Shown here: one piece after another, positions 1-64,000 of the stretch
How the letters are laid out: each line of letters starts with the position of its first letter
Position numbering within the stretch: the stretch's first letter is position 1
Assembly: GCA_020635655.1 (NCBI GenBank)
Contig: JACJZI010000009.1
Location: 79,456 to 143,455 of the forward strand
DNA length: 64,000 bases
Direction of reading: 5' to 3'
Origin: Flavobacteriales bacterium
GTDB lineage: Bacteria; Bacteroidota; Bacteroidia; Flavobacteriales_F; PHOS-HE28
Translations under genes and position numbers: made by a program
Notes under the pieces: generated by a model
Told to the model about the DNA's origin: nothing
The model's input: only the letters and a program-made list of their open reading frames with translations
Databases searched by the model: none

Positions 1-1
1 C

Positions 2-2038
2 GTGGGCTGCAACCTGGATGTGCGCGTAAAGGATGAAAAAGTGGTGGCCATCCGCGCACCCTACGACGCCGAGGCCAACAGCGGGCACACCTGCCTGAAG
101 GGCCGCTACGCCTTCAGCTTCTACGACCACCCCGACCGCCTGCGCACTCCGCTGATCAAGCGCGACGGGAAGTTCGAGGAGGCCACCTGGGACGAGGCCT
201 ACGACTTCATCGTGGACAAGCTCACCCAGCTGAAGAAGGACCACGGGCCGGACAGCATCGCCGGCATCAGCAGCGCGCGCACGCCCAACGAGGAGAACTA
301 CCTGATGCAGAAGTTCATGCGGGCGGTGATCGGCACCAACAACATCGACTGCTGCGCGCGCGTGTGCCACAGTCCCACCGCCCTGGGCATGCAGCGCACC
401 TACGGCACCGGCGCCGCCACCAACAGCATCGACGACCTGAAGGACACCGACACGATCATGGTGATCGGTGCCAACCCCACCGACGCACACCCGGTGACCG
501 GCGCCCGCATCAAGCAGCAGGTGATGAAGGGCAAGACGCTGATCGTGATCGATCCGCGGCGCATCGAACTGGCCCGCTATGCCAAGTACCACCTGCAGCT
601 GAAGCCCGGCACCAACGTGGCCCTGCTGAACATGATGATGCACTACATCATCGCCGAGGGCCTGGTGGACGTCGCCTTCATCGATGCGCGCACCGAGGGC
701 TGGGAGGAATTCCGCGACCAGCTGCTGGCGCTGGACATCGCCAAAATGGAACAGGTCACCGGCGTGGACCGGAATCTTGTGCGTGAAGCCGCCATCTCCT
801 ATGCGAAGAGCCCCGCGGCCATGAGCTTCCACGGACTGGGCGTCACCGAACATTCGCAGGGCACCTTCACCGTGATGCAGATCGCCGACCTGGCGATGAT
901 GACCGGCAACATCGGCCGGCGCGGCGTGGGCGTGAACCCGCTGCGCGGGCAGAACAACGTGCAGGGCGCGGCCGACATGGGCGCGCAGCCGCACCAGGGC
1001 GCCGGCTACTTGGACGTGACCAAGGAGGAGGCCAACAAACTGTACCAGGAGCACTACGGCGTGCCCGTGCCCAGCCACATCGGGTGGAAGATCCCCGAGA
1101 TGTTCAACGCCGCCATCGACGGCCGGCTGAAGGCGCTCTGGCTGATCGGCGAGGACGTTGTGCAGACGGACCCCAACACCAACAAGGTGATCAAGGCCAT
1201 GGACAGCCTGGAGCTGCTCGTGGTGCAGGAGCTCTTCATGACCGAGACGGCGAAGCATGCGGACGTTGTGCTGCCCGGCGCCAGCTTCCTGGAGAAGAGC
1301 GGCACCTTCACCAACGGCGAGCGCCGCGTGCAACGCGTGAACGCCGTGGTGGAACCGCTGGAGGGCACCAAGAGCGACGGCCAGATCATCGTGGACCTGA
1401 TGAACCGCATGGGTTTCGAACAGCCCGACTACCACCCCTCCTGGGTCCTCGAGGAGATCAGCCGCATCGTGCCCTTCTTCAAGGGCATCCGCTGGGAGAC
1501 CCTGGGTGAGAACGGCAAGCAATGGCCCGTGGCGGCGGACGGCACGGACACGCAGATCCTGCACACCGAGACCTTCAAGCGCGGCAAGGGCAAATTCTTC
1601 ATGCCGGAGTGGATCGAGAGCAAGGAGGTGGCCGCGCACGGGAAGGACTACCCCTACATCATCACCACCAACCGCGAGCTGGAGCACTACAACTGCGGTA
1701 CCATGACGCGCCGCACCCGCAACAACGACATCCTCACCGAGGACGTGCTGCTGATCCACCCGGACGATGCCGCCGCCAACGGCCTGGCCGAGGGCGATAT
1801 GGTCTGCGTGGAAAGCCCGCGTGGCAAGGTGGACATCAAGGCGCGCATCACCGACGAGGTGAAACCCGGCATCCTCTCCAGCACCTTCCATTTCCCGGAG
1901 ATCATGCTGAACATCATCACCAGTGATGTCCATGATACGGAGGCGCTCTGCCCCGAGTACAAGGTGGTGAGCTGCAGGATTAGGAAGGCCAAGAAGGGAC
2001 ATCTCCGCAGCCATGGGGAAGTGGTAAAGAAGAACTAA
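2..2038 (+). CDS. fdhA: Formate dehydrogenase alpha subunit (molybdopterin oxidoreductase), 5'-truncated by window edge
   Basis: 678-aa ORF open to the window start. It has MopB-family signatures (GHTCLKGRY, NNIDCCARVCHSPT active-site loop, C-terminal dinucleotide-binding domain). The active-site residue is Cys where FdhF has Sec. fdhD and Moco genes lie elsewhere in the window. Confidence 0.9.
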   Translation: MGCNLDVRVKDEKVVAIRAPYDAEANSGHTCLKGRYAFSFYDHPDRLRTPLIKRDGKFEEATWDEAYDFIVDKLTQLKKDHGPDSIAGISSARTPNEENYLMQKFMRAVIGTNNIDCCARVCHSPTALGMQRTYGTGAATNSIDDLKDTDTIMVIGANPTDAHPVTGARIKQQVMKGKTLIVIDPRRIELARYAKYHLQLKPGTNVALLNMMMHYIIAEGLVDVAFIDARTEGWEEFRDQLLALDIAKMEQVTGVDRNLVREAAISYAKSPAAMSFHGLGVTEHSQGTFTVMQIADLAMMTGNIGRRGVGVNPLRGQNNVQGAADMGAQPHQGAGYLDVTKEEANKLYQEHYGVPVPSHIGWKIPEMFNAAIDGRLKALWLIGEDVVQTDPNTNKVIKAMDSLELLVVQELFMTETAKHADVVLPGASFLEKSGTFTNGERRVQRVNAVVEPLEGTKSDGQIIVDLMNRMGFEQPDYHPSWVLEEISRIVPFFKGIRWETLGENGKQWPVAADGTDTQILHTETFKRGKGKFFMPEWIESKEVAAHGKDYPYIITTNRELEHYNCGTMTRRTRNNDILTEDVLLIHPDDAAANGLAEGDMVCVESPRGKVDIKARITDEVKPGILSSTFHFPEIMLNIITSDVHDTEALCPEYKVVSCRIRKAKKGHLRSHGEVVKKN

Positions 2039-2082
2039 TTGGGGCAACTACGGCAAATCATGGAGCGCTCTAGATTCGCATA

Positions 2083-2907
2083 ATGGATATTTTGTGGACA
2101 GGACCTGCGGTAAAAGCCGCATGGGACAATCGCGAAGACCTGGCAGACGGTTGGCAACGACTTCTGAACCTGCTACTTGGACGCAAAACTAGAATTGCGT
2201 TTACTGGCTTGCCCGGTGTTGGCAAGACCGTGCTTTTTGATTGCTTGACAGGCCCTGGGTTGCGTTCAACATATCAACCTCCAAAGACTGCTTCTGCTGA
2301 GGAAGATACAGGGACCATAAACGCCAAACGCAGAAGGATGGCGTTGACTGTGGTGCCTGGTCAAAGCGCTTCGACGACTCGTATGGACACCCTGGAGCAT
2401 CTCTTCGACGTAGAAAAACCCGTGGAAGGGGTAATACATGTTGTCTCCCATGGCTATATTGAGGTAAGGAACCTCGCAGCACGAGAAACGCTTGTGGCCT
2501 CGGGACTCAAGTCGATCGCGGACCTGCGTGCTCACTACCTGGCCCAGGAAATTGAAGATATCAAGGACTTGTGCCACAGAATGCGCAGATGCCATCAAGA
2601 CCAGAAACGGCGGCCGTGCTGGTTGATTGTCGCAGTAACCAAGGCTGATTTGTTTCCACACGAAATGTCCATTGTCCGTCCCTACTATTCACCTGAAAAT
2701 ACCAGCGCTTTTTCAGGAGTCTTGGACCAATTTCAAAGACAAGTTGGCGAGGACAATTTCTCATGGTCAGCGCTGCCTGTAGCTGGGCATCCACAAGACT
2801 TTGAATGGGGGGACGAAACAACAAAGTCGTCGATATCTGTCGAAGAACGGAATGCATATTTGCGTCAGTTCACGGCGGTAATTCAGAGTAAATGCTTGAC
2901 CAGATGA
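2083..2907 (+). CDS. Small GTPase-like P-loop NTPase, unassigned family (candidate defence sensor)
   Basis: 274-aa ORF. Walker A GLPGVGKT at nt 2206-2229, G3-like VVPGQ at 2350-2364, G4 TKAD in LIVAVTKADL at 2638-2649. No other domain recognised. Lies in low-GC DNA. Confidence 0.75.
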   Translation: MDILWTGPAVKAAWDNREDLADGWQRLLNLLLGRKTRIAFTGLPGVGKTVLFDCLTGPGLRSTYQPPKTASAEEDTGTINAKRRRMALTVVPGQSASTTRMDTLEHLFDVEKPVEGVIHVVSHGYIEVRNLAARETLVASGLKSIADLRAHYLAQEIEDIKDLCHRMRRCHQDQKRRPCWLIVAVTKADLFPHEMSIVRPYYSPENTSAFSGVLDQFQRQVGEDNFSWSALPVAGHPQDFEWGDETTKSSISVEERNAYLRQFTAVIQSKCLTR

Positions 2908-3359
2908 ACGACTCGAGAGAGCCATATAGCAATGCGACTGACCCGGCTTTCAAGCATTCGAAAGAAGATTTGAAAAGCCTCCTCGACCTGGCCGAGGAGA
3001 TTGAAGGGCGCCTAGAAAAGGCAACAACAAGGCTCAATCTGTCAATCGGCGGATTAGTAGTATATTCTATTGGGGGGACCGTCTTTGCCTTTTACCAAAC
3101 TCCTAGAGCTTTTCCTACCGAGTGGCATGGCCTGTTGTTCTTTTTCCTGTTCGTCATACTCATACTCATAGTTGCCTCGCCATTTCTTTTCCGCATGAAC
3201 AAGAAGCGCAAAACAGAAGCGCGTGCTTTGAATGAGGTACTAGAGGTACTTCATGAAGTCGAATCGGCAATTACGCAGAGAGATGCTTGGAGCGCTCTCG
3301 AAAGAGCTGAGTTCCGGATTCGACTTTCAAGATTTGCTGTACGCAACCGCATGAGGTAG
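2904..3359 (+). CDS. Small 2-TM membrane protein coupled to the GTPase-like gene
   Basis: The ATG at 2904 overlaps the upstream TGA (ATGA). An alternative ATG is at 2892. Two hydrophobic helices (LSIGGLVVYSIGGTVFAFY and GLLFFFLFVILILIVASPFLF) are flanked by charged helical segments. Confidence 0.7.
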   Translation: MNDSREPYSNATDPAFKHSKEDLKSLLDLAEEIEGRLEKATTRLNLSIGGLVVYSIGGTVFAFYQTPRAFPTEWHGLLFFFLFVILILIVASPFLFRMNKKRKTEARALNEVLEVLHEVESAITQRDAWSALERAEFRIRLSRFAVRNRMR

Positions 3360-3425
3360 TGTTACTCATGTATGGACATCGTACATTCCTGGTCCTTCCA
3401 TAGAATTGGAGATGCTCCTGACTGA

Positions 3426-3588
3426 CGCTATGGATTCTTTCAGGATAGCGCTTTCTACATACCGGAAATCATGCTCACCGTGGTCAGGCAACGGTGGCGA
3501 TTCACAGGCGATGTGTCCGGATTACGAGCTAGTGTCTTGTCTCATCAGGAAGGGGAGGAAGGTGATCTCACACAGGCCGGAGAGGTGA
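3426..3588 (+). pseudogene. Decayed, frameshifted copy of the fdhA 3' end
   Basis: My own translation gives GFFQDSAFYIPEIMLTVV in one frame, matching fdhA GILSSTFHFPEIMLNIIT. After a frameshift near 3480-3495 it gives DSQAMCPDYELVSCLIRKGRK, matching DTEALCPEYKVVSCRIRKAKK. Confidence 0.8.
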
Positions 3589-3736
3589 GTGTAAAGGCCT
3601 AGGTTGCCCGCCCTGAGCTTGTCGAAGGGTTTGTGTGTGCCCCCTTGCAAATACCTCGGGGTCGCGCTTTTCGCTACAATTCCTCGCCGGATTACCGACT
3701 CCGGGCTTTCCGCTTCAATCGCTCACGCGAGATGCG

Positions 3737-5443
3737 TCAAGAGTGCAAACGTTCCTCAAGCGCCTTGACCAATGCATCGATTGACCCTCTTCGTCCTTCG
3801 ATAAGACTTTCGAGCCCGGCAGCGGCGGCACAATTTGAAACAATACCCTTGACCTGCGACTCGACCGATTTCGACCACTCCTTCCCTTGATCTTTGCAGT
3901 TCAGTTTCATTCTGTCTGACCAGCTTCCTTTGCTCGTCCTCATGATTGATGGCTTGTATTCAACTCGCAAGTCAGACAATAGCCGGGCCTGATATATCTC
4001 TGGCTTGATGAAGTCCTCTAGCTCAGAGTCATTGAACCCTTTCGCGCTCGCTAGGTGATACTCAGAATGGTCCAATGTCCCTTGGTCAAGTGCCAGCTCA
4101 ATGGCCTTCCTTCCGGCCTGGTCATTATCCAAGAAAGCATGGACGCCACACAGATAGCTCTTGTGCAGGCGCACCTTATAGCCAAGGTTTGACGCTCCAA
4201 CCAAAGGATCAATCGACAGGTTACCATCAGCAAGTGCTCTACCAACGTCCTTTGACAACAAGGGAAGCCATGCCCTCAATACCTGTTCGTCCTCCTTGCC
4301 CTCGCAAACCAATATCAGACTGGCAGTTGCAAGGTTATCAGCAATACGTACCCCTAGCGCATCCCTCACCGCACTGATATGACCAGCCGGAGCAGCCTTG
4401 CCCTTCTGCACAATGATGTTCCTGCTTGGGTGGTACCGATCAACAAGTACAGGCGAGTGGGTGGTGAGGATAACCTGATGACTCTTGGCGATATCGGCTA
4501 GTACCTCTCTGAGCCGGTGAATTGCTCGAGGATGCAGATGTGATTCAGGTTCTTCGATTGCGAGAATTAAGCCCTTTGTGCCGAGTGATCGCTGACTGAC
4601 ATGCCGTAAGAGCGAAATGGCCGTAAGACTCTTGATTCCGTCCCCCTTCATCTCAAGCTCTGTTTCAGTTCCGTCATTTACCAGTACCCGCGCTGACCTA
4701 CGCAGGGCGCGGGAGATACCGCCACCCGACTTAAGGGTTACGCTCCTGACCTCGGGGATGAAGCTTGCAACCATCGTAGTGAGCTCATTGCTAAGCGACT
4801 CTAGTATTGGTCGCTGAATCTCTTCAATGCTCTTCACAAGCTCGCGATACTCCTCCTTTGCTTCAAGCTGTGCAAGTTCCCGTGCCAGTAGATCCTCGAC
4901 GACCCGTTCTGCCATATCTGAGGGCCGAAGGGCGGGTATGTATTGAATGTCTAGTCGCTCGTTGACGAATCGCGCCATCTCTTCTTTCCATTGATCTGCC
5001 TGCGGCCGCTTTGTCAGCTTCGTCTTGGCCTTTCCGGGCAGTACAATATCCAGCAGGGCATCACTTGATCCACAAGAGAGTTTGAGTTTGAGGTTCGTGG
5101 CCAACTGAATCTTGACCTTCCTATTGAAAGCCGTCAGCTCTGCAGCAGTCAGCTCAAACTCCAAGATGAATTCCGACCTGCCATCTGGATAGTCCTTCTG
5201 GGATTGTACTGGATAATCTCGCTTCCAATCGTATGTGTTCTCACCATAGGCATACCTCAGCTGGCGCTGAGCTCGGAAGTAACGTGAACGCGATAGCAAG
5301 CCCAGCGAGAGGACCATTGCTTTCAGAACATTCGACTTCCCCTCATTATTCGGCCCAACCAGCACCGCGAAGTCTCCAAGTGGGAGCTTATACGCCTTTG
5401 TGATGGAGCGATAATCGCTCACGGTGAATGTCACGAGTTTCAT
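3737..5443 (-). CDS. OLD-family nuclease (ABC-type ATPase + TOPRIM), stand-alone
   Basis: 568 aa. Walker A GPNNEGKSN near the N-terminus, Walker B/D-loop LAIEEPESHLHP, TOPRIM glutamate motif LILVCEGKEDE and DxD motif FLDNDQAG. GC about 52% in the hand-counted 4401-4500 sample. Confidence 0.85.
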   Translation of the reverse strand: MKLVTFTVSDYRSITKAYKLPLGDFAVLVGPNNEGKSNVLKAMVLSLGLLSRSRYFRAQRQLRYAYGENTYDWKRDYPVQSQKDYPDGRSEFILEFELTAAELTAFNRKVKIQLATNLKLKLSCGSSDALLDIVLPGKAKTKLTKRPQADQWKEEMARFVNERLDIQYIPALRPSDMAERVVEDLLARELAQLEAKEEYRELVKSIEEIQRPILESLSNELTTMVASFIPEVRSVTLKSGGGISRALRRSARVLVNDGTETELEMKGDGIKSLTAISLLRHVSQRSLGTKGLILAIEEPESHLHPRAIHRLREVLADIAKSHQVILTTHSPVLVDRYHPSRNIIVQKGKAAPAGHISAVRDALGVRIADNLATASLILVCEGKEDEQVLRAWLPLLSKDVGRALADGNLSIDPLVGASNLGYKVRLHKSYLCGVHAFLDNDQAGRKAIELALDQGTLDHSEYHLASAKGFNDSELEDFIKPEIYQARLLSDLRVEYKPSIMRTSKGSWSDRMKLNCKDQGKEWSKSVESQVKGIVSNCAAAAGLESLIEGRRGSIDALVKALEERLHS

Positions 5444-5491
5444 CTCAGCAGTTGTTCGGATACGTGTATGTTGAATTCAATCGCACGAATT

Positions 5492-5836
5492 CTACAACCT
5501 ATCATACTTCGTCGCCACCCCTTTCGCCTTCTCGACGGGGTACTTGGCGGCGTTCTTCCGCAGCTTCTGGCGCACGGCCGTTCCCAGATCCAGGTCCAGA
5601 TCATGGGCCAGATAGGTGAGCAGGATGGCAATATCCGCCATCTCCTCTGCCAGGGCATCGCGGTGCTCTTGGGCCAGGGCTTGCAGGTCGGCGTCCTTGG
5701 CCCATTGGGTGTGCTCCATCAGCTCGGCGGCTTCCAGGGCAATGCTCGTGCTCAGGGTCCGCAGGTTGTGGAACTGCTCCCAATCGCGCTCCTTCCGGAA
5801 GGCCAGCAGTTCATTGCGCAGTTCGTCGCTCAGCAT
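5492..5836 (-). CDS. MazG-like nucleotide pyrophosphohydrolase (DCTPP1-type, single domain)
   Basis: 114 aa. Metal-binding EAAELMEH and EEMADI motifs in a four-helix MazG-type layout. GC about 64%. Confidence 0.8.
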   Translation of the reverse strand: MLSDELRNELLAFRKERDWEQFHNLRTLSTSIALEAAELMEHTQWAKDADLQALAQEHRDALAEEMADIAILLTYLAHDLDLDLGTAVRQKLRKNAAKYPVEKAKGVATKYDRL

Positions 5837-5848
5837 GGGTCAGGGTGT

Positions 5849-6778
5849 TCATCCAACGAAACGTTCATTGTGCCAGCTCAGGAACTCGGGGTCGGGTCGC
5901 TGGCTGTCCAGTTTGGGGATCACGGCCAGCGGCTGGTCGTGCAGGCGGTAATAGGCCTTGCCGTTGTACCACTGCTCCTTGATGCGGTCGCTCACGCGTA
6001 TCCGCAGCTCGGGCGTCACGGTCACCAGCCCCGCATCGAAGAGCTTGTGAAAGTCAGAGCGCAGCAGCATGCCATTGGAGATGCGGTGCGGCCCACCGCT
6101 CGCGTACGACTTGATATGTGCCGCTTCGAGCACCGGCAAGGTGGATTCACCGGTAATGGCACAACGCTTCTGGTACGCCTCGCCCACCAGGATCTGGAAA
6201 GACCCCTGGCCCAGGCGGGCTCTGGTCAGGAAGAGCTCGCCGTAACGCGGTCCGCCATATTCCGCGGCCGGCTCCGCCACCAGATCTTGGACGGCCTTGT
6301 TCTGCAATCGTTCCTGCACCGCATTCCAAAGCCACGCGCCTTCGCTGGTCTCCGTATCGTAGGTCTGTCCCTTCACAATGTTCGGCGCCCAGTTGGGAAG
6401 TTGTATCCAGTTCATGCGCTCGAAGAAGAACGGCTGCACCAGCACGCTGCACCCGATCTCCAACACCTCACGCGGCCCGGAGGACAACCGGCGGATGCGC
6501 TTCTCCACTTCCAGGTATGTGGCCGCCCCGTTCTTCTCGCCGAATGCTTCCCACGCCATGTTCAGCGGCAGCTTCGAGAAGTTCACGAAGTAGCCGCCGC
6601 CTGCAATGCAATTGTGCGGAGCCTTCAGCTTGAAAAGAAAGGGCGTTCCAGCGGGCAGCGTCGTGAAGGGTGCTTTGCCGCTCGGCTGCCAGAAGTTCAC
6701 CTCATCGAAGTCCCGCTCCGAAAGGAAGGTGTACCAATCAAAGTCCGTGACGCCGGCCCAGAACTTCATGCATACCAA
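5849..6778 (-). CDS. HNH_2-type endonuclease with unassigned N-terminal domain (putative restriction-like enzyme)
   Basis: 309 aa. The C-terminal CAITGESTLPVLEAAHIKSY...NGMLLRSDFHKLFDAGLVTV matches the HNH_2 (PF13391-type) signature. The N-terminal ~190 aa are not recognised. An alternative start is at 6769. Confidence 0.75.
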   Translation of the reverse strand: MVCMKFWAGVTDFDWYTFLSERDFDEVNFWQPSGKAPFTTLPAGTPFLFKLKAPHNCIAGGGYFVNFSKLPLNMAWEAFGEKNGAATYLEVEKRIRRLSSGPREVLEIGCSVLVQPFFFERMNWIQLPNWAPNIVKGQTYDTETSEGAWLWNAVQERLQNKAVQDLVAEPAAEYGGPRYGELFLTRARLGQGSFQILVGEAYQKRCAITGESTLPVLEAAHIKSYASGGPHRISNGMLLRSDFHKLFDAGLVTVTPELRIRVSDRIKEQWYNGKAYYRLHDQPLAVIPKLDSQRPDPEFLSWHNERFVG

Positions 6779-6813
6779 AGGAAGGGATCACCGCCCTTCC
6801 ATTTCCGGTAAAT

Positions 6814-7146
6814 CTACCCCAACCCATTCTCCCTGGCCCACAGCACCAGGGCCACCTGGCCGCGGATGCCGTAGCGCTCGAAGATGCGCGTGCGCCACCT
6901 GCTGAGGGTGCCGGGGCATACGTGCATGCGGTCGCAGATCTCCTTGCCGGTGAGGCCCACATCCCGCGCACGGTCTCCGCCTCGGGACCCCGCGCCAAGG
7001 AGCAGCACCCCAGGGTCCACTTCGTGTGAACCTGCGGGAAAGCCAGGGTGCGCAGCCAGGAAAAGCGCGTACCTTCCCTTATGCGTCCGATCTATCTTGC
7101 TTGTCTCGCGATCTGCCAAACGCCCTACATCCCGATCATCGGGCAA
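6814..7146 (-). pseudogene. LuxR/GerE-type HTH C-terminal fragment (possible gene remnant or small regulator)
   Basis: The C-terminal GLTGKEICDRMHVCPGTLSRWRTRIFERYGIRGQVALVLWARENG fits the GerE HTH pattern. No receiver or sensor domain is present. The upstream part overlaps the divergent T9SS gene and contains a 40-nt repeat. Confidence 0.3.
6961..7000. repeat. 40-nt repeat, copy 1 (atcccgcgcacggtctccgcctcgggaccccgcgccaagg)
   Basis: 37/40 identity with 8672-8711 in direct orientation. Contains the imperfect palindrome ggtctccgcctcgggacc. Confidence 0.8.
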
Positions 7147-8649
7147 ACATCCTTCCAGGGTCTATTCGGCGGCTCCGGCCGGGAGGTGGGCTCTTCCGTA
7201 GTTCAGACAAGTGATGGGGGTTACGTGCTCGCCGGGTCCACCACAAGCACGGGCGCAGGGGAGGCTGATGTCCTGCTTATCCGGACCGACCTCAACGGCG
7301 ATACCCTCTGGACGCGGACATACGGTAGTCCCGGTCCTGAGTTTGCTAGTGCATTGCGGCGAACCAGCGATGATGGGCTGATCATTGCGGGCTTCACGGA
7401 TACGGCCAATGCAGGAGCCAACCTTGCTTTTCTAATGCGCACGGACGCGAACGGCGACCTTCTATGGACCAAGACCTATGGATTCGGGTCGGTCTCGGCC
7501 GCCACATCGGTAGAAGGAACATCCGATGGTGGCCTCATCATGGTGGGATACGCAGGTGGGTCCGGTTTTGGTCCCTGGATGTTCGTAGTCAAGACGGATG
7601 CCGTCGGGGATACGCTCTGGACAAGGCGATACCAACATCTCGGCGGTTCCATTGTGGCCACCTACGCATCTTCCGTGCAGGAGATGCCCGGCGGGGGATA
7701 CGTGGTGTTGGGCGATGCCAATGACCTGACCGTGTGCTACGTCATATTAGCTGAGAACGGTGCCAATTTGAGTTCCGGCACCTTCAGCGGAGTCCAGAAC
7801 TATGGCAATGACCTCAATGTCCTCGCACTGGCCAATGGTGGCTATGTGGTAGTTGGTACAACGGCCTCTCCTGGGCCCAATGCGCTCGACATCTTCATGA
7901 TCCGGCTCGATTCCCAGTTGCAGCAGGTTTGGACCCGGACCTATTTCGGCACGAACAGCGAATACGGAAAAGATGTGCGGCAAACGACGGATGGCGGGTT
8001 TGTGATCGTTGGTGTCACACACAGTTTCAATAGCTTCGGTAATGACCACGGTGATGCGTATCTGGTATGCACGGACTCGACCGGGAACCTGCTTTGGTCC
8101 AAGTCCTATGGCAGTATTCAATACGACGAAGGCAGATGTATTCTTCAGACACAGGATGGAGGTTTCATGATCTGTGGCATGCAGGACTTGACAGGAATGA
8201 ACGATATGAAGCTGTATATGGTGAAGGTCGACGCGAACGGCTCAAGTAGCTGCAACCAAGCAGACCCGGCCACGGTCACCTCCGCCATTGCATCGCAACG
8301 TACGTGGCTATCTACAAATTCTTTCATGGGTTGCAACATCGGTTCCCCGCAATTCACGTTCGGTCGTGGAATACCTTTCTCCGATCCATGCACCAATGGG
8401 ATCGAGGAAGACCCCTCGTTCCCGGACGTCCTGATCCAAGGCACCTGCATTCGTGACGAGATATGGATGACCGGCACGGACCAAGGCGATTTGATCATGC
8501 TCTATGACCTGACAGGCAGGTTGCTGAGGACGTACAAGGCGGAAGCGGAAAAGACCATGATCCCGAGTAAAGGGTTAGCCCCAGGCCAATTCATTGTGGT
8601 GTATTCGGATGGCCAAAAGAAGTACACGTTCAAGTTGACCATGTTGTAG
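7048..8649 (+). CDS. Secreted repeat protein with T9SS C-terminal sorting domain
   Basis: The signal peptide is better from the ATG at 7081 (MRPIYLACLAICQ). Recurring DGGY..G....G..D..L...D..G..LW...YG repeats and a C-terminal T9SS-type beta-sandwich tail. Paralogue of 11807-13450. Confidence 0.85.
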   Translation: MRSQEKRVPSLMRPIYLACLAICQTPYIPIIGQTSFQGLFGGSGREVGSSVVQTSDGGYVLAGSTTSTGAGEADVLLIRTDLNGDTLWTRTYGSPGPEFASALRRTSDDGLIIAGFTDTANAGANLAFLMRTDANGDLLWTKTYGFGSVSAATSVEGTSDGGLIMVGYAGGSGFGPWMFVVKTDAVGDTLWTRRYQHLGGSIVATYASSVQEMPGGGYVVLGDANDLTVCYVILAENGANLSSGTFSGVQNYGNDLNVLALANGGYVVVGTTASPGPNALDIFMIRLDSQLQQVWTRTYFGTNSEYGKDVRQTTDGGFVIVGVTHSFNSFGNDHGDAYLVCTDSTGNLLWSKSYGSIQYDEGRCILQTQDGGFMICGMQDLTGMNDMKLYMVKVDANGSSSCNQADPATVTSAIASQRTWLSTNSFMGCNIGSPQFTFGRGIPFSDPCTNGIEEDPSFPDVLIQGTCIRDEIWMTGTDQGDLIMLYDLTGRLLRTYKAEAEKTMIPSKGLAPGQFIVVYSDGQKKYTFKLTML

Positions 8650-8671
8650 GCATGCGGGACCTGGGTCTCAG

Positions 8672-8711
8672 ATCCCGCGCCGGGTCTCCGCCTCGGGACC
8701 CTGCGCCAAGG
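8672..8711. repeat. 40-nt repeat, copy 2
   Basis: Direct repeat of 6961-7000 (37/40). Lies in the convergent intergenic gap after the stop at 8649. The hairpin-capable core could also act as a terminator. Confidence 0.8.
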
Positions 8712-8721
8712 CTCATTCCTT

Positions 8722-9333
8722 TCAATTGTTCCGGGCCACGAACTCACCGTGGAGCGTGATGGTCTCGGCCGGCACCTGAACGTTCGGATCGGTCTGCACC
8801 CGGTACATGCTGAATTCGAGGATCCCGGCGATGAGGTCATCCGTCCGCTCGACGATGGTGATCAGGCCCGAGGCCGCGCCCTGGCCTGCGGGTACCAGAT
8901 GGTACCGCCTGGCGTTCAACACCTGCGCAGTACCGACCCGGACATCCGTGGTGGATAGCACGGCGGAGGAGACGACCGCCGTGTACACATTGTTGATGTA
9001 GGCGAAGTGGTCGATGCCGATGGTGAGCGTTCCCAGCGGTTCGGCATCCGCATCGGCACCGAGGTACACCAGGCCGGCCACATCGGACCAACTGGCATCA
9101 TCGATATCGTACCCGACCAAAGTCTTGCTTTCCCCATCCCCGGAAACATGGTCCAGATGGAGCAGGTAGTTGGAGAAGGACAGGTCCGACACGAACACAG
9201 GTGGGTCCGCGGGGGTGGGGTCGCTTGGTGCCGGCTCATCCCCCTTGCTGCAGGAGGCAAGGGCCAGCATGGCGATGGCCGGAAGAACGAGCCACGGCCT
9301 GTTGCCGGAAAGGGGACTGCGGAGCTGGTGCAT
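8722..9333 (-). CDS. Hypothetical lipoprotein
   Basis: Signal peptide followed by a lipobox-like LALASC. No recognised domain. Confidence 0.7.
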   Translation of the reverse strand: MHQLRSPLSGNRPWLVLPAIAMLALASCSKGDEPAPSDPTPADPPVFVSDLSFSNYLLHLDHVSGDGESKTLVGYDIDDASWSDVAGLVYLGADADAEPLGTLTIGIDHFAYINNVYTAVVSSAVLSTTDVRVGTAQVLNARRYHLVPAGQGAASGLITIVERTDDLIAGILEFSMYRVQTDPNVQVPAETITLHGEFVARNN

Positions 9334-9597
9334 GTGCGCGGTGGTTCGTGGGTGTTGGAGGTCCTGCGCATGGTCGCGCCGCTCCTCGTGCCCTGAAACT
9401 ATCCACGGTGTTCGGCTTGCGCACCAGCGAATGAGCGGATCGCGGCACCGGTCCAGTGACTGGCGGTCCGCACGCGATCACCGGGTCCGCACGGTGTCGG
9501 GATCCACGGGGATGCGGCACCGGGATCGGATCCCGCGCAGGGTCCGATCCTGCTCAGGGTATCCGCCTTGGGGAACAGCGGTTCTTAGCTTCGTTCC

Positions 9598-10254
9598 ATG
9601 TTCATCGGTCACTTCGCACTGGGCATGGCCGCGAAGCGGTTGGTGCCCCGCGTATCCCTCGGCGTCCTTTTCATCGCGGCCCAATTCCTTGACCTGCTAT
9701 GGCCCGTGCTCCTGCTCACCGGCGTGGAGCAGGCCCGGATCGTTCCGGGGATCACTGCGCTCACGCCCCTCGACTTCACGCACTACCCCATTTCGCACAG
9801 CCTGGTGATGGCCACGGTGTGGGGGGTGCTGGTGGGCGTGGTGGCCTACCTGGTGCGCCGGAACGGCCGGGTGGCCCTGGTGCTGGGCGCGTTGGTGCTG
9901 AGCCACTGGGTGCTGGACCTGTTGGTGCATCGGCCGGACCTGCCGATCAGCCCGTTGGGCGGCCCCAAGGTGGGACTGGGCTTATGGAACATGCCCGTGG
10001 CCGCATTGGTGCTGGAACTGGGCCTGTTCGCCTGGGGCGTGTGGGTGTACGTGCGTTGCACCACCGCGCGCGACAAGGTGGGCCGCATCGGTTTCTGGGC
10101 GCTGGTGGCCTTCTTCCTGGTGGTACATCTGATGAACGTGCTGGGGCCTCCCCCGCCGAACATGACCGCCGTGGCCTGGGCCGGCCAGCTGCAATGGCTC
10201 TTCGTGCTCTGGGCCTTCTGGGTGGACCGGCATCGGGAGGCGACGGTGGGGTGA
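9598..10254 (+). CDS. Integral membrane protein, possibly YdjM/DUF457-like metal-dependent hydrolase
   Basis: 218 aa with about 6 hydrophobic helices. The N-terminal MFIGHFALG and conserved His/Asp positions resemble membrane-bound metal-dependent hydrolases. The family assignment is tentative. Confidence 0.65.
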   Translation: MFIGHFALGMAAKRLVPRVSLGVLFIAAQFLDLLWPVLLLTGVEQARIVPGITALTPLDFTHYPISHSLVMATVWGVLVGVVAYLVRRNGRVALVLGALVLSHWVLDLLVHRPDLPISPLGGPKVGLGLWNMPVAALVLELGLFAWGVWVYVRCTTARDKVGRIGFWALVAFFLVVHLMNVLGPPPPNMTAVAWAGQLQWLFVLWAFWVDRHREATVG

Positions 10255-10300
10255 TGTTGGCGATCTGCCCGCGTCGCAGAGGCGGGCGAGGAACGCGCGC

Positions 10301-11659
10301 TCACCGCACCACCACCCGTGCATGCCATGACGCGCCCTCCACCGTGGCGCGCAGCACGTACACGCCGGGAGCGAGCCCGCGCAAGGACACATTCGCGCGT
10401 CGATCCACCGCGCGCAGCGCCACGAACTGTCCGGTGGACGTGAAGACTTCCACCGCATCGCCGGTGTGCAGACCTTCCACGGTCACGGCATCGGTGGTGG
10501 GGTTGGGCCATACACGCAGGCCTGCGCCATCATATTCCGGCACGCCGGCCACCACGCAATTGAGGATCACGCCCACGTAGGCCCCGTTGCTGGCGGGGAT
10601 CACGATGTCCGGCAGGGCATCGCCATTGAAGTCACCCACCGCGAAGTCGATGGGATCCACCGTGGCGCTGCAGCTCACCGCCGCACCGAATTGACCCGCA
10701 CCATCGCCGGGAAACACATGCATCGCATTGCCATAGTAGTCCGCCACCAGCAGGTCCTTGTGCCCGTCCAGGTCCATGTCCACGAAGCGGACGAACGAGG
10801 GACCTGTGCCGGCCTGCATGGCGATCGGCGCGGCGAAGGATCCGCTGCCATCGCCCATGCACAGCGCGAGCGGATCGGGATAGGAGTCGGAAACGACCAC
10901 GTCCGCATGGCCGTCGCCGTTCAGGTCGAAGGTGGAGGCGAAGATGCTGGTGTGCGGATGGGGCACGTGGGTGCGCGTGCCGAAGGTGCCGGGGCCGGTG
11001 CCCCACAGCACGCTCCAGAAGTGGTCCACCTCGCCGAACCCGGCCAGGTGGGTGTACAACACATCGAGGTGTCCGTCCTCGTTCAGGTCGGCCAGGTCGA
11101 GCGAGGTGGCGGTGGCATCCGTCGGGTAGTTCACCGCGGGTTGGAAGGTGCCATCACCGTTGCCGAGCAGCACCGCCAGGCCGCCACCGCCCGCGCCGTG
11201 GGGCACGAGCAGGTCCACGAAGGTGTCGCCATCCATGTCGCGCGCCAGCAGGGTCCACGTTTCTCCGAGCGGGATCGGCACGGCGACCGGCGCGGCGAAG
11301 CTGGCTCCGCCGAGGTTCATCAGGATGTCCACCTGGCCGGCATGGGCGGTCACCAGGTCGGCGCGGTCATCGCCGTTCAGGTCGGCCGCGACGATGTCCG
11401 TGGGGAAGGTGTCCACGTCCAGCGTGAGGGCCGGTTGGAAGGTGCCATCGCCGTTGCCGAAAAAGAGGGACACATCACCGGTGAGGTGGTTGCTCACGGC
11501 CATGTCCAGCAGGGTGTCGTCGTTCAACTGCGCCGCGGCGATGCCCCAGAGGTCGAGCCCGCCGGAGGCGACAAAGCCGGTGTAGTCCAGGCAGGGGCCC
11601 TGGGCGTTCGCTATGCCGGATAGCGCGAACACGGATGCACCAACGAGGAGGCGTCGCAT
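10301..11659 (-). CDS. FG-GAP/VCBS repeat protein with T9SS C-terminal sorting domain
   Basis: Signal peptide MRRLLVGASVFALSGIANAQ, repeated D.NGDG..D motifs, and the C-terminal VWPNPTTDAVTVEG... tail. Confidence 0.9.
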   Translation of the reverse strand: MRRLLVGASVFALSGIANAQGPCLDYTGFVASGGLDLWGIAAAQLNDDTLLDMAVSNHLTGDVSLFFGNGDGTFQPALTLDVDTFPTDIVAADLNGDDRADLVTAHAGQVDILMNLGGASFAAPVAVPIPLGETWTLLARDMDGDTFVDLLVPHGAGGGGLAVLLGNGDGTFQPAVNYPTDATATSLDLADLNEDGHLDVLYTHLAGFGEVDHFWSVLWGTGPGTFGTRTHVPHPHTSIFASTFDLNGDGHADVVVSDSYPDPLALCMGDGSGSFAAPIAMQAGTGPSFVRFVDMDLDGHKDLLVADYYGNAMHVFPGDGAGQFGAAVSCSATVDPIDFAVGDFNGDALPDIVIPASNGAYVGVILNCVVAGVPEYDGAGLRVWPNPTTDAVTVEGLHTGDAVEVFTSTGQFVALRAVDRRANVSLRGLAPGVYVLRATVEGASWHARVVVR

Positions 11660-11806
11660 GTGAACAAGGTAGGGGTGGGAGGCGCCGGGGCCGGATGCAT
11701 CACCCGCAACCGGTGCGCCATTCTTGGAGGGCGTGAGGTGAAGCGTTGACGGTATGCGGCAACGAGGCCTGCCATTCGGGCTATCTTCACGAATGCACCT
11801 CGGCCC

Positions 11807-13450
11807 ATGCTACTGTTCGATCGCACCATCCTCAAGCGTCCATTCATCCTCGCGTGTGGCCTGCTCACCGCGCTGACCGCTCCTGCGCAGACGCTCTTCC
11901 ATTACGCATTCGGCTATGAAAGCAACATCGGGAACCTGGAGCCCGTCACCGGGCCCAGTGGCTACCTGATCTGTTCCACTGTTCGCTTCGGGTTGGGAAA
12001 CATCGATGGCTTTCAGTTCACGCGATTCGACTCCACCGGCCATGTTGTCCATACCGCCGCCTTTTCAACAGGGCCCCTCACGAATGTGATGCAGGATGGA
12101 GCCCTGTCCCGCTGTCGATCGAACGGCACGTACGCATTCCTGTTCGGGACCTGGACCAATGGAGTAGGAACGCCCAAGTCCTCCCTGCGGGTCTTCAACA
12201 CCACCCCAGCAGGGCTCATGAATTGGAACCGGAGGATCGAGTACGCTGCTCCGAATTATTCCATCCGCTATCTGGGGGCCATGGAACAGGCCTTTGAGGA
12301 AACCCCGGATGGGGGCTATTTGATCAGTGGATTACGGTCGGCCCCTGCCCCAGGACCATCGGACACGCTCGCGCCCATGGTCGTGAAGCTGGACTCAATG
12401 GGCAATGTGCTTTGGAACAAGACCTATTCTCTGGACCTAGCGCACGCCTGGCATATCGTTTCTGATGTGGACAGTAGTGGTGCAACATTGCTCGGATTTC
12501 ACGCCGATAGTCTATTGGCGATCAACAGTGACAATTGCTTTCTGACAAGGATCGACCCCGCTGGGAACACGCTTTGGTCCAAGCTGATCGATGGCCTCCA
12601 CGGGCGGCTCACCAGCTGTGTAGGGGTACATAGTCACTACGCCATCAGTGCCGAGGATTCGACCAGCACCTACCTCATGGAACTCGATACGGCAGGAGTT
12701 CCCATATGGGGTAAGCGCTATGTCTTCGCATCTCCGCTGGATACATGGGGTGCGGGTATTGTTCCCACGCATGACCACGGCTTCGTGCTACAAAAGGAGG
12801 TGCCGGACAGCGTTGGCGGCATCGATGTGTTCCTCTTCAAGGTGGACTCAGTTGGTGCCGTGCAATGGGAGCGACGATTCGGCAATTTGAACTATGAGTG
12901 GCCCATCGACCTGGTCGAGAACGCGGACAGTACATTCACCCTGCTGGCAGGCACCCAGCTTTTCGCGATCTGGTCGGGGTTTTACTTCAGCGAGCTCGAC
13001 GCCATCGGGATGAATGATTGCATCACGCCCGCTGACGGAACCGTGACCGAAAGCACGATCCCGTTCGCACTGGTCGATGTGGCGCTCAATGAATTCGAGC
13101 CCCCAATGACCTCACAACCGCTCTACTTCGGCGATACGCTAGGCTGGGATCCCGTCATGGTGGACACCTGCTTATATCCCTTCACCTTGGATGTGCACGA
13201 GCAGATCCCCACTCAAGGCCCCACCATCTACCCCGATCCCTGTCATGATCTGGCCATCCTGCACCTGGACCCGATCGCCGACCACCCGGTGTTCCAACTG
13301 CTGGATGTACTGGGAAGGCCGGTCAAGCGCCTGCGGATCGCCTCGAACGACACGCCGGTCGACGTCAGCGATCTGCCCGGCGGGATCTACCTCTACCGCA
13401 TCACCACTGATCGCGGACAGAGGTGGTCCGGGCGGTTGTTGAAGGAATAG
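11807..13450 (+). CDS. Secreted repeat protein with T9SS C-terminal sorting domain (paralogue of 7048-8649)
   Basis: Signal peptide, G..LW.K repeats, and the C-terminal IYPDPCHDLAILHL...GIYLYRI tail. Confidence 0.85.
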   Translation: MLLFDRTILKRPFILACGLLTALTAPAQTLFHYAFGYESNIGNLEPVTGPSGYLICSTVRFGLGNIDGFQFTRFDSTGHVVHTAAFSTGPLTNVMQDGALSRCRSNGTYAFLFGTWTNGVGTPKSSLRVFNTTPAGLMNWNRRIEYAAPNYSIRYLGAMEQAFEETPDGGYLISGLRSAPAPGPSDTLAPMVVKLDSMGNVLWNKTYSLDLAHAWHIVSDVDSSGATLLGFHADSLLAINSDNCFLTRIDPAGNTLWSKLIDGLHGRLTSCVGVHSHYAISAEDSTSTYLMELDTAGVPIWGKRYVFASPLDTWGAGIVPTHDHGFVLQKEVPDSVGGIDVFLFKVDSVGAVQWERRFGNLNYEWPIDLVENADSTFTLLAGTQLFAIWSGFYFSELDAIGMNDCITPADGTVTESTIPFALVDVALNEFEPPMTSQPLYFGDTLGWDPVMVDTCLYPFTLDVHEQIPTQGPTIYPDPCHDLAILHLDPIADHPVFQLLDVLGRPVKRLRIASNDTPVDVSDLPGGIYLYRITTDRGQRWSGRLLKE

Positions 13451-13511
13451 GGCCGCTCTCCTCCGATCCCACACCAAGGGTCTCGATCCCGGGACCCACA
13501 CGAAGAAGACC

Positions 13512-16500
13512 CTACCGCTTCACCACCAGACGCAGAAGCGAGGGCAGCACGACGAGGAGCAGGGGCAGCCCCGTCACGAATCCGCCGATGACGGCGATGG
13601 CCAGGGGTTGGTGCAGTTGCGCCCCCACGCCGATCCCCAGGGCCACGGGCGCCAGCGCGACGATCGCGCCGATGGCCGTCATCAGCTTGGGGCGCAGCCG
13701 TGTCCCGATCGCATAGACCAACGCGTCATGCACCCCCTTTCCGGGAAGGACGTGCGCGTATTGCCGGTAAGTGAAGATGGCGTTCTCTCCGATGATGCCG
13801 ACGATCATGATGATGCCGGTATAGCTGCCGACGTTCAGCGGCGTGCCCGTGACGTACAGGGCCAGCACGCATCCGCCGATGCCCAGCAGCGCCACGAACA
13901 GGACGACGAGCGCGGCCCGCAGATCGCGGAACAGGAAGAGCAGCACGGTGAACACGAGCAGGCTCGCCGCCAGGAGCACGCGCGCCAGTTCCTGGAACGA
14001 GCGCTGCTGTTCCTGGAAGGCCCCGCCGTAGGCGATGTGATAGCCTTTCGGCAGTTGCACCGCGCTGCGCACGGCGTGCTGAATGTCGTGCATGACGCTC
14101 CCCAGATCGCGGCCGTTCAACCGGGCGGTCACCGGCACCATGAGCTGGAGGTCCTCGCGTTCCACCTCCGCATCACCCGGCGCCGCGGTGATGGTCGCCA
14201 GGCTGCCCAACCCCAGCGTGCGCCCGTTCGGCAGGAAGATCGGAGCCCCGCGCAGCTGTTGCATCGACAGGTCCCCCGCGTCGCGATGGGCCATGCGCAC
14301 GGGCACCATCTGTTCGGTCTCCAGCACCTCCCCGATGATCGTGCCTTCGCCGTAGAGGCGCACCTGGTCGTCGAGGTCCTGGGACGAAAGCCCGCGCAGG
14401 GCGAGCTCCCGCTGATCGCCGACCACCGCGATGCTCGGTCCGGCGATCGTGATCCCATCGAAGACGTCGGCGGTGCCGGGCACGCGCTCCACGATCCCCG
14501 CGACCCGCTTCGCCAGCTTGCGCAGGACCTGTCGATCAGTGCCGAACACCTTGATCTCGATGGGTTGCGTGCTGCTCATCAGGTCGCCGAGCATGTCGCC
14601 GATCACCTGCCCGAAGTCGACGCGGAGCGCCGGTTGCGAAGCCTCCACGCGCTGCCGGATGTCGTCGATCACCTCATCGGTCGTGCGCTTCCGGTCCTTC
14701 CTCAGCTGGATCAGATAATCGCCGCGACTGGGTTCGGTGATGAAGAAGCCCATCTGCGTGCCGGTGCGGCGGCTGTAGGTGGCGATCTCAGGGACCGCCG
14801 CGAAGGTGCGTTCCACTTCGCGTAGCATCCGGTCGGTCTCTTCCAGTGACGTGCCGGGCGGCGAGTCGTAGTCCAACACGATGCTGCCCTCGTCCATCTC
14901 CGGCAGGAATCCCGAGCCGATGTGGCCCAGCGCCCAGATGGCGGCGACCACCAGCAGGACGATGAAGGTCAGGCTGATCCACGGCCGCCGGACCAGCCAG
15001 CCGATCGTCCGAGCGGTCCGCGTCACACGTTCCTTTCCCTCCACATCGTGGGCGGGCTGCAGCGCGGCGATCTTTTCCTTTGGCAGCAGCAGGTAGATGA
15101 CCGGCAGTCCGATCCAGGAGATCAGGAACGAACAGCCGAGGGTGATCATCATCGTGTCCGCGAGCACCTTGAAATAGGCCCCGGCCACGCCGCTCAGCAG
15201 CACGAAGGGCAGGAAGATGACGATGGTGCTGAGGGAGGATCCCACCATGGCGGGGAACAGGAAGCGCACCGCGTCGCCCACGAGCTCCGCGCTCGGGCGA
15301 CCGGGATGCTCCTCGTGCGTGCGATGCAGTTGCTCGACCACCACGATGGCATCATCGATCACCAGGCCGATGGCGGCGGCAACGGCACCCAGCGTCATGA
15401 TGTTCAGCGTGAAGCCGAAGGCATGCATCAGCACGAGCGTGAACGCCAGCGTGATCGGAATGGTGAGGAGCAGCACCAGGCTGGAGCGCCAGGACCGCAG
15501 GAAGATCATCGCCACCACGATGGCCAGCAGCATGCCGATCAGGAGCGCATCGCGCACGCTGTGGATGGAATCGCTCACGAAATCGGCCTGCACGTAGTAC
15601 GGAGCGAGGTGCACACCCGATGGCAGCAGCCCGTCGTTCAGTTCCTGGACGCGCTGACGGACCCCGTCGCTGACGTCGATCACGTTGGCCCCGGGCTGCC
15701 GGACCACCGCGATCAGCACCGCGTCGCGCCCGTTGGCATTGATCCGGAGGTATTGCGGCGCCTCCTGCACGGCGACATCCGCCAGATCGCTCAGGTGCAG
15801 CACGCGGCGCCCATCGTTGGCCACCACCAGGTCCTGCAGTTCGCGCAGGGAGCGTACGGTGGCGTCGGTCACGGTGAGGTACATGCGGTGGCCGGTGAAC
15901 AGGAAGCCATCGCTCCGGATGAAGTTGGTGCGGCCCAATGCCGCGGCGATGCTGTCCGGCGTCACGCCCAGTTGGGCGAGCCGGTCGGTGCGCAGCGTCA
16001 CCCGGTATTCCTTCTTCCGCCCGCCGATCACGCGCACCTCGCTGACGCCCCCGACCTGTGTGAGGTATGGACGGACGACGTAGTTGGCGATCAGGTCCAG
16101 TTCGATGGGGTCCTTGTCGCCGCCGGCAATGGTGAAGCCCATGATCGGCAGGATCGACGGGTCCATCTTCTCCACCGAGATGTTGGTCCCGGGCGGGAGA
16201 TCGCCGCGCACCTGTTCGATGGCCGTGGCGATCTGCTGTTTGCCCAGGTCCACGTCGGCGTTCCAATCCAGGAAGGCGCTGATCTCGCAGCTGCCCCGGC
16301 TGGTCACGCTGCGGATGTCCTGCAGCATCGGCGTGCGCTCGATGGCCGCCTCCAGGGGTCGGGTCACCGTCACCATCATCTTGTCCACCGGCTGCAGCCC
16401 GTTGTCGGCGATGATCTTGACCTTCGGGAAGGTCACCTCCGGAAAGAGGGAGGAATGGATGTGGGTGTAGGCGAACAGGCCGGCCATCAGCACCAGCGCG

Positions 16501-16547
16501 AGCACCAGCCCGACGGGGTCCCGGTAGCGGACGAAGAAGTCCCTCAT
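13512..16547 (-). CDS. RND efflux transporter permease
   Basis: 1011 aa with the 12-TM AcrB/CzcA-type architecture. Stop/start overlaps link it to the adaptor gene. Confidence 0.9.
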   Translation of the reverse strand: MRDFFVRYRDPVGLVLALVLMAGLFAYTHIHSSLFPEVTFPKVKIIADNGLQPVDKMMVTVTRPLEAAIERTPMLQDIRSVTSRGSCEISAFLDWNADVDLGKQQIATAIEQVRGDLPPGTNISVEKMDPSILPIMGFTIAGGDKDPIELDLIANYVVRPYLTQVGGVSEVRVIGGRKKEYRVTLRTDRLAQLGVTPDSIAAALGRTNFIRSDGFLFTGHRMYLTVTDATVRSLRELQDLVVANDGRRVLHLSDLADVAVQEAPQYLRINANGRDAVLIAVVRQPGANVIDVSDGVRQRVQELNDGLLPSGVHLAPYYVQADFVSDSIHSVRDALLIGMLLAIVVAMIFLRSWRSSLVLLLTIPITLAFTLVLMHAFGFTLNIMTLGAVAAAIGLVIDDAIVVVEQLHRTHEEHPGRPSAELVGDAVRFLFPAMVGSSLSTIVIFLPFVLLSGVAGAYFKVLADTMMITLGCSFLISWIGLPVIYLLLPKEKIAALQPAHDVEGKERVTRTARTIGWLVRRPWISLTFIVLLVVAAIWALGHIGSGFLPEMDEGSIVLDYDSPPGTSLEETDRMLREVERTFAAVPEIATYSRRTGTQMGFFITEPSRGDYLIQLRKDRKRTTDEVIDDIRQRVEASQPALRVDFGQVIGDMLGDLMSSTQPIEIKVFGTDRQVLRKLAKRVAGIVERVPGTADVFDGITIAGPSIAVVGDQRELALRGLSSQDLDDQVRLYGEGTIIGEVLETEQMVPVRMAHRDAGDLSMQQLRGAPIFLPNGRTLGLGSLATITAAPGDAEVEREDLQLMVPVTARLNGRDLGSVMHDIQHAVRSAVQLPKGYHIAYGGAFQEQQRSFQELARVLLAASLLVFTVLLFLFRDLRAALVVLFVALLGIGGCVLALYVTGTPLNVGSYTGIIMIVGIIGENAIFTYRQYAHVLPGKGVHDALVYAIGTRLRPKLMTAIGAIVALAPVALGIGVGAQLHQPLAIAVIGGFVTGLPLLLVVLPSLLRLVVKR

Positions 16548-17464
16548 GGCCGCGCTGCTTGCACCTGGACCCGCGCGGTGTCGCCGAGCCCGTAGGCACC
16601 CGTGAGCACCAGGCGGTCGTCCGGACCGAACTCCGGCGCGACCACCTCCACGCTGTCGCCGGCTTCGATGCCGGTGGTGATGGGCACCTTCACGGCGGTG
16701 CTGTCATCCACCATCCGCATCACCCACCAGCGCGTCATCTCCTCGTTGCTCAGCACGCAGGCGGCGGGCACCACCTGTGCGTCCCGGTGGGCCTGCACAG
16801 GCAGCAGCACGGTGCCGATCAATCCCTCGGGAAGGTCCCGCTGCACACGCGGCCGCACGGGGAAGGATCGGGTCTGGGCCGGACCCTCCATGGTGGAGAG
16901 CGGCGCACCGATCGTCCCCTCCACGACCGAGGAGTCGGGCAGGGTGATGGAACACATGGTCCCGGGGATCACCTGGCGGCTGCGTTCGAAGGGGACCTCC
17001 AGCATGAACACCCTGCCGGACGCGTCCGCGAGCACGAGCAGGGCATCTCCCTCCGTCACGAGATCGTCGGTCAGTTTGTCCATCCGCACCACCACCCCGT
17101 CCGATGGGGCCCGCACCGTGAGATCACCCGCCAGCCGGAACAGGCTGTCCGGTCGTTGCGCCGCACGCAACGCATCCGCCTCGCGGGTCCGGAGGTCGTA
17201 GAGCGGGCTACCGGCCTGCACATGCCCGCCGAGCTGCACGTACGCCTTGGTGATCCTGCCCGTCACCGGGCTGGTCACGGTGTTCCGGCGCAGGAAACGG
17301 ACCACGGCATTGAGGCGCACGTGCGCGGCGATGTCCGAACGAACAACGTGGGTGATGGTCACCGGCGTCCGGGATGCGGGCGCACCCTCCTCCACCGCGG
17401 GGGTGTTGCACGCGGTGACGATCAACGTGAAAAGTGCGAGGCGTGCGCTGGAGCGGTGGATCAT
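16544..17464 (-). CDS. RND efflux periplasmic adaptor (membrane fusion protein)
   Basis: 306 aa with a lipoyl/beta-barrel MFP-like sequence. ATGA-type overlaps with both neighbours. Confidence 0.85.
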   Translation of the reverse strand: MIHRSSARLALFTLIVTACNTPAVEEGAPASRTPVTITHVVRSDIAAHVRLNAVVRFLRRNTVTSPVTGRITKAYVQLGGHVQAGSPLYDLRTREADALRAAQRPDSLFRLAGDLTVRAPSDGVVVRMDKLTDDLVTEGDALLVLADASGRVFMLEVPFERSRQVIPGTMCSITLPDSSVVEGTIGAPLSTMEGPAQTRSFPVRPRVQRDLPEGLIGTVLLPVQAHRDAQVVPAACVLSNEEMTRWWVMRMVDDSTAVKVPITTGIEAGDSVEVVAPEFGPDDRLVLTGAYGLGDTARVQVQAARP

Positions 17465-18720
17465 TGCAGGTGGATCAGTTCGTTCAGGACCTGGTCGCGG
17501 TCGCTCTCCGCCTGCACCAGGTCGGTCAGCAACGCCGTTCGTGCGTTCAGTACATTGAACAGGTCGTTCATCTTCAGCACGCCCTGTTCCAGTTCGGTGC
17601 GGTAGATGTTCACGAGCGCATCGTACCGCTCCAGCTGTGCGCGCAGGTCGTCGAGCAGGGAGTCCGCGTCGGACAGGGCCGCGCGCAGCCGGGCATGGCG
17701 TGCCTCCAACTGCAACGCGTAGTGGTCCGCCTGCACCTGGCGCGTGGCCTCCTGGATCGCGACCTTGTCATGGGCGAGCTTGCGCTGGCCGCCGTCGTAG
17801 ATGGGCAGGGAGAGTCCCGCGCCCAGGCTGCCTCCGAAATGCTGCGGGATGTCCGGCGCGGTCACGGCGTTCAGACCGAGATCGCCCATCACATCGACCT
17901 GTGGCCGGTAGGCCGCATCGATGGCCCGGTCCGCGATGCCGTTCCGGACCCGTTCCGCCTCGAACCGCCGCATCGCGGGCGAACGCGTCGCATCGAAGTT
18001 GACCGTGTCCTGCAGCGCGGGCGGGTCCAGTTCCACCGTCGCCGTGTCCATGATCCCGCATTGGATCCGCAACTGCGCCAGATCGGCCCGATAGCGCGTT
18101 CGGGCCCGTTTCACGGCGATGTGTCTTGCTTCCAGGCCGCTCCGGAGCACGAGCAGGTCGGTCTGCGGATAAATGCCACGGTCCACGAGCGCGGCGAGCA
18201 CCCGCTCCTCCGACCGCCACAGGTCCAGCTCCTGTTGCGCGAGGGTCGCCACGCGTTGGTCCGCATGGGCCTGCAGGAAGAGCGCGGTCACCGTCCGCTG
18301 GACCTCGATCCGTGTCGCGGCGATGTCCGTGCGCAGGACCCCGCGGTCCGCCACCACCGCATCGGTCCGCGCGCGGCGTTCGAAGCTCCGGAACAGGGGG
18401 ACCGATGCACCGACGACCGCGGAGTAAAGGCCGCCGTTCGTGATCGCCTGATCATAGCCCCAGCCGCTGCCCGATGGGGCGTAGAGCACCTGTCCCGTAG
18501 CGTTCACCTGGGGACCGAAGCGTGCCCGTGCGAGGGCGCTGTCCTTCTGCAGGATGCTCGCCTGACCGGTCAGGTCGCGCAAACCGGCATCATAGGCTTC
18601 GGCGGCTTCCAGGAAATCCACCAAGGTGGTCCGTTGTGCGGCCGCCGGATGGGTGAGCAACAGGGCCGCGAGCAGCGGAACGAGGACGATACTTCTCCTA
18701 TTCCCGGTCGATCCGCTCAC
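17461..18720 (-). CDS. TolC-family outer membrane efflux protein
   Basis: 419 aa with a signal peptide and duplicated coiled-coil/beta OEP repeats. Confidence 0.85.
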   Translation of the reverse strand: MSGSTGNRRSIVLVPLLAALLLTHPAAAQRTTLVDFLEAAEAYDAGLRDLTGQASILQKDSALARARFGPQVNATGQVLYAPSGSGWGYDQAITNGGLYSAVVGASVPLFRSFERRARTDAVVADRGVLRTDIAATRIEVQRTVTALFLQAHADQRVATLAQQELDLWRSEERVLAALVDRGIYPQTDLLVLRSGLEARHIAVKRARTRYRADLAQLRIQCGIMDTATVELDPPALQDTVNFDATRSPAMRRFEAERVRNGIADRAIDAAYRPQVDVMGDLGLNAVTAPDIPQHFGGSLGAGLSLPIYDGGQRKLAHDKVAIQEATRQVQADHYALQLEARHARLRAALSDADSLLDDLRAQLERYDALVNIYRTELEQGVLKMNDLFNVLNARTALLTDLVQAESDRDQVLNELIHLQ

Positions 18721-18741
18721 GGCCCCGAAGTTCGATCGATC

Positions 18742-19230
18742 CTAGTTGTCGTCGTCGTTCTCCTCGCCTTCATCCTCCTCCTCCACCGTCGACTTCAACA
18801 CGTTGCCCTGGGCATCGAACACCACTTCCATCGTGGTCTCCCCCTTCTCCAGTTCCACCTCGTAGCGCGGGCCATCCGGTGTCTCCACGGACTCGGCTTC
18901 CTCCATTTTGTAGCCGCCGTAGTTCTTGCCGATGGACTCGCGCACCGTGCCGGGCAGGTCCTGCACCTTCATGCGGCGTTCGGTCTCCGTCCAGGTGCCA
19001 TCGGTGCGGAAATTGGCCGAGACCTTCTCCCCGTTCAGCTGGAAGTTGGCTTCGTATTCCTCCTTCCCTTCCATCTCCCACTTCACCTTTTCCGCCTGCG
19101 CGAACCGCGCCTTGAATTGTTCCATCACCACATCGGGAATGTGGATCGTGCCATTGTTCTGGCTGCAGGCAACGCTCCCGAACAGGAGCATCGCACCGGA
19201 TAAGGTCAACAAGGTCTTCATGATGAGCAT
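18742..19230 (-). CDS. PepSY-like (DUF2874-type) periplasmic protein with acidic tail
   Basis: I trimmed the 286-aa track ORF to the ATG at 19230 (MLIMKTLLTLSGAMLLFGSVAC signal). Repeated short beta-hairpin modules and a C-terminal EEEDEGEENDDDN tail. Confidence 0.7.
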   Translation of the reverse strand: MLIMKTLLTLSGAMLLFGSVACSQNNGTIHIPDVVMEQFKARFAQAEKVKWEMEGKEEYEANFQLNGEKVSANFRTDGTWTETERRMKVQDLPGTVRESIGKNYGGYKMEEAESVETPDGPRYEVELEKGETTMEVVFDAQGNVLKSTVEEEDEGEENDDDN

Positions 19231-19260
19231 GTGTTTGGGGTCCGGTCGCAAGCTGGCACC

Positions 19261-19282
19261 CGATCCTGAACGGATCCTGGAT
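19261..19282. promoter_or_regulatory. Tandem 11-bp direct repeat cGATCCTGAAC GGATCCTGGAT upstream of the PepSY-like gene
   Basis: The same two 11-mers occur in swapped order at 21236-21257, upstream of the response regulator operon. An 11-bp period fits OmpR/PhoB-type sites. Confidence 0.4.
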
Positions 19283-19286
19283 GCGG

Positions 19287-20540
19287 TCAGGCCTCGGACA
19301 CCCGCAAGGTGTGCAGCCCGTCGGCGTGGTCGTAGCGGATGCGCCAGCCAGCCCCTTCCACGATCTCGCGGGCGATGGAAAGGCCCAGGCCCACGCTGCG
19401 GCCGCTCGGATCGGCCTGCGCGAAACGTTCGAACAACGTTCCGGGATCGACCGTGAGCGGCGCTCCGGAATTGGCGATGCGGAATCCTTCGCGCGTGATG
19501 GTGATCGTGATCCGCCCGCCGGGCCTGTTGTGTTGCACCGCGTTGCGCACCAGGTTGCCCACGAGCACCTCGGCCAGCATCGGATGCAGCCGCAACGTAC
19601 AAGGTCCGGTCGCGTCGATCGTCGCGGTGATCCGCTGGTCCGCGATCGGCCCTTCCAACAGTTCCAGTTGTTCGCGGAACAACGCCGGCCAGTCCACCAT
19701 GGCGGGCGGGAATTCCTGGTTGCCGATGCGGGCGAGCAGCAGCATGTTGGATACCGTGCGGCCCAGTCGTTCGCGTGCATCCAGCAGGCCCGCGAGCATG
19801 GTGGAACGCTCCTCATCGAGCCCGGGCATCTGGAGCAGCTCGTCCAATTTCCCCTGCATCACCGCCAGCGGCGTGCGCAGCTCGTGCGCGGCCTTTTCAG
19901 TGAAGCGTTTCTGCGCGGTCATGTCCGCCTGGATGCGGGCCATCATCCGCTCCAGCGCGGCGGCCAACGTGTCGAACTCGTCCGTGCCGGAGCGGGGCAG
20001 GTCGGGGATGGTGGAGACGTCCGCACGGAAGGTTCCCGTGGCGTCCACGATGCGGTGGAAGGGGCGCCAGAGCCGGTCGGCCGCCCAGCGGAAGAGCAGG
20101 AGATTGCCCACCAACAGCAACACCAGCAGGACACCCATCGTCCCGGCGATGGCCATCACCAGGTCCTCGGTCTCCACGAGACTGCGTCCCACCAACAGTA
20201 CTTGTGGTCCCCGCATCCCATCGGGCATGGGGAACCGTGCAATGCGCCAGGGCACCAGCTCGCCCTCCTCGTCCGTGTCGGCGATCAGCGTGTCGGCGAA
20301 GACCGGCTGTGCGCTGCGCCCGCTCCGCAGCAGGAGCAGTTGGTCCGGCGCCGTGGTCGGAGGCAGCGACTGTCCGTTCATGATGGCCGCGCGCACGCGC
20401 TCCGCATGATGCACGAGGAATTCGTCCACCTGGTCCTTCACGATGGCATTCACCAGCAGGTAGCCGAGCAACGTGCCCACCACGGCCACGGGAAGCGCCA
20501 GGGCCAGTTGGTAGCGGGCGGTGCGTTGCAGCAGCTTCAT
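19287..20540 (-). CDS. Sensor histidine kinase (2 TM, HAMP, HisKA, HATPase_c)
   Basis: I set the start at the ATG at 20540, which overlaps the regulator stop (ATGA). H-box HELRTPLAVMQG and G-box GLGLSIAREIVE. Confidence 0.9.
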   Translation of the reverse strand: MKLLQRTARYQLALALPVAVVGTLLGYLLVNAIVKDQVDEFLVHHAERVRAAIMNGQSLPPTTAPDQLLLLRSGRSAQPVFADTLIADTDEEGELVPWRIARFPMPDGMRGPQVLLVGRSLVETEDLVMAIAGTMGVLLVLLLVGNLLLFRWAADRLWRPFHRIVDATGTFRADVSTIPDLPRSGTDEFDTLAAALERMMARIQADMTAQKRFTEKAAHELRTPLAVMQGKLDELLQMPGLDEERSTMLAGLLDARERLGRTVSNMLLLARIGNQEFPPAMVDWPALFREQLELLEGPIADQRITATIDATGPCTLRLHPMLAEVLVGNLVRNAVQHNRPGGRITITITREGFRIANSGAPLTVDPGTLFERFAQADPSGRSVGLGLSIAREIVEGAGWRIRYDHADGLHTLRVSEA

Positions 20541-21217
20541 GGCTGCGACACGAACTTGTAGCCGATGCCGTAAACCGTGCGGATGTGGTCGCGGCAACCC
20601 TTGTCGGCCAGTTTCTTGCGCAGGTTCTTCAGGTGCGAATACAGCATGTCGTTCTGGTCGAAGCGTTCACCCAGGTCGCCCCAGACATGCTCCACGATGG
20701 CGCTGCGCGACAGCACCCGGTCCGTGTTGGCCACCAGGAACAGCAGCAGGTCCATCTGCATGGCGGTCAGCTCCACCGGCGCACCGTTCACCTCCACGCG
20801 CCGCTCCTCCGGCAGCACGCGCAACTCGTCCAGCTCGATCGCCCGGCGCCCGCGGAACCGTTTGCGCCGGAGCAGCGCCCGCAGGCGCGCCACCAGCTCC
20901 GGCAGGTGGAAGGGTTTGGCCAGGTAGTCATCGGCACCGAGGTCCAGGCCGTGCACCTTGTCGTCCAGCGATCCCTTCGCGGAGATGATCAGCACACCGG
21001 TCGACGGATCACGCTCGCGCAGGGCGCGCACGATCTCCAGACCCGATCCGCCGGGAAGTGTGATGTCCACGAGCACGGCATCATAGTCGTGCGCAGCGAC
21101 CTTCTCCCGAGCGGAAGGCAGGTCCGTGGCCGTCTCCACGAGGAAGCCCACGTCGGTCAGGTAGTTGTGCAACGACCGGCGCAGCTCCGGCTCGTCCTCG
21201 ATCACGAGCAGTTTCAC
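20537..21217 (-). CDS. OmpR/PhoB-family response regulator
   Basis: Receiver domain (VIEDEPEL...DAVLVDITLPG) plus a winged-helix C-terminus (TVYGIGYKF). Confidence 0.92.
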   Translation of the reverse strand: MKLLVIEDEPELRRSLHNYLTDVGFLVETATDLPSAREKVAAHDYDAVLVDITLPGGSGLEIVRALRERDPSTGVLIISAKGSLDDKVHGLDLGADDYLAKPFHLPELVARLRALLRRKRFRGRRAIELDELRVLPEERRVEVNGAPVELTAMQMDLLLFLVANTDRVLSRSAIVEHVWGDLGERFDQNDMLYSHLKNLRKKLADKGCRDHIRTVYGIGYKFVSQP

Positions 21218-21235
21218 CCCTGCAAGCTAGGTGGC

Positions 21236-21257
21236 GGATCCTGGATGGATCCTGAAC
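21236..21257. promoter_or_regulatory. Tandem 11-bp direct repeat GGATCCTGGAT GGATCCTGAAC upstream of the RR-HK operon
   Basis: Lies 19-40 nt upstream of the regulator start codon. A weaker third unit ggatccttcct is at 21303-21313. Matches the units at 19261-19282. Confidence 0.4.
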
Positions 21258-21327
21258 GATGGCATCGCGACACGAACGCCGGATGCCGGACCGAGCTCGG
21301 TTGGATCCTTCCTGATGAAGCGCTCGC

Positions 21328-22050
21328 TCACTCCACCACCACCTGCCGCACGTACCGCTGCCCACCCTGCTCCAACACCAGGTTGTACACCCCGGAAGCC
21401 ACATCCTGAAGCGGGATCGTCAACCGGCCCTCGCCTTTGCGCCGCTGCATCTGAACGCCGCGCATGTCGATGAGATCCGCCGACCAATCGCCCGGTGGAA
21501 GGTCGATCAGCACGAGCCGGTTCGTGGGATCCGCGTGGATCACGGGTGCCTGGACCGCTCGATCGCGGATGCCGGTGGTCTGGGTGGTGTCGCACCCCTG
21601 CGCCGGCGCCTGCCCATAGTCGAACACCACCGAGGTGCAGGGGAATTGCTGGAACCATCCGTTGGGATCCACGATGTCGGCCGTGGGTGCGTACCACACC
21701 GCATCGAAAGGCCCGCTGCCCCAACCGGTGGTATCGAGATTCACGATCAGGTGGGCACCGTCCTTCAGGCCGATCTCGGTGCTGATGAGGTAGTTCGACC
21801 CCATGGGATCGATGATCACGGTACCGCCCGGTTCCACCCAGACCGAGTTCTCGGCACCCGTGAGGTAGAGGGTGTCGCCCCCGCATACCCAGAAGCAGGT
21901 ATAGCCCGCATCCTGTGTGGTGGTGCTCGAGACCACGATGGTTGAGGGACTGATCGTCGTGGCGCATCCGCTCAGGACGAAACTGCCGCATTGTTGACCA
22001 TGGGCTGATAGCGCGAGCGGCACGAGCAGGGAGGCGGTGAGCGTTCTCAT
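21328..22050 (-). CDS. Small secreted protein with T9SS C-terminal sorting domain
   Basis: I trimmed to the ATG at 22050 (MRTLTASLLVPLALSAHGQ signal). T9SS-type tail ...GVYNLVLEQGGQRYVRQVVVE. Confidence 0.8.
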   Translation of the reverse strand: MRTLTASLLVPLALSAHGQQCGSFVLSGCATTISPSTIVVSSTTTQDAGYTCFWVCGGDTLYLTGAENSVWVEPGGTVIIDPMGSNYLISTEIGLKDGAHLIVNLDTTGWGSGPFDAVWYAPTADIVDPNGWFQQFPCTSVVFDYGQAPAQGCDTTQTTGIRDRAVQAPVIHADPTNRLVLIDLPPGDWSADLIDMRGVQMQRRKGEGRLTIPLQDVASGVYNLVLEQGGQRYVRQVVVE

Positions 22051-22097
22051 GGGAGCCTGTTGTGCGATCAAATTAGCGAACCATCCGCACACCGCAA

Positions 22098-22250
22098 CTA
22101 GCGCTTCCTGCTCGCCTTGGCCTCCGGGTTGAACGCCAGGCAGCGGTCGATCCAAAACTCGAGGTCGGATTCGGAATCGTAGCCCGAGGGTTCGATGCGG
22201 AGGTAACCGAACATGGGCTGGAATGGACGGTCACCAGGTCGAGGTGTAGC
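22098..22250 (-). pseudogene. 3' fragment of a tfoX-like gene (duplicate of the 3' end of 26250-26597)
   Basis: Encodes ...GYLRIEPSGYDSESDLEFWIDRCLAFNPEAKASRKR, versus GYLRIDPAGYDSEADLEFWIDRCLAFNPEAKASRTRVG in the intact gene. A 54-nt core (22107-22160 vs 26265-26318) matches 52/54. No N-terminal half is present. Confidence 0.85.
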
Positions 22251-22327
22251 CACCATTGCCGCAATAGGACATGGCCCATTGCCTTCTGATCGATACCATG
22301 GACAAGATCGCTCGTTAAGCGCTATTC

Positions 22328-23719
22328 CTATTCCTTGACCATGGCCAACGTGGTTCTCGAACCACCTATCGCCGTGCATAGATAGAGGCCCGGAGCCAAC
22401 ATGGATGCATTCCAACGGACCTGGGTGCGACCATTGACCGGTATTCGCTCCAATTCCCGACCAGAAACATCCTGGATCAGAAGCATATCGTAGTCATGTC
22501 CTTGTGCCATAGCTATCGTTACCTCGTTCGTGAACGGAACTGGTGTGAGCATCAGGTCGCTCGGGCGATCATGTTCCTCGATCGATACGCTTCCCGCTTG
22601 TTCCCAATACACATAGTCCCCGTCGTCATAGATGCCCAATAGTATGTCCAGGTCACCATCGCCATCCAGGTCGGCAACGCTCAGATATTCCGTTTGTCCG
22701 ATATTCGGATCCGTCAGCCCCGGCAATGCCGCGTGTGCCTGAAAGAACGGTGCTTGCGCCGTGCCCACGTTCTGGAAATAGGCCAGACTGTCGTAGCCGG
22801 CCAGCAGAAGGTCCTCGTCACCATCCGCATCCAGGTCAATGAAGGCGTGAGCATCCGTGGCGATATTCCCAAGGGATAACCCGAACGGATCCAGCACCGA
22901 TGGACCGAAGGACGGGTTCATGGCAGAACCGATATTCTCATAGTAGATCATGTCGGTATGGTAGGTATCATCGTTGTATTGTGAGATCACGAGATCGAGG
23001 TCCCCATCACCATCCAGATCGACCAAGGAAGGCTGGCCACCGAATTCATAGATCGTGATCGGCGCCAGGCCGAACGGATCTGTTTGTTCATTACCGAATG
23101 CCGGAGACATCGCACTGCCGATGTTCTCCACATAGATGAAATAGCTCATGTCGTACACCGTGGTATCTTCAGCCAGGATCAGCAGATCCTGATCACCGTC
23201 CCCATCGAGGTCCGCGAATACCGGGAGCAGAGATTGACGGCTAGTGTTCTGTCCGAAGCTTGTCGCATCCAATCCGAACGGATCGTTGACGATTGATCCG
23301 AACGAGGGGTTCTGCGCCGTGCCGATATTGGGTTGGAAGCGGATCGAACTGTCGTTGTAATCGGCAGTGAAGAGGTCCAGGTCCGAATCGCCATCGATGT
23401 CGACCAATTGACAGAATGGCGCATACAAGTCGTAGGAATAAGGGATCACCATACCGAAAGGGTGCATCACGGGTGGAAGAAAGCTCAGCGATTGCGCACG
23501 GGTCGATGTAGTGCTCGTGCACAATGTCACCGCAACGCAAGAACTAAGGAGCAATTGCCGCTTGGTCCATGCATCGAGCCCGGCCCACTGCCGGGCCAGC
23601 CGCGAACGAATTCGGAGGACCTGTTCCGGGCTTTCAGCTCGACCGACCATGCGATCGATCTTCCGGCACAGCCCTTTGATCTGACGGCGTATCCTGGCAT
23701 TGTATCGCTGCGTTCTCAT
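22328..23719 (-). CDS. FG-GAP/VCBS repeat protein with T9SS C-terminal sorting domain
   Basis: Repeated DLDGDGD.DL motifs and a T9SS tail. It has an unusually long basic N-terminal region before the hydrophobic signal segment. The start overlaps the upstream stop by 4 nt. Confidence 0.85.
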   Translation of the reverse strand: MRTQRYNARIRRQIKGLCRKIDRMVGRAESPEQVLRIRSRLARQWAGLDAWTKRQLLLSSCVAVTLCTSTTSTRAQSLSFLPPVMHPFGMVIPYSYDLYAPFCQLVDIDGDSDLDLFTADYNDSSIRFQPNIGTAQNPSFGSIVNDPFGLDATSFGQNTSRQSLLPVFADLDGDGDQDLLILAEDTTVYDMSYFIYVENIGSAMSPAFGNEQTDPFGLAPITIYEFGGQPSLVDLDGDGDLDLVISQYNDDTYHTDMIYYENIGSAMNPSFGPSVLDPFGLSLGNIATDAHAFIDLDADGDEDLLLAGYDSLAYFQNVGTAQAPFFQAHAALPGLTDPNIGQTEYLSVADLDGDGDLDILLGIYDDGDYVYWEQAGSVSIEEHDRPSDLMLTPVPFTNEVTIAMAQGHDYDMLLIQDVSGRELERIPVNGRTQVRWNASMLAPGLYLCTAIGGSRTTLAMVKE

Positions 23720-24876
23720 GGTCTCCGGTTTGAGGTGGGTCGGGGCGCCCAGAAGGTCTGTTCGGGCGTGGATAGTCCGTTCAAATGGTCCCTGCTCAAC
23801 GTGTTCAAGATGTTCGGCCTTAGCAGATCCGGAAGTACGTGCACGTCATAGATCTCCTCTACGGAAGCTTGATAATGGATCCGTCCCAATTCACGGCCCG
23901 AACGTAGATCGATGATGGCCAGACCGGCATGTGCGTTCGCGATATTGGACCCGAGCGTTCCAAAGGAACTGGAGTCCTTTCGAATGGAAGAAAGACCAAC
24001 GAACAAGTGGTCCTTGTGCAAGGACAATCCGCGCACGAAACCATTCAGCCGGATGATCGGTCGTATCGCACCTGTGCGCCGGTCCACTTCCACCACTTCG
24101 CCAGTGGCGGACAGGAGCAGGTAGAGCCGGTCCTCATGAATCCGGGGTGAATGGGGCATGGCCAATCTAGATGCCAGGATCTCGTTCGTGGATACGTCCA
24201 TCAGTACACCCGAGCCGGGTATCGTGCTTCGCCAGCTTTTAGGCATATCACCCGTGCCGAACGCCGTCACGTACTTCGGCAGGCCCTTGTCCATGGCCAG
24301 TCCGTTCAGGTGGCATCGATCGCCTGAGGCGATGCTTGAGATGTACGGCGGTCTCCAATAAGGGTTGAAGTTGTGGTCCGTGCCGATAGTGGCCAGGCAA
24401 CTGAACGCCGTGATCACCCCGTGAAGGACCCCGCTCTGATCGAACGCAAGATCGTGCAGATCGACCGGTCCGGTATGAAAGGTGACCCTCGGCATGAAGA
24501 GCGTATCGTAGGTATCCGGCTTGTTCGGATAGTGCGATGCAAGGCTCTTCGACCCTGCAAAGCGGATCACCTCCTCCTCACATGCCAGTGCCATACGCCC
24601 TGTGGAATAGGCCAAACCCATGGCCTTCTTGAACGTACGCGTCAGTTGGACCAGTCCGCCACCGGCTGCCGGTGAAATGAAAATCACTTTGCCGGCCTGG
24701 TAAGTGGTCAGCGCTACTGAGCAACCCAGCGCAGCGAGTGTCTCAGGTACCGCTCTGTCGTAAGAACAGGCAAAGGGTTTCGTCGTTCCTGCCATACCGG
24801 GCACTATCAAATCTATGTCCGGATGACCTAAGTTCAAATGCCACATTGGCGCCCCTGTTCCAGGTCGGCCGATCAC
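23716..24876 (-). CDS. TIGR03032-family conserved hypothetical protein (beta-propeller-like)
   Basis: The N-terminal FACSYDRAVPETLAALGCSVALTTYQAGKVIFI matches the STYQAGK-type signature I recall for TIGR03032/DUF4915. The family has no known function. Confidence 0.7.
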   Translation of the reverse strand: MIGRPGTGAPMWHLNLGHPDIDLIVPGMAGTTKPFACSYDRAVPETLAALGCSVALTTYQAGKVIFISPAAGGGLVQLTRTFKKAMGLAYSTGRMALACEEEVIRFAGSKSLASHYPNKPDTYDTLFMPRVTFHTGPVDLHDLAFDQSGVLHGVITAFSCLATIGTDHNFNPYWRPPYISSIASGDRCHLNGLAMDKGLPKYVTAFGTGDMPKSWRSTIPGSGVLMDVSTNEILASRLAMPHSPRIHEDRLYLLLSATGEVVEVDRRTGAIRPIIRLNGFVRGLSLHKDHLFVGLSSIRKDSSSFGTLGSNIANAHAGLAIIDLRSGRELGRIHYQASVEEIYDVHVLPDLLRPNILNTLSRDHLNGLSTPEQTFWAPRPTSNRRP

Positions 24877-24986
24877 AAGGCTAGATCCCGTGCAAGATCT
24901 CCGCTCCGAGGTCGATCGTCCGACAATGGTCTATCCGGCATTCGCGGTGGACAATACCCTTACTTTCACAGAACAACCCGTCCGGT

Positions 24987-26243
24987 TTGTCAGGAACTAG
25001 TGGTCCCACCTCTGCCCAAGGCAGCAGGATGTCCAAGCTGTCCAGCTATTTCTCGGCGATACCGGACCACATAGACATCCGGAATTACCGCTTCTATCTC
25101 GTTGGACACGTTGCCTACCACTTCGCCCTGACCGTTCACACGATGTGGGCGGTCCTGTTCACGATCGTGGGAGTTCTCCCCCTGGCGGTATTCAACTTGT
25201 TCAGCATCTCATTGTTCGTTCTGTGCATCTATCTGAACCGCCGGGGCAAGCATATGACCCCCACCGTTCTGGGCATGACGGAGGTGGTCGCGCATCAGGT
25301 GTTCGCGTGCCACCTTCTGGGCACGGGGTCCGGCTACCAGCTCTATATCCTGGTTGTTTCGCTGTATCCCTTCATCATGCCTTCCTGGAAGGCCTGGATC
25401 AAAGTGGGCCTCTTTCTGTTCACCCTTGCTGGGTTCCTTTACATCCAAATGGCGATCAGCGCGGGAACGCCCTTGGTCACATTGGACCCCGTGCTGCTCC
25501 GATGGTTGATGATCACGAACATCATCTTCAGCTTCGTATGCCTGGGTATCTGGGGCACCTACTTCAACTTGGCCGTGGATCGGACGGAAGCGGAACTGGA
25601 CGGTGCTTACAGCAAGGTGGAGAACCTGTTGCTGAACGTCCTACCGGCCCCGATCGCGGAACGGTTGAAGGAAAAAGAACGGGTGATCTCCGATCGTTTC
25701 TCGGATGCCTCCATCCTGTTCGCCGACCTGGTCGGGTTTACGCGTTTCTCGGAACGTATGCCACCCGATGAGCTGGTCGCTATCCTGAACACCTACTTCA
25801 CCGCGTTCGACGATCTGGCAGAAAAGCACGGACTTGAAAAGATCAAGACCATTGGGGATGCTTACATGGTGGCGGCCGGTGTGCCCCAGCCCGATCCAGG
25901 CCATGCGCATCGCATGTGCGCCTTCGCTCTGGAGATGCTCGCGGTCCTGCAACGATGTAATGTGGAATTGGGCCATGCGCTCGAACTTCGGATCGGTACG
26001 CACTGCGGTCCTGTGGCCGCCGGCGTCATCGGCACCCACAAGTTCGCCTACGATCTGTGGGGCGATACGGTGAACACCGCCTCCCGGATGGAGTCGCATG
26101 GCGTAGGTGGCAAAGTCCATGTGACCGAGGAGCTATACCAAGCCTGTCGCAATGCCTATTCCTTCGAAGAACGTGGTGTCATCGAAGTGAAAGGGAAAGG
26201 TCCAATGAGGACATACTTCCTTCGTGGCTCTGGGCCCGCTTGA
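24987..26243 (+). CDS. Membrane-anchored class III adenylate cyclase
   Basis: About 6 N-terminal TM helices, then a CYCc domain: ILFADLVGFT, KIKTIGDAYMVAAG, WGDTVNTASRMES. An alternative start is at 25029. Confidence 0.88.
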   Translation: MSGTSGPTSAQGSRMSKLSSYFSAIPDHIDIRNYRFYLVGHVAYHFALTVHTMWAVLFTIVGVLPLAVFNLFSISLFVLCIYLNRRGKHMTPTVLGMTEVVAHQVFACHLLGTGSGYQLYILVVSLYPFIMPSWKAWIKVGLFLFTLAGFLYIQMAISAGTPLVTLDPVLLRWLMITNIIFSFVCLGIWGTYFNLAVDRTEAELDGAYSKVENLLLNVLPAPIAERLKEKERVISDRFSDASILFADLVGFTRFSERMPPDELVAILNTYFTAFDDLAEKHGLEKIKTIGDAYMVAAGVPQPDPGHAHRMCAFALEMLAVLQRCNVELGHALELRIGTHCGPVAAGVIGTHKFAYDLWGDTVNTASRMESHGVGGKVHVTEELYQACRNAYSFEERGVIEVKGKGPMRTYFLRGSGPA

Positions 26244-26249
26244 TCATCC

Positions 26250-26597
26250 CTACCCTACCCTTGTCCTGCTCGCCTTCGCCTCCGGGTTGAACGCCAGGCA
26301 GCGGTCGATCCAGAACTCCAGGTCGGCCTCGCTGTCATAGCCGGCGGGGTCGATGCGGAGATAGCCCTTCATCGGACGGCCACCGTGCACCATCTGCGTG
26401 GCACCTTCACGCTTCGTCAGCTGCTCCACCGCGTCCGGCCCCACGCGTGCCATGAGCCCGCCCTGGTAGAAGCCGATGCACATCTTGTCATCGACCATGT
26501 AGCAGTAGCCGCCGAACATCTTCTTGCCGACCCACTGCACCCTGCGCCGGTGCAGGGCCTTGTCGATGCGCTCGAGGAGGTATTCGTCGACGGGCAT
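26250..26597 (-). CDS. TfoX N-terminal domain protein
   Basis: I trimmed to the ATG at 26597. KKMFGGYCYMVDDKMCIGF is typical of the TfoX_N domain. Confidence 0.8.
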   Translation of the reverse strand: MPVDEYLLERIDKALHRRRVQWVGKKMFGGYCYMVDDKMCIGFYQGGLMARVGPDAVEQLTKREGATQMVHGGRPMKGYLRIDPAGYDSEADLEFWIDRCLAFNPEAKASRTRVG

Positions 26598-26728
26598 GGG
26601 CGGGTACGTATCGCACCAAAGTACCGCTATTCGAAGAAGCCCTCGGACCTGTAAAGAACACCGCACATCCAGTGGCTGAAGGTGTAGCACGTTCGCGGAA
26701 CGACCATTAGTTTCTACATCAGAAACGA

Positions 26729-29248
26729 ATGGTCATGCGCTATTCCACTACGCTCCTTCTTGCTCTTCTGGTCCACACGCTCGCCGCGCAGCGCCTGGTG
26801 CCCTATGGCCAGGGAGCGGCGGGAGTGCTGGTCGAGGACCTGCTCGTGTTCAACAACGAACTCACCGTGGGAGGGTGGTTCTACCAGCTCGACCAGGTTC
26901 CGGCATACGGGATCGCCGCGATCGACATGAACGGCAACGTGACCCAGATCGGCCCGTTCGTCTCCAATTCGGTGTGGGTATATGACATGGCCCTTTGGGG
27001 ATCGGACCTGGCCGTCGCCTATAGGGACATCGGCATCCGCGGCGTGGCCACCTGGGATGGGACCTCCTGGACCCAGCTTGGCCCTGATTTCGATGATCCA
27101 CCCAAGCGGGTCGCGGTGTTCAATGGCGAACTGTACGCGGCGGGCGATTTCACCCTGTGCGGGAACGTTCCCCTATCACGCGTGGCCAAATGGGACGGCG
27201 GCGCCTGGGTGCAGGCAGGCACGCCCTTGGACGGGGAGGTGCAAGCCATGACCGTCCACGATGGCGACCTCTACATCGGAGGCCTGTTCACCAACACGAA
27301 CGGAACGACATTGCTCCACGTGGCCCGGCTGTCCGGGTCGACCTGGTCAAGTCTGGGAGCGGGGATGAACGCCACGGTGGAGGACCTGCGCTCGGTGGGC
27401 AATGAGCTGTGGATGGTCGGCGAATTCACCTACAATGGCGATTCTGCCGTGGCCTTGCCGATGAGCGCGCGTTGGGATGGCGCACAGTTCCTACCCCTGT
27501 CACCCACGCCCTTGAGCGGTAGTGACCGGCGGATCCTGCATGCGCCCAGCTATGGTTACTTCCTGTCGGATGCCGAACGGACGCTGCTGGACCCGGGACC
27601 TGGCGAGCGGAGCCTCAACATGCGCGGGCTTCGCGCCATGGCGCAATTCAACGGACTGACCTTCGCGGGTGGGGACCTCAGACATTACTCCTACCGGGAA
27701 ATGAAGGACCTCGGAAAGGTCCTTCCCGGAGAGGATGCGCACATCCTGGACCTCGCAGGCATGCGTGTGCGCGTGGACGCCCTGGGAGGGATCGGCTATG
27801 ATCTGGATACCGATGCTCCGGGATACGAGGTTCCCGCCGGCTCCGGCGCTTCGACCGTGTTCGATCATGGGCTTTGTGCCGTGGCCGTGGCCAATGGCGC
27901 ACTTCGGGTCGTGCCAGCGGGATATGAATCCCAATTCCCGGATGGCATGACTCCGGGTCCCTGGTGCGCGGACACCTCGGATCAGTATTGGGACCGCTAC
28001 ACACAGGTCTGGCCCATGGATAAAGGCACCGTCTGGGACCACAATGCCCATTGGAACGACCCGGGCTATGTGCCTTCCTATCCCATCGCCGCCTGGCCGG
28101 GTGACGGCGACGCAGGCAACGATGAACCGGCCACACTCGCACCCTACCTGGATGCGAATTCGGACGGCGTGTTCGACCCGAGCAGCGGGGACATCCCTCT
28201 CTTTCGGGGCGATGCCGCGGTCTACCAGGTCAGTTCCGACCAACGCACCGCGGCCTGGACCGGCCTACCTCCCATGGGCGTGGATGTGCATGCGATGACC
28301 TATGTCTGCAATGATTCTCCGTCCGACACGAACTATCAGGTGATGTACGAACACTACCGGGTGGTCAATCGCTCCAGTGAGACCTACGATACACTGTGGT
28401 TGGCATCGCGAACGGACACGGATATCGGCGGATCCAGTGATGACTACGTGGGCTGTGATACGGTGCTGAACATGGCCTTTGGCTACAATGGGGACGCCAT
28501 TGATGAGACCGGCTATGCCCAAGGTTATGGTGAGCACCCACCGGCACAAGGACTCGTTGCACTGAATGCGGATCTCCATGCATTCGCCCCGATCGGTGGG
28601 TCCGTATCAAGCGACCTCACAAATGCGGTTACGTACTACAACTACGCGATCGGTCTTCATGCCGACGGGTCTCCGATGGTCGATCTGTTGACCAATGCGG
28701 TCACCCATTATCGCTATCCGGGCGATCCCAACGACCCATCCCAATGGTCGGAGCAATCCGCCATGAACGCACCGGGCGACCGTCGCTTCATTGCTTCCTA
28801 CGGCCCCTGGTACAACGTGGCCCCCGGAGACACCATCTGCCTGGACCTGGCCTTCGTCTTCGCCCAGGATACGCTCGGGGACAACCTCAGCAGCGTCACC
28901 CTGCTGAAGCAACGCGCCGCCGCCGTGCGGGCCTGGTACGATCAACATGCGACCGCATGCAACACCTACATCCCGCTCGCCGTTCCTGATCACCCAAGCG
29001 GCCCTGCACCATCGATCACGCTCCGGCCCAACCCCACCACCGGACCGATCACCTTGGGCGGGGCCGTGCAGGAGGTCGAACAGGTGCGCGTGCGCGATCT
29101 GCTCGGACAGGTCGTTCTCGCTCGACCGGTCACGCCGGCTCAGGAACGGATCACCCTGGACCTGGGCGATCTGGCATCCGGCACCTATCTGGTGGAATTG
29201 ATCGCGCCAAGGACGCAAGAGGCTTTGCGCGTGGTGGTGATGCGTTGA
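26729..29248 (+). CDS. Large secreted protein with T9SS C-terminal sorting domain
   Basis: 839 aa. Signal peptide MVMRYSTTLLLALLVHTLAAQ and tail LRPNPTTGPITLGG...GTYLVELI. Confidence 0.88.
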   Translation: MVMRYSTTLLLALLVHTLAAQRLVPYGQGAAGVLVEDLLVFNNELTVGGWFYQLDQVPAYGIAAIDMNGNVTQIGPFVSNSVWVYDMALWGSDLAVAYRDIGIRGVATWDGTSWTQLGPDFDDPPKRVAVFNGELYAAGDFTLCGNVPLSRVAKWDGGAWVQAGTPLDGEVQAMTVHDGDLYIGGLFTNTNGTTLLHVARLSGSTWSSLGAGMNATVEDLRSVGNELWMVGEFTYNGDSAVALPMSARWDGAQFLPLSPTPLSGSDRRILHAPSYGYFLSDAERTLLDPGPGERSLNMRGLRAMAQFNGLTFAGGDLRHYSYREMKDLGKVLPGEDAHILDLAGMRVRVDALGGIGYDLDTDAPGYEVPAGSGASTVFDHGLCAVAVANGALRVVPAGYESQFPDGMTPGPWCADTSDQYWDRYTQVWPMDKGTVWDHNAHWNDPGYVPSYPIAAWPGDGDAGNDEPATLAPYLDANSDGVFDPSSGDIPLFRGDAAVYQVSSDQRTAAWTGLPPMGVDVHAMTYVCNDSPSDTNYQVMYEHYRVVNRSSETYDTLWLASRTDTDIGGSSDDYVGCDTVLNMAFGYNGDAIDETGYAQGYGEHPPAQGLVALNADLHAFAPIGGSVSSDLTNAVTYYNYAIGLHADGSPMVDLLTNAVTHYRYPGDPNDPSQWSEQSAMNAPGDRRFIASYGPWYNVAPGDTICLDLAFVFAQDTLGDNLSSVTLLKQRAAAVRAWYDQHATACNTYIPLAVPDHPSGPAPSITLRPNPTTGPITLGGAVQEVEQVRVRDLLGQVVLARPVTPAQERITLDLGDLASGTYLVELIAPRTQEALRVVVMR

Positions 29249-29251
29249 ACC

Positions 29252-29800
29252 CTACTTCACCCCCACCCCTTTCTCCGCCAGCGCCACCATCTCGTCGCAG
29301 AAGAGCTTCACCCGCGCCCAGTCGGTGTACTCGTGGTCCTGCGTGGTGTCGGTGCTGCCCCCCTCACGCTTCACGATCTGCTTCATCATGAATCGCTTGA
29401 AGAAGTCGTACTCGACGTACTTCAACGCTCCGGCGATCTGCTCGACCCGCTTCGGCGTCCATTGGCAGGCATCCGTGAACTGGCGCGTGATGTCCATTGC
29501 CTCCTCCATGGCCTTCGGCTCACCGGAAAGGATGTGGAGGCACACCGAGAAGAAGGCGTTGGGCCGCGCCTCGATGGCGGCCTTGTTGGCCAGGATGTAG
29601 TGCTTCAACGCGGTCGCATAGTGGCCGATGTGCACGGACCCGCCGAGCAGGACCAGGTCGAAATTCTCCGGTGAAGGTGGTGCATCGATGGCGTTGCAAC
29701 AGGAGACGGCATGGCCGAGCGATTGGAGATGGTCCTCCATGGCCCGCGCGATCTTGCGGGTCTGGCCCTCGACGGTGGCGTAGATGATGAGGATGTGCAT
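29252..29800 (-). CDS. hemG: Flavodoxin-like protoporphyrinogen oxidase HemG homologue
   Basis: I trimmed to the ATG at 29800. MHILIIYATVEGQTRKIA...GGSVHIGHY...IAGALKY..YDFFKRFMMK..YTDW is collinear with E. coli HemG as I recall it. Confidence 0.7.
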   Translation of the reverse strand: MHILIIYATVEGQTRKIARAMEDHLQSLGHAVSCCNAIDAPPSPENFDLVLLGGSVHIGHYATALKHYILANKAAIEARPNAFFSVCLHILSGEPKAMEEAMDITRQFTDACQWTPKRVEQIAGALKYVEYDFFKRFMMKQIVKREGGSTDTTQDHEYTDWARVKLFCDEMVALAEKGVGVK

Positions 29801-29928
29801 GTTCTTCGGGGATGGGTGGATGCGGGGGTGCCAAGCTATCCGGCCCTGCCGATCGCCACACTGATCACCGTCAGACCCGGGTCCGACGCGACTACTTTTG
29901 ATGGCATATCGATCAAGCACCTCCATCC

Positions 29929-30315
29929 ATGAACCCCGTCGTCCATTTCGAAATGCCTGCCGAGGACCGGCAGCGCGTGAGCAAATTCTACTCCACGGTA
30001 TTCGGCTGGCAGATGCAGCAGCTAGGCCCCGAGATGGGGGACTACCTCCTGGCCGGCACCACCGAGGTGGATGAGGACCGGATGATCAAGACGCCCGGCG
30101 CGATCAACGGCGGGTTCTTCCAGAAGGCGCCGGACAACGCGCATCCCTCGCTCACCATCGCCGTGGACGACATCCACGCCCATGTGGAGAAGGTGAAGCA
30201 GGGCGGCGGAACGGTGCTGCACGAGCCGCAGGAGATCCCCGGCATCGGCCTCTATGTGTCGTTCCTCGACTCCGAGGGCAACCGGGTGAGCATGCTGCAG
30301 CCGACGAACATGTAG
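29929..30315 (+). CDS. VOC/glyoxalase-family protein
   Basis: 128 aa. NPVVHFEMPAED...YSTVFGW...GIGLYVSFLDSEGNRVSMLQ is typical of the glyoxalase/bleomycin-resistance fold. Confidence 0.8.
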   Translation: MNPVVHFEMPAEDRQRVSKFYSTVFGWQMQQLGPEMGDYLLAGTTEVDEDRMIKTPGAINGGFFQKAPDNAHPSLTIAVDDIHAHVEKVKQGGGTVLHEPQEIPGIGLYVSFLDSEGNRVSMLQPTNM

Positions 30316-30337
30316 GCCGGGAGGCCTACGACACCCC

Positions 30338-31645
30338 TCAATGCACCAGGTCACCGGCCAGGCGCCGCAGCTCGGTCTCGGCCACCTTCGCATTGTACCG
30401 CGCGGTGACCAGTCGGGACGCGGCCTCCGCGAAGGTGCTCTGGGCCTCCTTCAATTCGACGATGCTGCTGAGCCCAGCTTGGAAGCGTGCTTCCGCGATG
30501 TGCAGCACTTCGCGTGCCGCCGTGATGTTCTCTTGCTCCAGGGCCAGGATCCCCTTGCGGCTCTGCAGGTCGCGCCAGGCCTTGCGCGTGTCGGCATCGA
30601 GTTGCTGGCGTTCGCTTTCCAGGTCCAGTCCCGCGTTCAACAGATCGAGCTTCGCGTTCCTGATCGCGGTGTTGGTGCGAAGGCCGTTGAACAGGGGCAC
30701 CGAGGCGGTGACACCCCAGGTGTAGCCGAGGTTCTGGTTCAGCAGGATGAAGCTGGCGTTGTTGGTGGAACGCGTGAACTGGTAGGCGCCGTTCAGGTCG
30801 ATGGTGGGCCAGCGTGTCGCCTGGGTCGCACGCAGGCCGAGCTCCGCCGCCCGCTGCCGGCTGCCAGAGAGCAGCAGCGTGTTGTTGCCGGCGGTGGCCG
30901 CGTTCTGGAGCGCCGCGAGGTCGGGGTCGTAGCGGATGATCACGGTGTCCTCCACCGCGATCGTCGTGGTCGGGGCGATCGCCAGCATGCGGCACAACTC
31001 CAACTTGGCGTTGTCCAGATCGGCTTGGGCGGAAAGGGCCGCGGAGCGCTGCGCATTGAGCTGCGTGCGCGCCAGCAGCACATCGAGCTTCGAGCCGGAA
31101 CCGTTGTCGAGCCGGCGTTGCGCAATGGTGCCCACCTCCTCCGCCACCGCGATCTGCTCATTGATCGCCTCCAACGCCTGTTGCTGCTGTACGACCGTAT
31201 AGTACGTGCCGATCAGGCCGGACAGCACATCCTCGATGCGCACCTTCAGCGCCAGTTCACCCTCCGTGGTCAGCTCCTCCAACCGCTTCTTCGTGGCGAA
31301 CATGCCCAGGCCGTCGAACACGGTCCAGTTCAGGGCCACATTGCCGCTCAGGTTGTCCGACGTGGCACCGGTGCGGTCCACCTCGGTGTTGTTCGACAGT
31401 TCCTGCCGCGCATGACCGGTGGTGGTGGCGTAGGCCCCGTTCAGGTCCACGCGGGGCAGCATGCCGGCGTTGCCGATGGTGTTGTCGTTCGCCGCCTGTT
31501 CGGCCGTGTTCCGCGCGATACGGATGTCGAAGTTGTTCTTCAGCACCAGCTCCACGGCGTGGTCCAATGTGAGCAGGCTGTCCTGGGCCTGAACGCCGAT
31601 CATCGCGCAACAGGCGACCGTCCCGATGATCGTGCGCGCCCTCAT
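30338..31645 (-). CDS. TolC-family outer membrane efflux protein
   Basis: I trimmed the 559-aa track ORF to the ATG at 31645, which overlaps the RND stop (ATGA). Signal peptide and OEP repeats. Confidence 0.85.
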   Translation of the reverse strand: MRARTIIGTVACCAMIGVQAQDSLLTLDHAVELVLKNNFDIRIARNTAEQAANDNTIGNAGMLPRVDLNGAYATTTGHARQELSNNTEVDRTGATSDNLSGNVALNWTVFDGLGMFATKKRLEELTTEGELALKVRIEDVLSGLIGTYYTVVQQQQALEAINEQIAVAEEVGTIAQRRLDNGSGSKLDVLLARTQLNAQRSAALSAQADLDNAKLELCRMLAIAPTTTIAVEDTVIIRYDPDLAALQNAATAGNNTLLLSGSRQRAAELGLRATQATRWPTIDLNGAYQFTRSTNNASFILLNQNLGYTWGVTASVPLFNGLRTNTAIRNAKLDLLNAGLDLESERQQLDADTRKAWRDLQSRKGILALEQENITAAREVLHIAEARFQAGLSSIVELKEAQSTFAEAASRLVTARYNAKVAETELRRLAGDLVH

Positions 31646-34600
31646 GCCTCCTCGTGGGTTTCCCGTTTCCGGGTGGCGATGTAGGTGTACATCGCCGGGA
31701 TCACGTACAGGGTGAGCACCAAGGAGAAGAGCAGGCCGCCCACCACGACGATGCCCATGGGGATGCGGCTCTGCGCGCCGTTGCCCAGGCCGATGGCGAT
31801 GGGCAGCGCACCCAGCACGGTGGCGATGCTGGTCATCAGGATCGGACGAAGACGTTGCGTGGCCGCCTCGATCGCGGCGTCGATGCGGGACAGTCCATGG
31901 TGTTCGCGCTGCTGATTGGCGAACTCGACGATCAGGATCCCGTTCTTGGTCACGAGGCCGACGAGCATGATCATGCCGATCTCGCTGAAGATGTTCAGCG
32001 TCTGGTTGAACAGCCACAGCGACAGGACGGCACCACCGAGGGCGAGCGGCACGGTGAGCATGATGATGAAGGGATCGCGGAAGCTCTCGAACTGCGCGGC
32101 GAGGATCAGGTAGATCAGCACAAGGGCGAAGACCAGAGCAAAGACGATGTTGGAGCCGCTCTCGGCGAAATCGCGGGAGGCGCCGCTGAGGGAAGTGGCG
32201 AAGGAATCGTCCAGCACGCGATCGGCGATGGTCTGCATGGCGGCAATGCCGTCACCGATGGTCTTCCCGGGTGCGAGCCCAGCCGAAACGGTGGCCGACT
32301 TGTACCGATCGTAGTGGTAGAGCTGCGGCGGTTCGCTGGCCTCCTGGATATCGAGCAGATCGTCCAACTGCACCATCCGGCCGACCTGCGCATGCACCTG
32401 CAGCGTGCGCACGTCCAGCGGCTTGCCCCGGTCCTCCAGGCGCACCTGGCCGATCACCTGGTATTGCTTGCCGTCCTTGGTGAAATAGGACATGCGTCCG
32501 CCGCCGTAGGCCAGCTGCAGGGTGCGGGCGATGTCGACCACGGGCACGCCGAGCGCACGCGCCCGGTCGCGGTCGATGGTGATGTTGAGCTCGGGCTTGT
32601 TGAACTTGAGGTTGACGTCGAGGCCCTGGAAGGTCGGATCCTTGGCCGCCTCGTCCATGAACCTGGGCACGAACTCCTTGAGCTTGTCGAAGGAGTTGTT
32701 CTGCAGCACGAACTGGACCGGTTGACTGGTCTTCGCGCCGACGCCCACGCTGATGGTCTGTTCCTGGATCACGAAGGCACGGCCATCGGTGTAGGCGCCG
32801 AAGTCCTGCTGGAGCGCCTGGGCGATCTCCGCCTGCGAACGCCTGCGCTCACCGGGTTCGGACAGGGTCACGCGCAGGAAGCCTGAGTTGACCGCGCCAC
32901 TGCCTGCGAAACTGGGTGCGGTGACGCTGAGCACCACCTTGTGTTCGGGCACGCTGTCCACCGCATCCTGCACGAGCTGGTCCATGAAGTGGTCCATCCG
33001 CTCGTAGGACGTGCCCTCCGGCGCGCTGACGATCACCCGCAGCAGGCTGCGGTCCTCCAGCGGCGCCAGCTCCGACTGCAGGAAGGCACCGACACCGAAG
33101 ATCAAAGCGATGGCGCCGATGAGGATGCCGAAGGCCCAGCCGCGGCTGCGCATGAAATTGGTGATCGACCGCCGGTAACCTTCCGTCATGGCGACGAAGA
33201 ACGGCTCGGTGCGCTCGTAGAAGCGGCTGTGCTTGTGGTCCTTCCGCGTCAGCTTCACGTTGAGGACGGGGGTGAGCGACAGGGACACGAAGGCCGAGAT
33301 CAGCACGGCGCCGGCCATCACCATCCCGAACTCACGGAACAGGCGGCCGGTGAAGCCCTGCAGGAAAATGATCGGCAGGAAGACCACGGCGAGGGTGAGC
33401 GAGGTGGACACCACGGCGAAGAAGATCTCGTTCGATCCCGCGATCGCCGCCTGCATCGGACGCATGCCGCCCTCCAGTTTCTTGTAGATGTTCTCGGTCA
33501 CCACGATGCCATCATCCACCACCAGGCCCGTGGCCAGCACGATGGCCAGCAGCGTGAGGATGTTCACCGAGAATCCGGCGACGTACATGATGAAGAAGGC
33601 GCCGATCAGCGACACGGGGATGTCGATCAAGGGGCGCAGGGCGATCAGCCAGTCGCGGAAGAAGAGGTAGATGATCAGGATCACCAGGATGAAGGCGATC
33701 GCGAGGGTCTCGCCCACTTCCGCCACGGAGCGCCGCACGAACCGCGTGGTGTCCATGGCGATGTCCAGGTGGATGTCCGACGGCAGCTCCTTCTTCAACT
33801 GCTCGTAGCGCTTGTAGAACTCGTCGGCGATCGCGATGTAGTTGGCACCCGGCTGGGGCACCAGGGCCAGGGCGATCATCGGCGTGCCGCTCTGCTTCAG
33901 GATCGTCTCCTCGTTCTCCGGGCCCAGCTGCGCCTCCCCGATGTCGCGGAACCGGATCAGCCGGTCGCCCTCCGAACCGATGATCATGTTGTCGAACTCC
34001 TCGGGCGAACTGAGGCGACACCGGGCGTTCACGCTCAGTTCGGTGGCCCTGCCGGTAAGCTTGCCGGCGGGCAGTTCCACGTTCTCCCGGTCCAGCGCGT
34101 TCTGCACATCGAGCGGGGTGAGCCCATGCGCGGCGAGCCGGTCCGGGTCGATCCACAGCCGCATGGCGTACTTCTTCTCACCCCAGATCTGCACGGTGCT
34201 CACGCCGGGGATCGTCTGCAGGCGCTCCTGGATCACGTTGGCGCCGTAGTCGCTCACCTCCAGCTGCGTGCGCGTGTCGCTCTGCACGGTCATGGAGATG
34301 ATCGAGCTGCTGTTGGCATCCGACTTCGTGACCACCGGTGGCGCGTCGATATCCTGCGGGAGCTGGCGCGCGGCCTGGGACACCTTGTCACGCACGTCGT
34401 TCGCCGCGGCCTCGAGGTCGGTGCCGAGGTCGAACTCCACGGTGATCGTGCTGCTGCCCAGGTTGCTGGCCGAGCTGAGCGTGCGGATGCCGGCGATGCC
34501 GTTGATCGTCTTCTCGAGCGGCTCGGTGATCTGCGATTCCACCACCTCCGCGCTCGCGCCGGTGTAGCCGGTGCGCACGGTGATGATCGGCGGATCGATC

Positions 34601-34716
34601 GAGGGGTACTCCCGTACGCCCAGGAAACGGAAGCCGATGCCACCGAAGATGACGATGATGATGGACATCACCATCGCCAGGACCGGTCGTTTGAGGCTGA
34701 TCGAGGAGAGGCTCAT
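31642..34716 (-). CDS. RND efflux transporter permease (AcrB/HAE1-like)
   Basis: 1024 aa. The N-terminal SISLKRPVLAMVMSIIIVIFG and 12-TM architecture are typical of AcrB-type pumps. Confidence 0.92.
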   Translation of the reverse strand: MSLSSISLKRPVLAMVMSIIIVIFGGIGFRFLGVREYPSIDPPIITVRTGYTGASAEVVESQITEPLEKTINGIAGIRTLSSASNLGSSTITVEFDLGTDLEAAANDVRDKVSQAARQLPQDIDAPPVVTKSDANSSSIISMTVQSDTRTQLEVSDYGANVIQERLQTIPGVSTVQIWGEKKYAMRLWIDPDRLAAHGLTPLDVQNALDRENVELPAGKLTGRATELSVNARCRLSSPEEFDNMIIGSEGDRLIRFRDIGEAQLGPENEETILKQSGTPMIALALVPQPGANYIAIADEFYKRYEQLKKELPSDIHLDIAMDTTRFVRRSVAEVGETLAIAFILVILIIYLFFRDWLIALRPLIDIPVSLIGAFFIMYVAGFSVNILTLLAIVLATGLVVDDGIVVTENIYKKLEGGMRPMQAAIAGSNEIFFAVVSTSLTLAVVFLPIIFLQGFTGRLFREFGMVMAGAVLISAFVSLSLTPVLNVKLTRKDHKHSRFYERTEPFFVAMTEGYRRSITNFMRSRGWAFGILIGAIALIFGVGAFLQSELAPLEDRSLLRVIVSAPEGTSYERMDHFMDQLVQDAVDSVPEHKVVLSVTAPSFAGSGAVNSGFLRVTLSEPGERRRSQAEIAQALQQDFGAYTDGRAFVIQEQTISVGVGAKTSQPVQFVLQNNSFDKLKEFVPRFMDEAAKDPTFQGLDVNLKFNKPELNITIDRDRARALGVPVVDIARTLQLAYGGGRMSYFTKDGKQYQVIGQVRLEDRGKPLDVRTLQVHAQVGRMVQLDDLLDIQEASEPPQLYHYDRYKSATVSAGLAPGKTIGDGIAAMQTIADRVLDDSFATSLSGASRDFAESGSNIVFALVFALVLIYLILAAQFESFRDPFIIMLTVPLALGGAVLSLWLFNQTLNIFSEIGMIMLVGLVTKNGILIVEFANQQREHHGLSRIDAAIEAATQRLRPILMTSIATVLGALPIAIGLGNGAQSRIPMGIVVVGGLLFSLVLTLYVIPAMYTYIATRKRETHEEA

Positions 34717-34722
34717 CCCGGC

Positions 34723-35778
34723 TCAGTTCCCGACGTTCACGACCACGGGCATCCCGGGGCGTACCTGCATGATCCCGCTCGTGAGCAGGGTGTCGCCCGG
34801 CTGCAGGCCGCTGGTCACCTGCACCGTGCTGTCGTTGCGCAGGCCCACGTCCACCAGGACCGGCGTGGCCTTGCCGCCCCTGCTCACCATCACCTTCTGT
34901 CCGCGGATCTCGGGGATGATCGCCTGCGAGGGCACCATCAGCGCGTTGAGGATGCGTTGCAGCGGCACCTCCACCTTGGCGAAGGCCCCGGGGAGCAGGG
35001 CTCCATCGGCATTGGCACAACGCGCGCGGGCCGTAAGCGAGCGCGTGCCGGGATCGACGGCCGGCTCGAAGGCATAGATCACACCGGAACGGGGCTCCGG
35101 CGAGGACTCGACGGTGAAGGTGATCGTGTCGTTCACATGCAGCCGCTCCTGGTAGCGCGACGGCAGGGTGAACTCCAGTTTCATGGGATCGAGCTGCTGG
35201 AGCGAGGCGACCACCGTGAAGGCCGGCAGATAGGCGCCCTCGCTCACCGATCGCAGCCCGATGACCCCATTGAACGGTGCGCGGACCTCGGTCCTGGCGA
35301 TCTGCGCCCGCACCACATCGATGTCCGCCCGGACGCCGTCCAACTGGTTCTTCGCCGCGTCGTATTCCTGTTGCGACACGCCGTTGATCGCGAGCAGATC
35401 GCGCAGGCGGCCTTCGTTGGTGGCGGCCAGTTCCGCATCGAGCTGCAGCTTCCGCAACTGCGCCTGCAGGTCGTCGTCATAGATCTTGATCAGCAGGTCG
35501 CCCTTGTTCACCCGCCGGCCTTCCTCGAAACCGAGATGCACCAGCCGACCGGCCGTCTCGTTGCGCACCTCCACGCTGTTGTTGGCCAGCAGGGTGCCTG
35601 TTGTGTTGATGCGATCATCCAATGGACGAGGCTTCACGACAAGTCCGTACACATGCGCGGCGATCATGGGACCGCCGGGACCGCCCTGGGCCTGCTTCTC
35701 ACCACCGCACTTGTTCACGCCGATGATGACCGCCACGCCCACGATGGCGAGCAGCAGAAGAACACGGGAGATCTTCAT
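34723..35778 (-). CDS. RND efflux periplasmic adaptor
   Basis: 351 aa with an N-terminal anchor, a coiled-coil hairpin, and MFP beta-barrel motifs. Confidence 0.88.
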   Translation of the reverse strand: MKISRVLLLLAIVGVAVIIGVNKCGGEKQAQGGPGGPMIAAHVYGLVVKPRPLDDRINTTGTLLANNSVEVRNETAGRLVHLGFEEGRRVNKGDLLIKIYDDDLQAQLRKLQLDAELAATNEGRLRDLLAINGVSQQEYDAAKNQLDGVRADIDVVRAQIARTEVRAPFNGVIGLRSVSEGAYLPAFTVVASLQQLDPMKLEFTLPSRYQERLHVNDTITFTVESSPEPRSGVIYAFEPAVDPGTRSLTARARCANADGALLPGAFAKVEVPLQRILNALMVPSQAIIPEIRGQKVMVSRGGKATPVLVDVGLRNDSTVQVTSGLQPGDTLLTSGIMQVRPGMPVVVNVGN

Positions 35779-35908
35779 GCGGTCGGGACGTTCACGAATG
35801 AGGTGCCAGCGGGCGTTGCGGCGCCGAAATTACCAGCAACGCGCCCACGTCCGACGCGGCTTCACCTCCCTTAGCACCTCAGCCTTCCAAGGGTTCGACG
35901 CACGAAGC

Positions 35909-36310
35909 TCAATGCAAAGTGGTGCCGATCGCCCCGTACCAGGGATGGATCTCGTAGGCCAGCTTGCCACGCTTCACGAAGGGGTCCTGCAACAGGTAGC
36001 CCTCGACCTCCTCCCGGCTGTCGCAGTCATACAGCAATACGCCGCGCCAGGCCCCCTTGTCACCGAAGGGTCCCGCCACCTGGATCAGGCCGCGCTTCGC
36101 CTGTTCGCCCTGGTGCTCCAGGTGCTGCTTCAAAAGGTCCGCGGAGGTCGCACTATCCAGGCGGGTCGTATCGGGTCCGGCCGTGTACAGCACGAACCAG
36201 TACTGTTTCATGTGGTAGGTGCTGTCGGCGATGGTGACGTCGAAGGTGCGTTGGCCATGGCCCAGGCAGGAGCCCAGCATGGCGGAAAAGAGGGCGAGGG
36301 AACGGATCAT
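35909..36310 (-). CDS. YciI-like domain protein with N-terminal signal-like segment
   Basis: I trimmed to the ATG at 36310 (ATGA overlap with the grpB-like stop). GPFGDKG...DCDSREEVEGYLLQDPFVKRG...IHPW resembles the YciI family. Confidence 0.6.
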   Translation of the reverse strand: MIRSLALFSAMLGSCLGHGQRTFDVTIADSTYHMKQYWFVLYTAGPDTTRLDSATSADLLKQHLEHQGEQAKRGLIQVAGPFGDKGAWRGVLLYDCDSREEVEGYLLQDPFVKRGKLAYEIHPWYGAIGTTLH

Positions 36311-36885
36311 GGGTGTTCGGAACGGGCTTGTTGGACGATCGTGGCGATGAAGTCGGTCTTGCCCTTCGTGTACGCTGCGCGGTCGTTCGGGTAGACCTCG
36401 GAAAGTGTGCGCTTGAGCTTTTCGTAGCGCCGCACATCGGCAGGGTGGGTCCGGAGGTGGTCGCGAAAAAGGACCCGGTCCTCGCTGGCTTCGTCGGGCT
36501 CCACCATATGGATGTGATACGTTCTGGTCCCGTCCGGCCCGCGCTTGATGAACCAGGCGTAGAACGGTGCCTCCTCGCCGATGGTCGGCCGCCAAATGAA
36601 CTCGTAGCCTTCGGCCTCCAGAACAGGCACTACCTCGTCGATCACGCGTTCGTGGCTGTGCACCTCCACCTGGACATCGATGATCGGCTTGGCGCTCAGT
36701 CCGGGCACGGCCGTGCTACCGATGTGGGCGATGCGGATCACCAGATCGGCGGGCAGCGTGCCACGCAGATGGTCCTCCTCTTCCTGATACCGGTCGGGCC
36801 AGGCGGGATCGTACGGCACCAGGTCGATCCGTTCGCGGATGAGCGCGTCGATGCGCTCCCGGGGAACCTGCAGGCGATCCTTCAT
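36307..36885 (-). CDS. GrpB-family protein (UPF0157 nucleotidyltransferase-like)
   Basis: I trimmed the 360-aa track ORF to the ATG at 36885 (ATGA overlap with the fdhD stop). LVPYDPAWPDRY...IAHIGSTAVPGLSAKPIIDV...HIHMV is typical of GrpB. Confidence 0.8.
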   Translation of the reverse strand: MKDRLQVPRERIDALIRERIDLVPYDPAWPDRYQEEEDHLRGTLPADLVIRIAHIGSTAVPGLSAKPIIDVQVEVHSHERVIDEVVPVLEAEGYEFIWRPTIGEEAPFYAWFIKRGPDGTRTYHIHMVEPDEASEDRVLFRDHLRTHPADVRRYEKLKRTLSEVYPNDRAAYTKGKTDFIATIVQQARSEHP

Positions 36886-37730
36886 GCGATCAGGGCCGGG
36901 TCGCCGGAGTAAACGTTGAAGCGGTCGTCGCGGAGAAAGCCGATCAGCAGAAGAAGATTGTCTTTTGCCAACTGAACGGCCAGCGAGCTGGGCGCGCCCA
37001 CGGCGGCCATGGCGGGGATCCCGGCCATCACGCATTTCTGCACGAGTTCGAATCCGGCGCGGCCGCTGACGAGGAGCAGGCGGTCGACCAAAGGCAGATC
37101 GGCAAGTTGCGCAGCGCCGATCACCTTGTCCACGGCGTTGTGCCGGCCGACATCCTCGTGCAGCAGCAGGAGCTTCCCCGCGGGATCGAACAGGGCTGCC
37201 GCGTGGATGCCGCCGGTGTGCTGGAACACGACCTGGGCCTCGCGCATGCGCCGCGGCAGTTCGAGAAGCACAGCACGTGTGATCGTCGGCGGATGCAATT
37301 GCTTTACCGGGCACAAGTTGCGCACGGCTTCCAACGAACCCTTGCCGCAGACCCCGCAGCTGGAGGACACGTAGAAGTTGCGCTGCCAACGCGCCGTATC
37401 CACCTGCACCTCCGGCTTCAGGCTGACGCGCACGACATTCCCCATTTCCTCCGGCTTCACCTGCTGGCAGTGCTCCACGCGAATGATGTCGTCCGTGCCC
37501 GAGAGGATCCCCTCGCTGAGCAGGAAACCGATGGCCAGCTCCCGATCGTCGCCGGGCGTGCGCATGGTGACGGTGATCCGGTCCTCGCGGCGATCATCGA
37601 CAGGACCGTGGTCCAGGCGGATCTCGAGCGGTTCCTCGGTCACCAGCAGGTCCTCGGCCCGTTCGATCGGGCCCTTGCCGGAGCGGGATACCTCAACAGG
37701 TGTGACGGGCGCTTGCATGGTATCGGGCAT
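36882..37730 (-). CDS. fdhD: Formate dehydrogenase accessory sulfurtransferase FdhD
   Basis: 282 aa. [13 protein letters not shown] active-site loop and C-terminal [10 protein letters not shown]. Confidence 0.9.
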
Positions 37731-37735
37731 ATCGA

Positions 37736-37999
37736 TCAGGGGAAGAAGCGATAGATCTCCTTCCGGTCCAGAAGTCGTGCGAGCAGGATCGTTCGGTCTT
37801 CCACGAAAAACCCGAGCCGGAACCGACCCATACGAAGCCGATATGCGTCCTTGTGCCCTTTGAGCTTCTTCACTTGTGCCAGGTCCGTCACGTGTTCGAC
37901 CTGTTCCATGGTCGCGATCAGGACGATCAGCTTTCGTTTGACCGCTGCATCGGCCTTTGCAAGGTCCCGCTCGAAGGACCTCAGAAAAAGGACCTCCAT
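37736..37999 (-). CDS. RelE/ParE-family type II toxin
   Basis: 87 aa. KKLKGHKDAYRLRMGRFRLGFFVEDRTILLARLLDRKEIY matches the RelE/ParE core pattern. Confidence 0.8.
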   Translation of the reverse strand: MEVLFLRSFERDLAKADAAVKRKLIVLIATMEQVEHVTDLAQVKKLKGHKDAYRLRMGRFRLGFFVEDRTILLARLLDRKEIYRFFP

Positions 38000-38000
38000 C

Positions 38001-38204
38001 TCAACTCCTGAGCTTCCGCATCACGCGCTTGCTGTCGGCCAGTTTCGTTCGGTCCACTTTCGTCAAAGCAAGCGCCAGACCGGCATCCTCCAACTCCTCT
38101 TCGTCCAGCAGGCGGCCCTCCAGGCCCATCCGTGCGATCAACTGCCGCAGGAGCTCCTCCTCCTTCCGATCCTTGGGGGTGATGATGAAAGCTTTGCGCG
38201 CCAT
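38001..38204 (-). CDS. Putative cognate antitoxin
   Basis: 67-aa acidic ORF ending 1 nt before the toxin start. Assigned from position and size only. Confidence 0.6.
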   Translation of the reverse strand: MARKAFIITPKDRKEEELLRQLIARMGLEGRLLDEEELEDAGLALALTKVDRTKLADSKRVMRKLRS

Positions 38205-38303
38205 ATCGCCAAAGTTACTTCGCCCTTCGCCCGACCGGGGTGATCCAACCCCTATGAATTCATGGTGAATATGGGTGTCGCGAGGGTTTGCCGGGAGGCC
38301 GGA

Positions 38304-38879
38304 TCATCCCTTCGCCTTCCGGAAGCAGCCGTCCATATGGTCGTCCACCATGCCTATCGCCTGCATGTAGGCATAGACGATCGTGGTGCCGACGAACGAG
38401 AAACCGGCCTTCTTCAGCTCCTTGCTCAAGGCATCGCTGATGGGCGTGCTGGCGGGCACCTTCCCCGGGTCCTTCCAGTGGTTCACGATGGTCCTGTGAT
38501 CCACGTACTTCCAGAGGAGGTCATTGAAGGAACCCTTGCCGCCTTCCATGACCTTCAGCCAGGCCTGGGCGTTGCTGATCGCGCTGGCCACCTTGGCGCG
38601 GTTGCGGATGATGCCCTCATCGGACAACAACCGTTCGACATCCTTCCTGCCGTACCGCGCGATCTTCTCCACGTTCCAGTTGTCGAAGGCTTTGCGATAG
38701 CCCTCGCTGCGGTGCAGGATGGTCTTCCAGCTGAGCCCGGCCTGCGCGCCGTCGAGCACCAGCTTCGCATAGAGCTTGCGATCGTCGTGCTCGGGCGTTC
38801 CCCAGATGGTGTCGTGGTACTCGACCATCCGGGGGTCGTCGGCGGGCCAGGGGCAGCGTGTCAACTCCTTCTTCGCCAT
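38304..38879 (-). CDS. tag: DNA-3-methyladenine glycosylase I
   Basis: RCPWPADDPRMVEYHDTIWGTPEHDDRKLYAKLVLDGAQAGLSW is the canonical Tag N-terminus. Confidence 0.92.
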   Translation of the reverse strand: MAKKELTRCPWPADDPRMVEYHDTIWGTPEHDDRKLYAKLVLDGAQAGLSWKTILHRSEGYRKAFDNWNVEKIARYGRKDVERLLSDEGIIRNRAKVASAISNAQAWLKVMEGGKGSFNDLLWKYVDHRTIVNHWKDPGKVPASTPISDALSKELKKAGFSFVGTTIVYAYMQAIGMVDDHMDGCFRKAKG

Positions 38880-38924
38880 GCTGGGTTTTCCGTCAGGGTG
38901 AGGGTCTCAAGGTAACTTGCGGAC

Positions 38925-39920
38925 GTGTCCACGACGCTCACCGACCGTTTCGGCCGCATCCACCGCAGTCTGCGTATCAGCATCGTGGACAAATGCGACC
39001 TGCGTTGCACCTATTGCATGCCGGAGGACCAGCAGTTCCTGAAGCGCGATGAGCTGATGACGCGGGAGGAGATCACGACGATCGCCCGACTGTTCGCGGA
39101 GCGATACGGGGTGAACAAGATCCGGATCACCGGCGGTGAACCGCTCGTTCGCCCGGATGCCGTGGACATCGTGCGCGACCTGCTCCAGCTGCCCGTGAAA
39201 TTGGGGCTGACCACCAACGCGCTCACGCTGCAAAAGCATCTGGAAGGACTGATCGATGCCGGGCTGAAGAGCATCAACATCAGCCTGGACACCTTCGACG
39301 CGGAGCGCTTCAAGAAGATCGCGCGACGGGACGGCTTCGACCGGGTCTGGGCGAACATCCGCATGGCGCTGGACCAAGGCCTGCGCGTGAAGGTGAACAT
39401 GGTGGTGATGCGCGGGGTGAACGACGACGAGGTCCTCCGATTCGTGGAGCTGACGTGCGACCACCCGGTTCACGTGCGCTTCATCGAGTTCATGCCCTTC
39501 GCGGGCAACCACTGGGGAAGGGAACGCGTGTACACCTACGGTGAGATGCTCGGCCAGATCGGCTCGGTGCATTCGTTCGAAAAGCTCGACGACGACCCGC
39601 ACAGCACTGCCAAGGCCTACCGCGTGTCCGACTGGCCCGGCACCTTCGCGGTGATCAGCACGGTGACCGACCCCTTCTGTGCCACCTGCGACCGGCTGCG
39701 TGTCACCGCCGAGGGAAAGATGCGCAACTGCCTGTTCGCCCGCGATGAGACCGACCTGCTCTCCGCCCTCCGCCGTGGCGAGGATATCACGCCGTTGATC
39801 GAAGCGAACGTCCGGGCGAAGCACGCCCTGCTCGGTGGACTACCGCCCTTCAAGCCGGAAAAGCAACAGGAGGTGTTGCACGACCTGAGCGCGCGGCCGA
39901 TGGTGAGCATTGGGGGATGA
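38925..39920 (+). CDS. moaA: GTP 3',8-cyclase MoaA (radical SAM)
   Basis: CDLRCTYCMPE radical-SAM cluster motif and a C-terminal second-cluster Cys motif CATCDRLR. Confidence 0.93.
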   Translation: MSTTLTDRFGRIHRSLRISIVDKCDLRCTYCMPEDQQFLKRDELMTREEITTIARLFAERYGVNKIRITGGEPLVRPDAVDIVRDLLQLPVKLGLTTNALTLQKHLEGLIDAGLKSINISLDTFDAERFKKIARRDGFDRVWANIRMALDQGLRVKVNMVVMRGVNDDEVLRFVELTCDHPVHVRFIEFMPFAGNHWGRERVYTYGEMLGQIGSVHSFEKLDDDPHSTAKAYRVSDWPGTFAVISTVTDPFCATCDRLRVTAEGKMRNCLFARDETDLLSALRRGEDITPLIEANVRAKHALLGGLPPFKPEKQQEVLHDLSARPMVSIGG

Positions 39921-39930
39921 GAAGGACAAT

Positions 39931-39996
39931 GGGAGAAATAAGGGAAATGAGAGAAATAAGGCCAATGAGAGGAATAAGGGAAATAGGGGAAATGAA
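39931..39996. repeat. AT-rich purine-strand array of GAAAT(A/G)AG-type units (left arm)
   Basis: gggagaaataagggaaatgagagaaataaggccaatgagaggaataagggaaataggggaaatgaag. It is an imperfect inverted counterpart of 40417-40474 (shared AAATGAG units and the central aggccaat). Confidence 0.75.
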
Positions 39997-40002
39997 GCTG
40001 CC

Positions 40003-40416
40003 TTAGCGCCTTGAATTGGCGGAACGGATGATGGTGTAGAGCAGGGCCCGCACTTCTTCCACTTCATTCATCAGTCCCTCGGCATTGGGTAGATCAGGTG
40101 CCTCCTGGCAAAGCTTCAACCAGAAGCGGGTCTCGCCGGCCTCCTTTTCAGCCAGACGCATCTTGTGAATGAAGTCGGCTCGGCTGGACGGATGTTGCGC
40201 TTCATGGATGTTCGCGGCTACCGATGTGGCACTGCGAAATAGTTGCCTTGCCAGGTCCACCCAGCCTTCATTGCGGAGTCGCTTGGTGAACGGCACGACA
40301 CGCAAAGCCAACACGAACGACTTCTCCAACACCGGGTTCGGCCGTGATGCAGCATACCCGGCAGCGTCCTCCCCCACCAGCCAATTCCTGATCTCCTCAT
40401 CCATGCCACCCCGCAT
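40003..40416 (-). CDS. Four-helix-bundle protein (23S rRNA intervening-sequence protein / Avd-like family)
   Basis: LARQLFRSATSVAANIHEAQHPSSRADFIHKMRLAEKEAGETRFWLKL is the hallmark of this family. An alternative start is at 40404. Confidence 0.85.
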   Translation of the reverse strand: MRGGMDEEIRNWLVGEDAAGYAASRPNPVLEKSFVLALRVVPFTKRLRNEGWVDLARQLFRSATSVAANIHEAQHPSSRADFIHKMRLAEKEAGETRFWLKLCQEAPDLPNAEGLMNEVEEVRALLYTIIRSANSRR

Positions 40417-40474
40417 TTATCTCATTCCTCTCATTTATCTCATTCATCATATTGGCCTCATTTCCCACATTCCC
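40417..40474. repeat. AT-rich pyrimidine-strand array of CTCATTT-type units (right arm)
   Basis: ttatctcattcctctcatttatctcattcatcatattggcctcatttcccacattccc. The reverse complement shares AAATGAG units and aggccaat with the left arm. Confidence 0.75.
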
Positions 40475-40482
40475 CCGATCGA

Positions 40483-41505
40483 TCAAAGTTCCTGCTCGTA
40501 GTAGATCTTGTAGAACTTCCTTCCCTGCTCGTCCACGCCGCGCTCGATCTTGTTGCGGTCGCCGTGGATGTAGATGTGGAAGTTCTTGTCGAGCTTGAGT
40601 ACGCTCTTGAACACGCGGGCCTGGCGCTTGACCGCATCGGCCGAGATGGTGAAGCCGTCCTCCAGGTCCAGGGCGCGTTCCTCCTGATAGCGGTCACCGA
40701 AGCGTTGGAAGGATTCCACGACCTCGTCGCTCTCGAACACCTCCCGGGCGAAGCTGCCGCGGTCGAACTCGGTGTTGTCCTTGAAGTACTGCACGGACCG
40801 GTTCAGCAGGTCGATCTGGTCGGCCTTGGGGATCTCGTAGTCGTGCGGCAGCTGCTGTGTGATGAAACTCTTGGTCATCTCAAGCACATTGCGCGTGCTG
40901 TTGACATGGTCCTTCTTCGGCCGGGCGTGGATGAACCCGTTGCGCCAGTGTTCCGTCCGAGCTGGATCATCGATGACGAACAGCGTGGGATCATCACCGG
41001 TGAACACCACCAGGCAGGCCAGGTCGGGCCGACGGCTCCCGAGGCCGCGCCGCAGGCGCATGGCGATCTGCGCGTTCCGTGCCTTGCTCTCGAGGAAGAC
41101 CTCCTTGTCCTCGAACTTGTACATGCCGAGGGCCTCGTAGGCCTGGCCGGCCACCTCCACATCGGTGAACTTCACGATGAAAACGTCACCACCGCGCTGG
41201 TCCTGCTCCCGCGTCGCTTTCTCCAGCAACTTCGCGATGCCGATCGAATGGCCGACCAGCTCATCGCCGCCCTCGATCTTGCGGCACAAGGCCTGGAGCG
41301 GGTTCCCCTTCCTGCCTTCCCCCGGATCGAACTCCAGGGTCTGGGCCACGAGCGCGAACGGTTTCAAAAAGAACCGACGGAGGAAGGCCTGTTCCTCGTC
41401 GCCATTGAGCACGGCGCTGTAGTCGTTGAACACGCTCTCCTCCGCTCCGTTGCCGATGTGGTGCACCACCAGTTCGAGCACACGCGCTTCCTTGCCTTGT
41501 ACCAT
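40483..41505 (-). CDS. Nucleoid-associated protein, NdpA/YejK-like
   Basis: 340 aa. The N-terminal LELVVHHIGN motif and overall length fit the 37-kDa nucleoid-associated family seen in Bacteroidota. Confidence 0.65.
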   Translation of the reverse strand: MVQGKEARVLELVVHHIGNGAEESVFNDYSAVLNGDEEQAFLRRFFLKPFALVAQTLEFDPGEGRKGNPLQALCRKIEGGDELVGHSIGIAKLLEKATREQDQRGGDVFIVKFTDVEVAGQAYEALGMYKFEDKEVFLESKARNAQIAMRLRRGLGSRRPDLACLVVFTGDDPTLFVIDDPARTEHWRNGFIHARPKKDHVNSTRNVLEMTKSFITQQLPHDYEIPKADQIDLLNRSVQYFKDNTEFDRGSFAREVFESDEVVESFQRFGDRYQEERALDLEDGFTISADAVKRQARVFKSVLKLDKNFHIYIHGDRNKIERGVDEQGRKFYKIYYEQEL

Positions 41506-41581
41506 GATGGATCGTTGACCCCCGACCGCTCCGGCAGCGGACGCGATGGGGGATGGCGAAAGTAGGCTTTGTGCTGAAGGC

Positions 41582-42499
41582 CTATTGTCCGTGCCGGAAC
41601 GCGTGCTCCTGCACCTTCACCACATGCAATACGAACGGGAAGAGCGCATCCATCGTCTCCTTGGCACCACGCGTGGAGCCCGGCAGGGTGATCACCAGCG
41701 TACGACCGATCATGCCGGCCAGACCGCGGCTCATCATGGCCCACGGTGTGCGTTCCTGTCCGTAGCTGCGCGCGGCCTCCATGATCCCCGGCACCTCACG
41801 GTCCAGGATCGGGGCGATGGCCTCGGGCGTGCGGTCGCGCGGGGAAAGTCCCGTACCGCCCGTGGTGATGATCAGGTCGAGCCCTTGCGAAGCCCAGGCC
41901 TTCACCTGTTCCGCGATCCGCTCGGGTTCATCCGGGACCAACCCGCTCTCCAACACCTCAACGCCCAACCCCTTCAACCGCTCAACGATCGCCACGCCTG
42001 CCTTGTCCTCCTTCTTCCCACTGGATACACTGTCGCTGATCACCAGCACGGCGGCTTTCACGGGCACGTCGAACCGATCGACCCGATCGCTCTTGCCGCC
42101 GCTCTTCTCCACCAACCGGATGCCGGCGATCGCCACGCTCTTGTCGATCGGCTTGAGCATGTCATAGATCGTGAGCGCCGCGATGCTTGCTCCATGCATC
42201 GCTTCCACCTCCACACCGGTGCGATAAATGGTCCGTACGCGCATGGTGATCAACACTTCCTGCTCGGACAGATCGAAGGTGACCTCCGCATGCTCGATCG
42301 GCATGGGATGGCAGTCGGGGATGAGCTCGGCGGTGCGCTTCACTCCCAACAGCGCCGCCACACGAGCGCTCTCGAGCACGTCGCCCTTGGGCACCTTCTT
42401 GCCACGGATCGCGGCGATGGACGCAGGATCGCCCACCGTGACCAGGGCCGTGGCCGTGGCCTCCCGTAGAGTGGTGGGTTTGTGGGTGATGTCGATCAT
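41582..42499 (-). CDS. moaC: Bifunctional MoaC (cPMP synthase) / MoaB-Mog-like domain protein
   Basis: The N-terminal MIDITHKPTTLREATA...VEAMHGASIAALTIYDM is MoaC. The C-terminal VLVISDSVSSGKKEDKAG...IITTGGTGLSPRD is a MoCF-biosynthesis (MoaB/MogA) domain. Confidence 0.88.
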   Translation of the reverse strand: MIDITHKPTTLREATATALVTVGDPASIAAIRGKKVPKGDVLESARVAALLGVKRTAELIPDCHPMPIEHAEVTFDLSEQEVLITMRVRTIYRTGVEVEAMHGASIAALTIYDMLKPIDKSVAIAGIRLVEKSGGKSDRVDRFDVPVKAAVLVISDSVSSGKKEDKAGVAIVERLKGLGVEVLESGLVPDEPERIAEQVKAWASQGLDLIITTGGTGLSPRDRTPEAIAPILDREVPGIMEAARSYGQERTPWAMMSRGLAGMIGRTLVITLPGSTRGAKETMDALFPFVLHVVKVQEHAFRHGQ

Positions 42500-42555
42500 C
42501 GGTCGGTGCGGGCATGAAGGTATCCACCGACATCGGTCGACCTACTGGGTCGACG

Positions 42556-43011
42556 CTACCGGTTCACTTTCCAAGCATGGGTGGAATCCGGGAGGATCTC
42601 CTTTCCGAAGATCGGCAGTTCGGATTTGACACGGTCCACCACCCAGGCGACAGCTTCGCGTGCGGCCTGTCGATGCGGGGCACTGGCAAGGACCATGAAG
42701 CACAGTTCGCCGGTCTTGATCGTGCCCAGGCTATGATGCACATGCAGACAGGTCATCGATGGCCACCTGGCGAAGGCCTCCTCGCGGATGGCGGTCATGC
42801 GTTCGAGGGCCATGTCGCGATAGGCGGTGTACGCGATGGCCTGCACGGGCTTCCCATCGACCTCATCCCCGCGCACCTGTCCCAGGAAGACCTCGTGCGC
42901 GCCGATGTCATGGCGCGTGGCGTGCTTGGCGATGCTCTCCCCCACGAAGTCCGGATCGATCGGGCCCTCCACGAAGATGTCGCGGACCTTATGCTGCTTC
43001 GTGGCGCTCAT
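42556..43011 (-). CDS. moaE: Molybdopterin synthase catalytic subunit MoaE
   Basis: 151 aa. HEVFLGQVR...PHRQAAREA...PIFGKE motifs. ATGA overlap with the moaD stop. Confidence 0.88.
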   Translation of the reverse strand: MSATKQHKVRDIFVEGPIDPDFVGESIAKHATRHDIGAHEVFLGQVRGDEVDGKPVQAIAYTAYRDMALERMTAIREEAFARWPSMTCLHVHHSLGTIKTGELCFMVLASAPHRQAAREAVAWVVDRVKSELPIFGKEILPDSTHAWKVNR

Positions 43012-43232
43012 CCGCCTGCGAAGGGTGGCAGCACGGCGATCTCCTCGCTGCCGGTGAGCGGTATGTCCTCGTGCACGATCCTTCGATCAACGGCGATGGC
43101 GTACATCATCCGGTCGAGGCCTACGATACGACCGGTCAACGCCTGGCGCAGTTCACCCGTGCTGGAGCCCTGCACATCGATCTCCGAAGCTCCGGCCTTT
43201 TCCGCGATCAGTCCGAACAGGAGGACCTTCAT
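43008..43232 (-). CDS. moaD: Molybdopterin synthase sulfur carrier MoaD
   Basis: 74 aa with a ubiquitin-like fold pattern, ending in the diagnostic C-terminal GG (PPFAGG). Confidence 0.85.
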   Translation of the reverse strand: MKVLLFGLIAEKAGASEIDVQGSSTGELRQALTGRIVGLDRMMYAIAVDRRIVHEDIPLTGSEEIAVLPPFAGG

Positions 43233-43235
43233 CCC

Positions 43236-43802
43236 TCAAAGGTCGGAAGGTGCGTTGATGTTGTGGAAGAGGTCCGACGACCACCCCTCCGTTCCGGGCT
43301 CGATGTCCAGGTAGCGTCCTTCCACCAAGGCAAGGGCGTCCGTCATCTTCAACACCTCGTCATCGATGCAACGCTGGAACGTGGGCAGACAGCCGCGGTG
43401 GTAGGCGGCCACAAGAGGTTCCGCGCCGCCGGTGTGCCGGGGCACGACCGCTTCAGCCTCACTTTCCAGTTCGCGCATCACATGCTGCAGCAGGCGGGCA
43501 TCGATGTTCGGCATGTCGCAGGCCAGCAGCAGCACACGATCGTTGCTGGCGTAGCGCAGCGCCGTGACCAGCCCGCCGAGCGGGCCTTTCCCGGGACGTA
43601 CATCGCCGATCACGAACGGACCGACATGATTATACTTCTCCGGGTCACCGATCACCAGGAGTTCCGACACGAGCGGCTCGACCAGGTCCATCGCGCGATC
43701 GAGCAGCGTGCGGCCCTCCAGCTCGATCAAGGCCTTGTCCCGACCCATGCGGCTGCTTTGGCCACCGGCCAGCACCGCGCCCGTCCAGCCGTCGCCATTC
43801 AT
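43236..43802 (-). CDS. mobA: Molybdenum cofactor guanylyltransferase MobA
   Basis: I trimmed to the ATG at 43802 (ATGA overlap with the moeA stop). GAVLAGGQSSRMGRDKALIE nucleotide-binding motif. Confidence 0.88.
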   Translation of the reverse strand: MNGDGWTGAVLAGGQSSRMGRDKALIELEGRTLLDRAMDLVEPLVSELLVIGDPEKYNHVGPFVIGDVRPGKGPLGGLVTALRYASNDRVLLLACDMPNIDARLLQHVMRELESEAEAVVPRHTGGAEPLVAAYHRGCLPTFQRCIDDEVLKMTDALALVEGRYLDIEPGTEGWSSDLFHNINAPSDL

Positions 43803-44971
43803 TGCGTCGGAATGTAGTGGACCTCGACCGGCTCGCCCGCTTCCCACTCCCGCCTGTCCGCCGGCAGGTAAGCGAGGGCGTGCACACCCACGAGCGACCG
43901 CAGCATGTGCGATCCTTCATCGGCCAGCAGCGTTACCTGGCCACCTTCGACGTGTGCCGCCCGGAATTCGGCCCGGCCACCCTTGACCTCGATGCCCTCA
44001 GACAAGGGAAGGAGCTCGCTCTTCGGCCAGGGATCCCGAGCCCCCTGCATGGCCTTGAGCAAGGGAAGTACGTATTCCCAAAAGAGGACCATCACCGCGC
44101 GCGGATTCCCAGGCAGACCGAACACCGGTCTTCCGTCCAGCATGGCGAACAGCATCGGCTTGCCCGGCTTTTGGGCCACGCGATGGATGATGATATCCGC
44201 GCCCAGTTCCTCCAGCACGGAACGCACGATATCGTGATCGCCGACCGAGACGCCGCCCGTGGTCACGACCAGGTCCGCACGGGCCTCCCCGAGCGCGTCC
44301 CGCAACAAATGGCGCTCATCGGCCACGGTCGCGATCCCCACCTCTTCCGCATGAGGCAGGAGGGATGCATGCAGCATGGGCCCATTGCTGTTGAAGATAT
44401 CTCCAGGTCGCGGCGCCTCGCCCTCCTCCACGAACTCATTGCCCGTACACAGGACCAGGACGCTCGGGCGTTCCACGACCTCCAGCTCCTTGATCCCCAC
44501 CGACGCCAGCAGACCGATGGCCGGAGCATCGAGCGGGACTCCCGCGTCATGCACCACTTCACCGGCGCGCATCTGTTCACCTTGACAGCGGACGTTCGCA
44601 CCACACTTCAGCCTGGGATCCTGCAACACGATCCGGTCGCCATCACGTTGGACATGCTCCTGCATGATGACCGTGTCGGCTCCCGCAGGGATGGGTGCTC
44701 CGGTGAAGATCCTCGCGCATTCACCGCCGCCCAGTGCGTGGGTCATGGCATCTCCCGCAGGGATGGCTGCGACCACGCGACGCTCGGCAGGACCCTCGAA
44801 CGCAAGGGCATAGCCGTCCACCGCGCTCATGGCGAAGAGCGGGTGGTCATGAGGTGAAACGATGTCCTCCGGCGAAATGCGGCCGCCCGCAGCCTCCAGG
44901 CGAATGGATCGCAATGGCATGCGCGACGCACAGGCCTTGATCCGTTGCCGCGCCTCCTCCACAGAGATCAC
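43799..44971 (-). CDS. moeA: Molybdopterin molybdotransferase MoeA
   Basis: I trimmed the 626-aa track ORF to the GTG at 44971, which overlaps the TauE stop (GTGA) and gives (M)ISVEEARQRI. MSAVDGYA, TGAPIPAGADTV and TTGGVSVGD motifs. Confidence 0.88.
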   Translation of the reverse strand: MISVEEARQRIKACASRMPLRSIRLEAAGGRISPEDIVSPHDHPLFAMSAVDGYALAFEGPAERRVVAAIPAGDAMTHALGGGECARIFTGAPIPAGADTVIMQEHVQRDGDRIVLQDPRLKCGANVRCQGEQMRAGEVVHDAGVPLDAPAIGLLASVGIKELEVVERPSVLVLCTGNEFVEEGEAPRPGDIFNSNGPMLHASLLPHAEEVGIATVADERHLLRDALGEARADLVVTTGGVSVGDHDIVRSVLEELGADIIIHRVAQKPGKPMLFAMLDGRPVFGLPGNPRAVMVLFWEYVLPLLKAMQGARDPWPKSELLPLSEGIEVKGGRAEFRAAHVEGGQVTLLADEGSHMLRSLVGVHALAYLPADRREWEAGEPVEVHYIPTQ

Positions 44972-45696
44972 GGCAACATCAGTTTGAAGGAGGCCAGTAG
45001 TAACATGACGCCGAGCGCTTGTCGCAGCCGCGGTTCCGGGACCCTGTGTGAGCCAAGGAAGCCACCGAGCAGGCCGCCGAGCACGGCGGCCACGACCCAT
45101 CCACCGATCTCCGGTGTCATCGTTTCGCCGTTGCCGAACGCACCGATGATGCCGGCCGCACTGTTCACGAAGATGAACAAGGCGCTCACTGCGGCGGTCT
45201 CGCGGGCATCCGCCCAATTGAACACCAACAGCAATGGGCTGAGCAGGATGCCACCACCGATGCCGATGATGCCCGAAGCAAGACCAAGCACGGCCCCGAT
45301 CGCCAGCGCGGCCAACACGGGCAAGGTGTGCCTTTCCCCGATCCCCTTTCCGAAGAAGCCGAACAAACGCACTACCGCGAACAAGAGAGCGGCCGCGAGA
45401 ACGCGTTTGTACAGGAGGGGATCGATCTTGATCTGCGCGCCCAGCCAGGCCATCGGGACCGAAGCCACCGCGAAAGGCCAGAACAGGCCCCAACGGAAAT
45501 GGCGGGCCCGGGCGAACTGGAAGAAGGAGATCGCGCTGACGAACAGGTTCATCAGCAAAGCGGACGGTCGCATCACCTCCTGCGAATAGCCCATCAAGGC
45601 CATGACGGCGAGGTAGCCGCTCGCACCGCCGTGCCCGACCGAGGCATACATCAACGCGATCACCGCGAACAGAACCCAAAGCCCAATGGTGCTCAT
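44968..45696 (-). CDS. TauE/SafE-family anion permease embedded in the Moco operon
   Basis: I trimmed to the ATG at 45696 (ATGA overlap with the upstream stop). About 8 TM helices and the VGHGGASGY motif typical of TauE/SafE. Confidence 0.8.
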   Translation of the reverse strand: MSTIGLWVLFAVIALMYASVGHGGASGYLAVMALMGYSQEVMRPSALLMNLFVSAISFFQFARARHFRWGLFWPFAVASVPMAWLGAQIKIDPLLYKRVLAAALLFAVVRLFGFFGKGIGERHTLPVLAALAIGAVLGLASGIIGIGGGILLSPLLLVFNWADARETAAVSALFIFVNSAAGIIGAFGNGETMTPEIGGWVVAAVLGGLLGGFLGSHRVPEPRLRQALGVMLLLASFKLMLP

Positions 45697-46352
45697 GTGG
45701 TCGGGACCTTGGCTGGTGGCGGAGCGAACAGGACGTGCTGTCGCGACGGATGATCGATCAGTTCGACCCAACCCGCGCGGGGATCAATGCCGGCACGAAG
45801 CGCACGGATCCGTTCCCACATGACCGCGGCGACCGAGCGCAGCAGTGCATCGGGCACATCGTGCATGTCACAACCATCCTGTTCGGCGGAGGCGCGGCCC
45901 GGGAAGAGGTCGCTGAGACCGGCACCCGCTGTGGCCCGGTCCAGAAGGACGACCTGCCCTTGGGCGCCATGCACCGCCCCGCTCAACAAGGGGACGCCCA
46001 CATCTGCACAAGCCTGGTCGATCATTAGCCGGGCATGGAGGTCATCCGTACAATCCACCGCGAGGTCATGTCCTTCCAGCATGTACGCGATGTTCTCGGG
46101 ACCGGCGAACCCGTCCAAGGTGTCGAGGGAGAGTTCGGGCCAGGCCCGCCGGCACCACGCGCCCACGATGCGCACCTTGGGGCTTCCTGTATCATCGGCC
46201 ACACAAAGCGGTTGACGACCGACGTTGTGCGATTCCACCCTGTCGCCATCCACGAGGGTGACCTTCCCGACCACATCAGCATGGAACTGGTGAAGCAGGT
46301 GCTGACCGATGCTCCCGACCCCGAAGACGATCATCCGCAAGGGTCCGTCCAT
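45693..46352 (-). CDS. ThiF/MoeB/HesA-family adenylyltransferase (short form)
   Basis: The Rossmann motif VFGVGSIGQ, followed by VTLVDGDRVESHNVGRQ, is typical of the E1-like family. No rhodanese domain. Confidence 0.8.
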   Translation of the reverse strand: MDGPLRMIVFGVGSIGQHLLHQFHADVVGKVTLVDGDRVESHNVGRQPLCVADDTGSPKVRIVGAWCRRAWPELSLDTLDGFAGPENIAYMLEGHDLAVDCTDDLHARLMIDQACADVGVPLLSGAVHGAQGQVVLLDRATAGAGLSDLFPGRASAEQDGCDMHDVPDALLRSVAAVMWERIRALRAGIDPRAGWVELIDHPSRQHVLFAPPPAKVPTT

Positions 46353-46436
46353 TCTTGCGAATGTAGCGCGCGACCGTCCCAGAACGGCGAGACCCCCGAC
46401 ATGGCCGGGGGTCTCGTTGGTTGTGTCCTTCCCAGA

Positions 46437-49256
46437 TCAGCGGACCACGACCGGATGCACGGTCCGACGGTCGTTCACACTGACCGTGACGAAATACTGA
46501 CCCGCAGCGAGGTCGCCCACAGGCAGTTCGATGCGCAGATCACCATGTGCCGCACCGAGATCACGGGCGCGCAGCACGCGTCCACTGATATCAGTGATCT
46601 CCACCTGGACCGGCCCTTGGGCGCGATGGACCGCGATGGTCAGGAGGTCATTGGCGGGGTTCGGCCAGAGGCGGATACCATCGGCGGCATCCACCGCATC
46701 GATCCCGACGGGCCCAACGGTCACGACCGCCTCCGCCCGATCACTGGCGCAGCTCCAGCTTTGTGCACTCACCTCCCAATCATAGAAGAAGTAGTAGTAC
46801 TCATAGGTATTGCCACCGGTGACGTTCGTGCCGGTGATGGATCCCAGTGTGCCCAATGCGTAGGGATAGGTCGGGTTGCTGCCCAGGCCATCACGCCAGA
46901 GGTTCGGTGTACCCACACAGCGCAATGCATAGGTACCCGCGGCAGGCACGTCCAGGTCCAGATCGATGCGCACCTCCCCGACCGGGATGTTGACATCCGT
47001 GGTGGCGACCGTGATGCCGTTCGATTGGTCCACCACGTCGATCGTCCTGTCGCCCGCCGTGTTGCTGTACACCTTCACACTGTTGATGGTGAACGGCTCG
47101 TTGGCGTCGAAGATCAGGTAGTAGCTGTCGTTGGTGTGGTACTGGCCTGTTGCGGTGTTATCGGTACGACCACCGTTGTAGGTATCGCCGCCCAGCACAT
47201 TGGCATCCTCCGCCCAGAAGCTGGTGGTGCTGTTCACGACCGGGGTCGTCCACATGTTGCCTGAACCCACCTGGTTCCCGCCGGACTGCGCGTCGTACCA
47301 AAGCACATTGCTTCCCGTGGCACTGATATCGGCGGTGCCCGGCGCGGGAATTGTGGCGCCCGTGGCCGTAGGCATGGCCGGATAGTCGAGCACGACCACT
47401 TCAATGGGGTCCGATGAGAAATCCGCACAGACCCCGGGGACAGTGACGGAATACGTGCCGCTCTGGTCGACGGAGATGCTTTGGGCCGTGGCATTGTTGC
47501 TCCACATATAGCTGTCCGCATCGGAACTGGTCAGCATCACCGATCCGCCCTGACAGAAGATGGTCTCTCCGTTCGTCGACACGGTCGGGGTCTCGTCGGG
47601 GTCCTGCACCACATTGATGCTGGCCTGACCGGTGCAACCGTTCCCGTCATCAATGGTCACGGTATAGCTTCCGCCCTGGGTCACATCGATGCTCTGGGTG
47701 GTCTCGTTCGTGCTCCAGGTGTAATCGAAGCCGGGATTGGCCGTCAGTGTGAGTGGTGCGCCACCTGTGCAGATCACTGGATCAGTGGAGGTGGTGATCG
47801 CCGCGTTCGGGGAGATGCAGGTCCCTTCGATCACGGTGATGGACTGGTCAGCGTTGATGTTCGCATAGTTGTCCACCTGACCGCTGGGCCAGTGGATCGT
47901 CATGCTGGTGACCTGCGTGGCGGAGCCCAGCCCGAAATGCGCCGTGGAGGTATTGACGATGCCGTAGCTCTCGCCCGAGTGCACCTCGCGCACCTGCGTG
48001 CCCCATGGCCCGGTGATGATCACCTTGGCCCCGATCGCATCCGGGTTGCTCACCACCCCTTTCAGGTTCACGTTCAGCCAATGGTTCCCGTTGGGGGTGT
48101 TCAACCAAAGCCGGTCCGGATTGGACGGATCCCCGGTGACATAGGCGTCGCCGTAGCTGGCATAGACATCCTCGAAACCATCACCGTTCAGGTCACCGAA
48201 TGCGAAGCTCAGCATCGATTTCGGGGAGGGGAACAATCCGGTGACTTCGGTGAACGTGCCATCGCCATGGCCCTTGAAGTAATGATCGGTCGTACCGGTC
48301 ATGATGTCGAGATAGCCGTCGTTGTCCATGTCGCGGAACAGGCCCTGCAGGAAGAAGCCCGAGAAGCTCTCCAAGCCACTGCCGGCGGTCACATTGGTGA
48401 AGTGGCCGGTGCCGTCGTTCTCGAACAGCATCAGGGTGCTGCTGTGCGTGGTGCTGAAGGCGTCCAGGTCGCCGTCGTTGTCGTAGTCACCGAAATCGGT
48501 GGTCCATACCTGCTCGTGGTTCTGCAGGCCATAGACATCGGCCTGATCGGTGTAGTGGTTCGTGCCATCGTTCACGAAGAGGCGGTCCCAGCGGCGCGGG
48601 TCGTTCGGGTCGTTCACACCCTGACGGCAGTGGCTGATGTGCAGATCGATGTCACCGTCGTTGTCGAAATCGGTGAACGTGCTGCCGTAGTTCCCGCTCA
48701 TGTCGCTGGCCGGGTTGGTGCTCCAGTCGATGTAGGTGGCCTGATAGAGGGGTGTCCCGGCACCATCGTTGAACCAGATGTTCGGGGCACCGTTGTCATG
48801 ACAGGCATATACATCCAGCCAGCCATCGCCGTTCATGTCGGCGATGCTCATGCCCTGCGTGAAGATCGAGGGTCCGTTGAGGTTGGACAGGGTATAGACC
48901 CCTCGTGCGGAGATCTGCAGGTAGCGCGTGATGGACACGCCGCTCACCACGTCCTTATGGCCGTCGTTGTTCAGGTCCGCGATCGCCCAGCCCCACTGGT
49001 TGCTGTTGTCGACCTGACCGTAGTCGTAGGTCTCGAAGGTGTGGTCGGGGTTCTGGTAAAGGACGTACACATGCTTGCTCAGATCGAGCTGCACGATATC
49101 GTCCAGGCCGTCCTCGTCCATGTCCACCACGGCCATGCAGCCACCGCTGCTGGCGTTGTGGGACAACATGGCGCTCCCGTTCGTGAACGACGGTTGCGCC
49201 ATCAGGCCACTGGATACGAGGAGCGCCAGGGCCGTCAGGGTGTAAGGGTGTTGCAT
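46437..49256 (-). CDS. FG-GAP/VCBS + ASPIC/UnbV (CRTAC1-like) protein with Ig-like modules and T9SS C-terminal sorting domain
   Basis: I trimmed to the ATG at 49256 (MQHPYTLTALALLVSSGLMAQ). FG-GAP repeats, the UnbV-type GESYG..N....HFGLG segment, and the tail LWPNPANDLLTIAV. Confidence 0.88.
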   Translation of the reverse strand: MQHPYTLTALALLVSSGLMAQPSFTNGSAMLSHNASSGGCMAVVDMDEDGLDDIVQLDLSKHVYVLYQNPDHTFETYDYGQVDNSNQWGWAIADLNNDGHKDVVSGVSITRYLQISARGVYTLSNLNGPSIFTQGMSIADMNGDGWLDVYACHDNGAPNIWFNDGAGTPLYQATYIDWSTNPASDMSGNYGSTFTDFDNDGDIDLHISHCRQGVNDPNDPRRWDRLFVNDGTNHYTDQADVYGLQNHEQVWTTDFGDYDNDGDLDAFSTTHSSTLMLFENDGTGHFTNVTAGSGLESFSGFFLQGLFRDMDNDGYLDIMTGTTDHYFKGHGDGTFTEVTGLFPSPKSMLSFAFGDLNGDGFEDVYASYGDAYVTGDPSNPDRLWLNTPNGNHWLNVNLKGVVSNPDAIGAKVIITGPWGTQVREVHSGESYGIVNTSTAHFGLGSATQVTSMTIHWPSGQVDNYANINADQSITVIEGTCISPNAAITTSTDPVICTGGAPLTLTANPGFDYTWSTNETTQSIDVTQGGSYTVTIDDGNGCTGQASINVVQDPDETPTVSTNGETIFCQGGSVMLTSSDADSYMWSNNATAQSISVDQSGTYSVTVPGVCADFSSDPIEVVVLDYPAMPTATGATIPAPGTADISATGSNVLWYDAQSGGNQVGSGNMWTTPVVNSTTSFWAEDANVLGGDTYNGGRTDNTATGQYHTNDSYYLIFDANEPFTINSVKVYSNTAGDRTIDVVDQSNGITVATTDVNIPVGEVRIDLDLDVPAAGTYALRCVGTPNLWRDGLGSNPTYPYALGTLGSITGTNVTGGNTYEYYYFFYDWEVSAQSWSCASDRAEAVVTVGPVGIDAVDAADGIRLWPNPANDLLTIAVHRAQGPVQVEITDISGRVLRARDLGAAHGDLRIELPVGDLAAGQYFVTVSVNDRRTVHPVVVR

Positions 49257-49267
49257 GTTGAGATCGC

Positions 49268-50461
49268 TCAGGTTTGGTCCGAATGAAAGTTCCTTGCAGA
49301 GGACCCCGAAGATAGGGGCGTGCGCGATACGTTCTCCAACCGCTCCGTGCCTCTCGCTGGGGATCCTGAAACGGCCTCCCACACGGCGGTCTGATGCCGG
49401 ATGCTCTCCTGATGGACCGTATTCATGAAGGCTTCGACGAACGCCCGGTCCAGGCCCAGCTCTTCGCCCAATGCACGTTGTGCCGCCATGATCCGTTCCC
49501 AGCGCTCCGGCTGCAGGATCGCCACGTTGTGCTCCCGCTTGTAGAGCCCGATCCGTTCGGCGATCTCCATGCGGGCCCCCAGCTTTTGCGCGATATCCGC
49601 GTCCAGACGGTCGATCTGGTCCCGCAGATCGCTCAGTGTGTTCCGGAGCGCCCCGCTCGGCGCGGCACTGCGGAATACGAGGCCCTCCAAGAGGTCGGAC
49701 AGGGCCCCCGGAGCGATCTGCTGCTCGGCATCGCTAAGGGCCTGACCGGGATCGTGGTGGGTCTCCACCATCAATCCGCTGAAGTTGAGGTCCAGGGCCT
49801 GCTGGGCCACTTCCTTCAACCGGTCGGGGGCCCCGGCCACGTGGCTCGGATCGGAGACCAGGTCCAGATCGGGGAATGCCGCTTTCAGTCGGATGGGGAA
49901 CTCCCACATCGGATGGTTGCGGTAGGGCGTGGCACCGCTCCAGCTGAACCCGCGGTGCACGGCGGCCAGTCGGCGCAGACCCGCTCCATGCAGCCGTTCG
50001 AGGGCCCCGATCCACAACTGCAGGTCGGGGTTGATCGGATTCTTGACGAATACAGGCACATCATGCCCGACAAGCGCGTCCGCGATCGCCTGGACGCTGA
50101 AGGGATTTGGCACGGTGCGCGCACCGATCCACAACATGTCGATACCCGCCCGAAGGGCCGCCTGAACATGTTCAGGCGTGGCCACCTCGGTGAGCGTCAA
50201 CAGACCGTACCGCTCGCGCACCTCACGCAACCAATCCAAAGCCTTTTCGCCCGCCCCCGCGAAAGTGCCCGGGCGCGTGCGCGGTTTCCAGACACCGGCC
50301 CGGAACACCCGCACACCGGGCACATGGGCCACGATCCCGGCTGCCGTGCCCAGTGCTTGTTCACGGCTCTCCGCACTGCAGGGGCCCGCGATCAGCAGTG
50401 GTCGCTCCAACCCAAGGCCCCACGACCCGAGCGGCAGCACGTTCAATTGCTGATGATCCAT
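49268..50461 (-). CDS. Bifunctional 3-deoxy-7-phosphoheptulonate synthase / chorismate mutase
   Basis: The N-terminal LIAGPCSAES...VFRAGVWKPRT is an AroA I-beta type DAHP synthase. The C-terminal LRDQIDRLDADIAQKLGARMEIAERIG is chorismate mutase type II. Confidence 0.9.
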   Translation of the reverse strand: MDHQQLNVLPLGSWGLGLERPLLIAGPCSAESREQALGTAAGIVAHVPGVRVFRAGVWKPRTRPGTFAGAGEKALDWLREVRERYGLLTLTEVATPEHVQAALRAGIDMLWIGARTVPNPFSVQAIADALVGHDVPVFVKNPINPDLQLWIGALERLHGAGLRRLAAVHRGFSWSGATPYRNHPMWEFPIRLKAAFPDLDLVSDPSHVAGAPDRLKEVAQQALDLNFSGLMVETHHDPGQALSDAEQQIAPGALSDLLEGLVFRSAAPSGALRNTLSDLRDQIDRLDADIAQKLGARMEIAERIGLYKREHNVAILQPERWERIMAAQRALGEELGLDRAFVEAFMNTVHQESIRHQTAVWEAVSGSPARGTERLENVSRTPLSSGSSARNFHSDQT

Positions 50462-50504
50462 TCAGGGACAACAAATGTAGAGGAGGGCCCCATGCTGTGC
50501 GCGG

Positions 50505-51512
50505 TCACCACTGAACACCCAACTTGCCGATCGTTATCCCCCCGGCCAGGTCGGTCAGGGCATTGGGCAGGTCTCCCGCGGCATGGACATGGTGCACATG
50601 GGGCTTGAGCATGCCGCTGGCATGGGCCCGTACGACCTCGCGCAGGCATCGGGCGACGCGGTCCGGATCGTGGTCACCCAGCTTCAACATGTTCACGCCC
50701 ACGATGCTCTTGCTCTTCATCATCAAAAAGATCGGAAGCACCAGGCCCATGTTCCAGACGAAGCGCCAGGTGCTCATGCGGCCGCGCTCCGCCCCACCGA
50801 AAAGCACCACCACGCCTCCGGTGCCGACCAACCGCATGTCCTTCGGGAAGGTCGCCCCAGCCACGGCATTGAAACTGACATGCATCCGCTTGTCACCGAG
50901 CAGGTCCCGCAATTGTCCATCATAGGGCGCGGCCTTCCGATCGATCACGTGATGGGCGCCGATCCTTCGCAGATATCCCAGTTTTTCCGTACCCGACGCC
51001 ACGGCGAACACATCGCATTCCCGCCGCAGTGCGATCTGCACGAGCAGTTGCCCCACACCCCCGGCTGCGCCGTGGACGAGCACGCGCATCCCAGGTTCCA
51101 GGCGACAGGCATGTTCGGCCATGAACCAGGCGGTGCAACCCTGGGTGCCCAGCGCGAGCGCTTCGCCCAGTGGCATATCCTCCGGTATCGGGACCACCGC
51201 GCGATGATCGGTACAGGCGTATTCCGCGTAACCCCCGAAACGCGTGAGCGCCAGCACGCGTTGACCGATCAGCTCCTTCGGCGCACCGCCACCCAACGCA
51301 TCCACACGACCGACGACCTCATATCCCAACACACTGGGCAGCGGCGGAGCCTCGCGGTAAAGGCCCCGCACGGCCATGACATCAGCATAGTTGAGACCAA
51401 AACCCTCCACACGCACGCGCACTTGACGGGGTGCCGGTCGGGGCTCGCTGGCCTCGCCGAGGGTCAGGACCCTGGCGGGATCGCCATGTTGGGTAAGGAT
51501 CCAGGCCCGCAC
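50505..51512 (-). CDS. Zinc-type alcohol dehydrogenase-like / NADPH:quinone oxidoreductase (MDR family)
   Basis: 335 aa. GLNYADVMAVRGLY, GYEVVGRV, and the Rossmann motif VHGAAGGVG. Confidence 0.85.
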   Translation of the reverse strand: MRAWILTQHGDPARVLTLGEASEPRPAPRQVRVRVEGFGLNYADVMAVRGLYREAPPLPSVLGYEVVGRVDALGGGAPKELIGQRVLALTRFGGYAEYACTDHRAVVPIPEDMPLGEALALGTQGCTAWFMAEHACRLEPGMRVLVHGAAGGVGQLLVQIALRRECDVFAVASGTEKLGYLRRIGAHHVIDRKAAPYDGQLRDLLGDKRMHVSFNAVAGATFPKDMRLVGTGGVVVLFGGAERGRMSTWRFVWNMGLVLPIFLMMKSKSIVGVNMLKLGDHDPDRVARCLREVVRAHASGMLKPHVHHVHAAGDLPNALTDLAGGITIGKLGVQW

Positions 51513-51530
51513 GGCGGTAAGATAGCTGAC

Positions 51531-53108
51531 CTACTCGTGGACCATGGCCACCTGGGAACCGGGCCTTGGTCTGTTGTAGCGAACGAAGAGGATCAACGGG
51601 AGACAAATGATCGTCAGGATCCCCACGAGCCAGAAGACATTGTTGTATGCCACCAAGCTGTATTGCTTGGTCACCATCAAGCCCATCAGGCGGTCGGCCA
51701 TTTGAGAAGCCTGGTCCACACTGTAGCCATGGGACATCATGCCCTGGGTGATGGCCCCGAGCCTGTCCTGCACCGCAGTGTCATAGATCGTCACACCGGA
51801 CAGGAGGTCCACATTGTGCTGCACGCCCCTGTTCACCAGGAATACATTGAGGAGCGCGATCCCCACAGCACCTCCGATCTGGCGGATCATGTTGGTGATA
51901 CCGCTGGCCTGGGCCACGTCCGACCCGGTCATGCCCTGGAGGCAGACGGTCAGTATCGGACCCATCATCATGCCCATGCCGACACCCCGTACAATGAACG
52001 GCCAGAAGAAATCCTTCGCGGCGCTACCGGGCGCGCTGAAGGTCATGGCCACAGCAAAGCCCGTCACAAGGAGGATCCCAGCGCCCATGATCCATCGCGG
52101 ATCCGCGCCGCGACCGAGCCATCGTCCAACGAGACCCATGGACACGCCGGTGGCCAGCGCACCCGCGATCAGGAAGTTGCCCGTCATCATGGGTGTCCAG
52201 CCCAGACCGATCTGGACGAACAGCGGGAACACGAACACCGTGCCCATCAGGACCAGGCCCAGCACCGCATTGAGCACCGCGCCGATCGTCATGTTCCCTT
52301 CCGCCAGCAGGCGGATGTTCACCGCCGGGTGCGCTGTGGTCCACTCGTGGTAGACGAACGCGACCAGGCCGACCACGGAGAGGACCGACAGTGCGGTGAT
52401 CAGCGAACTGTTGAACCAATCATCAGCAGGACCCTCCTCGAGCACATACTGAAGCGCACTGATGCCGATCACCAGGAACGCGATGCCCCACCAGTCCAAT
52501 CGCTCGGGGCGTTGCGCACCGACCCTGTTGTGCACGAACGTCCAGGAGAGATAGGCGGCGGCAAGACCCACGGGGATGTTCACCAGGAAGATCCAGTGCC
52601 AGCTGAAGTTCTCGGTAAGGAAGCCTCCGAGCGTCGGTCCGAGCGTCGGTCCGACCATCACACCCATCCCGAATATGGCATTGGCCGTGCTGAGCTTTTC
52701 CGGTGGGTATGCCTCCACGATGATCGCCTGTGCCGAGGTGAGCAACGCACCACCGCCCAATCCCTGGATGAATCGCCACATCACCAGCATGGTCAGAGAG
52801 TCGGCCATGCCGCAGAAAAAGCTGGAAACGGTGAAAAGGAGAATGCTCGCGGTGAAGTAGCGTTTACGACCGAACAGGTCGGAAAGCATACCGGCGAGCG
52901 GGATCATGATCACATTGCTCACGGCATAGCTGGTCACCACCCAGGCGATCTCGGTCGTGGTGGCACCGATGCTGCCAGCGATCTCGCGCAGCGAGACGTT
53001 CACGATGCTCATGTCGATCAACTGGAGCATCGCGGCGGTGATGGCGGCAAGGACCACCATGGTGCGTTCGAACCCTGCGGCGTATCCGGCCGTGCGCCTC
53101 TTCTTCAT
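51531..53108 (-). CDS. MFS efflux transporter, DHA2/EmrB-QacA family (14 TM)
   Basis: 525 aa. QLIDMSIVNVSL, and GMLSDLFGRKR matching the MFS motif A pattern. Confidence 0.9.
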   Translation of the reverse strand: MKKRRTAGYAAGFERTMVVLAAITAAMLQLIDMSIVNVSLREIAGSIGATTTEIAWVVTSYAVSNVIMIPLAGMLSDLFGRKRYFTASILLFTVSSFFCGMADSLTMLVMWRFIQGLGGGALLTSAQAIIVEAYPPEKLSTANAIFGMGVMVGPTLGPTLGGFLTENFSWHWIFLVNIPVGLAAAYLSWTFVHNRVGAQRPERLDWWGIAFLVIGISALQYVLEEGPADDWFNSSLITALSVLSVVGLVAFVYHEWTTAHPAVNIRLLAEGNMTIGAVLNAVLGLVLMGTVFVFPLFVQIGLGWTPMMTGNFLIAGALATGVSMGLVGRWLGRGADPRWIMGAGILLVTGFAVAMTFSAPGSAAKDFFWPFIVRGVGMGMMMGPILTVCLQGMTGSDVAQASGITNMIRQIGGAVGIALLNVFLVNRGVQHNVDLLSGVTIYDTAVQDRLGAITQGMMSHGYSVDQASQMADRLMGLMVTKQYSLVAYNNVFWLVGILTIICLPLILFVRYNRPRPGSQVAMVHE

Positions 53109-53112
53109 GCGC

Positions 53113-54249
53113 TCATCCCTTCGTCGTCACGTCGACGGTGGCGCTCAGGCCGGGTGCGAGGTACACGTCGCTGTCCTGCATCGGATCCAATGCGATGCGA
53201 ACGGGGATGCGCTGGGTCACCTTCACGAAATTGCCGGTCGCATTGTCCGGCGGCAAAAGGCTGAACTTCGCGCCGGTGGCACCGCTGAAAGAGGCGAGAT
53301 GCCCCGACAGCACGACATCCGGAAAAGCATCGAGATGCACTTCCACCGGTTGTCCAGGGCGCATGTCGGTGATCTGTGTCTCCTTGAAATTAGCGGTCAC
53401 CCAGATGTGGGCCTGGTCCACGGCGCTGCACATCGGCATGCCCACGGCGATGTACTGCCCCGGCTCCACGGATTTCCTGCTGACGACGCAATCGAACGGG
53501 GCGAGCACGGCGGTGTGACCCAGCCGGATGCGTGCCAGATGGAGCTCGGCCTCGCGCTGGGCCACCATCGCTTGTGCGAGCGCCACCTGTGACCGTTGCG
53601 CGTTGCTCTGCGACCGCGTGGCATCGGCCTGCCGGCCGCTGGCGTCCGCTTGTTTGCGCGCGGCCTGGAGCATGGCGGTGGCCACATCCACCTCGGCCTT
53701 GGCGGCATCGAGCTGCTGGGGGGTGGCCGCGTCGTCCTTCACCATCGCCTGCACGCGTTCCAGCTCGCGCTGCGCTTTCCATTGGCGTGTCTCCGCACTG
53801 GACACATTGTCCTGCATCGCCGCACCGCTCAGCTGACTGGCACTGGCGCTCATCTCTGCGCTCTGATGACCGGAGCGCGCCGCCTCGAGCTGCGCCTCGG
53901 CGCTGGCCAAAGCGGCCTCGCTCTGCGCCACCATCGCCCGGTAATCCTTGTCCTCGATCAACAGCAGGGTATCCCCCGCGTGCACGTGCTGGTCGTCGGT
54001 AAAGCGCACCTCATGGACGTAGCCTGCGACGCTCGCGCGTACCGGTACGATGTTGCCATCGAGCTGAGCGTTGTCGGTCGTCTCGTGGCCCATGGACCGA
54101 TACCAGAAATAGCCGCCCGACAGGACGGCGGCCACGGCCACAGCGACCAGGATGTTGCGGCGCTTCTTCAGTGACCCGTTGCCGGACCTTTCGTTGGGAT
54201 CTGCCATGTGTTTCTCATTGTCGGGCTCACCGGCCCAGGATGCGTTCAC
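53113..54249 (-). CDS. HlyD/EmrA-family membrane fusion protein
   Basis: N-terminal TM anchor, a long Ala/Gln-rich coiled coil, and a beta-barrel C-terminus. An alternative start is at 54207. Confidence 0.88.
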   Translation of the reverse strand: MNASWAGEPDNEKHMADPNERSGNGSLKKRRNILVAVAVAAVLSGGYFWYRSMGHETTDNAQLDGNIVPVRASVAGYVHEVRFTDDQHVHAGDTLLLIEDKDYRAMVAQSEAALASAEAQLEAARSGHQSAEMSASASQLSGAAMQDNVSSAETRQWKAQRELERVQAMVKDDAATPQQLDAAKAEVDVATAMLQAARKQADASGRQADATRSQSNAQRSQVALAQAMVAQREAELHLARIRLGHTAVLAPFDCVVSRKSVEPGQYIAVGMPMCSAVDQAHIWVTANFKETQITDMRPGQPVEVHLDAFPDVVLSGHLASFSGATGAKFSLLPPDNATGNFVKVTQRIPVRIALDPMQDSDVYLAPGLSATVDVTTKG

Positions 54250-55498
54250 GATCGATGCGGGCCATCACGGCCTGGATGCGATGCAGCTCCAGATCGAGCA
54301 TCGCCTGGTCCTGCGCGTTCTGGTACCCCACATAGTCCTGGGCCGTGATCACGCCGTTCTCCAGCTGACTGGCGGCCGTCTCCCGAATGGTCCGTCGACT
54401 TTCCACGATGTCGCGGTCCATTTCGATCAACCGGTCCAGTTTGGCGATCTCCAGGTCCTGTCGCTCCAGGTCGCTGCGCTGTCGCAATTCGAACCGTTCC
54501 CGTTGACCATCGACCACCTGTTGCATGACGCGCAGGCGATGCAGTTCGCGACCCTGGGTATAGAAGCCGGCGATGTTCCAGTTGAAGCCCACGCCGACAA
54601 GACCATATGGACGCAGATCGTTGTTGAGGAAGTCGAACCCGGGCCGGCCGTAGTAGCCATCGGCGAACGCCATCAGATGGGGCAGGTTCCTCCTGCGCAC
54701 GAGCGATCCGCCAAGGTCCAGCCCCTGACCCTTCCGGGCGAACACCTCCCTTTCCGGCCGCTGGTCCGCAGTGTCCCTCTCCTGCGGGGGCGAGGCTGGC
54801 AGGACGAACGTGGTCGTGGTGTCCACAGGAACGCCCATCAGCACGCCGAGCGAAGTGACCGTTTGTACGAGGGCGGTCTCGGCGTCGAGGATCTTCTCAT
54901 GCGTGGCCACGGCCTCGGCCCGAAGCACCTCCGCGTTGCTTCGCAGGGAAACACCGTTGCGCACGGCGCTCTCCACCTTGGCCTGCCGTGCGGCGATCTC
55001 GACCGCCCGACCGTGCAGGATGCGCAGGTTCTCCCTTTGAAGGAGGATGTTGCCGTAGAGATGGTCCACGGCGGCGCGGACCTGCAACAGCTCGACATCC
55101 GCCTGAGCGGTCTGCATCCGGGCATCGTTCAGCGCGATCTCACGTCGGGTGTGGTCCTCGCCGAATTCGCACAAGGTCTGACGGACCTCCAGACCGGCCT
55201 GGTACTGGTCCCTGCTGATGGTGATCGGCGGCAGACCGAAGGCACCGAGATCGAACTCGGTCACCTCGCTCTGATAGGTGGCCCGCCCTGTGGCGACCAC
55301 CTGGGGCAGCCAGGCACTGCCCGCGTTCTTCGCAGCCAGTTCACCGGCCTCCATGTAGAGCGCACCATCGCGACCGGCGGGGTGATGGGCGAGCGCCGCG
55401 GTCCTTGCCTGGTCCAGCGTTAGCGTTGCGGGGGCTTGGGCGATGATGGTGCCTGCGAGGCACAAGGAGGACAGGAGCACGATGGATCGCATGGTCAT
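54227..55498 (-). CDS. TolC-family outer membrane efflux protein
   Basis: 423 aa with a signal peptide and OEP repeats. The start overlaps the TetR stop (ATGA). Confidence 0.85.
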   Translation of the reverse strand: MTMRSIVLLSSLCLAGTIIAQAPATLTLDQARTAALAHHPAGRDGALYMEAGELAAKNAGSAWLPQVVATGRATYQSEVTEFDLGAFGLPPITISRDQYQAGLEVRQTLCEFGEDHTRREIALNDARMQTAQADVELLQVRAAVDHLYGNILLQRENLRILHGRAVEIAARQAKVESAVRNGVSLRSNAEVLRAEAVATHEKILDAETALVQTVTSLGVLMGVPVDTTTTFVLPASPPQERDTADQRPEREVFARKGQGLDLGGSLVRRRNLPHLMAFADGYYGRPGFDFLNNDLRPYGLVGVGFNWNIAGFYTQGRELHRLRVMQQVVDGQRERFELRQRSDLERQDLEIAKLDRLIEMDRDIVESRRTIRETAASQLENGVITAQDYVGYQNAQDQAMLDLELHRIQAVMARIDRERILGR

Positions 55499-56130
55499 TT
55501 CTTCATCAGGCGGATCAGCAGCTCTGTCGCTTGTTCCGTGTATTCGTTCTTCAGATACGCCTCATAGCCCTTGTTGTTCATGCGCAAGGCGGCCCCCATC
55601 ATCGGGGCGTTCAGCTGAGGGTATGCGCACACCGCATGCATGGTGATCGCCAGGGCCCGGGGATCCTGCTCGCGCACCAGGCCGTCGGCCATCAAACGCT
55701 CGTAGTAGGTGATGAACCTGTTCCTTCCCCGCTTTTTCTTTTCGAGCCTTGAGATCAGCTTGGCGGGATCGCGCCGCAGCTCCTGCACCATGAAATGCAA
55801 GGAGGTGTCGCCATAGATCGTCGTCAGCTGCCGTACGAAAAGACGCACCTTGGACTCCCAGTCGTCGCTGTCATCGTTCCAGGTGTTGAGCAGCGGCATC
55901 ACCCGGTCCATGTACTCCGCGAAGATCCGATCGAACAGCTTTTCCTTGCTGCGGAAATAGTAGTGCAGGGAAGCCTTGCTGATGCCCGCTTCGTCCGCAA
56001 TGCGTTGCATCCGTGCACCGACGAACCCATATTCCACGAACACCTTGCGGGCGGCCTGGAGGATGCGCTTTTCCGGGTCGGTGATCGCCATGGCGGGGGC
56101 AAAATTAAGCAGGGCTGACCAAATGGTCAA
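55495..56130 (-). CDS. TetR/AcrR-family transcriptional regulator
   Basis: The N-terminal HTH is ILQAARKVFVEYGFVGARMQRIADEAGISKASLHYYF. An alternative start is at 56091. Confidence 0.9.
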   Translation of the reverse strand: MTIWSALLNFAPAMAITDPEKRILQAARKVFVEYGFVGARMQRIADEAGISKASLHYYFRSKEKLFDRIFAEYMDRVMPLLNTWNDDSDDWESKVRLFVRQLTTIYGDTSLHFMVQELRRDPAKLISRLEKKKRGRNRFITYYERLMADGLVREQDPRALAITMHAVCAYPQLNAPMMGAALRMNNKGYEAYLKNEYTEQATELLIRLMKK

Positions 56131-56272
56131 ACTGGTTCGTCAAACCCTTTGGACGATCCCGTCCCCAGGGACCGGTGGAGAACCCTTGGGGCCGACCGGA
56201 GCATTGCACTGTTCTCTGGTCGTACCTTGGATGGTGGTCCTACCTTCCCCTTCACCTCAAAACCGGTAAACC

Positions 56273-57154
56273 ATGCGAACAAGGCTACTCCACCTCCCCT
56301 TTCACCTGACGTCCACGTGCCTGTTCATCGCACTTGCCCTCTCCCTTCCGACCTCCGCGTTGCGCGCACAACAGACCCTCTGGCTGGAGACCTTCGATGG
56401 TGGCACATCCACCACGGGATTCACCGTGGACAACAACACGTCCGACTGCTACTGGGTCTATGCGCCTGATTCCGTGCACACGGGCATGAGCTTCAATCAG
56501 GATTTCGGCGGGGCCTGGCCGGCCGGCCCTGGGTTCGATTCCAGCTTCGTGTTCCTGGACAGCGATGAATGCGGCGGCAGCAGCGTCACTGTCAACAGCA
56601 TCCTGAACTCACCGGTGTTCGATGCCTCCACCGCTGGCAACTATTTCCTGCATTTCTCGCAACAATTCCGCTCCCGGCTGCAGTCGTTCACCCGCATCGA
56701 GGCCTACAACGGCACCATATGGACCGAGGTGTACTATGTCACGGGGACCGACATCGGCTACCCGAACCCCGCACGGGATACGACGGTGGACGTCACAGCG
56801 GGCCTCGGTGGTTCGGCAACCGCACAGATCCGGTTCCAATTCAGCGCCGGATGGGATTGGTGGTGGGCGCTGGACAGCATCAGCGTAACGTACGAACCAA
56901 GTACCGGGATCCTGGTCGGTGGCCTGCCCGGCCTGTCGATCGGTCCGAACCCGGCCCAAGACCGGCTGTACGTGCGGACGATACCCCAGGCAGCCACGCT
57001 TCTTCGTGTGTATGATTTGCTGGGACGAACGGTCCTCGAGCAGCCACGCAATACCGAGCTGTCCTTGGAGGATCTCAGACCCGGTGCCTATATCCTGGAG
57101 GCCGCGGACCGCGCCGGTCACGCCTTCGCCAGGGCGCGGTTCGTAAAGGAATAG
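56273..57154 (+). CDS. Secreted protein with T9SS C-terminal sorting domain
   Basis: Signal peptide and the tail LSIGPNPAQDRLYV...GAYILEAA. Confidence 0.85.
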   Translation: MRTRLLHLPFHLTSTCLFIALALSLPTSALRAQQTLWLETFDGGTSTTGFTVDNNTSDCYWVYAPDSVHTGMSFNQDFGGAWPAGPGFDSSFVFLDSDECGGSSVTVNSILNSPVFDASTAGNYFLHFSQQFRSRLQSFTRIEAYNGTIWTEVYYVTGTDIGYPNPARDTTVDVTAGLGGSATAQIRFQFSAGWDWWWALDSISVTYEPSTGILVGGLPGLSIGPNPAQDRLYVRTIPQAATLLRVYDLLGRTVLEQPRNTELSLEDLRPGAYILEAADRAGHAFARARFVKE

Positions 57155-57158
57155 GGCG

Positions 57159-57671
57159 TCAGGGGTTTCCCGCCAGAGCAAGGCAGTCGCATCCGAGCGC
57201 TTCGTCCACGAAGCGTTTCAGCGCGTGCATCTCCTCCCGGGAGCGCAGCTTGCCGGCCTGGGCCACCAGCCACAGGACCACGGCGATGATGGGCGTGGGC
57301 GCTGCCAGCAACCACCCCCAGGGATCGGCACCCACCACCTGTTGTGAGACGGCGATCGACAGGCCGAGCAGCGCCAGTACCGCACAGAGCAGATACCCGC
57401 CCATGAACAGCATCCAGATCGACGGGGAAGGGCCGATGAGCACGCGCGCCCGTGTGCCTTTGGGCCGCTCCTCCAGGTCCAGATCGAGCTGGGGCGTCCA
57501 CGCGTGGCGGAGGTCCTGGCGATAGCGAAGGATCAAATGATGTCCGGTGCCGCCCAATCGGAACCCGTTCGTTCCAGGTGCGCTCAGGTGTTGCTGCATT
57601 CGAAGCTTCACCTCATCGGCGGGGAGTGGCGTGAGGAAAAGGAAACGGGGGCGGAAGGCGAATTCGGTCAT
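57159..57671 (-). CDS. Hypothetical membrane protein
   Basis: 170 aa with a soluble N-terminal half followed by two hydrophobic helices. No recognised domain. Confidence 0.6.
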   Translation of the reverse strand: MTEFAFRPRFLFLTPLPADEVKLRMQQHLSAPGTNGFRLGGTGHHLILRYRQDLRHAWTPQLDLDLEERPKGTRARVLIGPSPSIWMLFMGGYLLCAVLALLGLSIAVSQQVVGADPWGWLLAAPTPIIAVVLWLVAQAGKLRSREEMHALKRFVDEALGCDCLALAGNP

Positions 57672-57728
57672 GAAAGAACGGAAGGTCCACTACCCTGGGG
57701 ATCCTGGGGCTGACCGCCGTCATCTTCG

Positions 57729-59339
57729 CTATTGCCGTTCGTTGACCGGGTCGATCAGTTCCAGCCGCACGAAACGGGAACCGGAGCGGGTATTGAAGGT
57801 GGTGACCACCGACCCCTGATCGAGCCGTAGTTGGTCCTGTGGAGAGAGCCAATTGCCCTTTTTCTGCAGTTCAGGGACCAGCACCCGATCGGACGGACCA
57901 CCGGGAACATATGTGAAGCAACTTGTCACCACGTCCGTTTCATCAAGGTCCGACAGAGACGGTTGGGATGTCCCGGTCGCCTGGTTCATTTCCTTACCCA
58001 CGCGGTTGGCTATGGCGAACTCATTGAACAGGATGCGGATCGTGTCACCATCGTAGAGTGCGACCACACCTGTCAGGACATCCGTGATGGACGCACGATA
58101 GAGTTTACTGACCGCGTCGATATCCGTCACCGTTCCGTCCTGTCCGACGCGGAAATGGCACAGGTTGCCACGGAAGTAGATTGGCGTGCAATGGACATGA
58201 TCACCGGAGCCTGTGCAGAATTGGTCGTTCTGTTGCACTTCGGCAATGAATACATGATCGCCATTGGAAAGCTGGTCGAAATTGGTCGTGACCATGAAGT
58301 TCACCAAGCGATAGTGCTCCCGTCTGTCGTCCTTGGCCTGAGCTTCCTCATCCAATTCCTCGTCGCGGTCCGCTTGTTTGAACTTGTTCGCGCTGAATAG
58401 GAGCTTTTCCATCTGCACTTCGGGGATCGGACTGAACACAGGCGCACCAGCGCCCCTGTGCCCCGAGGGACCGGTCCGAGTGAAGATCTCCGGAAGGCCA
58501 TTGTCCCTGCGCATGGCCAACCCGGCCATCAGGACCTCGCCCTGCTCGCTCACATCCAGTGCGGCGCAGATCGGCAAATGCCCGGCCAGTGCGACCTCTT
58601 CGACGACCATCGATCCAGGAATACCGTAGGCGACCACGAGATGCGGTTCCTTGGAACGATCCCGGTCAGCCTCTTTGTCCTTCCATCTTCCCAAAAGTGC
58701 GACACCCACAAGCCCCTGGTTGGTCACCTTGAAGAATCCGAACCGAAATCGTGTCATGGGCAAGGGAACGGCTATATACTGGTCCCCCACCATGGACATC
58801 GCGCTGTCAAAGACAAGAACCTCAAGCCCGACCAGCTTGTCATGGTAGACGTCCTTGCACAGGATCATGGTGTAGCTCCCATCCGGACTGGTCTGGCTAT
58901 GGAACCGGTCGAGCCGGTGCCGGCTTTGCGGAGCGGGTACAGAGCCGATATCCTCACGCACCGAGGCCTGCGACCCACGGTCGATGACGTGGCGCACGAA
59001 CCGTACCCCCCCATGATCACCTAATACGTTCAGCGTACGTACATCAGCAGCGTTCAACCGAACGGTCATCCAGCCTTTTGCGGCCGTGCTCGGAATGCTG
59101 TACGCTCTCCCACGTTTCAGTTTCGGTCCTTGGTAGGTCTGTACGGACCCGTTCATTTTCCGGTCCGGGTAGGTGACCGTGGCTATTCCGTCCTTGCCGT
59201 CACGGAAAAGCGAGAGTCCATAGAGCCCTCCATTGGAGGAGCTGCCGGAGCTCAAAGTCACTTCCAACGCGTCTCTACTCTGCGCGATCGAAGGTGTCGC
59301 GAACCCCAGCGCAGCGAGCATGAACAGGATATTCCTCAT
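57729..59339 (-). CDS. Hypothetical secreted protein (no T9SS tail)
   Basis: I trimmed to the ATG at 59339 (MRNILFMLAALGFATPSIAQ). 536 aa with no recognised domain. Confidence 0.7.
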   Translation of the reverse strand: MRNILFMLAALGFATPSIAQSRDALEVTLSSGSSSNGGLYGLSLFRDGKDGIATVTYPDRKMNGSVQTYQGPKLKRGRAYSIPSTAAKGWMTVRLNAADVRTLNVLGDHGGVRFVRHVIDRGSQASVREDIGSVPAPQSRHRLDRFHSQTSPDGSYTMILCKDVYHDKLVGLEVLVFDSAMSMVGDQYIAVPLPMTRFRFGFFKVTNQGLVGVALLGRWKDKEADRDRSKEPHLVVAYGIPGSMVVEEVALAGHLPICAALDVSEQGEVLMAGLAMRRDNGLPEIFTRTGPSGHRGAGAPVFSPIPEVQMEKLLFSANKFKQADRDEELDEEAQAKDDRREHYRLVNFMVTTNFDQLSNGDHVFIAEVQQNDQFCTGSGDHVHCTPIYFRGNLCHFRVGQDGTVTDIDAVSKLYRASITDVLTGVVALYDGDTIRILFNEFAIANRVGKEMNQATGTSQPSLSDLDETDVVTSCFTYVPGGPSDRVLVPELQKKGNWLSPQDQLRLDQGSVVTTFNTRSGSRFVRLELIDPVNERQ

Positions 59340-59377
59340 GCAACCAAAATAAGTGTCGCGCGCGATCCGGAGCACGC

Positions 59378-60058
59378 CTACGCGGTGCTTCCCCCCACGC
59401 ACACGACGAACTCCCCCTTTGGCGGATGGGCCTCGAAATGCGCAGCGACCTCGGCCAGGGTCCCGCGCACGGTCTCCTCGTGCAGCTTGCTGATCTCGCG
59501 GCTCACACTGACAAGCCGGTCGGGACCCAGGGCCTCTGCCAGTTCATCCAACAGTTTCCGGATGCGGTGCGGGCTCTCGTAGAGCACGATCGTCCGCGTT
59601 TCATCCTTGAGCGCCTCGATCCGTGCACGCCTGCCCTTCTTCTGCGGCAGGAACCCTTCGAATATGAAACGCTCACAAGGCAATCCGCTCATGACCAGCG
59701 CGGGCACGAAGGCCGTGGGGCCGGGCAGGCACTCCACCGGAATATCCGCCTGCAAGGCCGCACGCACGAGCAGGAATCCCGGATCGCTGATGCCCGGAGT
59801 GCCCGCATCGCTGCACAAGGCAAAGGTGCTTCCGTTGCGCAGGCGGTCCACCAACCCTTCGACCATGCGGTGCTCGTTGGCGGCATGAAAGCTGATCAGC
59901 GGTTTCGCGATGCCCAGATGCTGGAGCAATCGCCCGGTCACGCGGGTGTCCTCGGCGACCACGGCATCGCATTCCGCGAGCACCCGTTGCGCGCGCAGTG
60001 TGATGTCCTCCAGGTTGCCGATCGGCGTGGGGACCAGGATGAGCCGTCCCGCGTTCAC
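59378..60058 (-). CDS. rsmI: 16S rRNA (cytidine1402-2'-O)-methyltransferase RsmI
   Basis: LILVPTPIGNLEDITLRAQRVL...DAVVAEDTR is the canonical RsmI N-terminus. Confidence 0.92.
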   Translation of the reverse strand: MNAGRLILVPTPIGNLEDITLRAQRVLAECDAVVAEDTRVTGRLLQHLGIAKPLISFHAANEHRMVEGLVDRLRNGSTFALCSDAGTPGISDPGFLLVRAALQADIPVECLPGPTAFVPALVMSGLPCERFIFEGFLPQKKGRRARIEALKDETRTIVLYESPHRIRKLLDELAEALGPDRLVSVSREISKLHEETVRGTLAEVAAHFEAHPPKGEFVVCVGGSTA

Positions 60059-61317
60059 TTGATCGCGTCGATCAGGTCCACCAGCGTAAAATAGAGGTCG
60101 GCATAGTCCGTGAGCGGCAGGGTCTCCGGCCGGTCGTATACGTCATGGTAGGCCGTGATGCCTCCGAGCGTGTAGATGAAGATGCCCGGGACGCCACGTT
60201 TCACGAAGGGGCAGTGATCGCTGTTGCAGGCCGGACCGCGGGCCTTCACCGCCGCCAGGCGATGGGTGGTTTCATTGATCGCCACGAGCTGATCGTACAC
60301 CTCGTGCTGGTCCTTCGCGTTCACGACCATGATGCCGTCGTCGCCGGTACCCATCAGGTCCATGTTGATCAGCAGCCGGATCGACGCCAGATCGAACGGT
60401 CGGTCCACCGCGCACCATTCGCTGCCGAGCAGTCCGGCCTCCTCACCGGCGAACGCGATGAAGATCAGGTCGTACCGGGCCGGATGGGCCCGGAAATGTT
60501 CGGCCAGGTTCAGCAGCATGCTCACCCCGCTGGCATTGTCGTTCGCCCCGGGGAACAGCACGTCCGGCCCCATCCGTCCCAGGTGATCGTAGTGCGCCGT
60601 CAGCACGATCACCTTCCTGCTGTTGCGCCCTTTCACACGACCAAGCACATTGCGGGCATGATGGACCAGCAATGCATTCCGAACATCGAGCGTCACCGTG
60701 CGGGCCGTGTCGTTCCACACGCTGTCCCGCACTTCCAGCACGGCGTTGGGCAATGCATCCTGCGCCACGCTCCATGTCAGCTTGCCGTTCGATCGACGCA
60801 GGACCGGACCAGAATAGGCAAGGTCCTTCAGCCAACTTTCGTACAGGCCGAGCGTGTCGCGGTCCCGGGTGGGCGGAAGGTCCAGTGCGATGGCACGACC
60901 GGTGACCACGCCCATGGTCATGGCGCGACGCTCAGGGGTCAGCAGGTCCTCCCGGGTGAGATGGACCAGATCGAAGGTGCCCCTGCTCGATCCGGATGCC
61001 GGGTCGACGAGCAGATCGATGCCGGGACGCAGCCGCACGCCGTCCAACGCCACCTTGATGCTGTCCGGAAAAGTGTTCACACGGAATTCGAACGGCTCGA
61101 AGTAGGTCTCCTTGACGGGGTGGATCCCGATGCGCGCGAACTGCGCCGCGATGTAGTCGGCCGCGATGCTGTCGCCACCGGCCACAGGACCCCGCCCCTG
61201 CATCGATGGCGACGCGAGCGTGTCGATATAGGCATGGCCCCGTGCCAGGATCGTGGCCGCGTCCTGTGCGCGCATGCTGGCACCGACGAACAGGAAAAGG
61301 AATGTGAAGGTCCTCAC
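60055..61317 (-). CDS. M28-family aminopeptidase
   Basis: TAHYDHLG, GANDNASGV, FAGEEAGLLGS and a C-terminal HDVYD motif match the M28 zinc ligands. Confidence 0.88.
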   Translation of the reverse strand: MRTFTFLFLFVGASMRAQDAATILARGHAYIDTLASPSMQGRGPVAGGDSIAADYIAAQFARIGIHPVKETYFEPFEFRVNTFPDSIKVALDGVRLRPGIDLLVDPASGSSRGTFDLVHLTREDLLTPERRAMTMGVVTGRAIALDLPPTRDRDTLGLYESWLKDLAYSGPVLRRSNGKLTWSVAQDALPNAVLEVRDSVWNDTARTVTLDVRNALLVHHARNVLGRVKGRNSRKVIVLTAHYDHLGRMGPDVLFPGANDNASGVSMLLNLAEHFRAHPARYDLIFIAFAGEEAGLLGSEWCAVDRPFDLASIRLLINMDLMGTGDDGIMVVNAKDQHEVYDQLVAINETTHRLAAVKARGPACNSDHCPFVKRGVPGIFIYTLGGITAYHDVYDRPETLPLTDYADLYFTLVDLIDAIK

Positions 61318-61970
61318 TGGAATCGGCGTTCGACCAGTTCCATGAACGCGGCGAGCGCGTCCTCCTCCGGCTTCTTCTTCAACAGGGGCAGTACGTTCTT
61401 CTCGACATGCTGCCGGGCCTCCTGGACATTGCCCATGCCGTTGATCGCCTCGATGGCCTGCTCGTACTTGACGCGATCACCAGCGAACAGCTCGGCGATG
61501 AACCAGAATTTCTGACTGAGCGCGATCGCTTTCCCCAGGTCCGGGATGGGTGCATGCTCGTGCTTCTCGGCGACGGAAGCCTTGTCCTTGGGTGTGGATC
61601 GCTTCCTTCCCTTGCCACCCTTCTCCGTCTCCGCGATCGCATCGATCAGTGAGGTCTGCCGGCTTTCCGGACGCGTGTCCAACTTGATCGGCGCGATGGG
61701 GACCGCGGGGTCCGCGGCAAGGGAGAGCGATCCGGTTCCGGGACGCATTCGCGAGGCCCCCCCGGGTGGGCGGGGACCACCTTCGCGCGCCTTGTGGCGG
61801 ATCACCACCAGACGTTCGTACAGCTCACGTGCCGCGTCACAGGCCTTGTCCAGGCCTTCCAGGTCCAGTCGCCCCTTGTTCAGATCGCGCTCGGCATCGG
61901 CCAACACGCGCAACAGGTCCGCGATCCGTTCGTAGCCCTTTTCCGTTGTCATGGAGAGGACCGTCCACAT
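61314..61970 (-). CDS. Hypothetical protein (helical N- and C-terminal domains with a Pro/Gly/Lys-rich linker)
   Basis: 218-aa ORF coupled by a 4-nt overlap to the M28 peptidase gene. No recognised domain. An alternative start is at 61952. Confidence 0.6.
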   Translation of the reverse strand: MWTVLSMTTEKGYERIADLLRVLADAERDLNKGRLDLEGLDKACDAARELYERLVVIRHKAREGGPRPPGGASRMRPGTGSLSLAADPAVPIAPIKLDTRPESRQTSLIDAIAETEKGGKGRKRSTPKDKASVAEKHEHAPIPDLGKAIALSQKFWFIAELFAGDRVKYEQAIEAINGMGNVQEARQHVEKNVLPLLKKKPEEDALAAFMELVERRFQ

Positions 61971-62007
61971 ACCGGTCCAACGCGAAGATGCCTAATTTCG
62001 TGCCGGG

Positions 62008-62667
62008 GTGCAAAAAGGCCGGATGGCCCGTCCCCCAAGGCTTTCGACGATGTTCCTGGAGCGTACCGGCGGCGAGCGGCCCGGCAAGGGCTGGATCGAG
62101 GTGATCTGCGGATCCATGTTCAGCGGCAAGACCGAGGAACTGATCCGGCGATTGCGTCGCGCCGAGTTCGCCAAACAACGCGTCGAGATCTTCAAGCCGA
62201 GCATCGATTCGCGCTACGATGAGGTGCAGGTGGTGAGCCATGATGCCACCAGCATCCACAGCACGCCGGTGCCATCCAGTTCGAACCTGTTGTTGCTGGC
62301 CCAGGACATCGAGGTCGTGGGCGTGGACGAGGCCCAGTTCTTCGACGATGGCCTGCCCACGGTCTGCGACCAATTGGCGAACGGCGGAAGCCGGGTGATC
62401 GTGGCGGGATTGGACATGGACTTCCAGGGCCGCCCCTTCGGCCCCATGCCCCAGCTCATGGCGATGGCCGAGTTCGTGACGAAGGTGCATGCGATCTGCG
62501 TGCATTGCGGACAGCTCGCCAGCTTCAGCCACCGCACCCACGGCAGTCGGGACCTCATCCATCTTGGAGAAACGGAGAGCTACGTACCGCTGTGCCGGGG
62601 TTGTTTCGAGCAGGCACGGTCCGAACAGACCGATACCGTCACCGATCGTTCGCACGGGCACCGATGA
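62008..62667 (+). CDS. tdk: Thymidine kinase
   Basis: P-loop [14 protein letters not shown] and C-terminal zinc-ribbon cysteines (CVHCG...CRGC). The likely true start is the ATG at 62050. Confidence 0.92.
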
Positions 62668-64000
62668 CCTCGACCGGCCATCGTCTTTCCGCCATCGCCG
62701 AGGCCGTGGGCGGCCGCCTCCTGCAAGGCGATGGCCATACCCTTGTCACACACCTCGCCATCGACTCGCGCAAGGCCATGCCGAGGGAGGGTGTCCTCTT
62801 CATCGCACTGCAGGGCGAAAGGCATGATGGGCACCGCTACATCCCCGACCTGGTGGATGCCGGCGTGCGCAGCTTCCTGATCCGCTCCGGGGCACCGACC
62901 GAAGGCCTGGAGGGCTGCCATGTGATCGCTGTGCCGGACACGCTCGACGCACTGCAGCGTCTGGCCGCCTGGCACCGCGGCCATATCCACGCACCGGTGA
63001 TCGGCATCACGGGCAGCAACGGCAAAACGATCGTGAAGGAATGGCTCGCGCAACTGCTTCAACAGGAGGAGCACATCGCGCGCAGTCCGGGCAGCTGGAA
63101 CTCGCAGGTGGGCGTACCGCTCAGCGTGTGGGCGATGAACGCACGACACACCCTGGGCATCTTCGAAGCGGGCATCAGCAGGCCGGGTGAGATGGAACAT
63201 CTCCGGCCGATCATCCATCCCACGATCGGACTGATCACCAACATCGGTCCGGCACATGCCGAGAACTTCCGCGACGATCGCGAGAAGGCCCTGGAGAAAT
63301 TGAAGCTGTTCAGCGACGCCCAGGCACTGGTGTACTGCCGCGATCACGGCACCGTGCACAAGGCCATCTTCGGATCCGGGCTGGACAAGGACCTGATCCT
63401 GCGCGATTGGTCGCGCGAGGAGTTCGCCTACGTGCAGGTGACGCGCGAGGAGCGCGGCCCGACCGGCTGCCGGATCACGGCGTTGCACGATCACCTGGAA
63501 TTCACCTTCGAGCTGCCGTTCACGGACCACGCTTCGGTCGAGAACGCGCTGCACTGCGTCACCCTCCTGCTGCATCTGGGGCGCACACCCGAGCACATCG
63601 CGGAAAGCATGCGCACGCTCGCCCCCGTCGCGATGCGTTTGGAGATGGTCGAAGGTGCGAAGGGCAGTCTCCTGATCAACGATGCGTACAGCAACGACGA
63701 AGCCTCATTGCGCATCGCACTGGACCACTTGATGGCCAATGGGCGTGACCGGCGTCGTGTGGTCGTGCTCAGCGACATCGAGCAGAGCGGTGAGCCGCCC
63801 GAGGCGCTCTACCAGCGGATCGCGCACGCCATTGCGCATGCGCAGGTCGATCGGGTCCTCACCGTGGGCCCGCACCTCGCGGCACATGCGAAGCTCCTGC
63901 ATGGCAACGTGCGCACATACCCCGATACGGAGGCCCTCCTGCAAGGCGTGGACACCGAAGAGCTGGCCGGTGCGGCGGTGCTCGTGAAGGGCGCCCGGCG
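62664..64000 (+). CDS. murF: UDP-N-acetylmuramoyl-tripeptide--D-alanyl-D-alanine ligase MurF (3'-truncated by window edge)
   Basis: This ORF is not in the supplied track because it has no stop before the window end. My translation from the ATG at 62664 (ATGA overlap with the tdk stop) gives [17 protein letters not shown]...[14 protein letters not shown]...[10 protein letters not shown]..., a Mur ligase pattern. Confidence 0.85.

Follow-up and report, generated by a model that had tools for sequence, protein, structure and literature searches.

Small gene cassettes between displaced copies of the fdhA 3' end: a probable case of integrase-free, homology-anchored insertion repeated at one gene end

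In the stretch of 64,000 nucleotides analyzed here (the window; Table 1), the formate dehydrogenase gene fdhA closes with a tail that differs sharply from that of its nearest strain, and behind it lie two cargo genes, a decayed second copy of the gene end and a structured element that follows fdhA directly in other genomes. Empty sites and longer arrays of the same design occur in relatives, and no recombinase lies near any of them. From these observations we infer, with moderate confidence, an integrase-free, homology-anchored insertion of the known class with long target duplication, which here has struck a single gene end many times.

TABLE 1 Features of the fdhA locus (positions in the window)
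Feature	Position	Strand	Evidence and remarks
fdhA, C-terminal 678 codons	2-2038	+	Pfam Molybdopterin 4e-86, Molydop_binding 3e-24, Molybdop_Fe4S4
Replacement (foreign) 3' end of fdhA	about 1864-2038	+	Lower GC (0.52-0.54); probably arrived with the cassette
Invariant stretch TTCCCGGAGATCATGCTGAACATCATCACCAG	1892-1923	+	Zero mismatches to L038; divergence climbs on either side
Cargo gene 1, P-loop GTPase-like, 274 aa	2083-2907	+	Pfam MMR_HSR1 2.5e-5
Cargo gene 2, 2-TM protein, 155 aa	2892-3359	+	16-nt overlap with the GTPase gene
Noncoding spacer between cargo and remnant	3360-3439	+	No fdhA homology
Displaced former fdhA 3' end, pseudogene fragment	3440-3600	+	nhmmer, alignments, reading frames
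Flavo-1-like structured element, convergent with fdhA	3656-3733	-	RF01705, 32.9 bits (below the gathering score of 42), E=8e-4
OLD-family ATPase-Toprim nuclease, lower GC	3737-5443	-	PADLOC Old 1.7e-31, Pfam AAA_15, AAA_21
MazG-like gene (5492-5836) and HNH_2 nuclease gene (5849-6778)	5492-6778	-	Pfam; host-like GC
Block wholly different from nearest strain L038	2003-8716		blastn of window versus L038; common backbone from 8717

The window opens inside fdhA, the start of which lies upstream; the product is a Cys-type NAD-linked formate dehydrogenase alpha subunit, and the complete protein has 945 aa in the relative L143. Divergence from the nearest strain, L038, jumps at about position 1864 from roughly 2 to 4% to 16 to 17%, a step that lies inside the homologous anchor (mismatch density, 2.1% over 1-1700 and 17% over 1861-2038). 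Identity to this strain is 96.1% in the gene body (1501-1859) and 84.4% in the tail (1860-2038), where the differences are mainly G/C-to-A/T changes at third codon positions, and the tail is as distant from L038 as from other species. Judged by this comparison, the present terminus is foreign in origin, as the initial annotation suspected when it called it possibly element-derived. The fall in GC from about position 1890 that it described is also confirmed, from 0.647 (1-1889) to 0.523 (1890-2038), with values around 0.5 up to about 5490, although part of the drop reflects a Lys-rich tail that is GC-poorer in every relative. The best-conserved block among all fdhA ends is TTCCCGGAGATCATGCTGAACATCATCACCAG, and the left crossover most likely fell within this zone.

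A second, diverged and frameshifted copy of the gene end had been placed at 3426-3588; the copy is real, but its bounds are now set at about 3440-3600. A profile built from 49 true fdhA ends matched 3446-3600 in nhmmer (profile positions 171-328 of 330, E=6.7e-20), the left edge falling at about 3440-3446 and a pseudo-stop TAG at 3598-3600. This remnant is a frameshifted copy of the final ~160 nt of fdhA that reads GFFQDSAFYIPEIMLTVVRQ in one frame and NGGDSQAMCPDYELVSCLIRKGRK in the next, with at least two frameshifts, and the genus-type end AGEVSVKA* is found in its third frame (read by eye against the tails of relatives). The profile match, together with the absence of further matches to the fdhA end elsewhere in the 3.07-Mb genome, indicates that it derives from fdhA and not from another molybdoenzyme. 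Aligned with MAFFT, the remnant and the working end are about 68 to 72% identical, with a 2-nt deletion, and at such identity the insertion event in the window would be old. The longest identical run common to the two copies is 8 bases, so the GTPase cassette should now be immobile by homology.

Both copies (1864-2038 and 3440-3600) align to the single fdhA end of two relatives, G083 and L076, in which the 3' flank is collinear. The Flavo-1-like element lies about 35 nt past the true fdhA stop in G083, G059, G078 and L076 and behind remnants in G019, G077 and L028, which marks it as the native neighbor of the fdhA end. With the remnant and this element collinear with the unoccupied sites of G083 and L076, the remnant is the old fdhA terminus, displaced to the far junction as the initial annotation had proposed.

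A metagenome assembler could in principle have strung strain variants of the fdhA end together, given that MAGs make up the majority of the genomes and that the Logan contig spanning the window insert (run SRR12358676, 1951-3729, same arrangement) ends at possible assembly-graph branch points. We consider such an artefact hardly credible. The copies are 65 to 92% identical with frameshifts and indels, unlike strain variants, and arrays are present in single-contig or near-closed genomes (G072, G131, G114 and G011). In addition, two independent assemblies, the Logan contig and NCBI assembly JACJZL010000001.1 (100% identity over 10.9 kb), reproduce the arrangement of the window base for base.

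The GTPase-like protein gave no match against PADLOC, and 51 relatives of it were found, some with a precomputed Pfam assignment to PF20720 (nSTAND3) and with R-M and TIR genes as neighbors. Its 2-TM partner also follows it in L141 and L142, and in P0004 the two form a single protein of 355 aa. No fdhA fragment was found beside relatives of the GTPase cassette, the closest of which is 54% identical and belongs to other taxa, and no donor sequence for the cassette of the window was found. Regarding the low-GC OLD gene just past the scar, which had been cited as a sign of successive insertions at a hotspot, its position stands; however, it lies outside the native Flavo-1-like element, so it is no member of the GTPase cassette and is part of a wider variable block. 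The MazG-like and HNH_2 segment shows 89% nucleotide identity to L063, in which it is located 8 to 9.5 kb downstream of fdhA, whereas the FdhA proteins of the window and L063 are only 76% identical.

This fdhA end is found in 72 of the 121 genomes of the genus, and half of these (36/72) carry one to six extra copies, all on the same strand and downstream of the gene, for a total of two to seven copies per array genome. Such multicopy arrays strongly bear out the alternative that the initial annotation had offered, successive insertions at a hotspot, and the fdhA loci of relatives that it proposed to align hold empty sites or other cargo rather than one common arrangement. The copies separate small, mostly single-gene cassettes with inserts of 0.3 to 3 kb (for example, in G131, which has five cassettes, G114, G096, G107 and G086), coding among others for HicA, KilA-N, an AAA ATPase and lipoproteins, or for the GTPase and 2-TM pair in the window. 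Cassettes run along fdhA in 31 cases versus 4 antisense (binomial p=3e-6, with families that are not independent). They are also tightly packed, as the median ORF start lies at +10 nt relative to the stop or pseudo-stop before it, with starts often at <25 nt and abutting the pseudo-stop, and the ORF stops abut the next remnant. Cassette families shift position between arrays: a 655-aa protein is fifth in G131 and second in G096, and a 220-aa protein is first in L028 and second in L128.

Measured from the stop, the left edges of 39 distinct remnants fall between -485 and about -70 nt, and nearly all remnants reach the stop. The edges are concentrated at -185 to -140 (24 of 42), perhaps a sign that breakage or recombination favors a particular site. 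The best match of a remnant tail is often the true tail of another genome (up to 91%); when tail grouping was set against the flanking cassette family, cassette copies were only ~80% identical and the tails were often nearest to unrelated true tails. A tandem duplication at the locus itself, taking in the fdhA 3' end and its neighbor gene, one neighbor copy being later replaced or diverged, would be very improbable as the source of these arrays, even if duplications of this kind are common and L073 has a tail copy 63 nt past the stop. Within one array adjacent cassettes are never paralogues, several extra steps would be needed per cassette, and the foreign tail would be left unexplained.

In agreement with the initial annotation, which saw neither integrase nor tRNA at the locus, we found no tyrosine or serine recombinase on the contig of the window (PF00589 and PF00239 searches), no mobility gene (integrase or transposase) in or beside the insert (Pfam and PADLOC) and no tRNA in 1-40 kb. 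Its suggestion that a recombinase encoded elsewhere might act in trans fared worse: the genome has only two tyrosine recombinases, both of Xer size and on other contigs, and no serine recombinase, with the limit that it is only 85% complete and might therefore lack such a gene. The other genomes hold four to seven tyrosine recombinases each, but none near the arrays, all being far away in 10 genomes (PF00589). Serine recombinases were absent from nine array-bearing genomes (PF00239), and no recombinase was present among 10 cassette proteins scanned with Pfam.

Site-specific integration by a trans-acting recombinase, supplied by another locus of the genome or by a helper element, would turn these units into minimal integrase-less cassettes with the fdhA-end copy as attachment site, comparable to CIMEs, ccr-less SCC elements and integron cassettes. 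The architecture fits (intact end, cargo and displaced end, with empty sites in relatives), as do the tandem arrays of co-oriented, closely packed cassettes, the tyrosine recombinases of the genomes other than that of the window, and the many left edges located 40 nt or less upstream of the invariant CCGGAGATCATGCT. Nevertheless, we regard it as unlikely. The left edges of the copies scatter between -485 and -70 nt, which leaves no room for a fixed att core, and seven remnants have their left edge on the right-hand side of ccggaRatcatgct, the motif that had been put forward as an att-like crossover core and that finds no support here. Conservation of this motif in remnants is only that seen in coding ends; the same holds position by position along the remnants, so no additional constrained site is present and the idea of a functional site in them is rejected. 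No recombinase is within reach of any array, and the two enzymes of the window genome are only Xer-sized. Single-strand folding like that of attC sites is absent as well: for three copies, each folded on both strands, the z-scores lay between -0.09 and -1.81.

Other signals were also considered. The common block CACCTTCCACTTCCCGGAGATCATGCT, judged by eye only, is not palindromic and does not resemble the 28-bp dif-like sites (11-6-11) of Xer-dependent elements such as IMEX and pdif modules, the TAnnTTTG motif is absent from the + strand of 1800-3900, and a scan for sigma-70 promoters and terminators gave nothing above shuffles. A diversity-generating retroelement was discarded, as the copies differ in all kinds of ways including indels and reverse transcriptase is absent among the Pfam-scanned genes of the window.

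The same architecture is present at a crtI-like and a tfoX-like gene of the window genome with unrelated sequences, so it is not an fdhA-specific site system, which also counts against a trans-acting recombinase. These were the only convincing cases (C17:11584 and C2:110472 were not among them) in a genome-wide self-BLAST for 3'-end duplications that was very noisy due to repeat-domain proteins and overlooked even the fdhA pair. In a genus-wide search with the crtI end, remnants were found in the genome of the window only, in contrast to fdhA, where they occur in half of the genomes having that end. Something sets the fdhA site apart, and its hotspot status might be explained if cassettes with an fdhA end on each side formed a pool that propagates itself.

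Under the homology-anchored insertion that we favor, a foreign segment made up of the replacement fdhA tail and the GTPase and 2-TM genes would have recombined into the final ~170 nt of fdhA. The working end would thus have been retained, now as foreign sequence, while the old end and the Flavo-1-like element would have been shifted ~1.57 kb downstream, where the old end then presumably decayed. More generally, incoming DNA from relatives would pair with conserved fdhA sequence, which serves as the homologous anchor; its far side has no homology, so we propose illegitimate joining there, probably no more than 0.5 kb from the end of the resident gene, or entry via an earlier remnant, and the duplication left behind would be long and vary in length. 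With an fdhA-end copy on either side, a cassette could then be transferred to any relative, or deleted, by ordinary RecA recombination, so that rows of cassettes would accumulate, the newest usually adjoining the gene and the remnants eroding from their 5' side. Located directly behind a stop or pseudo-stop and in the direction of fdhA, cassettes are probably extra cistrons of the fdhA transcript, expressed by presumed read-through. The tight packing is unexpected under random illegitimate joining, and later deletion or selection is needed to account for it.

In a strict form of insertion with long target duplication, two offset breaks, made for example by a nuclease arriving with the incoming DNA, would be filled in, both copies would be resident and identical at first, and the foreign tail would come from a separate, later recombination. 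This is a documented class, free of mobility genes and with duplications of 30 to >400 bp (PMC2853133). Nucleases abound at the hotspot (OLD, HNH, R-M and Vsr), and near-identical copy pairs do exist in L040 (100% over 54 nt), L048 (95 to 98%) and L022 (91% over 213 nt). Still, the functional tail of the window does not derive from the resident gene, many remnant tails are nearest to the true tails of other genomes and not to their own, and most cassettes lack a nuclease; we give this version a small but real share of the probability.

Tentatively, homology-anchored insertion could be taken one step further, with the fdhA 3' end working as an integrase-less integron: it would provide both an expression platform, by translational coupling, and a portable homology arm, and cassettes that each carry a gene-end copy would pass between the species of the genus by RecA and build up arrays of toxin-antitoxin, defense and surface-protein genes. 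If so, insertion with long target duplication, which has long lacked an explanation, would gain a mechanism. If the homology-arm idea is true, small defense and toxin-antitoxin genes could spread recombinase-free, and it would offer a simple design for placing cargo behind a conserved gene.

Most bacterial chromosomal gene-gain hotspots lack mobility genes. The fdhA end provides readable insertion scars, up to six in succession, in dozens of species of one genus, as the displaced gene-end copies make the order, size, orientation and content of insertions legible from sequence alone. In genome annotation, a short pseudo-end behind a conserved gene can be used as a cassette boundary marker.

Several known systems resemble parts of this process. 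e14 and phage 21 at icd, ICESt1/3 at fda and SGI1 at trmE integrate into a 3' end and bring a replacement end, carrying a tyrosine integrase that recombines at a fixed core. As in these, the displaced copy stays at the far junction and fdhA stays intact because the incoming DNA would bring a new 3' end, but here there is neither integrase nor fixed boundary and the inserts reach only 0.3 to 3 kb. CIMEs next to ICEs and ccr-less SCC elements at rlmH are likewise tandem elements at a gene 3' end, some of them recombinase-less; however, their movement depends on an identified helper integrase and on fixed att repeats that are only 15 to 30 bp long, and neither helper nor fixed site was found at fdhA. 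Integrons and CALINs share with the arrays the packed, co-oriented, mostly promoterless single-gene cassettes between repeats, the newest presumably by the expression platform, and a cargo that includes toxin-antitoxin genes and unknown small proteins, whereas IntI is absent by the array and what separates the cassettes is a pseudogene version of a host gene end instead of an attC hairpin.

In classical homology-facilitated illegitimate recombination, recipient DNA is replaced or deleted and the anchor is not known to be duplicated. During natural transformation, one end is homologous, the other is illegitimate and mobility genes are not needed (PMC3240628), and the process proposed for fdhA would be alike on these points. 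The divergence step expected at one anchor junction is present in the fdhA of the window. Insertion with long target duplication was reportedly described by Nobusato et al. in 2000. Such insertions come without mobility genes, mostly in naturally competent species, and leave direct repeats of variable length, from >30 bp up to about 400 bp; each published case is one R-M insertion whose repeats are nearly identical (Furuta, Abe and Kobayashi 2010, PMC2853133). Here too, the repeats are long (>30 bp; about 70 to 485 nt across the 39 remnants), and those of the window both match the one fdhA end present where the site is empty. Empty sites in relatives and defense-type cargo are common to both, and some of the published repeats likewise overlap a gene 3' end. 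The fdhA arrays differ in that one gene end is struck repeatedly and genus-wide, with up to six remnants, in a cargo of mainly single non-R-M genes placed as downstream cistrons, and in a gene-proximal copy that can be donor-derived, and they tie the isolated published cases to a repeated, array-forming process with an integron-like organization.

The gene for the alpha subunit of formate dehydrogenase, fdhA, shows the drop in GC content reported in the initial annotation, from 0.647 up to position 1889 to 0.523 between 1890 and the stop, with values of about 0.5 thereafter until about 5490. The diverged and frameshifted second fdhA 3' end described there could also be confirmed. This displaced and decayed copy, here called the remnant, is about 70% identical to the fdhA end in a MAFFT alignment, with a 2-nt deletion, and its translation changes frame from ..FYIPEIMLTVVRQ to NGGDSQAMCPDYELVSCLIRKGRK.., while the genus-typical AGEVSVKA* can be read at its end in the third frame. 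A DNA profile of 49 true fdhA ends of the genus matches it with an E value of 6.7e-20 over profile positions 171-328 of 330, and no further sequence resembling an fdhA end was found elsewhere in the 3.07-Mb genome. The cargo between the two copies is called the cassette.

Features around the fdhA end in the window
Feature	Position	Strand	Remarks
fdhA, Cys-type formate dehydrogenase alpha subunit	2-2038	+	Window starts inside the gene; Pfam Molybdopterin, Molydop_binding, Molybdop_Fe4S4
GTPase-like gene	2083-2907		Cassette cargo
2-TM gene	2892-3359		Cassette cargo
fdhA remnant	~3440-3600	+	Copy of last ~160 nt; MAFFT, translation, DNA profile
Flavo-1-like element	3656-3733	-	RF01705, 32.9 bits, under the Rfam gathering score; convergent to old fdhA end
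OLD nuclease gene	3737-5443	-	Past the native flank of fdhA

The organisms studied are uncultured Flavobacteriales of activated sludge. An assembly artefact is ruled out, as the same arrangement is found over 10.9 kb in a further NCBI assembly (JACJZL010000001.1, identical) and in a Logan contig of run SRR12358676, which matches 1951-3729 base for base. The ends of this contig fall inside the fdhA tail (1951) and at the edge of the Flavo-1-like element (3729), and may be branch points from strain variation in that sample. Another genome, G003 (locus L035), has a second, pseudogenised fdhA 3' region (G003:C37:308420-309681) with three in-frame TGA codons and remnants of its own; its main fdhA copy stops at a contig edge.

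The working fdhA end was suspected to be element-derived, and comparison with the nearest strain (L038, JACJZJ010000002.1; backbone identity of 97-99%) bears out its foreign origin. The two are wholly different over 2003-8716, and identity resumes at 8717. Within fdhA, mismatches rise from 2.1% in 1-1700 to 17% in 1861-2038, mostly as G/C to A/T changes at third codon positions. The body of the gene (1501-1859) is 96.1% identical to that strain, with the next best genome at 87%, whereas the tail (1860-2038) is only 84% identical and no nearer to it than to other species, which places the origin of the last ~175 nt outside the species. An invariant block at 1892-1923 separates the low- and high-divergence regimes, and the left crossover probably lies within it. 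Rival explanations for the paired ends are a tandem duplication and a strict target duplication through offset breaks.

Empty sites were found in relatives, and they identify the copy at the far junction. The remnant, a 55-nt spacer, and the Flavo-1-like element form a block (3447-3735) that is collinear with the empty sites of G083 and L076, where the same element stands ~20-35 nt past the true fdhA stop. By this collinearity, the remnant is the old fdhA end, displaced as had been proposed, and comparison with the empty site gives an insert of ~1.57 kb in the window (new tail, GTPase gene, 2-TM gene, and an 80-nt spacer). The OLD nuclease gene is part of a wider variable block and not of the cassette. 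Flavo-1-like elements stand directly after a true or remnant fdhA end in no fewer than eight genomes, one of them that of the window and the others including G059 and G078 (behind the true stop) and G019, G077, and L028 (behind remnants). They are dispersed in the genus, with 1 to 24 copies per genome, and the function of Flavo-1 is not known (PMC9723704).

Relatives of the GTPase-like protein number 51 and come from diverse phyla, and the gene downstream of them overlaps, as in the window, or is fused into one 355-aa protein. Their neighbors include restriction-modification genes and a TIR protein. The GTPase and 2-TM pair has no PADLOC model; one may reasonably guess at a membrane-effector pair for defense or abortive infection. 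Farther downstream, a MazG-like and HNH_2 pair (5492-6778) shares 89% DNA identity with a pair located 8-9.5 kb downstream of fdhA in locus L063, the FdhA of which is only 76% identical to that of the window, and this similarity points to a recent cross-species exchange of cargo within the same hotspot. Direct repeats of 40 nt (6961-7000 and 8672-8711) surround a T9SS cargo gene, the second ending 5 nt before 8717. On the same contig, before the window, the interval between a NuoF-like gene and fdhA (L143 3287-4937) holds genes for a HigB toxin, its presumed partner, a MOSC-domain protein, and a PDDEXK_3 nuclease, so accessory genes are also wedged into the 5' side of the formate dehydrogenase operon.

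The suggestion that the site is a hotspot of successive insertions is supported across the genus. We searched 121 genomes with the last 59 FdhA residues and found the fdhA end in 72, half of which (36/72) contain 1 to 6 extra copies, on the same strand, always downstream, and spaced by 0.06-3.3 kb. The clearest array is that of G131, where each of five cassettes has a remnant behind it. They encode a 150-aa protein with a small ORF, an LRR lipoprotein of 312 aa, an AAA_14/DUF4143 ATPase of 377 aa, a KilA-N protein of 277 aa, and a secreted protein of 625 aa. Beyond them lie an IS630-like element, as we read the ORFs, and a Dcm/Vsr restriction island. In the closest other relative (G024), a different 210-aa cargo is bracketed likewise, and other arrays carry HicA, Doc, Fic, and OmpA-like proteins together with many unknowns. 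Cassette families change position, one being fifth in G131 versus second in G096 and another first in L028 versus second in L128. Cassette copies common to several genomes are only ~80% identical, a divergence too high for the boundaries of the units to be mapped. The first gene after fdhA is likewise different, lower in GC, and usually co-oriented in remnant-free genomes. The maturation gene fdhD is convergent and 1-9 kb away in relatives, versus 35 kb in the genome of the window. Loci from other genera had no clear remnants. FdhA of all genus loci has a C-terminal extension of 13-16 residues, ..AKKAHLRKAGEVVEKA (1990-2038 in the window), whereas in other genera the protein lacks it and ends in ..RKSKGKYK..; the extension and the arrays co-occur in the same genus.

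Among 43 cassettes of at least 250 nt, the dominant ORF follows the direction of fdhA in 31, is antisense in 4, and is unclear in 8 (31 versus 4, binomial p of 3e-6, with families that are not independent). These ORFs often occupy the whole interval (1872/1879 nt, 645/658 nt) and start at a median of 10 nt past the preceding stop or pseudo-stop, with 19/30 starts at -5 to +25 nt and some ATGA overlaps; their stops often touch or run into the left edge of the remnant that follows. The Bacteroidetes-type TAnnTTTG motif was absent from the plus strand of window positions 1800-3900. Dead fdhA ends also contain GC-rich palindromic insertions of 19-74 nt, such as TGCCGGCCGGCAGGCAGGC and GTCGCCGAAGTGCCCTGGCGAAGGCGAC (L118 ~2390-2410 and ~2500-2540; remnants of L122, L059, and L024), some of which recur at the same site in more than one genome; these may represent REP- or MITE-like hairpins that colonize noncoding DNA.

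Two unrelated genes of the same genome have the same architecture. At 4 kb downstream of a tfoX-like gene (minus strand, 26250-26690; true end, 26264-26366), along its own strand, the final ~100 nt recur (22106-22208, 86% identity), and the interval holds lower-GC cargo. A crtI-like phytoene desaturase gene outside the window (C22:39506-41065) is followed by two decayed remnants of the final ~90 nt (C22:41655-41760 and 43798-43930), interspersed with inserts, a type found genus-wide only in this genome. Only fdhA is a recurrent hotspot genus-wide.

The att-like crossover core proposed around ccggaRatcatgct did not hold up. The left edges of 39 distinct remnants, counted in nt from the fdhA stop, run from -485 (G086) to about -70, with a mode at -185 to -140, and seven remnants begin to the right of the core; almost all reach the fdhA stop. 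Per-position conservation of the remnants equals that of the coding ends, so there is no extra constraint marking a recombination site, and the tails showed no single-stranded DNA folding (z-scores of -0.1 to -1.8). The rival explanation of a recombinase acting in trans meets little in the genome search suggested for it: the genome of the window has only two tyrosine recombinases, of Xer size and both on other contigs. Tyrosine recombinases were not found near arrays in ten genomes, serine recombinases were absent from nine array-bearing genomes, and a Pfam scan of ten cassette proteins gave no recombinase. Window positions 1-40 kb contain no tRNA, as previously noted. These observations, together with the like architecture at the tfoX-like and crtI-like genes, argue against a classical att site.

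The array anatomy fits an integrase-free, homology-anchored insertion. Conserved fdhA sequence would serve as the single homologous arm for relatives' DNA with unrelated downstream content, and the other end of the incoming DNA would form an illegitimate joint no more than 0.5 kb before the end of the resident fdhA. Only events bringing a complete tail, and thus keeping fdhA intact, would survive. As soon as fdhA-end copies lie on both sides of a cassette, standard double crossover could insert it into any genome that has just one such end, or remove it, which would account for how the arrays spread, why cassettes change position, and why fdhA stands out. Remnants would then lose their 5' part through deletion bias and keep the 3' part, in which the next ORF would have its ribosome-binding context. 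In the window, the longest identical run between the two copies is 8 bases, so the cassette is no longer mobile and stands as a fixed scar. The process at the fdhA end is best placed in a documented class with an unexplained mechanism, "insertion with long target duplication" (Furuta et al. 2010, PMC2853133).

Follow-up and report, generated by a model that had tools for sequence, protein, structure and literature searches.

Accessory genes between intact genes and displaced copies of their 3' ends in an uncultured Flavobacteriales-type bacterium

Hotspots for defence and toxin-antitoxin (TA) genes often lie between core genes without a sign of any mobile element, and how genes enter them is an open practical question. 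Core defence hotspots free of integrases are known from hotspot surveys of Pseudomonas and E. coli, and the minimal mobile elements of Neisseria are reportedly similar; to our knowledge, displaced gene-end copies inside the slot have not been reported in descriptions of either. Campbell-type single-crossover insertion-duplication, familiar from insertion-duplication mutagenesis in pneumococcus, and homology-facilitated illegitimate recombination, which is said to occur in natural transformation, are known chiefly as laboratory outcomes. In insertion with long target duplication (ILTD) of restriction-modification (RM) genes, cassettes of less than 20 kb that encode no transposase or integrase (Nobusato et al. 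2000; Furuta et al. 2010, PMC2853133) lie between direct repeats of 46-423 bp, of which the empty-site strain has a single copy, and at times these repeats overlap the 3' end of a gene, the cargo being lower in GC and carrying defence genes (PMC2853133).

In a stretch of 64,000 nucleotides (the window) from an uncultured Flavobacteriales-type bacterium, and elsewhere in its 3.07-Mb, 85%-complete genome assembly, we find a recurrent layout in which accessory genes have an intact gene on one side and, on the other, a displaced copy of that gene's last 65-230 bases. The accessory genes are defence, toxin and secreted-protein genes. From sequence comparison, we put at roughly 0.6 the probability that foreign DNA was acquired by a recombinase-free, homology-anchored route and left the duplicated gene ends as scars, and comparison with sister genomes suggests scars of a known kind of event rather than a new mobile-element family. 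A preliminary description of the window had noted the layout at fdhA and tfoX, with a weaker third case, and had read it as lower-GC, recombinase-less cargo bounded by the duplicated end of a core gene. The tfoX duplication, the GC of the cargo and the lack of a recombinase in it stand, while the fdhA duplication is weaker than written, the third case falls away and "core gene" is overstated: fdhA is present in 19 of 41 relatives, and the tfoX-like gene is without a close orthologue in the other species of the genus. As to interpretation, a recurrent recombinase-free layout tied to gene gain is borne out and reaches beyond the two loci, whereas the proposed family of trans-mobilised elements is not upheld.

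The tfoX and fdhA loci in the window

The 3' end of the intact tfoX-like gene (26264-26366) recurs at 22106-22208 with 86% identity over 103 nt, or 84% over 112 nt in a longer alignment. This is the sole second copy in the assembly, the peptides matching at 34 of 40 residues (E 2e-18 in a genome-wide search). Cargo 2 lies between the copies (22328..26243), and GC is 0.53-0.59 across 22300-26200 and 0.47-0.53 across 2040-5450 at fdhA, versus 0.62-0.69 around them. A 35-nt patch is identical between the two tfoX copies (0 expected by chance), and by three-way alignment with L040 the copies are reciprocal chimeras around it. The stop-proximal part of the remnant (22098 to ~22160) matches the empty-site genomes, with KR* as its native tail (P0005, the empty-site protein, has KASRKR at its C-terminus), and its upstream part (~22161-22250) is a foreign allele, ~78% identical; the intact gene is host-like down to the patch and carries a foreign tail, TRVG*, beyond it. 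This reciprocity points to a crossover in which the resident gene recombined with a cargo-linked 3' fragment of a foreign tfoX, although three private synonymous changes beside the patch in the intact gene are explained by neither parent and count against this reading. The empty haplotype, in which a 240-aa gene directly follows tfoX, is found in eight contigs (L040-L047, 96-99% identical) and the occupied haplotype, with its 4-kb cargo, in the window and L058 (99.5% identical); the block flanking the remnant (22208..13454) is 99.3% identical to L040. A separate 2.6-kb insertion beside the intact gene is absent from L040-L047 and has no flanking duplication. No donor was found for the tfoX cargo, its closest cyclase homologues (68-73%) not lying beside tfoX, and no tfoX homologue with the tail TRVG was found.

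The duplication at fdhA is real (~1877-2038 versus 3440-3601) and frameshifted, and a blastn search for a second fdhA 3' copy returned nothing at E 1e-3. At the protein level, the fdhA end DSQAMCPDYELVSCLIRKGRK matches DTEALCPEYKVVSCRIRKAKK, the best non-self match in the genome (E 0.023 with the whole protein as query, 3e-5 with the last 60 aa), and collinear pieces in two other frames (FYIPEIML; GDLTQAGEVSVKA*), which imply two frameshifts, stretch the remnant to ~3440-3601. Nucleotide identity is ~72% over 128 aligned nt, and the remnant is nearer to the other allele type of the genus ("SSVSDSLAMCP") than to the window's own intact end. The intact gene, which over the last 278 aa is 98% identical to that of the near-conspecific genome G041, rises from ~2% to 17% mismatches in its last ~200 nt; GC3 falls in the last 50-75 codons and overall GC from 0.64 to 0.52. 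Matching at only 56-60% and with two frameshifts, the remnant is far too diverged to be a recently displaced resident end and must therefore have travelled with the island, which counts against the reading that we prefer.

Directly beyond the remnant lies a Flavo-1-like repeat (RF01705 match at 3656-3733, minus strand, 32.9 bits, below the gathering score of 42), one of six copies in the genome. In G008 and G005 this flank comes after the stop of the intact fdhA, and in the window, G019 and G012 after the remnant; the scar adjoins the ancestral flank. The PADLOC search of cargo 1 (2083..3359) gave no match. Homologues of this cargo elsewhere adjoin RM and TIR genes, one of them in a thiC-bracketed cassette, and a tie of the GTPase cargo to fdhA elsewhere was rejected. 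The island part 3737..6778 is missing from G041 at the fdhA site, and identity to G041 resumes at 8717; 1860-8716 amounts to a whole-island swap relative to G041. The product of the last gene of the island is weakly similar to a paralogue at 11807-13450. The third case of the preliminary description was a direct repeat around this gene. The repeat exists (86% over 50 nt) and is a dispersed hairpin motif, CGCAGGGTC...GACCCTGCG, with no match in Rfam and with more copies at C8:14078, C2:104083 and C2:105686; since copies lie on C8 and C2, it is not a duplication made by insertion, and we rejected it as an att scar.

Features of the fdhA and tfoX loci, in window coordinates
Feature	Position	Strand	Evidence
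fdhA-type molybdopterin oxidoreductase, intact, 5' end outside window	2..2038	+	Pfam Molybdopterin, Molydop_binding, Fe4S4
Replaced, putatively foreign low-GC3 fdhA 3' segment, contiguous with cargo	1860..2038	+	mismatch and GC3 profile
Cargo 1: GTPase-like P-loop protein	2083-2907	+	weak MMR_HSR1 match (Pfam)
Cargo 1: membrane protein, overlaps GTPase-like gene	2892-3359	+	no PADLOC match
Displaced fdhA 3' remnant, two frameshifts, ends at own stop codon	3440..3601	+	protein/nt alignment
Flavo-1-like dispersed repeat, ancestral downstream flank of fdhA	3610..3735		Rfam RF01705
Variable island: OLD/GajA/AriA-like ATPase-nuclease	3737-5443	-	Pfam, PADLOC
Variable island: MazG-like	5492-5836	-	Pfam, PADLOC
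Variable island: HNH_2	5849-6778	-	Pfam, PADLOC
Dispersed hairpin motif, copy 1	6951..7000	+	repeat search
Secreted-protein gene, last gene of island (T9SS gene in the preliminary description)	7048..8649	+	no Pfam match
Dispersed hairpin motif, copy 2	8662..8711	+	repeat search
tfoX 3' remnant, chimera	22098..22250	-	three-way alignment with L040
35-nt identical patch, putative crossover site	22120..22154	-	alignment, matches 26278-26312
Cargo 2: FG-GAP repeat protein	22328-23719	-	Pfam
Cargo 2: DUF4915 protein	23716-24876	-	Pfam
Cargo 2: MASE7-class III nucleotide cyclase	24987-26243	+	Pfam
Intact TfoX_N-domain gene	26250..26597	-	Pfam and alignment
Separate insertion, 839-aa beta-propeller protein, T9SS sorting domain	26629..29253	+	Pfam Por_Secre_tail

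Recurrence in the genome and its relatives

Three more loci of this genome, pirin, crtI (two remnants) and thioesterase, have the layout. In a genome-wide scan, the last 60 aa of genes of 150+ aa served as queries and orphan copies within 15 kb were counted; of the same-strand matches 18 lay downstream and 4 upstream, and the opposite strand gave 1. The pattern is more than chance. The candidates C3:85506, C12:23773, the C12 repeat proteins, lepB (C22:76877) and the C20 secreted-protein genes with 99.8%-identical ends were rejected as paralogues or tandem copies. On C12, a gene end and a further 125 nt form a 225-bp unit present in 5.3 tandem copies, as unequal crossing-over between such repeats would produce, and most indels between the two haplotypes carry no duplication. 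Presence/absence polymorphism between near-identical genomes, proposed as a check in the preliminary description, exists at tfoX, pirin and thioesterase, G041 being without cargo at the latter two and also without the Doc and T9SS insert at crtI. The pirin remnant, contiguous with its native flank, has lost the stop and shows numerous non-synonymous changes in its coding part (dN/dS ~0.45). At crtI remnant 1 and at thioesterase the 3' end of the remnant is not host-like, so that extra events or a donor already carrying the layout are needed, and in this comparison the ppsA block adjoining the remnant is only 89% identical to G041. The clean reciprocal pattern is confined to tfoX; this and the crtI and thioesterase remnants weigh against homology-anchored acquisition.

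Among 16 fdhA loci examined (the window, 14 relatives and G041), seven have the duplicated end, and pirin shows it in three genomes of the genus (this genome, G003 and G005). Cargo differs among the fdhA loci (HicAB, PIN, two lipoproteins, GTPase plus TM) and its coupling to the gene stop is often tight or translational. The remnants start 136, 140, 158, 158, 179 and 219 nt before the stop, which gives four or more left boundaries. Lipoprotein cargo is homologous between G024 and G012 at only 29% identity, and the surrogate ends of the two are dissimilar (69%). The intact end and the remnant differ at 20% of nucleotides but 2 of 52 residues in G012, and at 9% of nucleotides but 1 of 59 residues in G019, almost wholly by synonymous changes (pS 0.73 and 0.35); having so few residue differences, the copies are two functional alleles brought together. 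A simple GC3 test marks the foreign copy clearly in the window, G012 and G005, and was dropped as a general marker because it gave no signal in G024, G011 and G019.

No integrase or transposase was found by Pfam in the cargo ORFs of the two window loci or of several relatives' fdhA loci, and the cargo at pirin, thioesterase and the crtI T9SS gene was judged from translations only. The PF00589 recombinase profile was run against 25 genomes and, for PF00239, the genome of the window was searched; in that genome only two Xer-like PF00589 genes and no PF00239 serine recombinase were detected; as the assembly is 85% complete, a recombinase could be missing from the data. PF00589 had no match on the fdhA contigs of G008 and G012, and its lone match on that of G011 is a fragment ~187 kb away (G019 and G024 were outside this search). 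No motif is common to the flanks of the 11 junction pairs inspected, and searches for a donor of any cargo found none, which weighs against the preferred reading. With no common junction sequence or structure, unrelated cargo and no candidate recombinase beyond the Xer-like pair, the small non-autonomous elements mobilised in trans that had been proposed find no support here. The left end of a homologous GTPase-RM cassette in a different genome still bears a thiC stub of 110 nt, in surroundings that are not those of thiC.

Origin of the duplicated gene ends

We propose that accessory genes would arrive on DNA in which they follow a foreign version of the final 65-230 nt of a conserved gene, this DNA being either circular or a linear fragment of a donor that already has the layout. 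A crossover within the common coding sequence would fuse the body of the resident gene with the incoming 3' end and so keep the gene intact, with cargo after its stop, while the resident 3' end would be displaced downstream, remain beside its original flank and decay. Islands formed in this way, scars included, would then be exchanged among strains by ordinary double crossovers in flanking genes. The layout, the empty sites, the scar beside the ancestral flank, the reciprocal tfoX chimera and the failure to find a recombinase or a common junction are observations. We infer RecA-type recombination as the joiner, and likewise the route of DNA entry and any circularity of the incoming molecule. 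Host-specific capture at gene 3' ends, also put forward in the preliminary description, would hold in this generic form, as homologous recombination anchored in a conserved gene, and in nothing beyond it.

The layout could instead reflect site-specific elements with a surrogate 3' end, of the type of e14 and phage 21 at icd, whose integrase has been lost or acts in trans (CIME-like). Such elements would leave the gene restored by the surrogate end and the native end displaced to the far side; the tfoX patch could be an att core, the differences between copies are mostly synonymous, as they are at icd/e14, and the thiC stub on the GTPase-RM cassette would fit. We consider this unlikely, since the cargo of the window loci and of the relatives' fdhA loci searched has no integrase, the genome has only Xer-like tyrosine recombinases and no serine recombinase, the junctions have no common motif, one target gene (fdhA) has its several left boundaries, and upstream of the patch the tfoX remnant retains ~90 nt of diverged homology to the gene, for which an att site has no need. 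In strict ILTD, a phenomenon documented for RM genes (PMC2853133), the resident 3' segment itself would be duplicated at cargo entry and the downstream copy would then decay. The pirin remnant, with its native flank, lost stop and non-synonymous changes, is what this predicts, and changes are mixed at G011 fdhA and crtI remnant 1; as a general account it is nevertheless very unlikely. At tfoX half of the remnant is 22% diverged beside a flank that matches the empty site at 99.3%, which cannot be decay, the fdhA copies of G012 and G019 differ almost only synonymously, and atypically low GC3 sits in the intact ends, not in the remnants.

The recurrence at fdhA and pirin, the enrichment of the cargo in TA and defence genes, often close-coupled to the gene stop, the tandem amplification on C12 and the thiC-bracketed cassette would all suit a dedicated cycle, in which TA, defence or secreted-protein cassettes with a gene-end mimic loop out as circles by way of their direct repeats, transfer, and re-insert into the same gene of new hosts, as RecA-parasitic mobile cassettes. 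We give it little credence, as no shared cargo turned up at a given gene across distant hosts, the G024 and G012 lipoprotein cargoes and surrogate ends are so dissimilar, and most haplotype indels are without any duplication. That the cassettes are recombinase-less yet self-propagating, the gene-end mimic (the last 100-200 nt) serving as their only "att site" and host homologous recombination re-inserting them, seems to us rather improbable; were it true, the 3' ends of fdhA, pirin and thiC would be integron-like capture platforms. Ordinary tandem duplication and subsequent decay, or a similarity due to chance or paralogy, fits some scan matches (the tandem paralogues on C3 and C12, lepB and the C20 genes) and is otherwise extremely improbable. 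No second cargo copy follows a remnant, near-identical genomes hold empty sites, the strand and side bias is 18 : 4 : 1 and the tfoX match is too strong (E 2e-18); this explanation is already contradicted at tfoX, fdhA, pirin and thioesterase by the empty-site comparisons, and tfoX and two fdhA relatives have diverged functional alleles rather than a decaying in-situ duplicate.

On the preferred reading, homology-anchored acquisition, the scars are legible: cargo would enter with a foreign copy of the end of the neighbouring gene, through a crossover inside coding sequence. The same genes bear such scars across the genus, and the scars differ between genomes that are 96-99% identical and offer a searchable signature of recombinase-free gene gain, namely a same-strand orphan gene end that lies downstream, beside the ancestral flank. 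They reveal no new enzyme and no new class of element, and they suggest that part of so-called "long target duplication" may be allele replacement, not duplication.

Comparison with described systems

As in ILTD, the inserts are flanked by direct repeats longer than 30 bp (65-230 nt at tfoX, fdhA, pirin, crtI and thioesterase), carry no transposase or integrase (by Pfam at the window and several fdhA loci, by translations elsewhere), and have counterparts with one repeat copy and no insert, in L040-L047 for tfoX, in G041 for thioesterase and pirin and, across species, in G008 and G005 for fdhA. Unlike ILTD, one repeat is often a foreign allele rather than a copy of the target (tfoX; fdhA in G012 and G019), an origin of both repeats from the resident being compatible with the pirin case; the repeats are always gene 3' ends, with the gene left intact; and the cargo is of TA, defence or secreted-protein genes, not RM genes, in a Flavobacteriales-like lineage.

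Campbell-type integration shares the single homologous anchor in a conserved gene, the duplication of that anchor and the reciprocal chimera, which is seen at tfoX and not at crtI remnant 1 or thioesterase, whereas the events here are natural and recurrent, with ~80-95% identity between partners. A surrogate 3' end, a restored frame and a displaced native end are also features of e14 and phage 21 at icd, of genomic islands at tRNA/tmRNA 3' ends and of CIMEs, which derive from these by loss of the integrase, but here there is no integrase and no fixed core, the boundaries vary, the cargo is tiny (0.3-10 kb) and no cognate autonomous element was found in this 85%-complete genome; nor do the 11 junction pairs have the conserved end sequences of CIME/IME-like elements. 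Integron cassettes differ in that the repeats here are gene ends, not attC-like inverted repeats, and no integrase was found beyond the Xer-like pair. With minimal mobile elements and defence hotspots the loci share varied cassettes in one slot, exchanged by flanking homology, as 1860-8716 compared with G041 illustrates. The loci are probably best described as homology-anchored, integrase-free insertion-duplication combined with island exchange, for which ILTD and Campbell-type integration are the nearest known systems.

The tfoX locus and a probable crossover within the gene end

Cargo lacking an integrase had been described as lying between an intact gene and a partial copy of its 3' end at both fdhA and tfoX, and at tfoX this duplication is solid: the two tfoX-like copies share 86% identity over 103 nt and 34 of 40 residues at the peptide level (E 2e-18), they contain a 35-nt patch that is 100% identical between them, and no third copy of this 3' end occurs elsewhere in the 3.07-Mb assembly. 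Measurement of GC along the window confirmed that the cargo is lower in GC than its surroundings, and none of the cargo ORFs carries a recombinase domain, as had been proposed. A comparison of strains for presence or absence was made through the tfoX protein cluster, which led to the near-conspecific genome G041 (GCA_020635675.1) together with seven contigs from metagenomes, at 96-99% identity to the window. G041 and all seven contigs have the empty site, in which the 240-aa gene that follows the remnant (the displaced partial copy) in the window lies directly after tfoX, while GCA_020635595.1 (99.5% identical) is in the occupied state. The sources of the empty haplotype were GCA_020635675.1, ERZ27309217, ERZ28655403 and SRR14234133, and that of the occupied one GCA_020635595.1.

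The key result came from a three-way alignment of the window's intact copy, its remnant and the empty-site sequence, whose protein has the C-terminus KASRKR. On the upstream side of the 35-nt patch it is the intact copy that matches the empty site, the remnant being an allele at 78% identity. On the downstream side the assignment is reversed: the remnant equals the empty site through its native tail KR* and on into the flank, which is 99.3% identical, and the intact gene runs into a foreign tail, TRVG*, and then into cargo; the foreign allele ends FGYLRIEPSGYDSESD...ASRTRVG*. This alignment indicates that the tfoX layout arose when the resident gene crossed over, inside the patch, with a foreign tfoX 3' fragment to which the cargo was joined; three private synonymous changes next to the patch are not accounted for by this reading. 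The imported DNA may have been circular (Campbell type), or linear if it came from a donor in which the layout already existed; no donor of it was identified.

fdhA in the window and its relatives

The proposed duplication of the fdhA 3' end is real but weak. It gave no match in blastn, and the last residues of FdhA have their best non-self match in the genome within the remnant (E 0.023 for the whole protein as query and 3e-5 for its last 60 aa); from there the homology continues, as collinear pieces in two further reading frames, through the remnant's own stop codon. At this locus the island of G041 is another one, of 2.4 kb, and it too includes a remnant. Divergence between the two genomes is ~2% along fdhA and 17% in its last ~200 nt, where the window has the low-GC3 version, and identity resumes at 8717, which indicates that everything from that gene end to 8716 was exchanged as a single block. 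The window's very diverged remnant is then a passenger from an earlier event.

Among relatives, a partial fdhA 3' end lies 340-670 nt past the intact gene at five of 14 loci and also in G041, bringing the total to 7 of 16 loci with the window included. The cargo comprises a PIN gene and a small ORF in G011, HicB/HicA in G019, distantly related lipoproteins in G024 and G012, and ~0.3 kb with no clear ORF in G003. Homology always ends at the stop codon, and its start varies from 136 to 219 nt before it. In G008 and G005 a Flavo-1-like repeat comes after the stop codon of intact fdhA; in the window, G019 and G012 it comes after the remnant instead. This places the remnant at the ancestral position, the cargo having come in ahead of it along with a new gene end. 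Intact end and remnant differ by 20% of nucleotides and 2 of 52 residues in G012, and by 9% and 1 of 59 in G019; each pair thus combines functional alleles of two diverged lineages and is no case of a duplicate in decay. The G012 remnant shares 86-87% identity with the fdhA ends of other species, against 77% with the intact end in G012 itself. The Flavo-1-like element itself (~110 nt) scores 32.9 bits, below the Rfam gathering score of 42. It has six copies in the window's genome, some of them arranged as inverted pairs with a spacing of 5-11 kb, is conserved immediately after fdhA in at least five species, and behaves like a dispersed intergenic repeat.

Just after its fdhA remnant, G012 has a CBASS-like set with a DncV/SMODS-type nucleotidyltransferase confirmed by Pfam and adjoining E2-like and membrane proteins that are putative, read from sequence. 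Across the genus, then, the fdhA flank serves as a defence island. The window's fdhA cargo is a pair of overlapping genes for GTPase-like and membrane proteins without a PADLOC match. Its homologues are rare (51 proteins) and lie beside RM and TIR genes, making it a candidate for an undescribed defence pair. In another MAG, a homologue of the GTPase (53%) with an ApaLI-type RM system lies between intact thiC and a 477-nt copy of the thiC 3' end (90% nt, 97% aa identity), and the signature is therefore not peculiar to the window's lineage. At another locus, L061, the same cassette lies behind a DUF488 gene, and the only thiC sequence ahead of it is the final 110 nt of that gene.

Further loci and general gene flux

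A genome-wide search for partial 3'-end duplications, based on rough gene calls, added pirin, crtI and a thioesterase gene to fdhA and tfoX. The last 60 residues of called genes of at least 150 aa were compared with sequence within 15 kb and outside called genes, yielding 18 matches downstream on the same strand, four upstream on the same strand and one on the opposite strand. Some were tandem paralogues or shared sorting domains and were removed. Four loci survived, fdhA among them, and tfoX, which falls below the length cut, is the fifth. In G041 the pirin and thioesterase cargo is absent, as is the Doc and T9SS insert at crtI, and a pirin paralogue in G003 and G005 shows the same layout. 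The pirin remnant is contiguous with native flank and the intact copy turns foreign at its stop codon, which fits the picture suggested for tfoX. Compared with G041, a host-like 3' half was not seen in crtI remnant 1 or the thioesterase remnant, so a donor already scarred, or further events, would be needed there; the ppsA block beside the latter is only 89% identical to G041. The Fic/Doc-family gene at crtI has no obvious antitoxin partner.

Features discussed, with positions in the window or on contigs (C) of its genome unless another locus (L) is named
Feature	Position	Remarks
fdhA remnant, best match	3472-3534	extended to ~3440-3601
Probable exchanged block	~1860-8716	fdhA end, GTPase-like/membrane pair, old remnant, Flavo-1-like repeat, OLD, MazG, HNH, secreted-protein gene
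GTPase-like/membrane-protein pair	2083-3359	
Flavo-1-like element	3610-3735	RF01705 match 3656-3733, minus strand
tfoX-like copies	26264-26366; 22106-22208	
pirin	C2:110472-111350	remnant 116541-116696, 83%; 5.2-kb cargo
crtI	C22:39506-41065	two remnants
crtI remnant 1	C22:41658-41745	93%; after Fic/Doc gene
crtI remnant 2	C22:43846-43910	86%; after T9SS-type gene
Fic/Doc-family gene	C22:41227-41643	between crtI and remnant 1
thioesterase	C22:192265-192717	remnant 182104-182334, 72%; 10-kb cargo
Secreted-protein gene ends	C20:42524-42974; 33355-33804	
225-bp repeat	C12:214876-216067	5.3 units
Hairpin motif	6951-7000; 8662-8711; C8:14078; C2:104083; C2:105686	
Indel sites (among seven)	26629-29253; 30320-30333; 11686-13453; 9546-9570 and 10265-10300	
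CBASS-like set, G012	L028 3310-6117	
thiC cassette, GCA_945861535.1	L059 1-5462	thiC, GTPase homologue, ApaLI-type methylase and endonuclease, thiC 3' copy

Two large secreted-protein genes on C20, 9 kb apart, have 3' ends that are 99.8% identical over at least 450 nt; the shared sequence stops one base past the stop codon, and the second copy has a 1-nt frameshift. On C12, a 225-bp unit consisting of the 3'-terminal ~100 nt of a DinB-like gene and 125 nt downstream is repeated at 98% identity, which shows that repeats of this kind recombine unequally; in the final unit the gene end is a different one, probably the original.

Over 37 kb, seven events of insertion, deletion or replacement separate the window from a 96-99% identical genome, and secreted beta-propeller (T9SS-type) genes are involved in several of them. 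Only two of the seven are scarred and most lack a flanking duplication, so the scars represent one visible result of a gene flux that is very high in general. A repeat flanking 7048-8649, put forward in the preliminary description as a third case, was rejected as an insertion scar, being a hairpin motif (CGCAGGGTC-N10-GACCCTGCG) that is also present on C8 and C2. Three of its copies run into a conserved GGTCCACTTCGTG box upstream of genes, and Rfam returned no match for it; it may serve secreted-protein genes as a leader or regulatory element.

Origin of the layout and comparison with known systems

A family of small elements mobilised in trans, as the preliminary description envisaged, would be expected to share junction sequence, and no common motif was found at the junction flanks of the window-genome loci or the fdhA relatives. 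The search for a cognate recombinase elsewhere in the genome (assembly 85% complete) found no PF00239 gene and only two PF00589 genes, whose scores and sizes are those of the Xer pair present in every relative; near fdhA, no integrase matches were found among the relatives searched. The layout is best explained by recombinase-free import of foreign DNA anchored by homology, which would leave the resident gene end displaced, followed by exchange of whole islands through ordinary flanking homology.

The closest described phenomenon is the insertion with long target duplication of RM genes (PMC2853133), three of whose four features are found here. In that system both repeats are copies of the target, but this does not hold at tfoX and in two of the fdhA relatives. 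Integration of the e14 or phage 21-icd type has the surrogate gene end in common with the present loci, but its integrase and fixed core are both lacking here.

Follow-up and report, generated by a model that had tools for sequence, protein, structure and literature searches.

Within the window, the whole 64,000-nucleotide stretch of DNA that we analysed, two genes lie on the forward strand between a formate dehydrogenase gene and a decayed copy of the 3' end of that gene. Gene A (2083–2907) codes for a single-domain small GTPase of 274 residues, and gene B (2904–3359) for a 151-residue protein of a new family with two transmembrane (TM) helices. The genes overlap in the sequence ATGA at 2904–2907, which holds both the B start codon (ATG, 2904–2906) and the A stop codon (TGA, 2905–2907). 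Public annotation starts B at the same position (protein P0052, 100% identity), with an in-frame ATG at 2892 as an alternative that would give a product of 155 residues. An earlier prediction, made from the sequence alone, had described these reading frames, their motifs and the ATGA overlap as a candidate two-gene defence or abortive-infection cassette, and all of its coordinates for them were verified in the sequence. Both are real genes and not chance open reading frames; A has homologues to E = 6e-88, and the B family is recovered by profile search down to E = 3e-38.

The open reading frame 5' of A encodes the formate dehydrogenase alpha subunit, FdhA (PDB 6tg9, E = 3e-185). Repeat searching and alignment identify its intact 3' end (1880–2038, forward strand) as the left copy of a duplication that brackets the cassette, and the same methods together with tblastx place the decayed right copy, the right edge of the A-B insert, at 3447–3561 on the same strand. 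This right copy corresponds to the last ~150 nt of fdhA but has diverged, with a DNA identity of about 60–70% and 57% identity in a translated 21-residue core; by tblastx, 1934–1996 matches 3499–3561 with E = 1e-5. The GC content is 0.47–0.54 over positions 2000–5500 compared with 0.63–0.67 in fdhA, so that both the composition profile and the repeat alignment agree with the original description of a low-GC cassette wedged between the fdhA stop and a second, decayed 3' end. The OLD-family nuclease reported to adjoin it is also present, at 3737–5443 on the reverse strand, and is an OLD/GajA/AriA-like ATPase (PADLOC Old, 1.7e-31); the defence neighbours in the window include this gene, MazG and HNH. 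We rejected a functional tie between the A-B pair and the OLD nuclease and treat the latter as a separate system, because it is on the opposite strand, the pseudo-end of fdhA lies between it and the pair, and most other loci lack it. No tRNA was found in positions 1–20000 of the window, and a scan of 1850–3800 for sigma-70 promoters and terminators gave none above shuffled expectation, using a tool that does not cover Bacteroidota promoters. The A-B copy in the window occupies a horizontally acquired, defence-rich spot.

The nucleotide-binding motifs of A are evident both in its own sequence and in the family alignment, and all lie on the forward strand. G1 or Walker A is GLPGVGKT (residues 42–49; 2206–2229), in which G47, K48 and a Thr or Ser at position 49 are each present in 193 of 193 family members. 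G4, which specifies guanine, is TKAD (residues 186–189; 2638–2649), with K187 in 188 and D189 in all of 192 members and with T, N, A, D or S at the first position. A candidate G2 or switch I runs from Ser71 to Glu75 (2293–2307); S71 is found in 194 of 194 members and E75 in 179, and the assignment draws on this conservation and on the place of the segment between alpha1 and beta2 of the predicted structure. G3 or switch II is VVPGQ (residues 90–94; 2350–2364) and departs from the canonical DxxG in lacking the Mg-coordinating Asp. The original description had remarked on the lack of the usual Asp; it is not peculiar to the window copy and characterises the entire family, as the Asp position is occupied by V in 140 members, T in 33, I in 11, A in 9 and S in 2, and by D in none of 196. 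The remainder of the motif is well kept (P in 195, G in 194 and Q in 161 of 196; consensus [V/T][I/V]PGQ), and Gln94 is at the position of the catalytic Gln of Ras. With G47, K48, S71 and D189 invariant and Q94 retained in most members, A appears to be built as an active switch and probably hydrolyses GTP.

The Pfam model MMR_HSR1 (PF01926, '50S ribosome-binding GTPase') matches A at residues 37–127 only, with 24.8 bits against a cut-off of 21.9, and matches 29 of 32 A-family members at E ≤ 0.01; this is a generic G-domain model, and the match tells nothing about ribosome binding. In the AlphaFold model (pLDDT 87.7, pTM 0.86) the full length of A forms one G domain, a six-stranded sheet with flanking helices as in other small G domains. 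About 100 C-terminal residues that had originally been left without a recognisable domain belong, in this model, to that G domain, of which they form beta6, a hairpin and alpha5, and that part of the description has to be replaced. A Foldseek search with the model gave 1569 PDB matches at E ≤ 1e-3, the top ones being Arl2, Arl13B, Arf1, KRas, Rab33, GIMAP2 and FeoB at E of about 1e-7. Pfam, the family matches and Foldseek therefore all support the initial placing of A among TRAFAC GTPases and not ABC or AAA ATPases. The family comprises 1068, 620 and 271 clusters (at 50% identity) at E ≤ 1e-3, 1e-10 and 1e-30 respectively, or ~1,000 among 1.84 billion representatives, and A is a new family within the Ras-like/TRAFAC GTPases.

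B is predicted to begin with a helix in the cytoplasm, to cross the membrane twice (TM1 and TM2, joined by a short loop on the outer side) and to end in conserved cytoplasmic helices. Hydropathy, charge and an AlphaFold model (pLDDT 81; helices at residues 14–69, 73–125 and 131–150) agree with the two hydrophobic helices and charged segments first described for it. TM1 covers residues ~44–64 (3033–3095, forward strand), with approximate boundaries taken from hydropathy and from a continuous helix in the model; TM2 covers residues ~76–96 (3129–3191, forward strand; hydropathy peak 3.06) and is followed by the basic sequence RMNKKRK. Two TM helices are present in 40 of 41 members, joined by a short and variable loop. 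The family mean of K+R is 2.6 ahead of TM1, falls to 1.05 in the loop and rises to 3.2 beyond TM2, a distribution that by the positive-inside rule indicates an N-in/C-in topology. Conservation in the family is concentrated in the cytoplasmic helices, and by its design B resembles a membrane effector or anchor. The family alignment reveals an N-terminal cytoplasmic motif, LLDLAEE (residues 26–32; 2979–2999, forward strand), in which A30 is invariant and L26, L27 and E31 are nearly so, and a C-terminal cytoplasmic region, ALNEVLEVLHEVE...WSALERAEFRIRLSRF (residues 108–144; 3225–3335, forward strand), where the protein is best conserved and where L109, E118, I139, R140, L141, S142 and R143 are invariant or nearly so. 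This C-terminal region is presumed to be a docking or regulatory surface for A.

All 27 of the downstream partners of A that were aligned are homologous to one another. A word-index search with B alone returned only two proteins, a yield that reflects the limit of sensitivity and not rarity. The B family has no relative in Pfam, PADLOC, PHROGs or the PDB, and no significant structural relatives emerged from Foldseek searches of the PDB and BFVD or from a profile search of PDB sequences. Designed TM hairpins and MCU came closest in these searches, with E of 0.04–0.7, and we discounted as evidence the MCU/CorA-like 'coiled coil, TM, TM, coiled coil' likeness. B has no similarity to known pore-forming effectors, and constitutes a new protein family.

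The pairing of the two genes is strict. At 43 of 43 distinct loci, each with a complete and close A followed by 300 nt or more of sequence, B is directly 3' of A and on the same strand. Measured from where the stop codon of A ends, B starts at −32 to +42 nt, with start and stop codons that overlap or nearly overlap. The two proteins have also diverged together, with the A and B distance matrices correlated at a Mantel r of 0.70 that was reached by 0 of 2000 permutations. B evolves fast: members of its family share on average 22% identity in pairwise comparison, against 40% for those of A, and B is only 26–30% identical where a flanking PIN-TRAM gene is 74–78% identical. In Akkermansia, protein P0004, found on six contigs, is an in-frame fusion of A residues 1–243 to B from TM1 to the C-terminus. 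Other B proteins are extended; in Cyanobacteria a 517-residue variant (L011–L013) carries a multi-TM DUF4407 domain (PF14362, E = 5.4e-44) C-terminal to the B module, for which window B gave no match, and the B proteins at L007 and L035 have C-terminal extensions without a Pfam match. An apparent TetR_N-B fusion (P0056) on one short Logan contig is likely to be an assembly or gene-calling artefact. The co-occurrence and adjacency of A and B homologues, proposed at the outset as a check on the cassette, are thus borne out by the 43 loci, the natural fusion and the co-evolution, and A and B are a conserved, coupled pair well beyond the source genome.

Pairs occur patchily in at least ten bacterial phyla, including Bacteroidota, Verrucomicrobiota, Acidobacteriota, Armatimonadota, Proteobacteria, Cyanobacteria, Myxococcota, Planctomycetota and Actinomycetota, and the nearest relatives of window A cross phylum boundaries, with 53% identity to an Akkermansia copy. 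One pair is on a Hymenobacter plasmid together with transposases and a DUF262 gene, and another is in a prophage-like region (L007). Direct repeats bracket three cassettes, that of the window and those at L014 (the thiC 3' end, 477 nt, 90%) and L036 (193 nt, 94%, with a large serine recombinase alongside). The pair is horizontally mobile. We considered that these might be phage genes, but dropped this reading because there were no matches in a tblastn search of 50,697 phage records, in an IMG/VR scan or in PHROGs.

The genomic neighbourhoods present a mixed picture. Within about three genes on each side, defence or mobile-element neighbours are present at ~9 of ~30 loci, about a third of this small sample: the window, L001 (Schlafen/AlbA_2), L007, L009 (AbiEi), L014 (a C5 methyltransferase), L017 (SWIM_XIII and a reverse transcriptase), L036, L046 and L085 (an AAA_15 OLD-like ATPase). 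Over the same span none were seen at L002, L005, L011, L016, L018, L019, L083, L084 or most of the 20 genome loci, so that the enrichment, judged without a formal control, is modest. Most neighbours in those 20 genome loci are housekeeping genes, including IspD, RadA/ChlI, CobN, ThiC, SecA, short-chain dehydrogenases and GGDEF proteins. The pair occupies the same place beside PIN-TRAM/ispDF genes in four Acidobacteria, and is beside CobN in two Cyanobacteria; this constancy of position looks like stable vertical inheritance. A location mainly in housekeeping contexts had been named in the original prediction as an outcome that would tell against defence, and this is what we find in part, since defence or mobile neighbours are confined to about a third of the loci and many copies have housekeeping surroundings. 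The defence or abortive-infection reading is consequently supported only in part, helped by that third of loci and weakened by the many housekeeping locations and the conserved synteny in Acidobacteria and Cyanobacteria.

Window A and B matched no model in PADLOC-DB v2.0.0 at E ≤ 1, including those for Eleos, Tmn, Gabija, Kiwa, Zorya, the CBASS effectors and the PDC candidates. The sole PADLOC match of A-family members was PDC-S73 (19 of 32, best E 3.9e-8); it is confined to ~50 residues around the P-loop, in a model of 752 positions, and for this reason we rejected a PDC-S73 identity for A. With B variants the only PADLOC match was CARF_TM, at E = 0.023 for one variant. Scans of Pfam, NCBIfam and PHROGs with A, B and family members gave nothing beyond generic G-domain or P-loop matches, and in the literature we found no paper describing the A-B pair. 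The multi-gene GTPase-centric conflict systems with GAP1 and DO-GTPases are described as nearly absent from Cyanobacteria (Kaur et al. 2020), and in view of this distribution, their multi-gene make-up and their other components we rejected them as the A-B pair. The searches of PADLOC v2, Pfam, NCBIfam and PHROGs are all in keeping with the earlier failure to match the pair to any named system.

We favour, at somewhat below an even chance, the interpretation that A and B form a mobile membrane module, gated by the GTPase, with a role in conflict. The two proteins would be subunits of one self-contained, horizontally mobile module, in line with its patchy spread and its carriage on mobile DNA. 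A, with its intact GTPase motifs and predicted fold, would be a soluble small GTPase of Ras/Arf-like fold with an MglA-like [V/T][I/V]PGQ switch II, and B, from its predicted topology, a helical hairpin of the inner membrane whose two ends are cytoplasmic. B would serve as a platform for A, which would presumably bind to its N-terminal LLxLAE and C-terminal ALxEV..LLRE...LERAEFRIRLSRF helices. The nucleotide state of A would control B, with B held inert in one state until a trigger flips the A switch, the most plausible being infection or some other invading element; B might then oligomerise and perturb or permeabilise the membrane, leading to cell arrest. The module would then act as a conflict system, whether in defence, in abortive infection or otherwise, and a role of this kind, anti-phage or not, is plausible. 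Traits in its favour are the patchy, cross-phylum spread, the mobile locations, the defence neighbours at some loci and the rapid evolution of B. A bolder form of this proposal, which we consider possible but doubtful, is that the pair is an undescribed and widespread anti-phage abortive-infection system in which an MglA/Arf-like infection-sensing switch gates B as a two-TM pore-former, with B a portable adaptor. If so, A-B would be a prokaryotic counterpart of the membrane-acting immune GTPases, and B could also carry other effectors, such as the DUF4407 domain and the extensions at L007 and L035.

An alternative explanation is that the pair has no part in defence and is a membrane-tethered small-GTPase signalling or organising module, a reading to which we give a real chance, if one well short of even. 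B would recruit A to the inner membrane as its receptor, possibly also acting as a GAP or GEF, and the module would regulate the envelope, polarity or membrane organisation in large-genome bacteria with complex lifestyles, much like MglA with MglB/RomR or Arf, Sar1 and SRbeta with their membrane partners. The Asp-less G3 is as in MglA, which hhalign places above Arf1 and HRas, and the Arl and Arf structures at the top of the Foldseek matches and the helix before beta1 that aligns with the Arf N-terminal helix point in the same direction. Housekeeping flanks, the synteny kept in Acidobacteria and Cyanobacteria and the lack of PADLOC or PHROGs matches and of phage copies in the searches above are likewise consistent with a physiological role, as is the frequent occurrence of the family in Cyanobacteria, Planctomycetota, Myxococcota, Acidobacteriota and Actinomycetota. 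It is harder to reconcile with such a role that the family is so very patchy, with so few clusters for the number of representatives searched, that its closest relatives cross phyla, and that a plasmid, a prophage-like region and repeat-bracketed low-GC cassettes carry the pair. The very fast divergence of B and its variable fusions also argue against it, and so do the neighbourhoods examined, in which no further conserved partner appears, be it a kinase or MglB.

The pair could also be a toxin-antitoxin-like addiction module, with B as a small membrane toxin of holin- or Hok-like effect and A as its regulator or antitoxin, that stabilises the carrier DNA and offers no phage defence. A compact operon of two overlapping genes, a small two-TM B, the plasmid, prophage-like and repeat-bracketed locations and the AbiEi and other toxin-antitoxin-type neighbours at some loci would all suit this, but we think it unlikely: B, which would be the toxin, is encoded downstream and exceeds classical membrane toxins in size and complexity; the Akkermansia protein that joins A and B covalently is hard to square with a labile antitoxin; and many of the copies are on chromosomes, in conserved synteny and remote from mobile elements. 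We know of no precedent for a GTPase antitoxin. Fortuitous adjacency, or one reading frame not being a gene, so that no functional unit exists, has in its favour only the two-protein yield of the word-index search, and is refuted to the point of near impossibility by the unbroken adjacency, homologous partners, fusion protein and co-evolution.

Small Ras-like GTPases are rare in bacteria, with only MglA and the conservon systems having known roles. The A family adds a third branch of roughly 1,000 clusters, which shares the Asp-less switch II of MglA and has a quite different partner, being locked to a new family of membrane hairpin proteins without structural or sequence relatives in our searches. 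Should the pair prove to be a defence module, a small-GTPase-gated membrane effector would join bacterial immunity as a compact 1.3-kb system; should it be a physiological switch, it would show coupling of a bacterial small GTPase to the membrane and bear on the origin of Arf/Sar-type membrane recruitment. The strict pairing, the fusion and the invariant residues (K48, S71, Q94 and D189 of A; E118, R140 and R143 of B) make this a directly testable question.

Among known systems, MglA is the best hhalign match to A of the three GTPases compared, with 79.9% probability (E = 1.4e-5 over 136 columns, with G4 misaligned) against 49.5% for Arf1 and 37.8% for HRas. The G3 of MglA is TVPGQ or GTPGQ, without Asp (PMC4316618). 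MglA is thus, like A, a single-domain Ras-like GTPase with an Asp-less xxPGQ motif, which in A begins with Thr in the 33 members noted above, and since MglA deviates in the same manner the Asp-less G3 of A is no bar to membership of the Ras-like superfamily. Each is also encoded beside a dedicated partner. The two differ in size, A having ~270 residues with two inserted helices (131–172) and a beta-hairpin and MglA ~195, and in the nature of the partner, which is an all-helical two-TM protein for A and the Roadblock/LC7 protein MglB, a GAP, for MglA. Neither the annotated neighbourhoods of A loci nor their top neighbour families include an MglB/Roadblock homologue, no MglA structure is in the top 50 Foldseek matches of A, and MglA is absent from the best 60 of 260 A-profile matches to PDB sequences at E ≤ 1. 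Identity of A with a known cell-polarity GTPase family had been named beforehand as a finding that would count against the cassette; the PGQ G3 and the hhalign ranking come close to it, but the kinship of A and MglA is remote and MglB is missing.

The closest structural matches of A are Arl2, Arl13B, Arf1 and an Asgard Arf, with TM-scores of 0.54–0.68 on the target, and the Arf N-terminal helix aligns with the helix immediately before beta1 of A. By sequence, A has weak, partial-domain matches to Sar1 in the PDB and to Pfam SRPRB. The Arf, Sar and SRbeta proteins differ from A in that identity is 10–19% and their G3 is Dx[G/P]G[Q/H], with the Asp that A lacks. A shows no sign of the interswitch toggle or lipidation of Arf-type GTPases, and, unlike Arf, Arl, Sar1 and SRbeta, its family is bacterial, patchy and mobile. 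In the predicted structure, the similarity to Arf is real but generic. Arf, Arl, Sar1 and SRbeta are brought to membranes by a nucleotide switch and share with A, as proposed here, action at a membrane through an anchored partner: Sar1 has the membrane-anchored Sec12, and SRbeta a TM anchor of its own.

NTPases of the Tmn and KAP types that carry TM helices have been validated as defences (PMC13552941), and GTPases are used by Eleos (bioRxiv 10.1101/2022.05.11.491447). These systems, including the dynamin-like LeoA/LeoBC of Eleos, share with A-B the logic of a P-loop NTPase combined with membrane segments. In KAP and Tmn the TM helices are inside the NTPase domain, whereas A is modelled as a soluble G domain free of hydrophobic segments and B bears the TM helices, and A is not a KAP NTPase because it has no TM segment within its NTPase domain. 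Eleos is dynamin-like, whereas A is a small GTPase without a match to the Eleos or Tmn PADLOC models. B is small and has two TM helices like SLATT proteins and the two-TM effectors of CBASS, Pycsar and type III CRISPR, and by analogy with such effectors its cytoplasmic helical region could sense a partner and disturb the membrane. It differs from them in having a long cytoplasmic helix before TM1 and a GTPase as partner in place of a nucleotide cyclase, and SLATT_1–5 are not among the best 25 of the 47 Pfam families matched by 27 B members at E ≤ 0.1. Atlastin/Sey1, GIMAP and Toc34, GTPases that end in a TM hairpin or anchor and an amphipathic tail, have no detectable sequence kinship with the pair, and A and B are separate proteins in almost all genomes; GIMAP2 is nevertheless among the Foldseek matches of A, and the Akkermansia fusion, in which the G domain is followed by a pair of TM helices and a conserved tail that is basic and helical, resembles these membrane GTPases in architecture alone.

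The cassette consists of two overlapping genes on the forward strand. The upstream gene A (2083–2907, 274 aa) carries the G1, G3 and G4 motifs of a small GTPase (GLPGVGKT at 2206–2229, VVPGQ at 2350–2364 and TKAD at 2638–2649), and the downstream gene B (2904–3359, 151 aa) encodes a protein with two transmembrane (TM) helices. The ATGA at 2904–2907 holds both the stop codon of A and the start codon of B, with an alternative in-frame B start at 2892; all of the original prediction's coordinates for the genes, the motifs and the overlap are borne out by the sequence. The gene upstream of A encodes a formate dehydrogenase alpha subunit (fdhA; E = 3e-185 to PDB 6tg9), and GC content is 0.47–0.54 over about 2000–5500 compared with 0.63–0.67 in that gene. 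An OLD/GajA/AriA-like ATPase gene (3737–5443, reverse strand) comes next after the cassette, with MazG-like and HNH genes beyond it. These three further defence-type genes (3737–6778, reverse strand) encode an ATPase-Toprim OLD-family protein of 568 aa with Toprim-type motifs EGKEDE and DNDQAGR, a 114-aa MazG-like protein (PF12643, 1.3e-16), and a 309-aa protein whose C-terminal HNH_2 domain is related to phosphorothioate-DNA-dependent restriction enzymes (NF045808, 2.9e-19, below cut-off) and whose N-terminal 150 or so residues gave no match. A rise in GC content to about 0.60–0.64 across the MazG-like and HNH genes makes a composite island probable.

The sole Pfam match of A is to MMR_HSR1 (24.8 bits against a threshold of 21.9, residues 37–127), and PADLOC and NCBIfam scans returned nothing meaningful. 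An AlphaFold model built from 32 homologues (pLDDT 87.7, pTM 0.86) folds the entire protein as one G domain, in which beta1 (35–42), alpha1, beta2 and beta3 (75–90), alpha2 and beta4 (116–121) are followed by inserted helices at 131–139 and 145–172, beta5 (180–185) running into TKAD, two helices, beta6 (227–232), a small hairpin and a final helix (253–272). The C-terminal stretch of about 100 residues, in which no domain had been recognised, is thus the second half of the GTPase. Foldseek matches in the PDB include Arl2, Arl13B, Arf1, KRas, Rab33, an Asgard Arf, a RagA-like protein, GIMAP2 and FeoB (E about 1e-7, TM-score on target 0.5–0.68, identity 10–19%); a profile search of PDB sequences gave, among the best 60 of 260 matches, weak similarity to Der, Sar1 and FeoB over the P-loop-to-G3 stretch only.

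The nucleotide-binding motifs are intact across 197 family members: G47, K48 and T/S49 are each present in 193/193, K187 in 188/192 and D189 in 192/192, and S71, a candidate switch I residue, is found in 194/194. The G3 consensus is [V/T][I/V]PGQ, with P and G near-invariant and Gln94 in 161 of 196; the canonical Asp is absent throughout and its position is occupied by V (140), T (33), I (11), A (9) or S (2). An Asp-less G3, TVPGQ or GTPGQ, is the hallmark of MglA in a survey of prokaryotic Ras-like GTPases (PMC4316618). When the family profile was aligned by hhalign, MglA from M. xanthus (a query identical to PDB 6hjh) scored 79.9% probability over 136 columns (E = 1.4e-5), whereas Arf1 reached 49.5% and HRas 37.8%. 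A has this unusual switch II in common with MglA. With about 75 more residues than MglA and no MglB partner, it is not, strictly, an MglA family member. Together the G3 and the hhalign ranking place A, on sequence grounds, as a new, remote branch of Ras-like GTPases.

With B as the sole query, a word-index search returned one relative, directly following an A homologue (locus L001). The open reading frames (ORFs) extracted downstream of A in 27 loci are all mutually homologous (phmmer E 1e-60 to 1e-6). Their alignment begins with a variable N-terminus and a conserved helix (LLxLAEeLq), continues through two hydrophobic helices of weakly conserved sequence and a basic stretch, and ends in the most conserved region, drrALxEVvxLLREvE...wSxLERAeFRIRLSRFdIG. 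Two TM helices are predicted in 40/41 members (median loop 14 aa), and K+R counts that fall from 2.6 ahead of TM1 to 1.05 in the loop and rise to 3.2 past TM2 indicate that both termini are cytoplasmic. The AlphaFold model of B (pLDDT 81) is a long helical hairpin (14–69 and 73–125) with a third helix (131–150). Foldseek searches of PDB and BFVD with this model, a profile search of PDB sequences, and Pfam, PADLOC and PHROGs searches gave no significant match, and B is the founder of a new protein family.

Loci came from protein look-ups and from genome and metagenome collection scans, and we counted pairing at those distinct loci where A was close, had its C-terminus intact and was followed by at least 300 nt. 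A B-family ORF is immediately downstream of A on the same strand in 43/43 of these, starting between -32 and +42 nt from the end of the A stop codon (ORF coordinates), commonly with a 4–13 nt overlap. Pairwise distances among A proteins track those among their B partners (Mantel r = 0.70; 0/2000 permutations as high), so both genes are inherited and transferred together. Chance adjacency is excluded by the pairing, the homology of the partners, their fusion and their co-evolution, and a conserved, undescribed two-gene GTPase-membrane cassette, as had been proposed, is upheld.

Fusions argue for direct physical cooperation between A and B, and suggest that B can serve as an adaptor for further parts. 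The Akkermansia protein P0004 (355 aa, seen on 6 contigs) is an in-frame A-B fusion in which A residues 1–243 run straight into TM1, TM2 and the conserved C-terminal region of B; the last helix of A and the N-terminal helix of B are missing. In one cyanobacterial clade (L011 7859–9412; L012 and L013) a B module forms the first 165 or so residues of a 517-aa protein, the remainder being a multi-TM, coiled-coil DUF4407 (PF14362, 5.4e-44), for which we found no functional literature. The B proteins of L007 (7813–8718) and L035 (6834–7766) have extra C-terminal regions of 150–160 aa without Pfam or PADLOC matches, which could be alternative effector or sensor domains. A 292-aa protein on a 2.8-kb Logan contig, P0056, carries a TetR-type HTH (PF00440) that is apparently fused to a complete B module; faulty assembly or gene calling is the probable cause, and if real the protein would mean that B can exist without A. 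In a Fimbriiglobus MAG (L031 1422–5393) a 1323-aa ORF without a Pfam hit ends 4 nt inside the A start on the same strand and may be a third component in this planctomycete. A distant actinobacterial A-like clade (L038, L040–L042, L047, L073, L075 and L078; 30–35% identity, the HMM match often stopping near position 236) has no downstream B and may represent an older branch, either without a partner or with a different one; its members include one on Georgenia plasmid NZ_CP094291, and its contexts are metabolic.

A full HMMER scan of 1.84 billion representatives gave 1068, 620 and 271 A clusters at E <= 1e-3, 1e-10 and 1e-30 respectively; almost all are stand-alone proteins of 260–290 aa. Genome hits are in Verrucomicrobiota, Acidobacteriota, Armatimonadota, Alpha- and Betaproteobacteria, several Cyanobacteria, Myxococcota, Planctomycetota and Actinomycetota, to which the window copy adds Bacteroidota. 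The closest matches of this copy (51–54% identity) are metagenomic sequences and the Akkermansia copy rather than other Bacteroidota, which indicates horizontal transfer. The pair is also present on a Hymenobacter plasmid amid transposases and a DUF262 gene, and in L007 it adjoins terminase, primase and DUF5131 genes; searches of 50,697 phage genomes, IMG/VR and PHROGs gave no copy of it.

In three loci from unrelated genomes, direct repeats that copy the 3' end of the upstream gene lie on either side of the cassette, which suggests that these small cargo cassettes share a site-specific insertion mechanism. In the window the fdhA 3' end (1880–2038) recurs as a decayed copy of its last 150 or so nt at about 3447–3561, with no recombinase inside the cassette. 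In L014, an Akkermansia muciniphila MAG (CAMAUZ010000091.1), thiC 3' ends at 745–1221 and 4974–5450 (477 nt, 90% identical) enclose, at 1279–4909, the A-B fusion P0004 followed by a C5 cytosine methyltransferase (MTase_II in PADLOC, 2.5e-108) and a 348-aa ORF without a Pfam match, possibly the cognate nuclease. In L036 the 3' end of a large serine-recombinase gene plus downstream spacer (2810–3002 and 5689–5880; 193 nt, 94%) flanks A, B, a DUF6414 fragment and a 215-aa ORF, with the recombinase directly before.

The evidence on a defence role is mixed. Conflict-type neighbours occur at about 9 of about 30 loci, a raw share without a matched control: the OLD, MazG-like and HNH/PT-restriction-like genes of the window, a Schlafen/AlbA_2 gene (L001), the prophage-like region of L007, AbiEi with SNF2 and DUF4132 genes (L009), the L014 methyltransferase, SWIM_XIII and RT genes (L017), the L036 serine recombinase, a plasmid (L046) and an AAA_15/AAA_21 OLD-like ATPase (L085). 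At L017 (655–4260, Capsulimonadaceae chromosome OZ251980.1) the SWIM_XIII gene (PADLOC E = 4.5e-169) and then a 462-aa ORF lie about 1.7 kb upstream of the pair; with an RT_XIII hit (E = 1.5e-148) somewhere in the neighbour set, the locus may encode a class XIII defence-associated reverse transcriptase system. At 20 genome loci, 108 proteins flank the pair, and the Pfam families that recur among them are housekeeping ones (IspD, RadA/ChlI, CobN, ThiC, SecA, short-chain dehydrogenases, GGDEF and TPR), integrases, Uma2 and ParB being few; CobN is a neighbour common to two Cyanobacteria, and L011, L083 and L084 have no defence genes near the pair. The enrichment near conflict-type genes is modest at best. 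In four Acidobacteriota (L002, L005, L018 and L019) the pair occupies the same place beside a PIN-TRAM gene and ispD/ispF, and B is 26–30% identical where the PIN-TRAM gene is 74–78% and A 53% identical; either the pair was inherited vertically while B evolved very fast, or replacement recurred at a hotspot. Across the family, B averages 22% identity and A 40%. Divergence so much faster than that of the surroundings fits conflict genes.

Mobility, patchiness, variable fusions and the fast evolution of B make some role in conflict, such as defence or abortive infection, the likeliest single function of the pair, at somewhat short of even odds; of the proposed defence cassette, the conserved GTPase-membrane pair is confirmed and the defence function is unproven. 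The main rival, a physiological GTPase switch of MglA or Arf/Sar type that is tethered to the membrane, draws on the G3 motif and fold matches of A, the lineages involved and the housekeeping contexts, and has perhaps one chance in three. A toxin-antitoxin-like addiction module is unlikely. With A carrying intact switch motifs and B a two-TM hairpin whose conserved surfaces are cytoplasmic, A would dock on the cytoplasmic helices of B; candidates for contact or GAP-type residues are the conserved N-terminal W5/P8/R17 peptide of A (low model confidence) together with E118, R140 and R143, which are invariant in B. The GTP/GDP state of A would govern oligomerisation or opening of B in the inner membrane, and the output would be membrane perturbation and growth arrest.

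The pair matches no named system, as first suggested: PADLOC gave no match to Eleos, Tmn/KAP, Gabija, Kiwa or Zorya, or to CBASS and Pycsar effectors, and no SLATT match is among the Pfam families listed for B members (25 of 47). The GAP1/DO-GTPase system (Kaur et al. 2020) was considered and rejected, and literature searches returned no description of the pair. A new GTPase branch and a new membrane-protein family are here combined in an undescribed two-gene module that is widespread and testable; while belonging to none of them, it resembles in its working both the known modules of an NTPase plus a membrane effector and the switches formed by small GTPases and their partners.
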